Below, in pieces: positions 1-64,000 of a stretch of 64,000 nucleotides of DNA. The DNA is from Eledone cirrhosa. Its lineage: Eukaryota. The position numbers and the translations under genes are program-made. The notes under the pieces are model-generated. The model was not told the origin of the DNA. It did no database searches and was given only the letters and a program-made list of their open reading frames with translations. The stretch is from contig OZ024748.1 of NCBI GenBank assembly GCA_964016885.1, positions 30,752,001-30,816,000 on the forward strand, given 5' to 3'. Positions within the stretch are counted from its first letter, which is position 1. Every line of letters starts with the position of its first letter.

Positions 1-915
1 TTGTCTTAGAGAGGTGTAAGGGTGCAAGGTCGGATTTTATCATGTCATCCCAGGTTTTTCTGGGTCTACCTACTCTGTAACTTCCATCAATTTTGATCGC
101 CCTGCACTTTTTTATCCAGCTGTTGTCTTTCATGCGCATCACATGACCATACCAACATAATTTTCTCTCAAGTAAACAGCATCTGATCCCTCTTATTCCT
201 AATTTCTCACTTAGTTTGTTCATGTTTTGCTGTTCATGTATTACACATCCAACGGAGCATGCATGCTTCATTCAATTCCAATCTGCGCAGGTCCTCTGCA
301 CACAATGCCCATGTCTCACTGCCATGTAACATTGCTGTTGGTATACAAGCATCATTCAATCTGCCTTTCATTCTTAGAGAGAAGAAGGAACTAGTATCCT
401 GTGGGCACTTGCTACTTATTGCACCTGAGCATAAAACCTACATTCTTTGATAGCTTGCCTGTGTTCCATTTGGGGCATAGAATGGAATTTCTATCTACTC
501 CTTTCCTACACACTGAGTATGGTCATTTCCCAGAGGGCACCTGTGCCCTATTTTCCTTTCTACATACTAGAACTTTAGTCTTAGACAAGTTAACTTTAAG
601 GCCTTTTGATTCTAGGCCATGCTTCCATGTTAGGAATTTCTTCTCTAGTTCAGCCATAGATTCAGCTATGAGAATTAGATTGTCTGCATATAGAAGTTCC
701 CACGGGCAGCCAGTCTTAAACTCCTCTGTTATAGCCTGAAGGGAAATAATAAACAGGAGGAGGCTAAGGACGGAGCCTTGATGAACACCGACTTTTACAC
801 TAAATTCTTCACTATATTGATTGTTAATTCTAACCTTACTGACTGTTTCTTTATACATGGCTTGTATAGCTCTCACAAGCCATTCATCTACTCCTAGTTT
901 TCTAAGGGCCCACCA
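1..915 (-). mobile_element. RTE-clade LINE fragment (RT and C-terminal part, internally deleted), same family as 56959-60466
   Basis: ORF 523-1071 contains WWALRKLGVDEWLVRAIQAMY...GVHQGSVLS...ELLYADNL, nearly identical to ORF 58740-59960. Confidence 0.9.
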
Positions 916-1104
916 GGCATAACGTTGAGTGCTTTTCTCATATTGAATCATGGTTAACATTGCAGAATGACTGATTCTACCCAGTGGTAAACCACCAAAT
1001 TTATATGTATATGTGAAGGTATTTAAGGTTTTGTTTATATGTAAAAGCAAATAAATTCTGAATTTCTTCACACCAACATTTTATTTTTCTTGTTGCAATA
1101 CTTG

Positions 1105-1107
<3 letters not shown>

Positions 1108-1175
<68 letters not shown>
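1108..1175. repeat. (TA)n microsatellite bounding a foldback element
   Basis: pure TA run. Confidence 0.95.
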
Positions 1176-1179
<4 letters not shown>

Positions 1180-1316
1180 AATGTAATCTGAGTTTTTTCG
1201 AATATTATTAATAACATTCAATTCGTTTGCAATTTTGCAAACAAGCCTCAATTTTATAGCCATGTCAGTAGAATGAACACTTCATTCTTGCTCTTGTGTT
1301 GGCATGCGAACAAAAA

Positions 1317-1358
1317 TGCAGACACTAATGTTTCTGGGTATCACCCTTCATCAGTACA
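1317..1358 (-). ncRNA. Type I hammerhead ribozyme motif (left-arm copy)
   Basis: minus strand: tgta CTGATGA a-gggt-gat-accc-a GAAA cattagt GTC tgca. Confidence 0.7.
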
Positions 1359-1464
1359 GCTCACTGTTCACCTGCCAAACTGTCAGAGCTAGTGAAAATA
1401 TATGCTATTTTCAAAAATACACAGCTCAAATTCACTAGCTCTGACAGTTTGGCAGGTGAACAGT

Positions 1465-1514
1465 GAACTGTACTGATGAAGGGTGATACCCAGAAACATT
1501 AGTGTCTGCAGTTC
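1465..1514 (+). ncRNA. Type I hammerhead ribozyme motif, GUC cleavage after 1506
   Basis: gaactgta CTGATGA a-gggt-gat-accc-a GAAA cattagt GTC tgcagttc; 8-bp stem I, 4-bp stem II, short stem III. Confidence 0.8.
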
Positions 1515-1630
1515 TGTTCGCATGCCAACGCAAGAGCAAGAATGAAGTGTTCATTTTACTGACATGGCTATACAATTGAGGCTTGTTTGCAAAATTGCAA
1601 ACGAATTGAATGTTATTATTAATATTCAAA

Positions 1631-1817
1631 GGGCGATGGATTGGCAGTATTGGTAGAGGGTCGGACGCCATGCTTTGACGTATAGAGTTACGGCCCTTTA
1701 CATTCTGAGTTCAAATCCCGCCAAGGTTAACTTTGCCTTTCATCCTTACGGGGTTGATAAAATAAAGTTCCAGTAATGCACTCGGTAATTGCTGGCCTTG
1801 TGCCTAACGTAGAAACA
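1631..1817 (+). mobile_element. tRNA-derived SINE (central domain gcctttcatccttacggggt.gataaaataaagtaccag, resembling the Meta/MESC-type domain)
   Basis: A-box-like tggcagtattgg, B-box gagttcaaatcc; target-site duplication attattaatatt at 1615-1626 and 1818-1829; more than 12 copies in the window. Confidence 0.85.
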
Positions 1818-1834
1818 ATTATTAATATTGAAAA

Positions 1835-1958
1835 AAACTTAGATTACATTTATTGTATTCAGCCATGTAGAGCGAAATTTTCTTTTTATATATATATATA
1901 TATATAAAAAGAAAATTTCGCTCTACATGGCTGAATACAATAAATGTAATCTAAGTTT
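1835..1958. repeat. Perfect palindrome centred on a (TA)n tract
   Basis: aaacttagattacatttattgtattcagccatgtagagcgaaattttcttttt-(TA)n-exact reverse complement. Confidence 0.9.
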
Positions 1959-2446
1959 GTATTCTTACATAATTTACACATCACCGAATTCTTTCGCTAA
2001 TATAGGGGTTCCCTCCCTTGCTGAATACCATGTGCGTTTTTGGCTTTGGGTCCCCTCTGTATTATTGGACGAAAACTCGTTGACGAAGCCTTTCCGCGTT
2101 CATCCCTTCTCTAGAAGTCTTATATATTTTTTATGTGGGCTGATAGTGATTGGATTAAGGAATTGCAGAAACCCAAGAAGCTAGATTTTACATCTTTCTA
2201 GCGGGTCCGGGTGAGTTTTTTACATTCATTTAATTTATTAATTTATTGATATTTTATTTGAGTGACCCGAATCTTCCTGGTCGTTCTTTTTCGGCTGCAC
2301 GGGTGATTTTAGGCATGATCTCTATGTGTTGGTATTTTAACGATAGTTATAGCTCTGATTTATCCAAATTATTGAGCCCTCTGCCACACATGTCGGATAT
2401 TGTTTATCGTGATTTCGTGGGCTGATATTCCGATTCTCGATTATTC

Positions 2447-2499
<53 letters not shown>

Positions 2500-2879
2500 T
2501 AAGTGTGTGTGTATATGTTTATATGGATGGCTCTGTCACTTGCACAATAATTTCACGAGCAGTTTACACAGTTGATCAAACAGCCAGAATACTTATTGTC
2601 AGAAGTGACAGTGGATCAACACACATTCCATAGCTCACCTATCGCACATGATGAATATGAGGGAGCATAATTATACTTTGAAGAACATCTATCACGTTCA
2701 TTCTCCCTGTAGAGTAGTTGGTGATACTACTACTAGTACCATGATAAAATGAACTCAGTAGATTGTGAGAATGAATGTATGTGAGATGGAGACCCTTGGC
2801 TCATAAGAGAGGTCAGTGGATCTGCTTCAGGAATGATTTCATCTGTGTTAAGCCATCTAAGCTGGGAAGGCAGACATTA

Positions 2880-3177
2880 AATGGTGAGGATGATGGTAGT
2901 GGTGGCAGTGGTGGTGGTGTTGGTGGTGGTGGTGGTGGCGATGGCAGTTATAGTGGTGATGAGGATGATCGTAGTGGTGGTGGCAGTGGTGCTGGTGGTA
3001 GTGGTGATGGTGGTGGCGATGGCAGTTATGGTGGTGATGAGGATGATCGTAGTGGTGATGGCAGTGGTGGTGGTGGCGGTGGTGGTGGTGGTGGTGGTGG
3101 TGGCGGCAGTGTTGGTGGTGGTGGTGGTGGCAGTGGTGGTGCTGGTGGAGGAGATGATGATGATGATCATGATGGTG
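2880..3177. repeat. (GGT/GAT)n low-complexity repeat
   Basis: trinucleotide runs with an internal ~75-bp duplication. Confidence 0.9.
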
Positions 3178-3398
3178 TCTAAGGTTAAGGTTAATTTAAA
3201 AACTAAAATAATGCTGCCATGTAAAAATAAATTGACAAATTAGTTATTTAAACTAGACATATATTATATTTTATTCACAGATAATCAGATGTTTTTTAAA
3301 AAAAGCTATTTATGATGTACTGGTAAATATATTATTTCTGACTTCCTCTTTCATAGTCAGGTAAATCATTTTAGAGGGAGGGGGGGGGATAATTATAT

Positions 3399-3592
3399 TC
3401 AGTAAAGTTTTATAAGGGTACAGTGACAACGATTATAAACACGAAAAGCAATACATGTGGGATATTTCAAACAGATGCTAGAACACTGAATTTCTGAATG
3501 AACTATTTTTGTTATATCACTTACAATATTGTGATAGACATTCTTTTTAAAGGTGAATGTTGAATATGCCGTAAAACTGTTCACTTCTCTTT
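3399..3592 (-). CDS. Gene A exon 6 (terminal): C-terminal PAN/Apple-like domain
   Basis: acceptor ttttctgttctag, phase 1; EREVNSFTAY...SEIQCSSICLKYPTCIAFRVYNRCHCTLIKLY*. Confidence 0.75.
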
Positions 3593-3787
3593 CTAGAACA
3601 GAAAACAGAGAGAAAAGAAAATTAGGAACAATAATAAATGATTGACTCATATTGATACAACACAGGGTGAATCATGTAGAACAATAAGTATCGCTGACTC
3701 CTCCTCATCTTCCTTTTTCTTCTTCTTAACAGTGTCCACTCTTTTGAAAGCATTTGGCCAAGGCTTTGTTCTCAGTATAATTTCCTC

Positions 3788-4000
3788 CCTTCCGTACACC
3801 AACCCCTGAGGACCTGAGATCCTCCCTTCTGTACACCAACACCAGAGGCCGAGATACTCCCTTCCGTACACCAACCCTTGAAGACCTGAGATCCTTCCTT
3901 CTGTACACCAACGCATGAGGCCCTGAGATCCTCCCTTCCGTACACCAAACCCTGAAGCCCTGAGAACCTCCTTTCTGTACACCAACTTTAGAGGCCCTGA
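3788..4000. repeat. ~37-bp minisatellite, ~6 copies
   Basis: gtacacc recurs at 3794, 3831, 3866, 3903, 3940, 3977. Confidence 0.9.
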
Positions 4001-5045
4001 GAAAGGTTCTAGGCATTATGCTTCCTTCTCTAAAAAAAACTACTATGTTTCAAATGGTTTAATTATCAATCCCATGAAATTCCTAATTCATTAGCTGTGG
4101 TCATGGTTTTGTGGTTTGGCAGTAATAAGTGTAGACACTGCACCCTCTTTTCTATAAGTAAATGTTATAAATATATTCTTTGTTTATTGTCCATGTCTAT
4201 AGTTACAATTTTTATATTCTTGGAATCTTCATTTCATGCAGTTTTCAAAGCTCTTATCAGCTAGGTGACATATTCCACCAGCACTAAAGACATTTCTATT
4301 TTGATTACCATTTCTGATATCATTTAATTAAATATTAACCCTTTTGATAGCAAACCACCTGAAACCACCCATGATTTTGTGAAACACAGTTGCTTATTTT
4401 AAATTTGTATATATTTATCTAGTGCTTGGGTCAATTCTTCCTCTACATCTCTTTCTCACTTTCTCTCGCTCAATCTTTCTATTCTACTTTGGAAGAAATC
4501 AGCTGTACTCAGATCTGGTGAGGAGATGGACTCTGCTAGACACAAAATGCCCAAGAAATGCTGTATGTGAATATAATGCTCCTACAACTTCATCAGGAGT
4601 TATGGGACCATACCATACCATATTTATCTAAAAGCCTTCCAAATATTATTTTATATAAAAACATTTATGCTCTAAACATCAACTTAATAATGAGTAAGTT
4701 AGTTATATTACTAAATCCCTCCAAATTTTTAATTATTATTTTCAAAGTTAGTGTTTTGTTATAGTTTGGCAGGGTCCTGCTGCCAATAAAAACACATGTA
4801 CCAGTTGAGATTCACTCCAGTTTATTATTACGTGAGTAACTAATTTATTCATTGGTTAGTTTAGTAACTGGATGGTTGTTTAATTGTTGTCATGTTAATT
4901 GTTAAAGCTATCACACATCCTATCATCTCAGTGACTATTCTTTCATTAAGAATCTTGCAAAACAGATACAAAAATGAAGTATAGGCAGTGTGTTTCATTA
5001 GAAATATGGTAATGGAGATATATAGAAAAATGTGATATTACTTAC

Positions 5046-5141
5046 CGTCAATGAAAAAATATAAATTTTCAGTTTTTAGACCACATCCCTTGCTATTAAT
5101 CTCCTGCAGTTCATTAGATTGTATGAAAATATTCCAAAGTG
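5046..5141 (-). CDS. Gene A exon 5 (96 nt, phase 1-1 linker)
   Basis: acceptor ttttcatttcag, donor gtaag; TLWNIFIQSNELQEINSKGCGLKTENLYFFID; homologous to exon 40806-40898. Confidence 0.75.
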
Positions 5142-5206
5142 CTGAAATGAAAACAGAAATTTTCTTTTTCTCAACAGGCTTCATTATTTTTCATTATTCC
5201 GTTAAT

Positions 5207-5430
5207 GAGGGCGGATGATTGGCAGTATCAGTAGTATTGAACAACATGCTTTGTGGCATATAGTTACCGCCCTTTATATTCTAAGTTCTAATCCCATTGA
5301 GGTTAGCTTTGCCTGTCATCCTTACGGGGGGGTCAATAAAATATGGTACCAGTAACGCACTGGGGTCAATTTAATTAACTTCTTCCTTCCCTTCAAATTA
5401 ATGACCTTTGTGCCAAAAGTAGAAACAATT
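5207..5430 (+). mobile_element. tRNA-derived SINE copy
   Basis: same head and central domain as 1631-1817. Confidence 0.8.
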
Positions 5431-6215
5431 ATTCATTAGAATGTCAGATAGAATGTTTTGTAGTTTTCTTTCCAGCTCTCTGAGCTCAGAGTTCTTGCCA
5501 AGGTCAATGTTGCTTTTTAACTTTTCTAGGATAAAAGAATTATCTGTCCAGTACTGGGTTTCATTCTTCCTCTATTTCTCTTTCTCACTTCCTCTCTATA
5601 ACTTTCTCTCTCTCCCTCTCTCTCCCTCTCTCTCCCTCTCTGTCTTTCATTCTCTTTCCTTCTCTGGAAGAAATCAGCTGTGTTCGGACCTGGAGAGAGG
5701 ATGGGCTCCGCCGGGTGTAAAATGTCAAAATAGCACCCTTCAGGAGTTATGGGTTCATACAAACGTGTTCTTTTCATATTGATAAAGAAATTCTTACTGC
5801 TTTGATATAATCGACTTCCCAACCTTCCAAAATGTGTCTACATAAGATATTATTAGTCATTTAACATATGCATGGACCCCGTAACTCCTGGGAAGTCGTA
5901 GGCGCGACTTATTGACATACAGTGTTTCTAGGGTATTTTTTAAACCTGGCGGAGCCCATCTCCTCTCCAGGTCTGACCACAGCAGATTTCTTCCAGAGAA
6001 GGATAGAGAGAATGAAAGAATGGAAGTGAGAAAGAAATATATAGGAAAAATCGACCCCAGTACCAGTCAGGTACTTTTTTTATCGACCTCAAATGGATGA
6101 AAGACAAAGTTGACCTCAGCAGGATTTGAACTCAGAGAGCAGAGAGCAGAAATGAATACTGCAAAGCATTCTATCCAATGTTCTAACGTCTCTACCAATT
6201 CGTCACCTTCATTTA
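5431..6215. mobile_element. Two copies of a longer SINE variant in opposite orientation (~5431-5770 plus, ~5865-6215 minus)
   Basis: ctctggaagaaatcagctgtg...gacctggagagaggatgggctccgcc vs ggcggagcccatctcctctccaggtc...gatttcttccagag; further pieces at 4420-4620 and 45255-45345. Confidence 0.7.
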
Positions 6216-6371
6216 ACATATAATAGATACTTATTTATTATAATTAATATTTTTTAATTATAAGAACAAGAACACAGATGTAGGCAGTTAGGTTGTAGGT
6301 GGGTAGGCAAATAGATAGGTAGGTAAACAGCTAAATAGATAGATTAATAGTTAGATAGTTTGGAATATATA

Positions 6372-6564
6372 GGAGGGTCGGCTGAAAAGTTCATAGGCGG
6401 AACAAGATACTCTCATGGAATGACAAAATGAGGTTTACTTTGAAAATAGTCCCCGGAAAGAAACAATGCAATTATTAATAAGGAGAGTTGAAATTAATGC
6501 AAGAAAGATTTCACAGCTCTAGCATCACTCCTTCATAGTCAGCCTATGAACATTTCAGCCTAAC

Positions 6565-6568
<4 letters not shown>
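6372..6568. mobile_element. Tc1/mariner-derived MITE
   Basis: TIRs ggagggtcggctgaaaagttcataggc / gcctatgaacatttcagcctaacctca, TA on both sides. Confidence 0.75.
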
Positions 6569-6636
<68 letters not shown>

Positions 6637-6853
6637 TAAACGGAATAGAAAATGCTGACAAATTGTTCACAGTTGAAAAATGGTTTAATTAGGAATAAAA
6701 GAGTATTAGTGATTGTATGGGTTAGTATTCAGTTGTGGTTTTAAGTTTTTAAGTTTTTACCGGTTGCGCATTTCTAAATGCTTTTCAAAAATAATTTTGA
6801 GATAGAGTGTCCGTGCTGTTTGCTCTGATCTGATTAGTTTTGGGAATTCTACC

Positions 6854-7070
6854 TGTTTTTATGTTAAAAAAGTGGCTCCAATTTGCAAAAATTCTTGTGG
6901 TCAAAACAATTTTGATTGGTCGGTAGAGGTCATGTGAATGTAAAAAATTGATTTTGCGCCAAGACTGTTTTTATGTTAAAAAAGTGGCTCCAGCAAAAAT
7001 TCTTGTGGTCAAAACAATTTTGATTGGTCGGTAGAGGTCATGTGAATAAAAAATTGGTTTTGCGCCAAGA
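6854..7070. repeat. ~113-bp tandem duplication
   Basis: ttttatgttaaaaaagtggctcca...aaaattcttgtggtcaaaacaattttgattggtcggtagaggtcatgtgaa occurs twice. Confidence 0.85.
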
Positions 7071-7596
7071 TTGAGAAATGACTCTTTCACAACAAATATG
7101 TGTGTGTGTGTGTGTGTGTGTGTAGTAGTAGTAGTAAGGTGTTCGATGTTGTGATAATGGTTAGCAGTGATGTGTGTCAAATGGCTATTAAGATAAGTGT
7201 GTGTGTGTGTGTATAGCAGAGTAATTTGTGGTGGCAGGGATGGTCAGTAAGAATGTGTCTGAAAGCAATGGGGGGTATTTTAGCATGTCAAAAGATATTT
7301 TTCAGCTTTTGTCTTATACGGAGAAGTGCGTGTGTGTGTGTGTGTGTATATAAGTCTCTTTGTATGTTGATGTACGCGTGTGTATGTGTGTGTGTATATA
7401 TGGGTGTGTGTATATATGTGTGTGTGTGTGTGGGTGGACCAGTATTTTTATAACTTGTGTGTTACACCTCTATTCTTTTAACTATATATATATACACATA
7501 TTTATTAAAATAACAGATTAAAGTTTAAGCAAAGAATCGTTGCTTTCACCCTTAACGGGATCTTCCGAAACTCATTATTACTATATATATATACAC

Positions 7597-7652
<56 letters not shown>

Positions 7653-8308
7653 GATGAAACACAGATACCAACACATCTGTATTTATATTGCATATATATT
7701 AGTTTATACACGGCTCAGGGGTATTTCCTCCTTCGAGCTAATTCCATTGTAAAAGAATTCATTACACTTAATAATATAACTGCTCCTAGTCTGAGCTGAA
7801 AGTCGCCTCATATATACGACTGTTATTTCTAGCAGTACGGTTATGAGACTAGCTAGAAACTGTGAGCCATGTGCGTTACACAGTCTTTTAAATTATTTAG
7901 AAGTGAAGCATATCAATTTGTCCCTGGATGTTTACTGAGGAGAGCAGGACATGATATTCCTACACTTATTTATCTCAAAACATATTTGGATTTTAAAGTT
8001 TAAACTTATCTACGGAACAGGTTTGATTTTGAAATTTAAATGTGTCTAAACATCATAGCCATTTGGCAATGCAGTTCGTCTTTGTTGATTTATTATTTTA
8101 AATCGATATGGACAAGCTGTAGTATAATAATTAGTATACTTCATTCTGGCTAAATTTTCTTTTGCAATATAAATACAGATGTGTTGGTATCTGTGTTTCA
8201 TCATATATATTAGTTTATACACGGCTCAGGGGTATTTCCTCCTTCGAGCTAATTCCATTGTAAAAGAATTCATTACACTTAATAATATATATATATATAT
8301 ATATATAT

Positions 8309-8863
8309 CTAAGGCGGGTAAAATTCCCGAGATCCATGGACGAGTTCTCTCCAGCGGTCTCTGTCCCTCATTATCGCTGCCATATCCTGCATCTCCAACA
8401 GACCAGTGTCTGTCCTTAGGGCATCAACATATGTTAACCTTGGTCTTCCTCTTCTAGTGTGTCCATGTAGGGGCTCCCAAAGGAGCACTGAGTGCAATGT
8501 CAACTCTGGATGTCGGTGAGCATGTCCAGCCAACCTCAGTCTTCTCTGTGTCACTTTTGAGCTGACTTTTGGGATGCTCCCATACAGCTTTGAGTTTTTC
8601 ATCCTCAGTGTATACTGATTAATGTTCAGAGCCATCCTCAGCATTCTCGTGTAGCACCCATCCACCACCTGAGTGAGTCTCTTGGTCAGTGTCCAAGTCT
8701 CAGACCCATACAGCAGCACAGACTCCACTACAGCAATGAAGAGGCGGATTTTCAGGTCTCTACGAAGGTCCGACTTCCACACCGATCTCAAGCTGTGACA
8801 CGCCGCCCAGGCCTTGCTCTTCCTCTCAACCACATCATCTTCCGTATTCCCAATCTTTGCTCC
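8309..8863 (-). mobile_element. 3' segment of an RTE-clade LINE (C-terminal ~181 aa); stop codon directly followed by (AT)n
   Basis: GAKIGNTEDDVVERKSKAW...VESVLLYGSETW...RRLRLAGHAHR...GRPRLTY; continues the ORF that breaks at 11444. Confidence 0.9.
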
Positions 8864-11440
8864 GAGTGGCGCCGGTAAGGTATTGTCAGCCATTGAAAAG
8901 AAATATGGAGAGTCGATCTAACAGCACTAGGGTTAGAGCCCCTAATTACACTGTCAAGGAGCAGCCTGGTCGTTATGACTCTGCTGGCTTAGAGCCACAG
9001 AGAGGGCCAGTGGATGATGGATCAGCTGTCTCTGAGACAAATATAAAGAATGCAGTTTTGTCCTGCAGAAGAGCCATCAAAATGGGCACTTTGAATGTGA
9101 GGACTATTCGAACGCTGGAGAAGAGAGAGGAGTTGGGACATCTGTTCGAGGAGAGTGGTATACAGATACTTGCGATCCAAGAACACAGGATTCTACACGA
9201 TGAGCCCGTGAGGAGTGTGATGATCGGGAGGAAGAGCCAGCTCATCACTACATCGGCAGTGAAGAACACAACAAATGCTGCAGTAGGAGGAGTGGGTTTT
9301 GTGTTCAGTGCAAAAACCAATCTGTTGGTGAGGGAAATAATGCCTATCTCCCCGCGAGTGTTGAGGGTGACCTTCAATGGAAACCCAAGACTGACAGTCA
9401 TCTCAGCCTATAGTCCAACCGAGGGGGACAGTGATGTGAATGCGGAGGAGTTCCATGAGGAGGTGTGTAGAGCTGTCAACACCACCCAGGCACACAATAT
9501 CCTGCTTGTTTTGGGGGACTTCAATGCACATCTGAGTAAGGAGGGCAGAGAAGATCCTTGCTGGTACTTCCATAACAACACCAACCGAAATGGAAGACTA
9601 CTGAGAGACACCCTGCTGGAGGCGAACTTGATGGCGACCAACCTAAGGTTTAGGAAGAATCTGGGGAAGATGTGGACCTACATCTCAGATGTGCACCTGT
9701 CCAAGTCCCAGATTGATTTCATTCTGGTGAGGAAAAAGTGGCGGAATAGTGTTCTGAACACGGAACCATACAGCTATTTCAGTACACTGGGTAGTGACCA
9801 CCGGCTTGTTATGAGTGAGGTCCGCGTGAGCTTAAGAAAGAGCAAGGCTCAGCCCCGGAGAACAATCTATGACTGGGGAGCTTTCAAGGAAGATGATAAG
9901 CTACAGGAGAGGTTCACAGTGGAAGTGAGAAACAGGTTTAGTGCTCTGTGTGGAGAGTCAGAGGAGAGAGAGATTGGATGGACTGAGGAGAGTGTGACGA
10001 GGAGGTACGGGCACTTCACCAATGCAAGTGAAACCCTGGTGCCGAGGAAAAAGAACAAAGGGAAGCACGTCAGCTCTGCAAACCCCAAAGTGTGTGCAGC
10101 CAGAGAACACCTGAAAGCTGCCAGGGACCAATTCTATGCTGATCCTACGGAGGAGAGGATGGAGACTGTGGAGGTGATGAGGGAAGAGCTCTGTACCGCT
10201 TACACTGAGGTCAGAGAGGAGGCACTGATAGAGAGGATCAGAAGTGTGGAGAGAGCGGTTGACAGTTCTGGATGTAAGGAGAGCTGGATGATCATCAACG
10301 AGATCACAGGGAGGAAGAAAAGGTGTTCGAGTCAGGTCCAGGGAACGGGGCCCGAGGATAGGAAGAGGAAATGGCTAGACCATTTTAGGACCCTACTAGG
10401 AGAGCCACCCTCCACAGCCCAGAGCACTGGGGAGATCAGGCGGCTGTTTGAGGAACTGGATGTTGAGACAGAGCCCTTCACCAGAGAGGAGCTTCAGAGA
10501 GCCAAGAAGAAGATCAAGGAGGGCAAGGCTCATGGAGAGGATGGAGTGGCATCAGAGGTGATGAAGAGGTGTAATTTTGATGATATCATCCTGGGGTTCT
10601 GTAACGGGGTGCTGGAGAAAGGAGTTGCCCCGAATCAGTGGAGGATCAGTAACATCGTCCCAGTGCCAAAGAAGGGAGATCTCTCTAACACCAACAACTA
10701 CCGGGGGATCTCACTGACGTCACTTGTGGCAAAGACCCTCAACAGGATGATTCTTAACAGGATCCAGCCTGAGATGGAGAAGAAGCTCAGGGACAACCAG
10801 AACGGCTTCAGAGAGGGTAGATCAACCACCAGTCACATCCTGATGCTGAGGAGGATATTAGAGGGAGCTAGAGCAAAGTGCTTTACTGCGGTCATGGTTT
10901 TCATTGACTTTAGGAAGGCCTTTGATTCTGTGGACCGTTACTGCCTGATGAAGATCTTACAGGCTTATGGAATCCCCAAGAGGATAGTGGACCTGATATC
11001 ACTGCTCTACACCAACACCAAAGCCCAAGTCATTACACCTGATGGGATGACAGAGTTCTTTGAGATACTGGCTGGAGTGCTCCAGGGAGATACATTGGCT
11101 CCCTACCTTTTTATCATCGTAGTGGACTATTGTATGCGCCTTGCACTGGAGAAACACCAGGACTCTGGCTTTACTGTAGCACCGGCTCAGAGCAGGAGAG
11201 TTGGGGCGAAAAAGGTATCGGATGCTGAATTTGCCGACGACATAGTTTTGGTGACAAATACAGTGAAGGAGGCAGAGGATTTGATGCGGGAGGTTGAGAC
11301 TGTGTCGATGAGTGTGGGGCTGAGAATGAATGAGACTAAAACAAAATATCTGGTAGAGAATGTTGAGAAGCCAGAGGGGATCACTAATGTAGGCGGGAAG
11401 CCGCTGGAATTGGTTGAGGACTTCCTGTATTTGGGAGCAA

Positions 11441-11444
<4 letters not shown>
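8864..11444 (+). mobile_element. Inverted 5' segment of the same RTE-clade LINE: APE endonuclease plus reverse transcriptase, ATG at 8905
   Basis: GTLNVRT, IQEHR, SAYSPT, GDFNAH, IDFIL, SDH (APE); YRGISL, QNGFR, FIDFRKAFDSV, GVLQGDTLAPYLF, FADD (RT); breaks at LGAKI into (TA)n. Confidence 0.95.
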
Positions 11445-11482
<38 letters not shown>

Positions 11483-11619
11483 GATGGTTTAACTAATGGG
11501 TAAATCTGGTCATTCTGATTAGTAGACCATGATGCAATAAACAAAACCACGCAACGTTATGCCTATTATCCATCGTAGATGTGATATCTTATGGTTGGTG
11601 CAAGGACTGAATTAGATAC

Positions 11620-12036
11620 TTCAATGAAAACAAAAAGTTGAATTCCAAATATTTCTATAATATTGCAAAAATCACAATACGTATTTCTATGGCCTGCTTA
11701 TGTCATGAGATCATAACACATAACGTATTGATGTCATCAAGTGCAAATGCAAAGATAAACAGAGAATAGAATTGATACAGAGTTGGTCCACTAGTCAGTG
11801 TGACTGCTGTGATGGATAGCACCATAGCAGTCACACAGACTGGTGAACCGCCTCATTATCAATTCTATTTGCTGTAATCCAGTAATTGATTGCTCAATCT
11901 TTGCAATTTACACTTGATAACATCACCACATGTCTTGCATCATGATCTCATGATGTAAGCAGGCCATAGAAATATGGATTAGGATTTTTGCAACATTAAA
12001 GGAATATTTGGAATCTAGCCTTCTGTTTTCATTGAA
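11620..12036. mobile_element. Diverged foldback/MITE-like element (whole element palindromic)
   Basis: ends ttcaatgaaaac / gttttcattgaa; tatttctatggcctgctta vs taagcaggccatagaaata; centre gtgtgactgct...agcagtcacac. Confidence 0.7.
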
Positions 12037-12316
12037 ATATATATTTATATATATATGTATATGTATGTGTATGTATGTTGAATAGCACTATATCTGGTGC
12101 TGCCATTGTCCAATATGTAGCCCATAGATATATCATAATTTTAAAGACCTTAGCGTAAATTTGACTGTTATGACTAACACAGCAAGAAACATAGAAGATT
12201 GCCAAGAAACAATTATATAGAATGGTAATCAGAAATATAATCTCCTGTGGATGCCCGATGTTCTTTTTCAGGTTATTTATTTTGTTAGATTCTAAAATTC
12301 TTATATATATATATAT

Positions 12317-12778
12317 ATGTATATATAGTATATTTGGCAATATACTGTATGCTTAATTAAAAACATTTTGAAGACCTTACGCTATTGTTTTAAAGTAGTG
12401 ACTATGTCACTTACTTCTTTTTTCAACAAACAAAGGGAGATAAGCTAACAGATCTCTGTTTCATACTGTTGGTATTCATCAGAGCTTAGCACTCACCTTT
12501 GTCTGTTGAAAATTATAAATGTTGGATTCTTATAGAATTCCAGTAATAATCAGGAACTGATTATACAGAGCGGTTGCCGGTCCAGCAAAAATTGAAAATT
12601 AGAATTGGTGCTCTGAAATAGCGATGTTTATATGAATGTATATATAGTATATTTGGCAATATACTGTATGCTTAATTAAAAACATTTTGAAAACCTTACA
12701 CTATTGTTTTAAAGTAGTGACTATGTCACTTACTTCTTTTTTCAACAAACAAAGGGAGATAAGCTGACAGATCTCTGT
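12317..12778 (-). mobile_element. Partial-tandem 319-nt monomer with hammerhead (retrozyme / Penelope pLTR-like)
   Basis: direct repeats 12317-12459 and 12636-12778, offset 319 nt; abuts (TA)n at 12302-12319. Confidence 0.7.
12441..12488 (-). ncRNA. Type I hammerhead ribozyme motif
   Basis: taagct CTGATGA atac-caaca-gtat GAAA cagagatct GTT agctta; the second repeat copy has GTC at the cleavage triplet. Confidence 0.8.
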
Positions 12779-14180
12779 GTCAAAATGGTGCAGGGCTTTA
12801 TCGGTTGCAGGATGTCCCGAAAGAGGAAGATGTGAGATGAACCGATCAAGTCAGACCTGGCTCAGTTGAACCTCCCAATAGGGATGACACAGGACTGAGA
12901 CACTACAATGTATGACAAAAGACCCATGTCGACAACTCAACCCTGGATTCAGTTCATAACAGCGTCACACAGCTCCACATTGTAAACAAGGTCAACGGCA
13001 GGCCTATTTAGTAACATGGTTCCTTTTATGAGTAAGGCTTGGTGCGGCCAACAGGCCCAACCTCCCTTATAAATTATGGTGCCTCTGTAAGCAGGGTATG
13101 GCATGGCCAGCTGGCCTGTCTCTCCTCATTATGGTGCCATCTGGTTCCACACTGTCGGTGTGGTTGGGACTCTCAAAATATGGTTCTGTTGTGAGAAGGG
13201 CTTGGCATAGCCAACTGGCCTGCCCCTCCTCATAACAGTGCCATCCAGTTCCTCACTGCAAATGTGGTTGGTGTTAGGAAGGGCATGCAGCTGTAAAAAT
13301 TCCGGCCAAATTTACAGTTCCGTTTAAGCAAGGTACAGCATGGCCAATCTGGCCAGACTTGACTCATGACATAGAGAGACATAGAGACGACCTGTTTAAC
13401 CCATGCAAGCATGGAACATGGACATTAAACAGTGATGATGATGATGATGATGATGATACATATATGTGTGTTTATGTGTGTGTATGTGAGTGTGTATGTA
13501 TATATATAGAGAGACTTGTGGTTGGTGCTGTATCTGCTAGAAGTAAATATGTATAATTAAATTATACGTAATACTTTTCTGTGATCAGTAAATAAATCAC
13601 CAAATATTGATGCCATGTATATTCTATTTTGGCAGATAGGGTGGGGGATGGGGGTAACTAGGAGAAAGGAACATAGCCTTATAAAACATATTGGCTACCA
13701 TAGCATAAACATGCTATTGGCTACCATAGCATAAACATACTATTGACTACAATAGTATAGATATCTTTCTTCCGTATATTCTATTTTGGGCGGAGATGGT
13801 GAGAGCAGACCTCAGATCACTGAAGCTCACGGAGGAGATGACGAAGGACCGTGACAAGTGGAGAGATGCTGTGCTGAATAGAACCTGTGCCACCCTTGCA
13901 AGCAGGGAAAAGCGGACGTAACATGATGATGATGATGATGATGATATTGATGAGGCACACATTGTAGAGCTAGCCTAGGGTGCTAAATATCCAGATGTTG
14001 GCTCTAGATACTGCATGTGTAAAATATACACAAGTGTGCATAGCTATTGGATAAAATAGAGACATCAAACAAAGGAGTACATATAATTGAGTAAAATTCT
14101 TGAAAACTGTGTCTCTATCGTTGCATCAATTAGATTGTAGAACTAGTTAAACAATATGTATAAAATGACAACACACTTAC

Positions 14181-14408
14181 TTCTGTTTATTTCAGTGTAC
14201 ATCCAACCATCCGTAAAATTTAACCCCCCAGAGTCATGAGTTTCAGTTGACAAATAGCATTCATATTGTGTAGTATCAAAGTCAAATGATTGACATGTAG
14301 CCATTGTTACACATTCATGTAAACATTGAGAATAATTTAATTTACTGAAATATGTATAATTTAAATAATGAAAATAAGAATTGTAAACTATCTCCAAAGG
14401 ACATCCTC
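14181..14408 (-). CDS. Gene A exon 4: PAN/Apple domain (228 nt, phase 1-1)
   Basis: acceptor tttcttgtttcag, donor gtaagt; GGCPLEIVYNSY...SQCLHECVTMATCQSFDFDTTQYECYLSTET...WMYTEINR. Confidence 0.85.
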
Positions 14409-14624
14409 CTGAAACAAGAAAATAGATAAACAGATTAGTTAAAATGAAGCATTGTGAGTTATGTTATAAATGATTGATAAGTATTTCAGAAAGCCAGTAC
14501 AGTTGTCATCATCATCATCATTGTTTTTTGCATCCATTTTTGCAAGCTTGCATGAGTTGGACAATGTCAGGATAAATAGATAGTTTTTTGTGTGTATGGT
14601 TCATGATTTATTATTTAAAATTAA

Positions 14625-14806
14625 TAATTGTTTCTATTTTTGGCACAATTGCTAGCAATTGTCCCAGTGTATTACTGGTACTTTATTTTATCGACCCCCT
14701 AAGGATGAAAGGTAAAGTTAACCTTGGCGGGATTTGAACTCAGACTGTAAAGGGACGTAACTATGCTGGAAAGCATGGCATCTGACCCTCTACCGATACT
14801 GCCAAT
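14625..14806 (-). mobile_element. tRNA-derived SINE copy
   Basis: reverse complement of the 1631-1817 family; more minus copies near 15290-15425, 16135-16350, 16970-17110, 17142-17328. Confidence 0.8.
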
Positions 14807-14929
14807 AGTATAGACATACTATTGACAACAATAGTATAGGCATACTATTGATTACAATAATATAGACATACTATTGAATACAATAGTATTGACATCTTTG
14901 CTGCATGTATTCTATTTTGGAGAAGGAGG

Positions 14930-15130
14930 CACACATTGTAGATCTAGCCTAGGGGGCTAAGTGCCCAGATACACATTGTAGATCTAGTCTAAAAGGCTAA
15001 GTCCCCAGATACACATTGTAGAGCTAGCCTAGGGGGCTAAGTCCCCAGATACATATTGTAGAGCTAGCCTAGGGGGCTAAGTCCCCAGATACACATTGTA
15101 GATCTAGCCTTGAGGGTTAAGTCCTCAGAC
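14930..15130. repeat. 40-bp minisatellite, 5 copies
   Basis: acacattgtagatctagcctagggggctaagtccccagat repeated. Confidence 0.9.
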
Positions 15131-15443
15131 ATTGGCACAGAATACTACATATGTGAAATATATTGGCTACAATTGTATAGGATCTAAATCTATAAGTATT
15201 TTTTTATCTAAAAATGATTGGTTTAAAAGCATCAAATGAAGTGCATCAAGAGTGCATTTAATATCAAGTGTACAGGACATAAATTTTATGTTTGGTGCTT
15301 TATTTTATTGACCTTGGAAGGATGACAGGCAAAGTTGACCTTGGTGGGATTTAAACTCAGAGAGCAGTGAACCAGAACAAATTATAAAGCATTTTATCTA
15401 ATGGCTTAACGACTCAATTCACCACCTGCCATACAAAACAAAG

Positions 15444-15705
15444 GTGTGTGGCATAGTGGTTAGGCTGGGTGTTGGATTTACGATCATAGTGTCATGGGTT
15501 TGATTTCCGGACAGGGCTTTGTGTTCTGGAGCAAAACACTTCATTTCACATTGCTCCAGTATACCCAGCTGAAAATGAGTACCAGTAATAGCTGGGGGCT
15601 GAACTCTGCAATAGACTGCCCTCCAGTCCAGAGGGGAGTCTTGTACTCTCAGTCGCTTAACACTATGGAAACTGGGATAAGCACCAACCCGATGAGCTTG
15701 CGGAC
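15444..15705 (+). mobile_element. Second tRNA-derived SINE family
   Basis: tggcatagtggttagg head, gagcaaaacacttcatttcacattgctcc core; related copies near 38196-38400, 42200-42370, 44220-44460. Confidence 0.65.
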
Positions 15706-15741
15706 TTTAGACTTAGACAGAAAAATAAAAAAATAATTTAC

Positions 15742-16011
15742 CAAATTTTCTGTTGGTTTTCACAGTTCTTCTCAGCTGATAGAAAACAGAAGATGTTGAT
15801 GGAACTAATTCCTTGGAATTTGAATCAGCTTTGTACAAAATGCACTTTGATGCATAAGTGAGCACAAAGGATTTACATTGGCTAGATTGAAAACATCTCT
15901 TTGAACAGTTGAATTCATCCAGATTATAGGTAAACCATGAACTATTTAAATTGAGAACACTGTTGTTTACTTTCATGAAAAGATCCAGGTAGTCGACCGT
16001 AACAGAATCGG
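15742..16011 (-). CDS. Gene A exon 3: PAN/Apple domain (270 nt, phase 1-1)
   Basis: acceptor tgttttaatctag, donor gtaaat; DYLDLFMKVNNSVL...DEFNCSKRCFQSSQCKSFVLTYASKCILY...FYQLR. Confidence 0.85.
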
Positions 16012-16358
16012 CTAGATTAAAACAAAAATACAAAGACACACATATAAAGTAAATGTAATAAAATGAAATAAGATAAAATAAAATAAAATAAAAAATAAGC
16101 AATTGTCAAAAAAAGGTAATTGAGTTATAATGATTTCTAATTTACTCACAACACCAACAATTTGTGAGGAGGGGAAATTTGATTACTTCGACCCCAGTAC
16201 TTGACTGGTACTTTATTTTATTGATCTCAGAAGGATGAAAAGCAAAGCTAACCTCGATAGGATTTGAACTCAGAACATAAAGGAAAGTAACTATATGCCA
16301 CAAAGCTTGGTGTCCAATACTACCAATACTACCAACACTGCTACCCTAATAATTCAGT

Positions 16359-16359
<1 letters not shown>

Positions 16360-16391
<32 letters not shown>

Positions 16392-16760
16392 GAAATTATT
16401 GTGTACAGTGCTCAGGTGCACTACAATTCATCAAAGGTACATGTATAGTACATAGAATAATATACAAATGTCGGGGAAGTAAATAGTGTATAAGTCATGA
16501 TATATATGTGTGCGTGTGTATGAAAGGAGAATATTAGGTGTAGTGTTGGCGAATCTCAGGAAGCATGGAGGTTTTAAAGGATGCAGTGTTTTCACAGCTA
16601 ACAACTGATGCAGGTAGTTTGTTCCATGCTTCAGCAACTCTGAGCATGAAAAATTGTTTCCGAAAGTCATGGGAGATGTGCTTGATTTCTGACTTTGTGG
16701 GCATGCCCACGTGTGTTAGACACATGGAAATCAAAAAGGTACTCAGGGTAATGATATAGA
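16360..16760 (-). mobile_element. CR1/L2-group LINE 3' fragment with (TTA)n tail
   Basis: RKQFFMLRVAEAWNKLPASVV...FKTSML matches the CR1 C-terminal R..FF..RV...WN.LP motif. Confidence 0.7.
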
Positions 16761-17357
16761 ATATTAGTGTGTTTGATGAACAATACTTGTAAGAGTAGAT
16801 TAGAAGATATTGAAATGTGTCTGAGAAAAATGTCTGTGAATGACTTCTTTTAAATTAGTGAATTAATTCAGTATCTTCCATAGTGGCCTTGAGTGTAGAA
16901 CTTTTGAACAATTTCCAGTAGTCACTAAATGTGTGACTATAATGATGATGATGAGGATGATGATAATGTCTACTTTTGGTACAAGGCCAGCAATTTGAAA
17001 TGAAGTGGAACCCTAGTTCATTACTGGTACTTTATTTTATCGACTCCGTAAGGATGAAAGGCAAAGCTAACTTCGGTGAGATTTGAACTTATAAAGCCAG
17101 AACAAATATTGTTAATGCTGTATTGTTGACAAAATAATAATTGTTTTTACTTTTGGCACAAGGCCAATAATTACCGAGTACATTACTGGAACTTTATTTT
17201 ATCGACCCCGTAAGGATGAAAGGCAAAGTTAACCTCGACAGGATTTGAACTCAGACCATAACGGGACGTAACTATGCTGGAAAGCATGGCGTCCAACCCT
17301 CTACCGATACTGCCAATTCACCCCCTTTTGACAAAATAATAATGATAATCTACTTAC

Positions 17358-17393
17358 AACCATTTTCAAATTTCCATAAGACACTGAGGAAAA
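17358..17393 (-). CDS. Gene A exon 2 (36 nt): hydrophobic core of the signal peptide
   Basis: acceptor ttttcattgcag, donor gtaagt; FFLSVLWKFENG, phase 1-1. Confidence 0.7.
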
Positions 17394-17599
17394 CTGCAAT
17401 GAAAATTGGTTTTGTCAAATAATTTAAATTGATTGTTTCATATTCATTCACATACAATTTAATAGAAAAAGAACCCAAAAAATGTTTTGATTGAGAAGAA
17501 AGAATGGAATGTAAAATTAAGGAAATATGAAAAAAACCGGAAAAGGAAGGGAAAGGCAAGGGCTCTAGTGTCAAAGAATGGGGAGGGGAGGGTGGTGGT

Positions 17600-18370
17600 C
17601 TCTGGGCCTAGGGCACAGCAGTAATAGTGCTGCACCCTGTGGACAAGACCACAAAAGCATTCCCACAGACTATGGCCAGTGACACCTGCTGCAACAGCCA
17701 CTCCACCTCATGGGGTTCCCTCCTCAGGTGGGCAGCTGATGTTCTGATCTTGCAGAGCAGTACTGCTGTGCAGGGTCCAAGTATGCCTGAGGTCTCGATG
17801 GCGACCGGTGCGAAGAGGAAGCAGCCGAACAATCCCCAGTATTTGTTTATCTTCCTTTCCTCTGCATAGCGGGCTGCAGTACTGGGGTTCGTGGCTGAAG
17901 CGACTAAGTTGGAGACAGAGAATGTGTCACAACATGTGGAATCTCAGATAAGAGATCAACTTCATTTGAATGGGAAGAGGGTAATTCCGCCGGGGCACTT
18001 GCTGTTTCTGTGGTCAAGGCCGGCTGGCTCCAGTTGTGATGGGAAGCCAGCTGTGACCAGGCTCCTTCTCAATATGTTGTTGAGAGCAGCAAGACAGTGG
18101 GTGCAGCCCGAGGTGTTGGGCCACTCTGATGTGAGTGAACTCATCATCAAAAAGGGCACCAAATTGAGCCATGTGCTGCTGTTTGGCTGTGAAGTGGAGT
18201 GGAGGCAGGTGAGGCAGTGTTGGTCAAAGCTAGACTCGATCCGCCTGAAAGAAGGCCTGCATTTGATGTTGTCCCAGTTACGTTGGACATTTGTATACTG
18301 GGGGACAGAAAGGCCTTCGCCTGTCCAGTCGGCCACAGCCTGTTCAAGCTCTGGGGCAATATCAGGTTTT
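17600..18370 (-). mobile_element. Decayed CRE-like (RLE-type) non-LTR retrotransposon 3' fragment
   Basis: AGFPSQLEPAGL, PVAIETSGILGP, WLLQQVSLAIVCGNA; homologous to 54366-56160. Confidence 0.75.
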
Positions 18371-19521
18371 TACAGCAATAAATGATTATAATTTATTTTT
18401 TAATTCATGTGGTTCCTTTGTTATGGATTATTTTCAGCTTGAACTTCAGTATTATCAGAATCAAACCACAGTCACTGTTGATGTCTGTACTAGGGAAGGT
18501 CCCAGTCCAGGCCTTATTGATTCTTTGGATGTGCGAAGATGCAGTCAATTTGGTTGTGAGTCCTGCCCATGTTGTTCTCCGTGAGGTTTTGTGTGGGAAC
18601 AATGTGTTGGCTAAGGTCAGTTTGGGGCTGCTAGCAAACCCTACAAATGGAGTTCATGACTGTTGGTTTCTCTAATCCCAAATGGAGTGTTCAGATAGAG
18701 CATTTACCATGGAGTCCGGCAGCATCCTTAGGGACGGATGAGTACACTGATTCTCATCTGACTTTCGGCTTTCAGAATTTTTTTGGCCACACCCCAGTAA
18801 CTGCTTCTGCTGGCAAGCTAAACTTAGTGATGTATATATACATATATGTACAACTATTTACATATAAATCATCATCATCATCATCATTGTTTAACATCCA
18901 CTTTTCCACACTAGCATGACTTAGATAAGTTGTCCGTTGTGAGATAAGTTGTCAGATGACTACATCTTGCTCATACAGAACTGATTTTGGCTTGGTTCTC
19001 TGGCTGGATGCCCTCCCTAACGCCAACCACATTTACAGTGTGGGCTGGGTGCGTTTTATCATGACACCTTCACAACCAATTTACAGTGTGGCCTGGGTGT
19101 TTTTTGTCATGTCACCTACATGATGCATATATATAAATGTAAGTATTCACTGCATTTTTTGACTAAAGAAATTTTAGCCTGACAGTGGGGTTTAGAACCC
19201 TCTAAGAAATGGAAAAAGATGAGTATTGACGTAAGTCATCTTTTTCCATTTATATATATATATGTATATATATATGTATATGTCGGCTCACTCTTGAGTG
19301 CTACTGGTAACATGTGACCCAGTACAACCTATTGCATGGTCATGTCATCAGCGACTAAACCGGCAACCCCACCAGGTTTACTTGGTGAGGAGGGTGATTT
19401 TGGACACCCTGCAGGATAAAAAACAAAACTGACAAAGGGCGTAAGAACTCATAAGAGTCAACAGCCATCCAAAAATGTGTAAATATGTATATACATGTAT
19501 ACATGTCTATGTATGTATATA

Positions 19522-19577
<56 letters not shown>

Positions 19578-19622
19578 TAAACAAATAATGAATAAACAAT
19601 TCCTTATATTAAACAAAAAAAG

Positions 19623-19776
19623 TTCATTATTTAACGATCGTTTCTAGGATATATATGTGTTAGAATTGGTATGCATATTCAACAGATCTATGTACAAAAT
19701 TATACAAAATTATACAAATTATCAAGATTAAATATACATACCAACACATATATACGCCGTCTTCAGAAATAATGAA
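19623..19776 (-). ncRNA. Hammerhead-like motif with long stem II (left-arm copy)
   Basis: reverse complement of 25964-26117. Confidence 0.55.
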
Positions 19777-20689
19777 GTATATTTATTGATAATAACAACA
19801 ATTCAAAATTTCAGGTCCGTTTGGGAACAAAATTGACCAATGAAAACACAAAGGGTTAAATGCAGTTCGGTGTGTGTATATACATGTAAAACCCTTACAC
19901 ATATTTTACAAAAATGTATGTATAATTTGTATACGCATACTAAAAGGATGGATGCAAATACAAAATTTCAAGGTTAATGTCTCTGTAAGTTTATAATGCA
20001 CATATAAGATGCGTATTGACACAAGTATGAAATTAAGTATATAAATATATTTTTTCATACTCACACATATCCGTACAATCACACATACACACGCGTATAT
20101 GCATAAATATACACATAACCACGAACATACAAACACACACACACCCCCACTCACATTTATATATGTGGATATAAAATCATAAGCACATGGATATTAATTC
20201 ACTCACATAAAACATTGGCACACACATTTTTAGATCAAGATACAGAAATTAGGTGGGAGGGGGGGGGGAGAGGTCAGTATTCAACGGTCTGAGCAGACTG
20301 CCTAATATAGATGTATCTATAAACTAAGAAAATAAAAAAATAAAAAATAATAAATAAACATTAAAGAGGAAAGAATAGAAAGAAAAAAGAAAAAAGAAAA
20401 AAAGAAAAAAGAAATATATCAAGAAAATATATATATATATATATATATACATATATATATACACATACACATATATATATATATATATACACACACATTT
20501 ATATATATATAATATACATATATATACACATAGACACACACACACACATACATAAATATACACACATATATACAAACACATACATACATATACACACATC
20601 CACACTAAGAACATACATACACACACATATATAAACATATACATATACACACATACATACATATACACATATACATACAAATACACATA

Positions 20690-20743
<54 letters not shown>

Positions 20744-21059
20744 TATGTATATACACGTACATATACACACACATATACATATAATCACACATACTATATA
20801 GACACACATATATATAACCACACACATACATGCACATATACAACACTTACACACTAATATACATACAGATATACACATACATAGCTATATATACACACAA
20901 ATATATACAGACTTACATATATACATACAGACAAATACTTACGCATCTATATATCGGTATATACATACAAACACCACTACACTATCACACAACTTAGAAA
21001 TACAAAGAGAAAGGTATATACCTATACACACATACATATACAAATAGAAAAACATATAG

Positions 21060-21090
<31 letters not shown>

Positions 21091-21378
21091 TATATATATA
21101 CATATTTATATATAACATATATATATATATATATATACATACACATACATATACACATACACACACATACACATACACACACATACATACATGTACACAC
21201 ACATAGAAATATATACGCATACACACATACACACATACATATAAAGTCATACACACACAAACACCTACACGAACATACACATACACATATATAAAGATAT
21301 ATATACACACACACACACACACAACACATACACACATACACATATATATAAAAAAAAATAAATAATAAAGATATATAC

Positions 21379-21433
<55 letters not shown>

Positions 21434-21788
21434 CATATATATATACATACACATACATACACACATACATAGACAAACATGTACATACATACACGTACAT
21501 CGATATACATACATATATATATACACACATAGACATATACATACATACACACACAACTTTCATACACACATATATATACATGTATATTCATACATAGAAT
21601 TAGATATATAATCATACATACATATGCACTTACTTATACTCATATATACAAATACATACGCATCCATATATGCGTATATACATAAAAACGCCACTACAAC
21701 CTCACCTAACTCGGACATACAAATAAAAATAAAAAGGCATATGTATATACATATATACACGCATTAATAGAGACATATATATACACAT

Positions 21789-21848
<60 letters not shown>

Positions 21849-22089
21849 ATTCATATATATATATATATAGATACCCACACACACATAGCACCATAAATAC
21901 ACATACAAACACCCACATATACATATATATACACACGTATATATATATATATATATACACACACATAAAAAACAGACATGCACATATATATATATATTTT
22001 TTTACACTTATATATACACATATTATATACACATACACAACCTCACATATACACACATACACATAAGTTATATTATAATAATAAAAAAA

Positions 22090-22156
<67 letters not shown>

Positions 22157-22221
22157 CATATAGACATATATATACATATATACACACATACGAATATAGA
22201 CATATAATCACACATAGACAC

Positions 22222-22260
<39 letters not shown>

Positions 22261-22513
22261 TACATATACACAGACACATATACATACTCACATATATATG
22301 TGTGTGCACACACACATATATACACACATACACATATATACACATAAACACATATATGTGCATACATGCACACACACACACATATATCACATAGATACGA
22401 AGATAGACATATAAATAGAGAGACATACATATATATACACAACACACATACACACACATACAAACACACACACATACATATACATATATATACATATATA
22501 TATATTTCTATAT

Positions 22514-22546
<33 letters not shown>

Positions 22547-23183
22547 TACATATATATACACATACACATATACATACACACATTCACATACACATACATA
22601 TATACATGCATATATACACATATATACATACATACACACACTCATATATACACACACAATCTTACATTCATATTTGCATGCGCATATATGTATTTTTATA
22701 TTCAGATATAAATACACCTTAGAAATCAATATGTTAACTATCTTTGGTTTAGTTAACATATAATTAATGGTATACTTGTTTATTTTGAGATGCATAGATT
22801 TTGCCTTAGTTCTTGTTTATTGTATTTCCTAACACTGAAACTATGTAAAAACATACATTGGATTAAGATACGGAAAATATTCTATGTTTCTTGAAACATA
22901 TATTTACTATGATCCCCTTCTCCAAACCCCCCCTTTCCCCCATACTATTATCATCTGTATTTGTATGCGTGTATGTATGAATATATATGTAGGTAGGTGT
23001 CTATATAGGTTTGGGTATTTATATCTGAATATAAAAATACATATATGCGCATGCAAATATGAATGTAAGATTGTGTGTGTATATATGAGTGTGTGTATGT
23101 ATGTATATATGTGTATATATGCATGTATATATGTATGTGTATGTGAATGTGTGTATGTATATGTGTATGTGTATATATATGTA

Positions 23184-23216
<33 letters not shown>

Positions 23217-23469
23217 ATATAGAAATATATATATATGTATATATATGTATATGTATGTGTGTGTGTTTGTATGTGTGTGTATGTGTGTTGTGTATATATA
23301 TGTATGTCTCTCTATTTATATGTCTATCTTCGTATCTATGTGATATATGTGTGTGTGTGTGCATGTATGCACATATATGTGTTTATGTGTATATATGTGT
23401 ATGTGTGTATATATGTGTGTGTGCACACACATATATATGTGAGTGTGTATATGTGTCTGTGTATATGTA

Positions 23470-23504
<35 letters not shown>

Positions 23505-23571
23505 GGGTGTCTATGTGTGATTATATGTCTATATTCGTATGTGTGTATATATGTATATATATGTCTATATG

Positions 23572-23640
<69 letters not shown>

Positions 23641-23883
23641 TTTTTTTATTATTATAATATAACTTATGTGTATGTGTGTATATGTGAGGTTGTGTATGTG
23701 TATATAATATGTGTATATATAAGTGTAAAAAAATATATATATATATGTGCATGTCTGTTTTTTATGTGTGTGTATATATATATATATATATATACGTGTG
23801 TATATATATGTATATGTGGGTGTTTGTATGTGTATTTATGGTGCTATGTGTGTGTGGGTATCTATATATATATATATATGAAT

Positions 23884-23941
<58 letters not shown>

Positions 23942-24296
23942 ATGTGTATATATATGTCTCTATTAATGCGTGTATATATGTATATACATATGCCTTTTTA
24001 TTTTTATTTGTATGTCCGAGTTAGGTGAGGTTGTAGTGGCGTTTTTATGTATATACGCATATATGGATGCGTATGTATTTGTATATATGAGTATAAGTAA
24101 GTGCATATGTATGTATGATTATATATCTAATTCTATGTATGAATATACATGTATATATATGTGTGTATGAAAGTTGTGTGTGTATGTATGTATATGTCTA
24201 TGTGTGTATATATATATGTATGTATATCGATGTACGTGTATGTATGTACATGTTTGTCTATGTATGTGTGTATGTATGTGTATGTATATATATATG

Positions 24297-24355
<59 letters not shown>

Positions 24356-24644
24356 GTATATATCTTTATTATTTATTTTTTTTTTATATATATGTGTATG
24401 TGTGTATGTGTTGTGTGTGTGTGTGTGTGTATATATATCTTTATATATGTGTATGTGTATGTTCGTGTAGGTGTTTGTGTGTGTATGACTTTATATGTAT
24501 GTGTGTATGTGTGTATGCGTATATATTTCTATGTGTGTGTACATGTATGTATGTGTGTGTATGTGTATGTGTGTGTATGTGTATATGTATGTGTATGTAT
24601 ATATATATATATATATATGTTATATATAAATATGTATATATATA

Positions 24645-24680
<36 letters not shown>

Positions 24681-24993
24681 TATGTTTTTCTATTTGTATA
24701 TGTATGTGTGTATAGGTATATACCTTTCTCTTTGTATTTCTAAGTTGTGTGATAGTGTAGTGGTGTTTGTATGTATATACCGATATATAGATGCGTAAGT
24801 ATTTGTCTGTATGTATATATGTAAGTCTGTATATATTTGTGTGTATATATAGCTATGTATGTGTATATCTGTATGTATATTAGTGTGTAAGTGTTGTATA
24901 TGTGCATGTATGTGTGTGGTTATATATATGTGTGTCTATATAGTATGTGTGATTATATGTATATGTGTGTGTATATGTACGTGTATATACATA

Positions 24994-25047
<54 letters not shown>

Positions 25048-25963
25048 TATGTGTATTTGTATGTATATGTGTATATGTATGTATGTGTGTATATGTATAT
25101 GTTTATATATGTGTGTGTATGTATGTTCTTAGTGTGGATGTGTGTATATGTATGTATGTGTTTGTATATATGTGTGTATATTTATGTATGTGTGTGTGTG
25201 TGTCTATGTGTATATATATGTATATTATATATATATAAATGTGTGTGTATATATATATATATATATATGTGTATGTGTATATATATATGTATATATATAT
25301 ATATATATATATTTTCTTGATATATTTCTTTTTTCTTTTTTTCTTTTTTCTTTTTTCTTTCTATTCTTTCCTCTTTAATGTTTATTTATTATTTTTTATT
25401 TTTTTACTTTCTTAGTTTATAGATACATCTATATTAGGCAGTCTGCTCAGACCGTTGAATACTGACCTCTCCCCCCCCCCCTCCCACCTAATTTCTGTAT
25501 CTTGATCTAAAAATGTGTGTGCCAGTGTTTTATGTGAGTGAATTAATATCCATGTGCTTATGATTTTATATCCACATATATAAATGTGAGTGGGGGTGTG
25601 TGTGTGTTTGTATGTTCGTGGTTATGTGTATATTTATGCATATACGCGTGTGTATGTGTGATTGTACGGATATGTGTGAGTATGAAAAAATATATTTATA
25701 TACTTAATTTCATACTTGTGTCAATACGCATCTTATATGTGCATTATAAACTTACAGAGACATTAACCTTGAAATTTTGTATTTGCATCCATCCTTTTAG
25801 TATGCGTATACAAATTATACATACATTTTTGTAAAATATGTGTAAGGGTTTTACATGTATATACACACACCGAACTGCATTTAACCCTTTGTGTTTTCAT
25901 TGGTCAATTTTGTTCCCAAACGGACCTGAAATTTTGAATTGTTGTTATTATCAATAAATATAC

Positions 25964-26117
25964 TTCATTATTTCTGAAGACGGCGTATATATGTGTTGGT
26001 ATGTATATTTAATCTTGATAATTTGTATAATTTTGTATAATTTTGTACATAGATCTGTTGAATATGCATACCAATTCTAACACATATATATCCTAGAAAC
26101 GATCGTTAAATAATGAA
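25964..26117 (+). ncRNA. Type I hammerhead-like motif with ~115-nt stem II insertion
   Basis: ttcattattt CTGAAGA ...tatatatgtgtt...aacacatatata... GAAA cgatc GTT aaataatgaa; 10-bp perfect stem I, palindromic stem III ACGATCGT; base of stem II imperfect. Confidence 0.6.
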
Positions 26118-26303
26118 CTTTTTTTGTTTAATATAAGGAATTGTTTATTCATTATTTGTTTAATATTTTATCTTGACTCTGTATACCGTTTATCTTTCAC
26201 CGAAAGTGATTTTTCATTACATCTCTTCTTTCCATGATATCCGGAATACATTGAGTTCTTCATACGGATTGGACACTACCGTAAACTCTTGGTAGATTTA
26301 TCT

Positions 26304-26364
<61 letters not shown>

Positions 26365-26809
26365 CATGTGTATGTATATATATATATATGTATATATATA
26401 TATGTGTATATATATATATACATGTATGCATGTGTATGAATATGCGCGGAGACATAGAAATAATCGGGCTGGATACCCGATTGCACAGTTAAACCATTGG
26501 GAGGGAAGGACCCCTAGCCTTTGTCAGGGCATTCTTCTAGGAGAAGGTAACTCAGGAAACTGGGATAACTCCGACATAAAACCTGCAGCTCAGTAGTTAC
26601 TGATGATGTTGATCTTTTCTTCTTCTCGGGTTATAGCTACTGTCGCTCAGAGAGTGGGATTAGTTCAGTGCAAAGTCTTTCTCCACTTTAAAAAAATCTT
26701 CACACACAGGCAATACATCAATTGATAATTATTAATAATGTTATATCATGCAATGGCCATACTCAATAAAGAGGGGGTAGCCATCATATATAAAATATAC
26801 TATATATAT

Positions 26810-26841
<32 letters not shown>

Positions 26842-27039
26842 GTACATGTACATACATATATGTATACAGACATACAGTAGTATGTATATATATATACATA
26901 CATGCACACATATATATATGTACGTATGGATTCACCGAACATTTATTATAATGCTCGGTGTGTTTGTAAACAAACATCCCGTATTAAGCCGTAGTGTCTA
27001 GCAACCATCGTTGCTCGTTTGTTCAACACTGATAAAGGA

Positions 27040-27082
27040 ACGCTGTACTAGTTTCAAGCTTATTAGCTATCGTCAGCAACGT
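27040..27082 (-). ncRNA. Type I minimal hammerhead ribozyme motif
   Basis: acgttg CTGACGA t-agct-aata-agct-t GAAA cta GTA cagcgt. Confidence 0.8.
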
Positions 27083-27313
27083 ATACCTTCCTGCCAGATT
27101 GTTGAAGTATATACTTACCTTATGCATATTAACGGCTGTGTAGCCCAATTTGCATATCGAGTGGGTTAATCGGCCGGGTGCACCGAAAACGATAAACGGA
27201 AAAAATGAAACGTAATTTCATTTCCCACTCTTAGCAAATTGGGCTACTCAGCCGTTAATATGCATAAGGAAAGTATATACTTTCAGACGTTCAACAATCT
27301 GGCAAGAAGGTAT

Positions 27314-27356
27314 ACGTTGCTGATGATAGCTAATAAGCTTGAAACTAGTACAGCGT
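27314..27356 (+). ncRNA. Type I minimal hammerhead ribozyme motif, GUA cleavage after 27350
   Basis: acgttg CTGATGA t-agct-aata-agct-t GAAA cta GTA cagcgt; palindromic stem III ACTAGT. Confidence 0.8.
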
Positions 27357-27877
27357 TCCTTTATCAGTGTTGAACAAACGAGCAACGATGGTTGCTAGAC
27401 ACTACAGCTTAATACGGGATGTTTGTTTACAAACACACCGAGCATTATAATAAATGTTTGGTGAATCCATATGTACATATATATATGTGTGCATGTATAT
27501 ATATATACATACTACTGTATGTCTGTATACATATATGTATGTACGTGTACATACTTATATTTAAGTAACAGCCGTACTAAGAGTGGGAAATGAAATTTCG
27601 TTTCATTTTTTCCGTTTATATATATATATATATATATGTATTTGTTTTGCAAGGATTTTGATATGAAATCTTGTGTTGAAACAAATATTGTTATATTTGC
27701 GAAGGGTCATATTGTTATAATATTGCCAGAAATAATAATAAAACTCACTCACCATTTGGTTTGGATTGGTTTTCGCTCCTGTATCTTTTACACTTCCATA
27801 GTTAATTTATCTGGCAATCAATGTTTATCATTGATTAACCAATGGTTAAAAATACAGATATAAATATAAATATAATC

Positions 27878-27921
27878 TATCAAAGTTCTTTCATCACACA
27901 CCTGTGACATCATCAGTGGTA
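27878..27921 (-). ncRNA. Hammerhead motif in the Penelope pseudo-LTR (slightly decayed)
   Basis: tacca CTGATGA tgtcaca-ggtg-tgtgat GAAA gaa CTT tgata; better homologue at 39011-39055. Confidence 0.6.
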
Positions 27922-29820
27922 CTATTATGTTTCCTCCCATTGTAATGTCTACGCCATTTTTATTTTATTTATTTATCTATTCTTGTCTCTGTCTCTGTTT
28001 GCACATGTTTTCTGTTTGGTGTGTGTGTTCATGTCTGAGTCTGTGTGTTTGTATTCTATCTTTGTTCACTAGTGTGTGTTTATGTGTGGTTGTTGTTATT
28101 GTACTTCTGTATATTTATTTATTTATATTTCCATTAGGTCAGTATTGTGTGTTTGTGTATGGTGGGTGTTGTTATTCTATTCATTTTTTCTGTTCAACTT
28201 TGGTTTTCTTAGTTCTATTTTGGTTGCTTCTCTGATTTGACTATCTGTTGAGTAATTTCTATGTTTAGATATTATTTTAATTTCTATGTCGTCTATATTA
28301 CCGTCATATCTTTGTCTGCCGTGTTCATATAGTACCAAACCGTCTTTTTGTCCTTTTAGTTCCCCCCAGTGTTGGTCTATTCTTTCTTCTATGCTTCGAG
28401 CTGTCTCACCTATGTATGTCGTTGTCATGTTGCTGCAAGTACCCTCTGTACATTTTATGCTATAAACTACATTTCTAGTTTTACAATTTATTTGAGGATT
28501 TATTCTACATATAACACATTTCTTATTCGTACAGAGACTTTTCTGAAAGGGGTATGTTTTGCTGATCAGGGATTTTATGGTAGTTCCTGGCTTTTCTACC
28601 ACTTTGATCTTTAGATGCGTCTTTCTTAGGGCCTTTCTACATTGCTTAGCTAATTTACCTCCAGGGGTACCATCCACGAACATGACACTCTGGTATCTCT
28701 GGTTGTTGTACCATGAAGTGGCTTTCCTTATCTTATGTTTAGTCCTATCTATGCTATTCCATGATTTGCTCCTGTACAACGGGAAAATTCTTTTATGTCC
28801 ATTTCTATGAGGGTTTTATATTTCTCCATGGCTCCTTTGTACACTCTGATTCTGTCTCTTTGGTTGTAGCCAGAGAACTGCATGCGGTTGATGAAATGTT
28901 GGATGTGTCTTTCCATTTCAGTTGGATCGCACATGCGGGACACATTCTTCATCACTCTTACCAAGTCTACGATCAGAATATTAGACTTAGCACTATTGGA
29001 CATTGCTGAGTTTTTGAGTATAAGGTATTTGGAGGCCACGGGTTTAGCATAATGTGAGTGGAGAATTTGGGCCCTCTCGTTTATAGTGTTTAACCAGAGT
29101 TCAGTGTCTAATACTGGTAGTCTATTTTTAGGGTGTTTGGAAGGGTAGTCAATAGTTACTGTTATGCTCTTTTAGCGAGAGGTCTTTTGGCTGTTGTCTG
29201 TATTGGTAGTGGAGATTATATTCTTAAAGAAGATAGAGATGTAAGGCTGCGTGTTTATGTTTCATGGTAGCAAAAAAGATCAGAAGGCATATTTCAAAAC
29301 ATAATAAAGATTTATTTTCTTCTTCATATTAATACAAGTACAATGCGAGTGAAGAACTGCAAACATATTGCATAATCAAGTTGAATGAGAAATGTAATTC
29401 TCCGCAGAGTTATATATCGAGATTACCCTCGGCTTTAGAGGGCAAGATCAAGAAAATCAGGAAGCGAGTTACATGGTACTGCTCAGTTAAAAATCCCGGA
29501 TGTAACTGCGGGAGAATTGATAATTAGGCTTGAAATCGATTGCTGGGCGGAAGTCGTGCTTAGTATTCTTACGCCACCAACCCTAAGGGCTGGTGACTGA
29601 CCAAGCACGACCAAATTACTCTGCTGCGATAAAGTAGCATGGAATATGAACATCATTATCACATCTCCCATTTTCCTGAATATCAGTCCAGCATCGAATT
29701 GCTACCTTTATGGATTGCACCATTGTGAATCTCTCTTGGACGCCTTTCTGCTATTATTGTTCTATTTATTGTTATCGTTATTGTTCCTGTTATTTCTATT
29801 ATTATTATTTCTATCTCTAA

Positions 29821-30020
29821 GGGCAGTATAGGTAGAGGGTCGGACGCCATGCTTTGACGCATAGTTACGGCCCTTTACATTCTGAGTTCAAATCCCGCCG
29901 AGGTTAACTTTGCCTTTCATCCTTACGGGGTTGATAAAATAAAGAACCAGTAATGCACTGGGGTAATTGCTGGCCTTGTGCCAAAAGTAGAAACAATTTG
30001 TGCCAAAAGTAGAAACAATT
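29821..30020 (+). mobile_element. tRNA-derived SINE copy with duplicated 3' end
   Basis: family of 1631-1817; TSD attattt(c/t)tatctct on both sides. Confidence 0.85.
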
Positions 30021-30576
30021 ATTTTTATCTCTCCTGCTGTCCCTGTTGTTATTGTTATGACTATTATTATTATAGTCGTTATTTCTATTGCCGAATTTAT
30101 TGTTTATGTTACCACTTCCGTTGTTATGGTTATTACTGTTCGTATTGTTGTTACTTATGTTCGTATTCCAACGGATTTTAGTGAAGGACTTTTCAATTTC
30201 CTACAAGCATCGTATTGGGTTTACATTATTATAAATAATGAACTTTGGTGGTAGTTGTATAATATGTTGTTCTTGTTCGTTGGTTATAGTGTTACCATAG
30301 ATATTTAGTGGATGGTCTTTGGTAAACTCTGTAGGTAACATCTACCATATGAATATTGTCAATCTTGTCAGGATATTTTTGTAAGTTTTCTTGTCTCTTT
30401 TCCTGTTGTTTTTTGTCCTTCATCCATTTTAATTTTTTATTAAAATGTTTATTGCATTCGTTTTGAGCATATTTTGCTTCATGTCAAATGATATTCATGA
30501 GTTTATTTATCTTGTTTGGTGTGGTGAGATTTTGAATTTTCTGTTTGTAAAGTTCATTAGTTTTTTTTATATGTTA

Positions 30577-31474
30577 TCTATATATATAAAACTGTGGTTG
30601 TCTGTCTGTCTATCGATTTTTGGCACACATCTCCTCTTAGAATCTCTCACGGAATTGCACCGAAATTGCTATACTTGTACATTGAGCCCTAGCGAAGACA
30701 CCGGAAAAAAAATATTTCAAATTGACCCACCCTATGTGACGAAATCGAATATAATGTATCGATTTTTGAGCGTAAGTTATCAGTTATTTCCCTTTGTTCT
30801 GTTTACATTGAGCGTCTTACGTAAAAAATTACGCTGGCTTTCTCAGCGTTTAAAATGACATTAACAGTTGTCGAGCCAGCAAAATATTGACCTGCAAAAT
30901 TCATCAGTTCGAACACTAAGCTTCCGTTTTGCTTCATTTCCATTTAAAAGCATTTTAAAACAATATTTTTACTTGAAAACAAGTCTATTTAAAGACTACG
31001 TAAAACAAGCAAATATTTCGTCGTTAGGCGTGCAGACAGACAGTCGTGCAGACAGACAGTCGTGCAGAGAGGTGATATAGGCGTGCAGACAGACAGTCGT
31101 GCAGAAAGGTGATATAGGCGTGCAGACAGACAGTCGTGCAGAGAGGTGATATAGGCGTGCAGACAGACATAACTGATAATTTGGTTACGCTAATGTTTTT
31201 CTCTGCGTTGCAGTGTTTACATTTTCGATCTTTGTTAATAAATAACCAGTGCAGTTTCTATCCCCAGCATCCTCTTTTGTTATAACATTCGGGTTATCGT
31301 TATGTTTTCTTAACTTCATAAGGCATATTGTTGGTTGAGGGAATATTAATCAAAAACACCACATGCAAGTCTGCACAGTAGACACTACAGTTTTTAAGCC
31401 AAGAAAGAAACTTAACATTGTAACTTTAACACAGCTACTGAGCGACCCCGAGCAACGCCGGGCTTTACTGCTAG
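30577..31474 (+). mobile_element. Non-autonomous Helitron with internal 37-bp tandem repeat (31027-31168)
   Basis: 5' TC (a|tctatatatataaaa), subterminal hairpin cccgagcaacgccggg, 3' CTAG followed by T; A/T insertion site, no TSD. Confidence 0.85.
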
Positions 31475-31704
31475 TTCTTTATAAATTAATCGCTAACGTG
31501 CGTTTTAGGTGCTAGGCTTGTTTTTTTTTGTTTTGTGGTAAATTATCTATTTTGTTTGAGATGGCTGTTGAAGGAATGGTTTTTGCTTCTGTATATTTTA
31601 TATCTCCATAGTTAATTTATCTGGCACTCAATGTTTATCATTGATTGGCCAACTGTTATAGTCTATCACTATATGTAACAACATGTTTCCTTCAAAATAT
31701 ACAG

Positions 31705-33507
31705 AATGGGGTAATACCAAATGACTGGCGTAGCATCATCATCGTTAACTGTTACAAGGGCAAAGGAGGTGGCCTAGATAGAGGAAACTATAGGGGCATT
31801 AGTTGACCAGGTCATGAAGGTCACAGAAAGAGTTATTACTCAACTGATTAGAGACCGAATTGATCTAGATGAAATGCAGTTTGGGTTTGTGCCAGGTAAA
31901 AGCACCACGGATGCTCTTTTCCTTGTACAGCAACTACCAGAGAAGTACCTGGCTAAAAGTAAACCCCTCTACTTAGCTTTTGTTGACTTAGAGAAAGCCT
32001 TTGACAGAGTCCCATGCACCTTAATCTGGTGGGCCCTTAGAAAACTAGGAGTAGATGAATGGCCTGTGAGAACTATACAAGCCATGTATAGAAGAACAGT
32101 CAACAAGGTTAGAATTAACAATGAATATAGTGAAGAATTTAGCGTAATAGTAGGTGTTCACCAAGGCTCAGTCCTTAGCCTGCTCCTGTTTATTATTGTT
32201 CTACAGGCTATAACAGAAGGGTTTAAGACTGGCTGCCCATGGGAACTTGTATATGCAGATGATCTAACTCTCAGAACTGAATCAATGGCTGAACTAGAGA
32301 AGAAATTCCAAACATGGAAGCATGGCCTAGAATCAAAAGGCCTTAGAGTTAACTTCTGTAAGGCTAAAGTTCTAGTATGTAGAAAGGAGAATATGGCACA
32401 GGTGCCCTCTGGGAAATGGCCATGCTCAGTGTGTAAGAAGGGAGTAGGTGGAAATTACATTCTATGCCCTGAATTCAAACTATGGGTACAAAAAAAAGAT
32501 GTAGTGGGATCACAGGCAAGCTATCTAAGAATGTAGATTTTATATGTGGCCGATGCTCAGGTGCAGTGAGTAGCAAGGGCCAACTGGATGCTATCTCCTT
32601 CTACTGCCCAGATGGTTCTATAGAAATAGTAGACACTTTCTGTAAAATGGGTGACAAAATCAGCAATGGAGGAGGGTGCTCTGAAAGTACAGCTAGAGTT
32701 AGAACAGGATGAAAAAAGTTCAGAGAGCTAACACTGCTATATATGAACGGCGATATTACATGGTAGTGAGACCTGAGCATTGTGTGCTGAAGACTTGTGT
32801 AGATTAGAAAGAAATGAAGCTTCCATGCTCCGATGGATGTGTAATAGTAATGTACGCGAACGGTGAAGCATAAATGAATTGAGAGAGAGAGACTAAGCAT
32901 AAGAGGTATCAAATGTTGTGTGCTGGAGAGGAGATTGCGTTGGTATGGACCTGTGATGCATATGAAGGACAACAGCTGTATAAAAGAGTGCAGAGTGATC
33001 AAAATTGATGGAAGCTACGGAGTGGGGAGACCAAGAAAAACCTGGAACAAGGTGATAAAATCTGACTTTGCTCACTTATACCTCTCTAAGACAATGTCTC
33101 TGGATTGAGACCTTTGGTGCTACACAGTTGTACAGAAGACCTGCCTTCCCTCGCATACAAGCTTAAACCTACAGTCAGTAGGCACCTCTTTACCCAATAT
33201 ACACCCCACCTCACACACCCTACTCCATCTTCCCACTTCCGTCCACTGTAAAGTGGTCATGTCGGTGACACAACAAAAAGCACCCAGTCCACACTGTAAA
33301 GTGATCATGTAGGAGACACAGTAAAAAGGCTCCCAGTCCACACTGCAAATGTGGCTGGTGTAAGGAAGGGCATCCAGCTGTAGAAAACCTGCCAGGGACA
33401 GTTATGTACGAGCGACACACGGTCACCCGACCAATCTCACCCCAAGTGGAACAAAACAGCACAACCCATGCTAGCATGGAAGATGGACGTTAAACGATGA
33501 TGATGAT
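31705..33507 (+). mobile_element. 5'-truncated, decayed RTE-clade LINE with 3' UTR and (GAT)n tail
   Basis: QFGFVPGKST, FVDLEKAFDRVP, YADD; multiple stops and frameshifts. Confidence 0.9.
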
Positions 33508-33691
33508 ATATATGAAAAAAATATCGTTTTTTACAAAAAACAATATAAAAATTGGAAAGAGGTAGGTGGAGAAGATAAAACAGCTCAATATATATACATG
33601 GTGCTCAATATATATATATGGTGCTCATGCATGGCTAAAAGAAATTAAAGCATTAAAATAACAATATAAATATGATATAATATAATACTAT

Positions 33692-33885
33692 AATTGTTTC
33701 TACTTTTGGCACAAGGCCAGCAATTATCCAGTACATTACTGGTACTTTATTTTATCGACCCCGTAAGGATGGAAGGTAAAGCTAACCTCGGTGGGATTTC
33801 AAGTCAGATTGTAAAGGAGTCGTAACTTTATGCTGCAAAGCATGGCGTCCGACCCTTTACCGATACTGCCAATCCACTGCCATCA
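33692..33885 (-). mobile_element. tRNA-derived SINE copy
   Basis: family of 1631-1817; others near 36181-36281, 36714-36925, 40530-40755, 48835-48936. Confidence 0.8.
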
Positions 33886-33921
33886 ATACAATAAAATAAA
33901 TATTTTAAGATTTTAACTTAC

Positions 33922-33955
33922 AAATAAGCTGGAGACCTTTTTGTTGTAACATCAT
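33922..33955 (-). CDS. Gene A exon 1 (candidate start)
   Basis: ATG ATG TTA CAA CAA AAA GGT CTC CAG CTT ATT T|gtaagt; joins exon 2 to give signal peptide MMLQQKGLQLIFFLSVLWKFENG. Confidence 0.55.
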
Positions 33956-34176
33956 GACTTCAGTAGGTTGTAAACCTATATGTAACTAGCACCACTTAAT
34001 TAAGATCAATACATGAGGTTTGTATTCGATAGGTATTTTTTCCATCAATCGAAGTGTTTATTGTAGTTGTTCAATGAAAGGTTTATTGACTTGTTGGTGT
34101 AAATAACTTAAATGCAGGGTATATATTATAGATAAAAGAAATCAAAGAACGCCTATATACTCAAACAATTTTTATT

Positions 34177-34223
34177 CGCTGACAATGTTTCATCCATACC
34201 ATGGGGCAGGAATCATCAGAGCG
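34177..34223 (-). ncRNA. Type I hammerhead ribozyme motif
   Basis: cgct CTGATGA t-tcc...gga-t GAAA catt GTC agcg. Confidence 0.7.
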
Positions 34224-34469
34224 TTATAAACAAAAATATAGTCTTGAATATAAACTCTACCAAGCTTGGTATCCAGAACAGTAGATATACAGAACAGGAT
34301 AATAAGAGGGAGGGAGATTGGAGATGAGAAGGATGGAGAGAATGCGTAATGGGGTTGTTAGTCAACATTATAGCAAAATATGAGAATACAAGCAGATTTT
34401 CTCACAAGAAACTGAGGCATGTGAAGATACACAAAAGCAATTAAAAGCAATTATTAGCACCAAATTACC

Positions 34470-34750
34470 ACAAACACACCAACAGTGAAAAAGTATGTTG
34501 GCCTTAATTGTGAAACATTAAGCTCATTGAAGACACACTGTACAATTAAATCAGGACAAACATTTTTGTAAAAAATCATTTCACCTGTTCAAGAAAAAAT
34601 TTGATATATGGCATTATATGTAAAGGATGTAATAAGGACTATATAGGGCAAACCAAACTCACCTTCAGAAACAGAATGACAATTCATTGCCAACAATTGG
34701 GAGATCCCTCAACAAAACAGATATCACTTAGTGAGCATTTAGATTTGTGA
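34470..34750 (+). mobile_element. Penelope-like (Neptune-type) GIY-YIG endonuclease remnant
   Basis: 34574-34750 translates NHFTCSRKNLIYGIICKGCNKDYIGQTKLTFRNRMTIH...SEHL (absent from the ORF track). Confidence 0.8.
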
Positions 34751-34794
34751 CCAAGTCAACAAAAGCTAAGTAGAGGGGTTTAATTTTAGCTAGG

Positions 34795-34994
34795 TACTTC
34801 TCCTGTAGTTATTGTACAAGGAAAAGTGCGTCTGTGGTACTTTTACCTGACACAAACCCAAACTGCATTTCATCTAGAGCAATTCCCTCTCTGATTAGTT
34901 GCGCTATAACTCTTTCTGTGACCTTCATGACCTGGTCAACTAACTTAATGCCTCTATAGTTTTCCCTATCTAGAGCATCTTCTTTACCCTTGTA
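34795..34994 (-). mobile_element. RTE LINE fragment
   Basis: reverse complement of the KGKGDALDR...QFGFVSGKST region. Confidence 0.8.
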
Positions 34995-35317
34995 TATATA
35001 TATGTCTCATTATCATCATCATCATCATCATCGTTTAATGTCTATTTCCCACGTTATGAGGAATTATCATGTGGTTACTCGCCAACAGTCTACCCTTTAC
35101 AACCCCTGTGTATTGACCGTAAAAGTACGCGATAATTTTCCCTTTTGAAAATTGTAACTGGTAGCAGTCAGTTTGGGGAATTTGTTTCGTGCACTGAGGG
35201 AGTCTCGTGACAAGCTGACAACCTCACAGTTTGAGTGCACTTTAATTGCACTTTAGCTGCACACCAGTCGGTGAAACGCCGCAGTAGGGACTTTTAAAAA
35301 AAATTTGGTATTTTTTG

Positions 35318-35346
35318 TCTATTTGCTCTTCACACTTATAAACAAG

Positions 35347-35408
<62 letters not shown>

Positions 35409-35437
35409 CTTGTTTATAAGTGTGAAGAGCAAATAGA
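35318..35437. repeat. Perfect palindrome centred on (TA)n
   Basis: tctatttgctcttcacacttataaacaagtatatac-(TA)n-gtatatacttgtttataagtgtgaagagcaaataga. Confidence 0.9.
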
Positions 35438-35551
35438 ACCAGTGCGTACTCACACTCTATGCAAATTAGTCTGCCCACTACTAATTTTCATAGAAAAAGC
35501 ATATAACGATATGTGCTTTTACAATTCTCCAGAAAGGCCGGTAGATAGGTA

Positions 35552-35596
35552 AATATTGCTGATGAGTTGTAACAACAACGAAACTAGTTCAATATT
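35552..35596 (+). ncRNA. Type I minimal hammerhead ribozyme motif
   Basis: aatattg CTGATGA gttg-taacaa-caac GAAA cta GTT caatatt; 7-bp stem I, canonical G-C closing pair in stem II. Confidence 0.8.
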
Positions 35597-35871
35597 CCTT
35601 GTCTGGCTTTCTGGAGAATAGAGGGAAGGTGTTTCCTCGAAAACCAGTATGACTCTAAAAACCGGTTTGTCTGTGTGTTTACATACAGAATAGCTGCGTT
35701 GCTCACAGTAAAGCAACCAGTGAAAGACTTGTTACATCTACATATGTATACGTGTGTGTATTCATATGCACACTAGTATTTCAGTATGCATATGTAGATG
35801 TACATTTTTAACTTAATTGTTTAAGCGTCAGTCATACAAAAGTGAGTTACAAACGAATGTACATTTTTAAC

Positions 35872-35917
<46 letters not shown>

Positions 35918-35982
35918 AAGAAGGTGTGGTAAGGTACCAGGTGAACTATAACGCACCAGAGTACTTGATACTTAGAGTAGTA

Positions 35983-36061
35983 GATGGCAGAGCTCTGGCC
36001 ATTTCAACAGCTAGATCCGAACTTTGGATCTAGCTGTCGAAATGGCCAGAGCTCTGCCATC
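35983..36061. repeat. 36-bp-arm hairpin within a (TA)n-bounded element related to 52109-52295
   Basis: gatggcagagctctggccatttcaacagctagatcc-gaacttt-ggatctagctgtcgaaatggccagagctctgccatc. Confidence 0.85.
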
Positions 36062-37540
36062 GGGGTCCTGACTCTTTTCCTACATATATATATATTTATA
36101 TTTAAAGAATGCAGCAAGCAGGGTTTGAAAATTGAATTAGAGGTCTTCGCCATAACTTTGACTTAATAAAATAGTCTCGTAATTGTTTCTACTTTTGGCA
36201 CAAGGCCAGCAATTACCTCAGTGCATTACTGGTACTTTATATTATCGACCCTGTAAGAATGAAAGGCAAAGTTAACCTCGAACAGGGCATATAAACCTAC
36301 ACATTTAAATGTTGCAGTTTGTAAAGGGGAAGAAAGTACTCAACACATGGTGTAATGTATATTGTTTATTAAAACTATTATTTGAATTATTAACAGAAAG
36401 AGAAGAGAAAACAAGGGGAAAAAATAAGGTAAGAAATGGAAAACAGAACACAAGAGAGAGAAGTAAAAAAAAAAAAAAAGAATAAGAGAATTAGAGTGAA
36501 ATAGAAAGAGTGAGGGAAACAAAGAAAAGAAGAAAAATGGTAGTAATTAAAAAGACAGAAGTCTTAGGATGAAAAAGAAGGAAAATAGAGAAAGATGGAA
36601 AAAGATAAAGAGAAACAAAAGAAAAAAGAATAAAATACAATAATTCCAAATTTTCATAAATAAAAGTATATAAATATATATATATTTTATAAAATATCAA
36701 ATAATCTTGTAAGAATTGTTTCTAATTTAAGCACAAAGCCATTTTGGTGGAAGAGGAAATTGATTTAATCGACCCTAGTTCTTGACTGGTACTTTATTTT
36801 TATCGATCCTTGAGAGATGAAAGATAAAGTTTACCTCAGTGGGATTTGAATTCTGGATGTAAAGAACAGAAACAAATGCTGCAAAGATTTTTGTCCAAAG
36901 GTCTAATGATTTTGTCAATCCACTGAGCTTTGTAAAAATGACATTTCTTCTTCAATCAATAGATTGAACAGCTTGCACAGATTCCCTTGACTCTCTGCCA
37001 CCATGCAGTTCTATTGTTCCTTATATTCAGCAGGTCAGAGGGATTGCAGTTTATGTTGTGTCAAATCTGCTTCATACAGGTCTTGGCTTGTCATCTGCTA
37101 GCTTTCCTTGTGTAGGTTCCCACAAAACAATTTCGTCTTTAGCTTTCCAGCAATTCACTCCAAATCTAATGCTATGCTCTTTGATGATGTCTGATACTGG
37201 ACAAAGATTCCCAAACTGTCAATCATTGGTCAGATGATCTCTCCAAGTGACATTGAAAGCCGCTTCTTCAATGCAGTGTATATTCTAAAGGCAACACTTA
37301 ATCTTTTCATTACGATATTTCTAATGACAGACACTACCTAGGATTTCTCAAAAAATAATCAACAATTTTGAAGGTATTTAGTAACATAACTAACTTTTTT
37401 CATTATTAAATTGGTGTTTTGAGGATAATTTAACAAAAGTTCTTATAAAGAAATATGATGAAAAGTTTTTAGATAAATATAAACACTTTAAAGAAAACAG
37501 TTTATATCATAGAACCAGAAGTGATTTGATATAAAAATCC

Positions 37541-37744
37541 TTAAAAATTATATCCATATATTTGACATCCATTTTGAGAATCACTTATATAGTAAAAAGC
37601 AAAGCAACCATAATATTGCATGCAGAAGAGGGCACATTCCAATCTTGTTGGATTTGGAATTTCCAGTGTTAGACTCAAAGCTATATAAGGGTTGTAGCTT
37701 AATGAAAAATAACTATTAAACTTATTTAGCTTCTTAAAAAAATC
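37541..37744 (-). CDS. Gene B terminal exon: PAN/Apple-like domain (needs -1 in the T7 run to stay in phase)
   Basis: acceptor ttttttttcacag; FFKKLNKF...TRLECALFCMQYYGCFAFYY...GCQIYGYNF*. Confidence 0.7.
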   Translation of the reverse strand, partial: DFFKKLNKFNSYFSLSYNPYIALSLTLEIPNPTRLECALFCMQYYGCFAFYYISDSQNGCQIYGYNF

Positions 37745-37917
37745 CTGTGAAAAAAAAGAAACAAACAAATTAATAAACAAATATAGAAATTATATACAAA
37801 AAACAAAAAAATAAAACAAAGAAAAACAGTTGAATTATTTTGATAAAAAAAACACATTCATTAAAAAACTAGTGTATTGTGCCATTGATAATGACACTAA
37901 ATATACTGATAGAATAG

Positions 37918-38172
37918 TGGATTGGCAGTATCTGTAGAGCACCGGACATCATGCTTCTTGGCATACAGTTACGATCCTTTATATTTTGATTTCCCACCAA
38001 AGTTAGCTTTGCCTTTTATTCTTACGGTAAGAATTGTTTCGTAAGAATAAAAGGCAAAGCTAACTTTGGTGGGAAATCAAAATATAAGAACTTTTGTACC
38101 AGTAAAACACTGGGGTCAATTTAATTGACTTCCTCCAACAAAATTGATGGCCTTGTGCTTAAGTCAGAAACT
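37918..38172 (+). mobile_element. SINE copy containing an internal 46-bp inverted duplication (37981-38085)
   Basis: atattttgatttcccaccaaagttagctttgccttttattcttacg followed by its exact reverse complement. Confidence 0.8.
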
Positions 38173-39010
38173 ATTATACTTAAGTATCAATTTAAAGGCC
38201 TGTGGCTGAGAGGTTAGAGAATTGGATTCACATTCATCACCCTTGAGCAAGACACTTTATTTCACATTACTCCTTCTGCCAAGAGTTGCGACTGGAAGAT
38301 GGTATTAGCAATGGAAAAACAAATGGAAACATTGTTTCCTTGATCCAGTCTGACAAGTTCCACCCCACTTGCTAAGTGAATGGGGTCTGGGATCTTGTTG
38401 ATCATCTTTAAAAAGAAAATCAAATTAGATACAATACAAAATAAAATACTGAGTTGTGAGAGTCCATATCATTCACATATGAATGTAGTCTCCCCTTTTC
38501 ATATATACATGATTATATAATAATAAAGAAACAGTTTTGCATCATATATGATTATTTATAATAATATATATACATTAGGAGGGTCATGTTGCCAATAATA
38601 TATATATATATAATAAAATATATATACAATTATATATATATTCAATTATACATATATGATTATATATAATAATATATATAGGATTATATATATATAATTA
38701 TATATATACAATTATATATATACAATTATATATATATTATTATATATGATTATATATATATATAATTATATATATACAATTATATATATGCAATTATATA
38801 TATATACGTTTCTGAATTTGTTTAGCAAGATTCTTTATCTGAAATCGTGTGTTGAAACCGATATTGTTATACTTTGGGAGGATCATGTTGCCAATAAGAA
38901 ACACACGCACCAGTTGCTTTCACTTCAATTTATTATATATTTATAAATTTACAAATCTATAAATTTCTGGTTGGTTGGTTGGTTCCACAACCAGATAGTT
39001 GTTTATATAT

Positions 39011-39055
39011 AGTCATAGTCCTTTCGTCACACACTCTGTGACCTCTTCAGTGACT
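39011..39055 (-). ncRNA. Type I hammerhead motif in a solo pseudo-LTR-like piece (38820-39350) related to 27650-28170
   Basis: agtca CTGAAGA g-gtcaca-gagtg-tgtgac GAAA gga CTA tgact. Confidence 0.7.
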
Positions 39056-39505
39056 GGGGATTCTTTTCTTTGTTTCTGTGCCTTTCCTTTCTTCTGTCCT
39101 ACGCCATTTTGTTTCTGTGTGTGTGTTGTGTGCTCAGTTTGCGCATGCACCACATCCGGGTGTCTGTGTGTGTTTATGTTCATTTATCTATTTGTTTATT
39201 TATTTATTTATTTACATGTTATTGGTTGGTTGTTTGTTCTATGTGTGTGTGTGTTTTCATTTTGTCCTTAATTGTAAGTTGTGATGTTGCTGTTCCACTC
39301 ATATTTTCTATTTAATTTTGGTTGTAATTCTTTTATGTTTATTGCCTCTGTAATATATATATACGAGTAAAGTATATATATACGATTATATATATAATAA
39401 TATATATATGATTATATATAATTATATGTATACAATTATACATATATATATATATATATATAAGATTATATATATAAGATTATATATATATAATTATATA
39501 TATAC

Positions 39506-40438
39506 AAGGAAAACCGTGATATTGTCGGGGAGAAGTGTGTCCGTAATGATGATGGTGTACTTGCCCTCACTGATGCTGATAAGAAGGGAGCTTGGAAGTG
39601 TCCCTACGAGAGACTACTAAATGAGGAGAATAAATGGGAAAAAGATAGTCTGCACCAAATCGATCCAATAGAGGGACCAGCGGTGCAGGTTGGTTGTATA
39701 ATAAGTAAGGCAATCAAAGATATGAAGACAGGCAAGGCAGCTGGGCCTTCGGAGATAGTTGCTGAGATGTTGAAAGCATCTGGAATGGTGACTATGGTCA
39801 CCCGGATAGTAAACCAAGTAATACAGAATGGGGTCATACCAAATGACTGGCATAGCAACAGCATCGTTAACTGTTACAAGGGTAAAGGAGATGCTCTAGG
39901 TAGGGGAAACAGAAAGAGTTATAGCACACTCAGAGAGTGAATTGATCTAGATGAAATGCAGATTGGGTTTGTGTCAGATAAAAGTACCACAGATGCTCTT
40001 TTCCTTGTACGACAACTACAGGAGAAGTACCTAGCTAAAAGTAAACCCCTCTACTTAGCTTTTGTTGACTTGGAGAAAGCCTTTGACAGAGTCCCACGCT
40101 CCATTATTTGGTGGGCCCTTAGAAAGCTAGGAGTAGATGAAGAGCTATACAAGCCATGTATAAAGATACTGTCAGTAAGAATTCACAATGAATATGGTGA
40201 ATAATTTAGCGTAAAAGTCGGTATTCATCAAGACTCTGTACGTAGCCCCCTCCTATTTATTATTGTCCTTCAGGCTAAAACAGAGGAGTTTAAGACTGAC
40301 TGTCCATGGGAGCTTCTATATGCAGATGATCTAACTCATAGCTGAATCTATGGCTGAATTAGAGAAGAAATTCCAACATGCTTTGTGGCCGGCATATGGC
40401 TAGCAAAGGAAATGCAGACATTAAAACGATGATGATGA
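39506..40438 (+). mobile_element. Decayed RTE LINE fragment starting at a TA-rich tract
   Basis: KAAGPSEIVAEMLK, FVDLEKAFDRVP; same family as 56959-60466. Confidence 0.9.
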
Positions 40439-40805
40439 ATATCAGAAATTATTTAATTATTTAATGTTATGAATGAATTAAAAATAAGTATAAGGTGAGA
40501 CATGAACAAAATTTCTCAATGATGAAATAATGGTTTTTGATTTAGACATAAGGACAACAATATTTTTTGGAGGGGGGAGGAAAGTCGATTAGATAGACCC
40601 CGGTGTGTTACTGGTATTTTATTTTATCAACACTGCAAGGAAGAAAGGCAAAGTTAACTTTAGCAAGATTTGAACTCAGAACATAAAGGAACATAGCTAT
40701 ATGCTGGCCACAAAGCATGTTGGCTAACTCTCTACCGATACTGACAATCCACAACTCTAAATAATATGATAAAATAATAAAATAATAAAACAGTTGAATA
40801 CTTAC

Positions 40806-40898
40806 TATAATAAAAAGATTGCCCAGCGACTGATTTGAAGTCACAATGACGAGGATGAATCCCTTGCAAATATTGAGGAAGATATAGAACCAAGGGAT
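40806..40898 (-). CDS. Gene B linker exon (93 nt, phase 1-1)
   Basis: acceptor ttattctctgcag, donor gtaagt; PLVLYLPQYLQGIHPRHCDFKSVAGQSFYY aligns with LQEINSKGCGLK of exon 5046-5141. Confidence 0.7.
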
Positions 40899-40919
40899 CT
40901 GCAGAGAATAATGATATAA

Positions 40920-41760
40920 AATATATTAAAGAATCCTTAATGAAATGGAGCTACAACCAATCATTGAAGAATTTGACAACCTTATTACCATGAAAGAACT
41001 TGAGACAGCACTCAAAAACACTAAACTCAAGAAGAGTCCCGGTCCTGATGGAATAGTCCTAGAAGTTTTAGTTCATAGTGGCAATGCCTTGAGAACATCT
41101 CTGTTTTCTATTTTTAATTAGTTCTGGATCTCAGAAAGCTTACCATCTGATCTTGTTGATGCTAACATTTCTATTCTTTTTAAGAAAGGTGATCATAGTC
41201 TTTGTGCAAACTAACATGGCATATCATTGCTTAGCGTGGTTGGGAAACTCTTTGCCAACATCATACTCCAGAGACTACAATGACTTGCTGAAAAATTCCA
41301 CCCTGAATCACAATCTGGATATAGGAGGTACCAATAGAAGTACCATAGACAGTATCCTCACCTTACTTCAAATTATGGAGAAACACAGAAAACAACAATG
41401 TAATTTACACATCGCCTTTATAGACTTCCCCAAGACTTTTGACTGCATTAATTGAGAACTACCTTTCGAAATCCTGAGAAAGCATGGCTGTCCAGCTACA
41501 TTTGTTAGCATCATTAGGACTCTATATTCAAATATGAATGCTAGGCTTATTATAGATGGTGAATTGTCAAACCTTATCAACTACAATAGTGGGGTGAAGC
41601 AAGGCTGCAAACTTGCCCCTACTCTATTTGGGCTCTATGCTGCTGTGCTGCTCTTTATAGCCTTCAAAGAATTCAGTTCCTCACACAGCATCAATGTACA
41701 CTTTAGATATGATGGTTATACTTTAGATCTGCATTGTCTCAAGTTCAACATATGCATATA
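40920..41760 (+). mobile_element. Decayed RTE/BovB-like LINE RT fragment (different family)
   Basis: KSPGPDGI, GISLLSVVGKLF, FIDFPKTFD, GVKQGCKLAPTLF. Confidence 0.8.
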
Positions 41761-41784
41761 TGAGATACATCTCAGTGTTAATAA

Positions 41785-41945
41785 CATGTAGTGTTGGTAT
41801 CACATAGTGTTGGTACCATGTAGTGTTGGTATCATGTAGTGTTGATACCATGTAGTGTTGGTACCATGTAGTGTTGGTAACATGTAGTGTTGGTACCATG
41901 TAGTGTTGGTACCATATACTGTTGGTTCCATGTACTGTTGATACC
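41785..41945. repeat. 16-bp minisatellite
   Basis: catgtagtgttggtac repeated ~10 times. Confidence 0.9.
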
Positions 41946-42999
41946 TCCTAGTCCTAGTATCATGGAAAAAGCACACAGGTAACGATTGTGGTGCCATGAG
42001 AAAATGAACTCAGTTCATGCCATAAAATGGTTGGCATTAGGAAGGGCATCCAGCCCAGAAACCATGCCAAAATGTAATGTATGAGCTAGACGCAGTCACC
42101 TGACCTGTTTGTCTGGCCACCAAACCTGACAACCCATCACATTAAATAGGCATAAAATGTTGATGATGATGACCCACGTCTAGTTTCATTTGAAGATGTG
42201 TAATGTCCTTGAACAAGTCACTTTATTTCACGTTCCTCTTTCTGCCAGGATTTACGACTAGTAGACAGAATCAGCAATTGGAAAGACCAGTGGAAACCTT
42301 ATTTCTTTAATCCGATTTGATGAATTCCACCCCACTCTGTAAGTGAGTGAGTTCTGGGATCTTGCTGATTGATTAAAACAAAAGAAGTGAAATACCATTG
42401 AAATGACCCTGGTTCTAAATTATATTTAATGGTATATGATACTATCTCAATAAGTAGAGAATTATGTTCAATGGTAAACATATGATACTATCTCTCCTTC
42501 CTTCTCTTTCTCTTCCCATCCATTTCTCTCTATACCTTCCTCTTTCTCTCTTTCTTTCTGTTTGTCTGTCCAACTCTGTTTTATTTTCAGTATCTCTCTA
42601 CATCTCTCTCCCTCTCTCTCTCTGTCTATCTATCTTCATCTCTCTCTTTTTGTCTATCTGTCTGTCTGTCTGTCTTTCTCATTCTCTCTCTATATATATA
42701 TCTCTCTCTGTCTATCTATCTACATCTTTCTCTTTCTGTCTATCTGTCTGTCTTTCTCTATCTCTCTCTCTCTATCTCTGTATCTGCCTGCTTGCTTGTT
42801 TGTCTTTCTCTCACTCATCTTTTCTCTATATATATATCTTTTTTCTCTCTATATATATCTTTGTGCCTTTCTGCTCCTTTCTGTTTCTCTGCATGTTTGT
42901 CTGGTTGCCCAATCATCACCACCACCACTATCATCACCATCACCACCATATTTTTACCTGTTATTTAAGAAAGAAAATATATTAATATATGTCACTTAC

Positions 43000-43222
43000 T
43001 TCTTTTCACTCTCACCATTACGAAACCACTGGCAGAATAAAGATTAGAATCTGGTGCATCATTTTTTGAAAAATAGCAATTTTGGTAATTAATATCTGCT
43101 TTAAATGACATGCATTGGTTTTTACTCATACAGAACTTTACACAGTTTGACAAATTTCCACCAGCAGAACCCATTCATCAACTTGTTGAAGATAAATTCT
43201 AACGGGCAGGCTGATGTTACAT
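43000..43222 (-). CDS. Gene B PAN/Apple exon (223 nt; one extra base in aatGGGttct)
   Basis: acceptor ttatttcag, donor gtaagt; VTSACPLEFIFNKLMNG / SAGGNLSNCVKFCMSKNQCMSFKADINYQNCYFS; paralogous to exon 14181-14408 (CPLE...C...C.....C.SF.......CY.S). Confidence 0.75.
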
Positions 43223-43368
43223 CTGAAATAATTTCATATGAATCAACAAAAATATAAAGAATTTAAACCATTTAAATTTAATTTGTTTTTATTTTATTGT
43301 TATTGAATACAATTCCTAAGAAGAGTGCATTTCTGTTTCATCATCATCATCATCATCACAGTTTAATG

Positions 43369-43529
43369 CAGGGATTCCCAACATAAGGCGTGAATCCCAC
43401 AGAGGGAGGTGAAGGGCAGTCTAAAAATGATGTTAACTGAGAACAAACTTGAGGTTCTACCTTATTACTTTTACACCAACTTTAGTACACATTACTGGGG
43501 CATGATGCACAAAAGGTTGGGAACCACTG
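43369..43529. mobile_element. hAT (Charlie-like) MITE
   Basis: TIRs cagggattcccaac / gttgggaaccactg. Confidence 0.6.
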
Positions 43530-45380
43530 GGTTTTAACATCTATTTGTCATGCTTCTATGGGTTACATGGGTTGTTACATACTGTGGTTAGATTAGTCAG
43601 GTGAATACATCTTGCTTGTATGCTCCTTTTCTGGTATAATTTCTAAGGCTGGATACTCTTCTTAATGCCAACCACTTTACAGCATGAACTAGGACCATTT
43701 ATCATGATTCCAGTGACATCTCTCAGTCTTCTTCCTTACTTTCCATGAGAACTGTATGCCTAACATTTTTTTAATACCAAACTGCTTGAAACTGCCCTGG
43801 ATTTACTGGCTGCTTTTTGTTGTGACATCATATCATCTTGCAGGGCAGATATGTTAGAAATACCATCTAAATAATGAAATAATTAACAATTTTAATCAAT
43901 CCCTCCAAATTCTTCATTAATTAATTGAAATACAGAGTATTTCATTAGAAATATTGCAATGAAAGTGTTAAAGTTCCATCTTCATAAAGCATATCAAGAG
44001 CAAGTCAGTTCATTTTTCAATAGTATCTATCTACAACCTTTCAAAGTAAATAAAAATTTGCATGTCTTTCTATATGATTGTATGTATTTCATGGTTAATC
44101 CTTTCATTACCATATTTCTGATATAATACACTCCCTATGATTTTAAAGTAAATTTGAAAATAACCAAACATTTGTGGAAATCAATTAAATAACCAATTTT
44201 TTCACTCTCAAGTCCATCTTGAGCTGCGAGGCTCATCAGGCTGTTACTTATCCCATTTTCCATGGCATTAAGCGACAGAGAGGTCAAGACTCCCCCTTGA
44301 ACAAGACACCAGTCCATCACAGAGTTAAATCCCTAGCTAATTCTGGTACTCATTTTCAGCTGAGTATACTAGTGTTTTTTGCCCAAGAACACACCACACA
44401 ACCCAGTCCAGGAATCAAACCCATGACATTATGGTCATAAGTACAAAGACTCGTGCCTTCACAAGGTTTTTCATTCATAAGCTGATATTTAGAACATTAC
44501 TTGACATAAATTTCTAAATGTTTTGTATCCTAAATCCAGGGGGGTTTCAGGCATTTTGGTATCAAAAGTGTTAGCATATAGTTCTCATGGAAAGTAAAGA
44601 AGACTTTGACAGATTTGCTTCTGTTTATTATTGTTATTTAAAAAAATATATAATTTGAAGGAAATGAAACAAAATTGACTTCAAAGAAATTTGTACTTAA
44701 TATGAATGAAGCATGGAACTGGATGTAATAAATCATACCATAACTACATGTCATTAGTACCTGCCAATTGTAATACTCTAGTAATTTCTTGCATATGTAC
44801 AAGCCTAGCCTTCATAAGAGTTAGAGCAGATTGATTTCACGCTATTATATGATTCGAATATCAATATTTAAACCAAGAAGTACAAAACTACATAGTGTCG
44901 CATTTTTTTTTATGCTCTACTACTTCCTCATAACACCTTGCTTTAGATTTAGGAAGTCAAAGTGATTGAAATATTGTGGCTTTGTTCTCTCTCTCAACAT
45001 ATTTAATTTAGGTTTTTGGACTAAACTCACTGAAAACTTTTTCTATCCAGCTATCTAGAAAGTAAAGCTATCATACTCTTAAATATAATTATCTCCTCAC
45101 AAATTACACGCCCCACCTCTAAAAAAACCCGACTATTTCACTAAGAAATAAATCTTTAATCACCAACATACTTCAACTACAGGCTTACTGAAATGCTATA
45201 TTATCTCTCCTTATTCTACAGCAATGACCACAATTCTCCCACATCTGAACACGTACCAGTCAAGTACTGGGGTTGATACTTCCTCTGTATCTCTTCCTCA
45301 CTTCCATTCTCTCATTCTTTATCCTTCTCTGGAAGAAATCTGTTGAGGAGATGGAATCCATCAGGTTTAAAAAATGCCCT

Positions 45381-45608
45381 AGAGATCCACAGACATGGGA
45401 CTGGTTAAAAAAAGGGGACCTCAAGAAAGCTACAGAGGGAATGCTACTGGCTGCACAGGAGCAAACCCTAAGAACGAAGTGGATGAAATATCATATTGTC
45501 AAGGAGGAAGCTAGCCTGCTTTGTAGGATATCTGGAGAGAGAGAAGACTCATATCGTATCTAAGTGTAAACTCCTGGCCCAGACTCATTATACGGGATGG
45601 AGGCATGT
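45381..45608 (+). mobile_element. Diverged fragment of the R4/Dong-like family
   Basis: RDPQTWDWLKKGDLKKATEGMLLAAQEQ matches 47316-47550. Confidence 0.8.
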
Positions 45609-45804
45609 TATTATACAGTTTTCCACCTCCTCCAATTTACAGGCACATACTCAGAGCAGGCTCATTCACTTGGGTCATGCTTGCCTCACTCACTCATCTT
45701 TCAACAAATTGCTGGGAAGTGAGCACTTCCCTCTCCACCCTGATTTTCCTTTTCAAATGAAATTTGAAAAAGTTAATCAGGACATCACCGAAGAAAGGAT
45801 GATG

Positions 45805-45862
<58 letters not shown>

Positions 45863-45869
45863 TAATAAA

Positions 45870-48141
45870 CAAGCCAAAAAACTAACCAACTGGAAATCAC
45901 CAGGCCCAGATGGTGTGCAGGGGTATTGGATTAAACATTTAACATCCCTCCACCCGAAGCTGACGGCCATGTTCAATGACTGCTTGGTGTCGGGTGAGGT
46001 GCCAGAGTGGTTGACAAAAGGTACCACAGTTCTGATAATGAAAGACCGAATCAAGGGTAATGATGTTACCAACCATAGACCTATCACATGTCTGTCCGTA
46101 GTGTGGAAACTGTTGACGAGCATTGTGTCTGGGGAAATCTACCATCACCTCCACACAAACAACTTGTTACCGGATGAACAGAAAGGATGCCGAAAGAAGT
46201 CACGTGGTACAAAGGACCAGTTGCTTATTGATAAGATGGTAATGGGGAATTGCAGGAGGAGACACACTGATCTTGCCATGGGATGGATAGACTACAGAAA
46301 GGCATTTGACATGGTGCCTCATTCCTGGATCACCAAAAGCCTGGAGATCTTCAGGGTGGCAGATAACATCAGACAGTTGCTAGGCAGGAGTATGGGGTCC
46401 TGGGAGACAGAGTTGACATCAACTGGAGTATCCTTGGGAAGCGTGAAGATCAAGAGAGGTATCTTCCAGGGAGATAGCCTGTCCCCTCTGTTGTTTGTCC
46501 TTGCCCTGATGCCCTTGACCATTATGCTGCGAAAAGTGAGAGCAGGATACAAGTTGGGAAGGGGAGAGCTTACCATCAATCACCTCCTCTTCATGGACGA
46601 TCTTAAGCTCTTCGGGAAAAGTGAGAAGGAGTTGGATGTGCTTGTTGACACTGTCCGTATTTTCAGCAGTGATATATGTATGCAGTTTGGTATTGGTAAA
46701 TGTGGAGTCATTGTGATGAAGAGGGGTAGGTTGAGCAGAAGTAACGGGATCCAGATACCAACAGGTGAGATGATAAAGGAAATTGACTCTGAGGAAGGAT
46801 ACAAGTATTTGGGCGTTCTGGAGGCTGATGGCATAAAGAACAAAAAAATGAAGGAATTGTTAAGAACTGAATACATTCGGAGAGTAAGGAGCGTATTGAA
46901 GTCACATCTGAACAGCAGAAATGCCATAAGCGCAGTAAATTCCCGAGCTGTGTCTATTATTAGGTACAGTGCAGGAATTCTGAGATGGAATGTTGCTGAA
47001 CAAAAAGAAATGGATAGGAAGACTAGGAAGCTATTGACTATCTACAACATGTTCCACAAGAGGAGTGATGTCGATAGACTCTACCTAAGGAGATCTGAGG
47101 GTGGAAGAGGTCTTATCAGCATAGAGGACTGTGTTCGGATGGAGAAAAACAACCTATACAAATACGTGACCTATAGTAAGGAGCCACTGCTCAGAACTGT
47201 ACTGAAGGAGGGGACAGTAGGCCAGGGGATGTCCAAGGAGGAAATAACATCAAGGAGGAAGAGCAGCCTCAAGGGAAAATCCCTTCATAGTACCTTCTTT
47301 GAGAAAACTGAATTTAGAGATCCACAGACATGGAACTGGTTGAGAAGAGGAGACCTCAAAAAGGCTACAGAAGGAATGCTAATGGCTGCGCAGGAGCAGG
47401 CCCTCAAAACGAAGTGGTTGAAGCACCATATCTACAAGGAGGAGGCTAGCCCACTGTGCAGGATCTGTGGAGAGAGAGAGGAGACTGTGGCTCACATTGT
47501 GTCCGAGTGTAAACACCTAGCCCAGACCCACTATAAGGGCTGGAGACACGATGTGATGGGCAGGGTGATCCACTGGCACCTGTGCAAAGTAAACAGTTTA
47601 CCACATTCTGAGAAATGGTATGAGCATAGGCCAGAGGCGGTGATGGAGAACAATCAGGTGAAGGTGCTGTGGGATTTTAGGATACAGACGGACAAAAAAC
47701 TGGAACACAATAGACCTGACCTGGTGGTTGTGGACAAAGAAAAAAGATCATGCCTGATTGTGGATGTGGCCTGCCCGTTCGACACGAGAGTGCAAGAGAA
47801 GGAGAGGGAGAAAATTAACCGATACCAGGACCTAAAGTGGGAGGTGAAAAGGATTTGGAACTGCCATGAAGTCAAAGTGATCCCGATTGTCATAGGCGCA
47901 CTGGGGACTATCTCCAAAAGTTTCCAGGGATGGTTAAAGAAAATCGGCCCCTTCACGCTTTTTGGAACGCTTCAAAAGGCATGCTTGCTTGGAACAGCAA
48001 GAACCCTCCGATACGTCCTGAATATCTGAGGCTGCAGGTAGTGGCTTGATATTCAATCCAACGGACTTTCCAGTTAACCAACATCAATGACTGAGATTCA
48101 AGGAATAACAATAACAATAATAATAATAATAATAATAATAA
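45870..48141 (+). mobile_element. 5'-truncated R4/Dong-like non-LTR retrotransposon (RT + CCHC + restriction-like endonuclease) inserted in (TAA)n
   Basis: uninterrupted 704-aa ORF 45915-48029: WIDYRKAFD, GIFQGDSLSPLLF, FMDD, CRICGEREETVAHIVSEC, RH, RPDLVV...IVDVACP...EKINRY; (AAT)n on both sides. Confidence 0.9.
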
Positions 48142-49214
48142 TGGAAATTGAGAACTAAAACAATACCAGTGGTTGTAGGCGCTCTGGGAATGATACCTAA
48201 GGGGTCTAATGATTACTTATCGCAGATCCCAGGAAACCCGCGTATAGGAGAAATACAAAAGATAGTACTAATGGGAACTGCCCATATACTAAGGAAGATT
48301 CTGTCAATATAAGTACATCACAAGTCTAAACACTAAAGATGCATGTGTGAGTATGTATGTTCTTCCTTGAACATGGCGGACCTTGTTGTCTCTTGAGGTC
48401 ACTGGTTGTGACTTGGTGATAACTCGTATGAACATAAAGCAAGATAAATGCAACTGTAATAATAATAATAATAACAATAATGGAAGAAGACGCATGTAGT
48501 GGATAGAGTGTTATGGAATCGCTCTGGTAAGTTTTTGATTTTTTACATATTTAAAACAATTGTGATAGAATAATTCTTATTACAAATGGGATATAAGGCA
48601 CCAAATAATTCTTATTACAAATGGGATATAAGCCTTAGCTCTCAGGAAGTGAGAACCCATAACACCCTGGCATATGGCTCAAATATTTAATTTTGTATTC
48701 AAAATTTTATATTCAAAAAAGAAAATGGTTACAAATGGAAGAAAACCCCTGTGTACACTAAATACAACAGCCAAATAATGGCAATTTTACCACCACCAAT
48801 CAACCCCAGCACAATAATAATAATTATTATTGTATGCCGAGGTTAACTTTGCCTTTCATCCTTACGGGGTCGATAAAATAAAGTACCAGTAATGTACTGG
48901 GTAATTGCTGGCCTTGTGCCAAAAGTAGAAACAATTACTATTGTATCTCAAGTTTCCTGAAAATGTTTAGTTCAAATATTAAGGAAAGATGTCAACATGT
49001 ATATTAAACATAGGCAACAAACCACATAGCTACTGCTAACAAAAATACCAAACAAACACAACAATACATTGTAGTGGCTACAACATTTAGCCAGAGACAA
49101 ACCAACAGCGGCAACAACACCATTACTACAGTACCACTACCCCATCACCACCGCCACCACCACTCCATCATTGTTACCATCACTATTACCCCCACTACCT
49201 TCTGTTAACTTAAG

Positions 49215-49895
49215 AAAAGTTGATGGTGGTGATGGTGTTGATGATGGTGGTGATGGTGATGATGATGGTGGTGATGATGGTGGTGTGATGTTGGTGATGA
49301 TGGGGGGGAAGGTGGTGATGATGGGGGGAAGATGGTGATGATGGGGGGAAGGTGGTGATGATGGGGGAGAAGGTGGTGATGATGGTGTTGATGATGGGGG
49401 TGATGATGGGGTGATGATGGTGGAAGGAGGTGATGATGGGGTTGATGATGGTGGTGATGATGGGGGGTGATGATGGGGGAAGGTGGTGATGATGGTGTTG
49501 ATGATGGTGGTGATGATGGGAGTGAAGGTGGTGATGATGGTGTTGATGATGATGGGGGAAGGTGGTGATGATGGTGTTGATGATGGTGATGATGGTGGTG
49601 ATGATGGTGTTGATGATGGTAGTTATGATGGTGGTGATGATGGTGGTGATGATGGTGGTGATGGTGGTGGTGATGGTGTAAATGATGGTGGTGATGATGG
49701 TGGTGATGAAGGTGATGATGGTAGTTATGGTGGTGATGATGTTAGTTATGATGGTGATGATGATGGTGTTGATGATAGTAGTTATGATGGTGGTGGTGAT
49801 GATGATGATGATGGTGGTGATGATGGTGGTGATGATGGTGGTGATGATGGTGGTGATGGTATTGATGATGATGATGGTGGTAATGATGATGGTGG
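49215..49895. repeat. (GAT/GGT)n low-complexity repeat
   Basis: trinucleotide runs. Confidence 0.9.
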
Positions 49896-50134
49896 TGAAG
49901 GTGTGTGGCTTAGTTGTTAAAGTGTTGAGCTTATGATCATAGACATACAGTTGTTTGTTGCTCCAGTCCAATCAGCTGCAAACAATTAGTTGTAACAGTA
50001 ATTCAAAGAACCAACCTTGTTACACACTGTGTCATGCTGAATCTCCCTGAGAATTACATTAAAGTTACATGTGCCTGTTTAATTTCATGAGCAGGCTGCT
50101 CCATTGATTGAACAACTGGAACACTCATTTAAAC

Positions 50135-50321
50135 CAGGCATGCCAAACATGCAGCCCTTTACAAACACGCCTGCAGCCCGCACAAAGATTTTTACAGTGC
50201 AAGCGTAATATAAAATAAAAATATTAGTTGTAATGTACACAATTAGTTGTCATGTGTGGCCCTCAGACAAAACATATGTGACCCATGTGGCCCTCGGGTG
50301 ATCCTCAGTTTGACAAGCCTG
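50135..50321. mobile_element. hAT (Charlie-like) MITE
   Basis: TIRs caggcatgccaaac / gtttgacaagcctg; degenerate 8-bp TSD atttaaac / atctaagc. Confidence 0.7.
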
Positions 50322-50495
50322 ATCTAAGCCCCCCTGAAGTCCAACAACAATAACAATAGCAATAACAATAACAACAGCAACAATATCAACAACTACAACA
50401 ATAATAAAATAGATTAAAAAATTAATATCACTAAGATAAAATTCTTTTTTTTTAATGTAAATATCTGAATAGAAATGTCAGAATTGTTAACTTAC

Positions 50496-50532
50496 GAAAA
50501 CATATTGATAATCTGGAATATATTTTGTACAT
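50496..50532 (-). CDS. Gene B candidate first coding exon
   Basis: MYKIYSRLSICF plus 1 nt, donor gtaagt; joins as MYKIYSRLSICFHVTSA-CPLE; size and phase resemble gene A exon 1. Confidence 0.4.
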
Positions 50533-50679
50533 GTTTGAAAATGGTTTCACAATGAAATCTGGAGTGATCTGGTTTAACGTGAATAGTTAACAGGAAATAA
50601 GAATACAATCAACATTTTTATATACAATGTAATCTTTATTGGATCTTTATTGTCACAGAGTTTAATCATCCACAGCATC

Positions 50680-51075
50680 AACACCACCACCACCAACACT
50701 ATACCACCACCACCATCACCACTACCACCACCAGCACCAGCACCAACACCACCAACACCACCAACACCACCATCAACACTGCCATCACCACAACCACTGC
50801 CACCACCACCATCACCACCACCACTGCCACCATCAACACCACTACCACCACCATCAACATCACCGTCACCACTACCAACACCACCACCACCACGACCACC
50901 ACAACTACCACCATCAACACCACCACCACCACCACCACCACTGCCACCATCACTACCACTACCACCACTACCAACACCACCACTACCAACACCACCACTC
51001 CCACTACCACCATCAACACCACCACCACCACCACTACCACCACCACCACCATCAACACCACTGCCAACACCACCA
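50680..51075. repeat. (CCA)n low-complexity repeat
   Basis: trinucleotide runs. Confidence 0.9.
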
Positions 51076-51159
51076 ATATTATATATGAAAATTGAGAAAA
51101 AACTCTAATTATGGGAGTATAAACAAGATAGACAAAAATGTATTCGCTTATATATAAAT

Positions 51160-51241
51160 CTCTCTACCATGGTTTCATACCAGGAAGAATTCTTATTGGA
51201 ACCACCAATAATTAAAGAATCTGCTATACTCTTCAGCGGAG
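51160..51241 (-). ncRNA. Decayed hammerhead motif with extended stem II; inverted copy at 51438-51517
   Basis: CTGAAGA gtatagcag...ctggtat GAAA ccatg GTA gagag; palindromic stem III ACCATGGT; stem I weak. Confidence 0.5.
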
Positions 51242-52069
51242 TTTAATTATTCAAGAAGAGCTAAGAGAAAATGAACAAGATATAATACAAACTGTTTCCT
51301 TTATTGAGGCAACATTGTGGAATAAAAACATTCGTAGTGTTTCGTTATCAAAATCTCATAGCATATTAGAACTATTTGAGAGGCTTATAATGTCACTAGA
51401 ATTAACAGCCAAAAGACCGCCTGGTACAGCTCAACAAACTAAGAGTATGGTGGATTCTTCAATTATTAGTAGTTCCAATATAAATTCTTCCTCATATGAA
51501 ACTATGGTAGGGAGATCTATAGCGATTATTTGTATGGTTGAGGTGGTGAATTGATTGTGTTGTGGTGTTGATTCATTTGTTGCATGTGTGCTCACTTATA
51601 GCTTGCTGTGGTGTGGTCACTATTGTGTGATACAGTGTGACCAGAGGTTGCATGTGTGTAGGTAAGTGAGGTAGTGTTCAATAAGATGATGATGATATGA
51701 TAGTTCCTTGATCACACAGAAAATGAATATATATAAATGAACCACAATAACACCAAACCGCTATATTATTAATTTATTGAAAATAGCTCATGCTGAAGCT
51801 ATACGAAAAATACACAAGAATTATGTACTTTATTTGTTTGTTTGTAAAAGTAGAGTTGATCTAAGACAGGCTATTTATATCTGTCACTTCCTCTGTTCCC
51901 TGGTTGTCCACTTTCAGACTTGTTTATACCTGAAAAGAAATAACCCAGAAAATGACCATTAAATGTCACCCAGGGGTGACATTTAACGGTGCGAACAGAT
52001 TTTGCTACAGATCTACATATAGGTAAGTTTAGCATGATTAGAGATTTTCTCACTTAATTTTAATATATA

Positions 52070-52107
<38 letters not shown>

Positions 52108-52304
52108 GAAAATGTTTAACCTCGACGGCAGAGCTCAAGCCGTTTCATGGGCTATTTCTGCCCACAAATAGCCGTCAAAACGGCTTGCGCTCTGCCGTCA
52201 GGTTAAACATTTTACTATTACCCACTCTACTACCCTAAGTATTGAGTACTCTGGTGCGTTATAGTCCATCTGGTTCCTTACCACAACTCCTTTGTTATAT
52301 ATAT

Positions 52305-53504
52305 AAACTGTAGCAAAATAGCGGCTGGTGTTCCATTTGCTACACTGTTTGTGAGTGTATGTATATGTTTGTGTGTGTTTGTGTGAATGTATGTCTGTGA
52401 GTGTGTATTTCTGTAAGTGTGTCTATGTTTGCATGTTTAAAATACTCATACAGTCATCAAAGCACTAATTTTCATTTCAGCCATGCAGCATTCAGCATCA
52501 AACCTATCAAGTGCATGTTAGAGATCACCTTCTGCCGATTTAAGAAATATATATATACTGGGCTTTTGCAGAATTTCTGTCTACCAAATTTCTTTCACAA
52601 TGCATTGGTCAACCCTATGATTTAGTAGAAAACATTTGTTGAATCTGAAACCGAGTGGTTACAAATTGAACTCATGAACCAGACAGCCAGGCCTACATCT
52701 TATATATTTATATATATATATATTGGGTACACAAGAGGGGTAGTTGGATAACAGGCAGGCTAACAGGAAAGGAAAATTGGTAATTAAATAAAATCATCAT
52801 CTTCATCATCATCATCATCATTTTACGTCCGCTTGCAAGGGCGGGACGGGTCCTCTTCAGCACAGAATCTCTCCATTCATCACGGTTCTTTGCCATCTCT
52901 GTGAGCTTCAGTGACCTGAAGTCAGCTCTCACCACCTCTCCCCCATGACTTCTGTGGTTTTCCTCTACTGCATTTTCCTTCTACTGGGATTACTTGGCAC
53001 TTCTTCACCCAGCGGTCATCTTCCATGCGCATCACATGTCCATACCAACACATTCTTCTCTCCCCCACACTACAGTTTATCCCTCTTATACACAGTTTCA
53101 CTCTCAACTCGTCCATGCTTGGTTGTTCATGCACATTGACATTGCACATCCATCGGAGCATGCTTGCTTCATTTCTCTCCAGCCTTCACATATCCTCTGC
53201 AATTGCTGTCTATGTCTCACTACCATGCAGCATTGCTCATTTCACACAGGCATCATACAACCGGCCTTTCATTCATAGGGAGAAAACCTTCGTTGTCAAC
53301 AGAGGAAAAAACTTCCTCCATCCTTTCCTTATTCTAGATACTATGGCCTCACAAGCTATCAACCACCACTATAGAACCTACCTGCATTTGAAAAATGTCT
53401 CTATTACTGACATTTCTACTATCAAATTTCCCTGAACATCTACTACACATGAAATTTTCCTTTCCTGTTAGCCTGCCTGTTATCCAACTACCCCTCTTGT
53501 GTAC

Positions 53505-53551
<47 letters not shown>

Positions 53552-54314
53552 GGCCTGGCTGTCTGGTTCATGAGTTCAATTTGTAACCACTCGGTTTCAG
53601 ATTCAACAAATGTTTTCTACTAAATCATAGCATTGTGAAAGAAATTTGGTAGACAGAAATTCTGTAAAAGCCCAGTATATATATATATTTAAGTAAGTAT
53701 GTTTTGAAACAGCGAGCAAGGTTTGAAATTAGAAAATAGAAGCTTTCACAGTATTTTTTGACTAAAGAAATTTTAGCCTGATAGTGGGGTTTAGAACCCT
53801 CAGAGAAATGGAAAAAGATGAGTACTGACGTACATGGGAGTCGAAACCACATCTTTACAATATGTAATGGTAGCACAGTGGTCTGGATAACCAAAGATGT
53901 GGGTTCGACTCCCATGTACGTCAATACTCATCTTTTCCCATTTCTCTGAGGGTTCTAAACCCCACTATCAGGCTAAAATTTCTTTAGTCAAAAAATACGG
54001 TGGAAGCTTCTATTTTCTAATATATATATTTCTTAAATCGGCAGAAGGTGATCTCTAACATGCACTTGATAGGTTTGATGCTGAACGCTGCATGGCTGGA
54101 ATGAAAATTAGTGCTGTGACGACTGTATGAGTATATTATTTTAAACATGCAAACACAGACACACTTACAGAAATACACACTCACACACACACATTCACAC
54201 AAACACACACATACATTCACACAAATACACAAAAACATACATTTACACAAATACATACATACACTCACAAACAGTGTAGCAAATGAAACACCAGCCACTA
54301 TTTTGCTACAGTTT
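52305..54314. repeat. Nested inverted repeats: arms 52305-52778 and 53453-54314; right arm contains a second palindrome 53728-54021
   Basis: reverse-complement matches, e.g. aaactgtagcaaaatag / ctattttgctacagttt and tattgggtacacaagagggg / cccctcttgtgtacccaata. Confidence 0.85.
52795..53345 (-). mobile_element. RTE LINE 3' fragment with (GAT)n tail
   Basis: MLRWMCNV...WYGHVMRM...RGKPQKSW. Confidence 0.8.
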
Positions 54315-54365
54315 TTTCACCATCCCCTTCCTTCCTTTAACACACACATACATTCACACACGCAT

Positions 54366-56160
54366 CATGCAATCAAGCAGTTCTTCAGCAGCTGCCCATC
54401 GGTACCGGCATCCAGGGACTCCAGGCACCTCATTGTCAAGCTTGACATGAGGAATGCCTTTAACTCTTTACGCCAGAATCATCTGCTCGAGGCCTGCCTC
54501 AGCCGAGACCCCTCTGCCTACCCGTTGGCCTACCTGTCATATGGAGCCCCGAGCATGCTCCTAGCTGCTGATACGGTCATACCCTCGGCTACTGGGGTCC
54601 AACAGGGCGACCCTTTGGGACCCCTCCTGTTCGGCCTTGGTATTGACCACATCGCCCAGAGTATCACGGCCCCTCTCAACGTTTGGTATCTGGATGATGC
54701 TACGTTGGGCGGGCCCGTACGGACGGTCTGCCAAGACCTGCCCTGGCGGGAATTGACCTCCAGGTCAACTCGGCCAAGTCTGAGGTGGTGAACATCAGCC
54801 TCGATGTTGTGAGCTTTGCAGCCTCCGTCTTGGACGTGTGATCCATTCTCCACCAGGTTCAGGTGACCCCCAAAGAGGGTGTCCTCATCCTTGGGTCACT
54901 GATCCACCCGCCGGCCATCCGCTCCACCATCAGGTCCAGGCTTCAACAGCTCCAGACTCACACGAGCCGACTGGGCTTGATTGACGGCCACCCAGCTCTC
55001 TTTCTGCTGAGGAACTGCTTTGCCATGTCGAAGCTCCTCTATATACTCCACAGCGCTCCATGCTACACCCAGACATCTCTCCTCGCTGATCTCGATACTT
55101 GTATCCGAGCAGTAGCCGAGGGGATATGTAACGTCAAGTTTGACGACATAGGATGGCAACAGGCCACTTTACTGGTCAGGTATGGCGGCCTAAGCCTCCG
55201 GTCCCCGATCTCACTAGCTTTGCCGGCGTATCTTTCGTCGGTAACCTCGTGCCGCGTCCTCGTCAGCAGGGTTCTTCAAAATACAACAGAACCCTCTGTG
55301 TTCAGAAAACGTGAGGCCGCCTGTGAGACGTGGGACCGGCTGGGACTTAGCCCAGAAGATGTCCCTCTTCCTTCTCCCCCTGTTGACGTCAAGTCCCCCC
55401 AATGCACTTGGGATGACATCCAGTGCAGCCTGGCCCCAGACAGGCTCATGCGCCAGCTCGACCAGCACCGCCTTGCTTGTTTTCGTGCGGCCTCCAAACC
55501 CCACAGTGGTGCCTGGCTCCATGCTCTGCCCTCCTTCTCCACTGGCACACAGCTAGACAACCATAGCCTGCGAATCGGCGTTTCCCTGAGGCTGGCCTCC
55601 GGATCTGCCAGCCACACCAATGTCGCTGCGGTTCCACCGTTGACTCTTTCAGCCGCTTTCCTGTAGCCACAGTGCTGGCTCATTCCACGCCATACTGCCC
55701 TCAACGAGGTCATTAAGCATGGCTTGGATGCTGCAGGCTTCCCTTCCCAGTTCGAGCCGGTGGGGCTGGATCGAGGGGACGGCAAAAGGGCAGATGGCAT
55801 GACCATCTTCCCGTTCCGCAGTGGCAAACCCCTCGTCTGGGATGCCACTTGCACCGACACTTTCTGCAGCCGCAACCTGGTGCAGTCTGCGACTGACCCA
55901 GGTTCTGCTGCACGTCGGGCTGAGGGGGGCCAAACTCCTCAAATACTGGTCGCTCTCCGATAGGTTTGTGGTTGTTCCCCTGGCAGTGGAAACTTCTGGT
56001 GTCCTTGGCCCCAGGACTACCTCCTTACTCACCACCATAGGCGCTGAGCTGGCCAGCCGTAGGTGTGAGCCCCGCGAGTTGGAGTGGCTTTTCCAGCGCG
56101 TCTCCCTTGCCGTCCTCCGGGGAAACGCCTTCTCCATTCTGTCTGCCAGGGCTGTGGGTG
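54366..56160 (+). mobile_element. Frameshifted CRE-like non-LTR retrotransposon (RT plus RLE)
   Basis: KLDMRNAFNSL, GVQQGDPLGPLLF, WYLDD, SGAWL, RH..LN, KRADGMTIFPFRSGKPLVWDAT, PLAVETSG. Confidence 0.85.
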
Positions 56161-56284
56161 GGCCCTATCACATACCATTGCATTAGTTAAATACCATTCT
56201 TTCATCTCATACATATATATAACCCTACTCCATTGAGATGATTTACTTGAAGTGTAGTGAATGTTAGACACTGTTTTTGTAGTT

Positions 56285-56705
56285 GTCATCACCCCTTCCT
56301 TCCTCAATCATGTCTAGTGTTAGGTCATCACCCCTTCCTTCCTCAGTCATCTCAAGTGTGACGTCATCACCCCTTCCTTCTTCAATCATGTCTAGTGTTA
56401 CGTCATCACGCCTTCCTTCCTCAATCATGTCTAGTGTTACGTCATCACCCCTTCCTTCCTCAATCGTCTCTAGTGTGTTACATCATCACCCCTTCCTTCC
56501 TCAGTCATCGCAAGTGTGTGACGTCATCACCCCCTTCCTTCCTCAGTCATGTCTAGTGTTAGGTCATCACCCCTTCCTTCCTCAATCGTCTCTAGTGTGA
56601 TGCCATCACCCCTTCCTTCCTCAATCATGTCTAGTGTATGATGTCATCACCCCTTCCTTCCTCAGTCATCTCTAGTGTGTGACGTCATCACCCCTTCCTT
56701 CCTCA
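56285..56705. repeat. ~39-40-bp minisatellite, ~11 copies
   Basis: gtcatcaccccttccttcctcaatcatgtctagtgtta repeated. Confidence 0.9.
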
Positions 56706-56923
56706 TTGTGTGACAGACTGACAGAAGTCGTTCAAATTTATATATAGATACTACTTTGAGTTGACCAGTGCCCAGCCTTGTGAGTTAAATTTGGTAGACA
56801 AAAACTATGTGGAAGACCATTGTATGTATACACATATCATCATCATCATCATTGTTTAACGTCTATGATAATGCTGATGATAATATATGTATATATATAA
56901 TGGTCTTCCACATAGTTTTTGTC

Positions 56924-56958
<35 letters not shown>

Positions 56959-56960
<2 letters not shown>

Positions 56961-59900
56961 GTCGCTCTAACGAGGTTGTAGAAATGCTTGAACGTAAGGA
57001 GGTCGATGTTTGCTGTATTCAAGAGACCAGGTGGAGGGGTGGATCTGCTAGATTCATTGTGGGTAAAGAACGATGCTATAAGCTTTTCTGGGTGGGAAAT
57101 GACAATGGGTTGGGTGGGGTAGGAATCATGGTAGCAGAAAAGTGGGCAGATAAGATAATAGACGAAAATAGAGTGAACGACAGAATAATTAAAATAAGAC
57201 TTGTCCTCAATAAAACTACGGTGACAGTAATATCTGCGTACGCACCCCAATCCGGACTGCCCGGCGCTATAAAAGACAGATTCTACGAGACACTGATGCT
57301 CGCTACCTCCCAAATAACCGACAGTGACTATATAATTATTGCAGGCGACCTAAATGGTCACGTTGGACAACATTGTGACGGCTATGACGGAATCCATGGA
57401 GGCTATGGGTTCGGTACTAGAAATGAGGAAGGCTCCAGAATCCTGGAATTCTGCGACGCAAATAACTTAACTATCTGTAACACTAACTTCAAAAAACGAG
57501 ACAATCACTTGATCACCTATAGATCGGGGGAACACACAAGCCAGGTAGATTATATCCTTACCAGAAGACGTGACAGAGTGTCTGTTGTTAACACTAAATC
57601 CCTCCCCCATGAAGAATTCACCTCCCAACATAGACTGATAATTAGCGACCTCATAGTCAGGACGAGACGTACTAGACAGCGGAAGAGGACTATCCTCAGG
57701 AGAAAAATATGGAAGCTAAAGGACCCCATAGCCAGAAATAAATTTCAAAGCATATTACTTGACGCTTTCGACAGTAAGGAAGAGCAATTAGAGTCGTATA
57801 ATATAGAGGAACAGTGGGAATTCCTGAGAGCAAACCTGCTGACGGCGGCAGACGAAGTCTGTGGCTGGAGCAGGCCTGTAGGTGGGAGGAGAGTAACATG
57901 GTGGTGGAACAGTAAGGTGGAGGAGTCAATTAAGGCCAAAAAGCAGGCTTGGAAAGTATGGCGGGATGGGGGGAAGTAGAGAAGACTATCAAGTGGTCAG
58001 GAGGGAAGCTAGGAGACAAGTGTACTTCGCAAGAAGGGAAGCAGAGGAAAGAAAGTTCAAGCATGTTCTACAACGTGAGGACCAAAAACGTGAGGTGTTC
58101 AGGATTGCCAGGCAATGTGTCAAGGAAAACCGTGATATTGTCGGGGAGAAGTGTGTACTTAACGATGATGGCATACTTGCCATCACCGACGCTGATAAGA
58201 AGGTAGCTTGGAAGTGTCACTACGAAAGGCTTCTAAATGAGGAGAATAAATGGGAGAAAGACAGTCTCCCCCACATCGACCCAATAGAGGGACCAGCAGT
58301 GTTAGTCCAGGGTAGTACAATAAGCAAGGCAATCAAAGATATGAAGACGGATAAGGCGGCTGGTCCTTCGGAAATAGTTGCTGAGATGCTGAAGGCATCT
58401 GGTTCGGTGGGACACACCATGGTCACCCGGATAGTTAACCAAGTCGTACAGAATGGGGTTGTTCCGAAGGACTGGCGTAGCAGCATCATCGTTAACTGCT
58501 ATAAGGGAAAAGGAGATGCCCTAGATAGGAGTAACTATAGAGGCATTAAATTAATCGACCAGGTCATGAAGGTCACAGAAAAAGTAATAGCGCAACTAAT
58601 CAGAGAGAGAATTGATCTAGATGAAATGCAGTTCGGGTTTGTGTCAGGCAAAAGTACCACAGACGCTCTTTTCATCGTATGACAACTACAGGAGAAGTAC
58701 CTAGCTAAAAGTAAACCCCTATACTTAGCTTTCGTCGACTTGGAGAAAGCCTTCGACAGAGTCCCCCGTTCCATTATCTGGTGGTCTCTCAGAAAACTAG
58801 GTGTTGACGAATGGCTTGTGAGAGCTATACAAGCCATGTATAAAGAAACAGTCAGTAAGGTTAGAATTAACAACGAATATAGTGAAGAGTTTAGCGTAAA
58901 AGTTGGTGTTCATCCGGGCTCTGTTCTTAGCCCCCTACTATTTATTATTGCCCTTCAGGCTATAACAGAGGAGTTCAAGACCGGCTGCCCATGGGAACTC
59001 CTATACGCAGATGATCTAACGCTCATAGCTGAATCAATGACCGAACTAGAGAAGAAATTCCAAACATGGAAGCACGGCCTAGAATCAAAAGGCCTTAAAA
59101 TTAACCTGGCTAAGACTAAAGTTCTAGTTTGTAGGAAAGAAAATAAGGCGGCGGTCCCTTCTGGGAAATGGCTATGCTCAGTGTGTAGGAAAGGCGTAGG
59201 TAGAAACTCCATTTTATGTCCCAAATGCAAAGTATGGGTGCATAAAAGATGTAGTGGGATCACAGGTAAGCTAACTAAGAACATAGATTTTACATGTGGC
59301 CGGTGCTCTGGTGCAATAAGTAGCAGCAAGTGCCCACAAAATACTAGCTCCTTCAACTGCGCAGAGGGTTCTATAGAAATAGTGGACAGCTTCCGTTACC
59401 TGGGTGACAAAATCAGCAGTGGGGGAGGGTGCTCTGAAAGTACAGTAGCTAGAGTCAGAACTGGATGGAAAAAGTTCAGAGAGCTTATACCACTATTAGC
59501 CGCTAGAGGGTTCTCCCTAAAAATGAAAGGCAGGTTATACGATGCCTGCATACGAACAGCAATGCTGCATGGTAGTGAGACCTGGGCATTGTGTGCAGAG
59601 GATATACGCAGACTAGAGAGGAACGAAGCTTGCATGCTCCGCTGGATGTGCAATAGTAATATACGTGAACGGCAAAGCATAAACGAACTAAGGAAAAAAT
59701 TAGAAATAAGAGGGATCAGATGTTGTTTACTCGAGAGAAGGCTACGTTGGTACGGTCACGTGATGCGCATGAAAGACGACAGCTGTATAACAAAGTGCAG
59801 GGCAATAAAGATAGACGGTAGCCACGGAGTAGGCAGACCCAGAAAAACCTGGGACGACATGATAAATTCCGACCTCACACGCTTACACCTCTCCAAGACA

Positions 59901-60466
59901 ATGTCACTGGATCGAGACCTTTGGCGGTACTCAGTAATAGAGAAGACCCGCCTTACCTAAATACAAAGTAAAAACCTACTACAGTCAGTAGGCATCTCTA
60001 TCAAAACACACCCCCGTCCCACCACCTCCACCCCATCCACACCGCCCCTTTCAATGTAAAGTTATGTTGGTCCCACAACATCCAGGCCGAAACAAATGAG
60101 ATCGTGTAGGTGTCACGACAAAAAAAACACACAGTCCACGCTGTAATGTGGCCGTGTAGGCAACACGATAAAAACCTCCCAGCCCCACACTGTAAATGTG
60201 GTTGGTGTTAGGAAGGGCATCCAGCTGTAGAAAACCCGCCAGACAGTCCACGCTGTAATGTGGCCGTGTAGGCAACACGGTAAAAACCTCCCAGCCCCAC
60301 ACTGTAAATGTGGTTGGTGTTAGGAAGGGCATCCAGCTGTAGAAAACCCGCCAGACAGTCCTATGCGAGCAAGACAACCACTCTTGCCTCAAGTGGGAAA
60401 ACCCCCGTCCAAACCCATGCAAGCGTGGAACACGGACGCTAAACCCGATGATGATGATGATGATGA
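56959..60466 (+). mobile_element. Near-full-length RTE-clade LINE (APE + RT + PHD-like finger), one frameshift and one stop, 3' UTR with ~119-bp tandem duplication and (GAT)n tail
   Basis: IQETRW, SAYAPQ, GDLNGH, VDYIL; FVDLEKAFDRVP, YADD; +1 in G6 at 57968-57973; TGA at 58680 where the sister copy (40010) has CGA; 5' end abuts (TA)n. Confidence 0.95.
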
Positions 60467-62029
60467 TATAAATATAAATTAGAGAGAATCGTATTTCGGC
60501 TATTGGAAATTAGCGAAAAACAACTTCCAAGATGTGTGGCAATCGCTCAATAGATTCTAACGAACCAGAGCTACAACATACGTTAAAAGGCCAAACACAC
60601 TGAGATGATGGTTAAACCATTATCCGCACAGCCATAGAAACGACCAAGTAATTTGGGTCAAACAAATTTAAAAAATGTGATTGAAAAATTTACCCGGACC
60701 CCTGGATGGTTGGTAAAATCCAGCATTTGGGTTTCTGCGACTCCTAAATCAAGTACTGTCGCTTAGACAAATAATGTTAAGCTTTTGGTAAGATGATTGA
60801 ACAAGGAAGTCACTTTCTCAACAGGTTTTAGTTCAAGTGCCAGGCCAAGGATTGACCGTTACCAATACCCCATATATATATCATCTCCGTTTAATGTCCA
60901 TTTTTCAATGCTGGCGAGTTGTCCTGTTGTGGACAATGCTAGGTCAGGTGACCGTGTCTTGCTCATACAGAACTGATTCTCGCTTTATTTCTACAGCTGG
61001 ATGCCCTTCCTAACATCAACCTTATTTACTGTGAGGACTGGGTGTTTTTTGTCATGGCACCTACACAACCACTTTATTGTGTGGGCTGGGTGCTTTTAAT
61101 TTGTGTGTGTGTATGTGCCATCATCATCATCACCGTTTAATGTCCATGTTTCCATGTTAGCATGGATTGGTTTCTACAGCTGGATGCCCTTCCTAATGTC
61201 AACCATATTTACAGGGTAGACTGTGTGTTTTCTTTTATCATGGCACCAAAATGACCAACTGACAGGCTGGACTGGGTGCTTTTAGTTGTGTCACCAACAT
61301 GACCACTTTACAGGGAGGGCTTGGTGCTCTTTCACTGGCATGAGCACCTTACATGGTGAACAAGGGACTTTTGTTTTGTACTAGCATGACCACCTTACAG
61401 GATTAACTGGGAGCTTCTAGCCATTTCAGCTGCATTGTGGTGGAGTGTGTTCAGCTTTCCATGCTTGAATGTATATATGGATGAAAGAAGTTTAGAGAGC
61501 TAATCCCACTGTTAACAAAAGGATCCTCCCTATGTACAAAAGGGCAGCTATATCATGATGATGAAGATGTATATACACAGAGGAGGGCATAAAGATCTCC
61601 CACATTTGGAGCAGGCACTGTGTGGGTTGTAGTGGCAGGACAGAGTAGTTCCACCCTGCAGACAAGACTGTGACGCCCAAAATACAGTCCCACTGGGAGA
61701 AGGGTTTGAAGTGACCAACTGGCCTATCCTTCCTCATATCAGTGTCATCCAGTAGCAGGATCCAAAGCTATAGCTACACTGTGAGAAGGGTTAGGCATGG
61801 CCAACTGGCCAGTCCCTCATCATAATAGTGACATATAGCACATGAACTGAGGGTCTGCTGTGTGAAAGGTTCGGCACAGCCAATGGACTTGTGACTCTGC
61901 AGTGAAGAGGGTTTGGTGTGGCCAACTGGCCTGTCCCTCCTCATTTAGCAGCACCACCTAGTTCCAGGCTCCTGGACTATGGTTCTACTGTGAGATGGTG
62001 GTAGTAGTAGTAGTAGTAGTGTTCTGTTG

Positions 62030-62250
62030 CCAGTTTCTTCTAGCTCTGACTATAAGGTCGCTAACTACTAAGTTATGTTGGGCGGTACATTCTTCACTGG
62101 GAGGGATTTTGTGTTCCTAGCCGGCACTCTGTCTTGACTTCTAACGAGAATGAAATTGATTTGGTTGACGTAATCTATAGGTGATTAAGTGGTTGTTTTG
62201 TTACAGATAGATAAGTCTTTTGCACCACAGATTTTCCAAGAACCTGAAGC
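62030..62250 (-). mobile_element. RTE endonuclease-domain fragment
   Basis: NQINFILVRSQDRVPARNTKSLPSEECTAQHNLVVSDL resembles 57540-57655. Confidence 0.65.
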
Positions 62251-62497
62251 ATGATAATGATCATGACAATGACAATAATGATGACAATGATGACAATGAT
62301 GATATATTGTGTAGCTATTGGGCATCAATACAATGCATTTTTTCATCCGAATATATTTTTTATGTCTGTTTAAAGTCAGTAAATTCTGATTAGTTCCGTA
62401 TCAATAATTGCTATCAATTACAGCTGAAAGAGATTATAAACATATGAATAACTTCAATTAAATTGATCTGCTTCTTTTATGTTGACCAGTTTCATTG

Positions 62498-63681
62498 ATT
62501 TATATGAAGCCATAGAGCATATTTTATTTATATGAAGCCATAGGGCATATTTTATTTATATGAAGCCATAGGGCATATTTTATTTATATGAAGCCATAGA
62601 GCATATTTTATTTATATGGAGCCACAGGACATATTTTATTTATATGGAGCCATATAGCATATTTTATTTATATGAAGCCATAGAGCATATTTTATTTATA
62701 TGAAGCCATCGGACATATTTTATTTATATGAAGCCATAGAGCATATTTTATTTATATGAAGCCACAGGACATATTTTATTTATATGAAGCCACAGGACAT
62801 ATTTTATTTATATGAAGCCATAGAGCATATTTTATTTATATGAAGCCATAGAGCATATTTTATTTATATGAAGCCATAGAGCATATTTTATTTATATGAA
62901 GCCACAGGACATATTTTATTTATATGAAGCCACAGGACATATTTTATTTATATGAAGCGATAGGGCATATTTTATTTATATGAAGCCGCAGGACATATTT
63001 TATATTTATGAAGCCACAGGGCATATTTTACTTATATGAAGCCATAGGGCATATTTTATTTATATGAAGCCACAGGGCATATTTTATTTATACGAAGCGA
63101 TAGGGTATATTTTATTTATATGAAGCCATAGAGCATATTTTATTTATATGAAGCCACAGGACATATTTTATTTATATGAAGCCGCAGGACATATTTTATT
63201 TATATGAAGCCACAGGACATATTTTACTTATATGAAGCCATAGGGCATATTTTATTTATATGAAGCCACAGGACATATTTTACTTATATGAAGCCATAGG
63301 GCATATTTTATTTATATGAAGCCACAGGACATATTTTACTTATATGAAGCCATAGGGCATATTTTATTTATATGAAGCCATAGAGCATATTTTATTTATA
63401 TGAAGCCATAGAGCATATTTTATTTATATGAAGCCATAGAGCATATTTTATTTATATGAAGCCATAGAGCATATTTTATTTATATGAAGCCATAGAGCAT
63501 ATTTTATTTATATGAAGCCATAGAGCATATTTTATTTATATGAAGCCACAGGACATATTTTATTTATATGAAGCCACAGGACATATTTTACTTATATGAA
63601 GCCATAGAGCATATTTTATTTATATGAAGCCATAGGACATATTTTATTTACATGAAGCCATAGAGCATATTTTATTTATAT
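62498..63681. repeat. 28-bp minisatellite, ~42 copies
   Basis: atattttatttatatgaagccatagagc with variants cataggg / cacagga. Confidence 0.95.
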
Positions 63682-64000
63682 ACTTTTTTGATTATTGATT
63701 TTTGTGTAACAGGGTTGTCTGCAGCTTCATTTTCAAATGGAATAAAATTTTAAAGCTAATTCTTTTCCATCCTGTGGCATTTGAGTGGAGCTGAATTACA
63801 GCTCTGACACTATGAGCATCATCATCATCATCATCATCGTGCTTAGAATGTCTCAGGAAAGAATCGTTGGACAGATTTTACAGGCAAAACCAATTGGCAG
63901 GAAACCCCAAGCAAGCCGGTTAGATAACATCCATGAGCTCAGCTGATCTCGCTTGGGAATCCAGCTGGATCAATTGGGGATGGTTGCTTCTGACAGGACC

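What the first reader, a model, noticed from the sequence alone, without database searches (positions are those of the whole stretch)
1176..52295. A recurring ORF-less architecture: (TA)n - outward-facing hammerhead foldback - (TA)n, in several unrelated sequence families
Seen: about 12 type-I hammerhead cores (1317, 1465, 12441, 19623, 25964, 27040, 27314, 27878, 34177, 35552, 39011, 51160), mostly with tiny or palindromic stem III (ACTAGT, ACGATCGT, ACCATGGT). In every inverted pair (1176-1853, 19570-26171, 26840-27553, 51160-51517, and the half-ribozyme hairpins at 35983 and 52109) the left arm carries the minus-strand copy and the right arm the plus-strand copy. They are always head-to-head and next to TA-rich or (TA)n tracts. 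Known: Penelope-like elements carry minimal hammerheads in pseudo-LTRs, make 5'-inverted insertions and prefer microsatellites; palindromic stem III favours dimeric ribozymes. Inference: a diverse population of non-coding ribozyme RNAs mobilised in trans by Penelope RT/GIY-YIG enzymes, converting TA microsatellites into palindromes from about 80 bp to 6.6 kb.
Basis: partly seen in the sequence, partly recalled or inferred. Interest (0 to 1): 0.8.

Follow-up and report, generated by a model that had tools for sequence, protein, structure and literature searches.

The report
Penelope retrotransposon ends carrying hammerhead ribozymes
These ribozyme-shaped palindromes are the 3' ends of very abundant Penelope-like jumping genes, some protein-coding and some short non-coding passengers, and their near-strict pairing of one short and one long end likely records how both DNA strands are primed during insertion.

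Summary
All 12 hammerhead cores are at the stated places. A strict scan finds 10 in the window against 0.02 in shuffles, and 80 in 75 sampled 10-kb genomic stretches against 0-1. Inverted partners are head-to-head (18 vs 1; SINE control 21 vs 20) and end at (TA)n. This is the published Penelope-like element (PLE) insertion anatomy. 'ORF-less, moved in trans' holds only for families A, B, E and G (320-470-nt tandem monomers, retrozyme-like). The 6.6-kb palindrome is the 4.1-kb microsatellite-rich 3' UTR of a young, coding 7.03-kb Hydra-type PLE. The cores at 27878 and 39011 end coding Neptune-type PLEs; one ORF remnant is in the window. The 'half-ribozymes' are 3' halves of a U3:A8 hammerhead variant (3,451 exact genomic matches), a variant already known from PLEs. 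Not found in the papers read: each family has two fixed 3' ends, 27 of 28 head-to-head pairs combine one short with one tailed end, and 10 of 26 such pairs are not nested. This favours coupled priming from both target strands over self-priming, and shows retrozymes carrying the PLE integration signature. Cleavage, expression and helper identity are untested.

The parts
1177..1424 (-). Family B left arm (438-nt ORF-less monomer, 5'-truncated), core at 1354, short 3' end against (TA)35 at 1107-1176
1431..1886 (+). Family B right arm, core at 1473, interrupted by a SINE-like repeat (about 1631-1824), tail 1854-1886, then (TA)9
12310..12790 (-). Family G partial tandem (about 320-nt ORF-less unit), core at 12482, no inverted partner
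19569..22715 (-). Family C left arm: 3' UTR of a coding Hydra-type PLE, core at 19766 with about 110-nt stem II, short end at (TA)n
22713..26304 (+). Family C right arm (includes the 299-nt unpaired centre), core at 25974, about 130-nt tail 26172-26304, then (TA)n
26838..27234 (-). Family A left arm (424-nt ORF-less monomer), core at 27076, short end
27224..27619 (+). Family A right arm, core at 27320, 56-nt tail, then (TA)n shared with the end of family D
27634..29171 (-). Family D: 5'-truncated Neptune-type PLE; broken RT-thumb/linker/GIY-YIG ORF 29171-28195, 3' UTR, core at 27916, tailed end
34135..34330 (-). Family H 3' end, core at 34219 (5' boundary not mapped); relatives share at least 1.45 kb upstream with no ORF found
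35437..35876 (+). Family E (465-478-nt ORF-less monomer, young; 9-unit array at C18:1.45 Mb), core at 35559, ends at (TA)18
35913..36082 (.). Family I foldback: left arm tailed, right arm short; each arm holds the 3' half (GAAA, stem III, GUC, stem I) of a U3:A8 hammerhead
38807..39354 (-). Family J: 3' end of a second coding Neptune-type PLE, core at 39050, tailed end; absent from the paralogous site, where the TA-rich array is uninterrupted
51075..51520 (.). Family F (old, about 80% between copies): minus arm with core at 51236; plus arm from about 51437 starting inside the core
52109..52297 (.). Family I foldback: left arm short, right arm tailed, TA repeats on both sides

Best explanation
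The features are 3' ends of Penelope-like retroelements, from both protein-coding families and ORF-less tandem monomers, and the head-to-head palindromes likely arise when the element's enzyme nicks both strands of a (TA)n tract and primes one cDNA from each. Shown: hammerhead-shaped motifs; coding parents for C, D and J; ORF-less units for A, B, E and G; two fixed 3' ends per family, each ending in a TA-like microhomology; head-to-head bias; one short plus one tailed end per pair; a pre-existing TA-rich target at one site. Inferred: a (probably dimeric) RT/GIY-YIG protein binds the RNA at the tail, primes one target strand at the downstream site and the other at the upstream site, and the two 5'-truncated cDNAs join at the centre. 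Also inferred: A, B, E and G borrow this machinery, most likely from a Hydra-type helper. Untested: ribozyme cleavage, which these data do not require for insertion.
For: Coding parents: the unit of C is 7,034 nt with an 830-aa stop-to-stop open frame carrying RWR, DKT, CxCX5C, CxxC and CxH and no CCHH, matching the Hydra description. D has a 1217-aa frame with a CX4CxxC linker and CCHH (35,401 first-look candidates). J has the ORF about 125 nt upstream of the queried end in 15 of 25 loci. The Atlas places both proteins with RT/GIY-YIG clusters. Orientation: 18 vs 1 in 75 sampled stretches; 26 vs 2 among the first 100 listed U3:A8 sites; 10 vs 0 among the D ORF neighbours picked from the listing; SINE control 21 vs 20. 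(TA)6 lies within 500 nt 3' of 68 of 74 cores vs 35% for random positions. Two ends: A +221/+277 (13 and 13 of 30), E +229-234/+303, B about +143/+180 nt after the predicted cut. Mixed ends in 27 of 28 classifiable pairs, p=1e-7, and in the C, D, J and H (2) pairs inspected. 10 of 26 scored mixed pairs are non-nested, so neither arm can be a copy of the other. In vitro, an anole PLE nicks and extends both strands and starts at two sites that bound the tail; a dimer is predicted (PMC11167929).
Against: The same in vitro paper saw no difference in start site between strands and no homology to the target, whereas here the ends are anti-correlated and TA-microhomologous. 16 of 26 scored mixed pairs are nested and would also fit self-priming. 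Pair lists were curated by hand from top-scoring hits; 7 of 35 pairs had an unclassifiable end. One tail-plus-tail pair was seen in family I (L277) and one short-plus-short pair in A (L009). No sequence link ties A, B, E or G to a particular coding family. Pfam and NCBIfam gave no significant hit for the parent proteins and no tree was built, so clade calls rest on motifs. For most cores the minimum-energy monomer fold is not the hammerhead (0.2-6 kcal/mol gap).
Confidence: 0.7

Rival explanations
1. Same elements, but the inversion arises by self-priming (snap-back) of one cDNA or antisense template that copies itself, as proposed for rotifer Penelopes.
For: Proposed in PMC3846280 to explain head-to-head junctions with palindromes. 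16 of 26 mixed pairs are nested. Arms of one insertion share non-consensus bases more often than arms of different insertions (0.10-0.23 vs 0.01-0.05). Family I inversions cluster inside its long stem II.
Against: 10 of 26 mixed pairs are non-nested, including the window's own A copy. Either arm can be the longer one. Shared variants fit a common source RNA equally well.
Confidence: 0.2
2. One reading: all families are non-coding ribozyme RNAs moved in trans.
For: True for A, B, E and G: tandem units of 424, 438, 465-478 and about 320 nt with no PLE ORF upstream within the about 1.5 kb held, in 30, 30, 30 and 25 loci (one unlinked ORF end 1.1 kb before a G copy).
Against: C, D and J have coding parents. 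F has an EN C-terminal remnant upstream in both tandem copies of L181. I follows a Hydra-like ORF end by 1.1 kb in L223. Other sampled families follow Hydra-like ORF ends by 0.5-1.6 kb.
Confidence: 0.03
3. The palindromes are amplification or assembly foldback artefacts.
For: The C arms are 99.3% identical. No short-read contig bridged a window junction by 31 or more letters on each side.
Against: Arms differ by 3.5-4.7% in A and B, as much as unrelated copies do. Ends differ by rule (short vs tail). C copies are 100% identical genome-wide over the 292-nt query. Short-read contigs of run X1 hold 8 other minus-to-plus joints of family A, with short sides of 24-28 nt.
Confidence: 0.04
4. The ORF-less monomers spread mainly by local satellite-type amplification or by a LINE (RTE) RT rather than by PLE enzymes.
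For: A 9-unit array of E exists. RTE-like LINE ORFs are abundant in the window. Local tandem expansion is discussed in 10.64898/2026.07.22.740005.
Against: Dispersed A, B and E copies show the PLE-specific two-site tail, head-to-head inversion and (TA)n ends, with no poly(A) seen in the printed flanks.
Confidence: 0.03

Closest known systems
Hydra-clade EN+ PLEs (Craig et al. 2021, PMC8557442)
   Same: Single ORF with C-terminal EN; RW(K/R), DKT, CxCX5C, CxxC/CxH, no CCHH; canonical 3' hammerhead; (TA)n target; inverted 5'-truncated copy and tail.
   Different: Family C is 7,034 nt with a 4.1-kb 3' UTR (GC 0.24, half purine-pyrimidine microsatellite), a 130-nt tail and an about 110-nt stem II. 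The 27 Hydra families in File S1 are 1,080-3,045 bp.
Neptune-clade PLEs
   Same: D: RT followed by CX2-5CxxC linker and GIY-YIG with CCHH; the tail encodes the ORF N-terminus as in PAc. J is 60-67% identical to D.
   Different: DKG is DKS; long Asn-rich insert (similar inserts known from Adineta, PMC3846280). Clade not tested by tree.
Metazoan non-LTR retrozymes (Cervera and de la Pena 2020, PMC7229834; Li et al. 2026 preprint 10.64898/2026.07.22.740005)
   Same: ORF-less tandem units with one type I hammerhead each. A has a U-U mismatch at the base of stem II like axolotl HHR_Amex2 and many Hydra hammerheads.
   Different: Units are up to 478 nt vs about 170-400 nt reported. Dispersed copies carry the PLE tail, inversion and (TA)n signature, which was not seen in the passages read ('tail' 0 hits in the preprint; 'inverted' and 'target site' 0 hits in PMC7229834). 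Circular RNA not shown here.
Minimal PLE hammerheads incl. the U3-A8 variant (Cervera and de la Pena 2014, PMC4209133; Perreault 2011, PMC3088659)
   Same: Extra nucleotide after A9, palindromic stem III, opposite-strand pairs 100-700 bp apart, U3-A8 covariation (about 1,300 hits in Schistosoma).
   Different: Family I couples U3:A8 to a stable 5-bp stem III and a GUC site. Total load here extrapolates to about 3e5 strict motifs.
Poseidon PAc of Anolis (Frangieh et al. 2024, PMC11167929)
   Same: Two RT start sites bounding the tail; AT-rich target; both strands nicked and extended.
   Different: In vitro, start site was independent of strand and non-homologous to the target. The genomic pairs here are anti-correlated and end in TA-like microhomology.

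Membership tests
EN+ PLE (families C, D, J) | Single ORF with RT and C-terminal GIY-YIG EN | tested here: met
   830-aa and 1217-aa open frames with RT and EN motifs read directly; Atlas neighbours are RT/GIY-YIG clusters; Pfam and NCBIfam non-significant
EN+ PLE (families C, D, J) | Partial tandems (pLTR), inverted 5'-truncated copy, tail at one end | tested here: met
EN+ PLE (families C, D, J) | RT phylogeny sister to telomerase | not tested
   no reference PLE/TERT sequences were fetched
Hydra clade (family C) | RWK, DKT, CxCX5C linker, CxxC and CxH, no CCHH, (TA)n target, canonical HHR | tested here: met
   RWR, SDKT, CNCRNKANC, CRLC, CNH in P0001 against section 11 of PMC8557442
Hydra clade (family C) | Generally short, under 3 kb (descriptive, not diagnostic) | tested here: not met
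   unit 7,034 nt vs 1,080-3,045 bp
Neptune clade (D, J) | CX2-5CxxC linker and CCHH in a C-terminal EN | tested here: met
   CTNRKCIIC and C..C..H..H in P0002; Nematis not excluded without a tree
Non-LTR retrozyme (A, B, E, G) | ORF-less tandem unit of a few hundred nt with a type I HHR in each unit | tested here: met
   at least two consecutive complete cores seen for A and E, partial tandems for B and G
Non-LTR retrozyme (A, B, E, G) | Transcription, self-cleavage and circular RNA | not testable with these tools
   no RNA holder listed
Type I hammerhead | Core CUGANGA (or UUGANAA), GAAA, UH with stems I-III | tested here: met
   10 of 12 strict; family I: 8 of 11 distinct long copies U3:A8, 94 of 116 3' halves with 4 of 4 stem III pairs, C17 in 106 of 116
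Type I hammerhead | Catalytic self-cleavage | not testable with these tools
   folding only
Coding PLE (F, H, I) | PLE ORF in cis upstream | tested here: inconclusive
   F: short EN remnant in L181 (67); I: ORF C-terminus in L223 and 3.1-3.6-kb tandem spacings; H: none found

The most novel reading that the evidence does not exclude
PLE integration is an ordered two-strand reaction: one enzyme complex primes the two target strands at different RNA start sites, one short and one tailed, using TA microhomology. Animal retrozymes here are SINE-like passengers of that reaction with their own snRNA-type promoter (an ATGCAAAT octamer 80-110 nt upstream of the core), served by unusually long-UTR Hydra elements that are still active.
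Probability: 0.4. Interest if true: 0.65.

Novelty: new member of a known kind. Interest (0 to 1): 0.42.

Why it matters
How PLEs make their tandem/inverted insertions is named as open in PMC8557442, and which enzyme moves animal retrozymes is still a hypothesis (PMC7229834; 2026 preprint). This genome offers about 1e5 or more natural insertion products, young near-identical coding (C) and non-coding (E) families, and a sharp rule (one short plus one tailed end, often non-nested) that any mechanism must explain and that an in vitro assay can test. The elements themselves, the orientation bias and the U3:A8 variant are already in print.

Tried and rejected
Rfam found only one sub-threshold hammerhead in the window and none in L223/L238; its miRNA hits are microsatellite and hairpin noise. 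Pfam, NCBIfam and PDB sequence searches did not recognise the PLE proteins. The first orientation count (34 vs 6) was inflated by TA-rich matches and self-hairpins; it was redone with filters (18 vs 1; one locus contributes two pairs). I first judged the 'half-ribozymes' unsupported because only 1 of 158 family I halves had CTGANGA upstream and a genome pattern for a canonical core with another cut site gave 0; longer copies then showed the U3:A8 core. 5' truncation points do not visibly cluster at the predicted cleavage site (no formal test). The search for a helper by shared 3' sequence found nothing convincing; the A/Hydra junction in L026 is a single case. No RNA holder was listed for family E, which is no evidence either way. 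Short-read contigs were too fragmented to bridge window junctions. The paralogous block did not extend to the B, C, A or D sites. A full-length family I unit was not obtained, so its coding status rests on one locus. The newt satellite-2 snRNA-type promoter is recalled; the paper was not held and the search listed no paper holding all four terms. Earlier scan findings: none returned.
Full report
Setting. The window is C8:30,752,001-30,816,000 of a 3.0-Gb animal genome, rich in microsatellites and LINE remnants.

Observation. All 12 listed cores exist. A descriptor requiring the core, stems I-III and UH finds 10 in the window (shuffle mean 0.017 of 60; 0 in 40 local shuffles) and 80 in 75 10-kb stretches taken at round coordinates (0, 0, 1 in three shuffles). 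That extrapolates to about 3e5 per genome, so the window is typical. After filtering TA noise, nearest inverted partners are head-to-head in 18 and tail-to-tail in 1 case; a SINE-like repeat gives 21 vs 20. Only 30 of 80 cores have such a partner. A (TA)6 tract lies within 500 nt downstream of 68 of 74 cores, upstream of 48 of 74, and beside 35% of random positions.

What the families are. C (the 6.6-kb palindrome): all 40 scored copies are 100% identical over the 292-nt query and recur at 7.0-7.1-kb spacing. Full units hold an 830-aa stop-to-stop open frame followed by a 4,108-nt UTR, and both window arms map inside that UTR. The protein has the Hydra-clade motifs, but the unit is more than twice the longest of the 27 families in File S1. 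D (27916): a broken RT/EN ORF lies directly upstream in the window, 82-88% identical to a 1217-aa frame with Neptune-type zinc motifs. J (39050): a related ORF ends about 125 nt upstream of the queried end in 15 of 25 loci. F and I have single-locus links to PLE ORF ends; H shares at least 1.45 kb of upstream sequence without a detected ORF. A, B, E and G are tandem units of 424, 438, 465-478 and about 320 nt with no linked ORF; E forms a 9-unit array. These fit the definition of non-LTR retrozymes, apart from the untested RNA-level features.

The half-ribozymes. Long copies of family I read: stem I, TTGA(G/A)AA, long stem II, GAAA, 5-bp stem III with palindromic loop, TC, stem I. 8 of 11 distinct long copies have U3:A8 and 3 have C3:A8. 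The 5' half occurs 3,451 times exactly, control 0. U3-A8 is known from natural hammerheads and from Schistosoma PLEs.

Mechanism. Each monomer family has two discrete 3' ends, about 35-74 nt apart, both ending in a TAT/AAT-like sequence that runs into (TA)n. This is the PLE tail, shown for PAc to lie between two RT start sites. In head-to-head insertions of A, B and E, 27 of 28 pairs with two classifiable ends have one short and one tailed end. The list has 35 pairs curated by hand: duplicates, the window's B copy and pairs cut by the locus edge were dropped, L025 was added, and 7 pairs had an unclassifiable end. The C, D, J and H pairs inspected follow the same rule, as do both family I hairpins in the window; exceptions are L009 and L277. 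In 10 of 26 scored mixed pairs neither arm is contained in the other, which a single self-copied cDNA cannot give without extra jumps. I infer two RNA-templated primings, one per nicked target strand, at different start sites, joined at the centre. This agrees with both-strand extension and the predicted dimer of PAc and differs from the self-priming proposal in PMC3846280, which still fits the 16 nested pairs. A paralogous block at C8:48.1 Mb shows the TA-rich array intact where J sits in the window, and different elements in the same TA tracts where E and the 52109 hairpin sit. So the targets pre-exist and are reused. Arm divergence equals between-copy divergence in A and B, which argues against artefact.

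Promoter lead. ATGCAAAT lies 80-110 nt upstream of 12 of 80 sampled cores (0.7 expected). These 12 fall in only five families, so they are not independent; none of 17 Neptune-type cores has it. The window's G copy lacks it, and one octamer-bearing group (TGCGCA, 1 of 7 copies) follows a Hydra-like ORF. An snRNA-type promoter as in newt satellite 2 is recalled, not read.

Literature seen. PMC8557442: abstract, outline, passages, section 11, supplement search and part 2 of 59. PMC11167929: parts 1-2 of 4. Preprint 10.64898/2026.07.22.740005: part 1 of 5 and passages; its supplements are closed. PMC7229834, PMC3846280, PMC3088659: passages. PMC4209133: passages and section 5. These already describe the inverted copy, the tail 'often only at one end', head-to-head as the most frequent arrangement, (TA)n targeting, palindromic stem III and opposite-strand hammerhead pairs. 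Searches listed no paper that, by title or abstract opening, quantifies end pairing, tests nesting or reports PLE integration marks on retrozymes. Subscription papers such as Arkhipova 2006 are not in the library, and unread supplements could hold such data.

Verdict. A real, genome-wide, known kind of structure. The added value is the end-pairing rule, the retrozyme-PLE signature and a young 7-kb Hydra-type element.

Noticed in passing
window 1835-1958 and 35318-35437: Perfect palindromes centred on (TA)n: 36-56 nt of the left flank is mirrored on the right and followed directly by the 5' end of another insertion (E at 35437). At 35318 the mirror includes a CA interruption absent from the paralog, suggesting fold-back copying of the target. 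3 of 2,073 TA tracts in the sample show this.
   Followed up: partly
window about 30347-55333 vs G000:C8:48.10-48.14 Mb: Segmental duplication, mostly 92-97% identical, differing by many independent insertions.
   Followed up: partly
window 14143-14463 and 15713-16105 (-): Two PAN/apple-domain exons of a host gene.
   Followed up: no
window 8740-11496 (+), 45777-48029 (+), 56798-59960 (+), 54120-55666 (+): LINE-type ORFs with RT domains; the first is a 918-aa APE-endonuclease plus RT frame ending at (TA)18.
   Followed up: no
window 1631-1824 and at least nine other places: Abundant SINE-like repeat; one copy interrupts the right arm of family B.
   Followed up: partly
window 11610-12046, 37979-38087, 53728-54021, 56794-56926, 7645-8289: Further foldbacks with no strict hammerhead hit, several ending at TA repeats; possibly other PLE-type ends.
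   Followed up: no
window 1959-2449 (+); L364 about 3180-3400: Another repeat family ending at (TA)n, present at different sites in the window and the paralog.
   Followed up: no
L026:690-760: A family A arm runs through its tail and a short TA stretch into a Hydra-like ORF near its N-terminus on the same strand; nested insertion or template switch.
   Followed up: partly
L207, L197, L194, L217, L113, L183, L184: Several more Hydra-like PLE families (30-60% identical to family C), some with 0.5-1.6-kb 3' UTRs before their hammerheads.
   Followed up: partly
window 49221-49903 and 50682-51075; 62498-63681: Oppositely oriented GGT/ACC-type microsatellite blocks, and a 28-bp minisatellite of 42 copies.
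   Followed up: no
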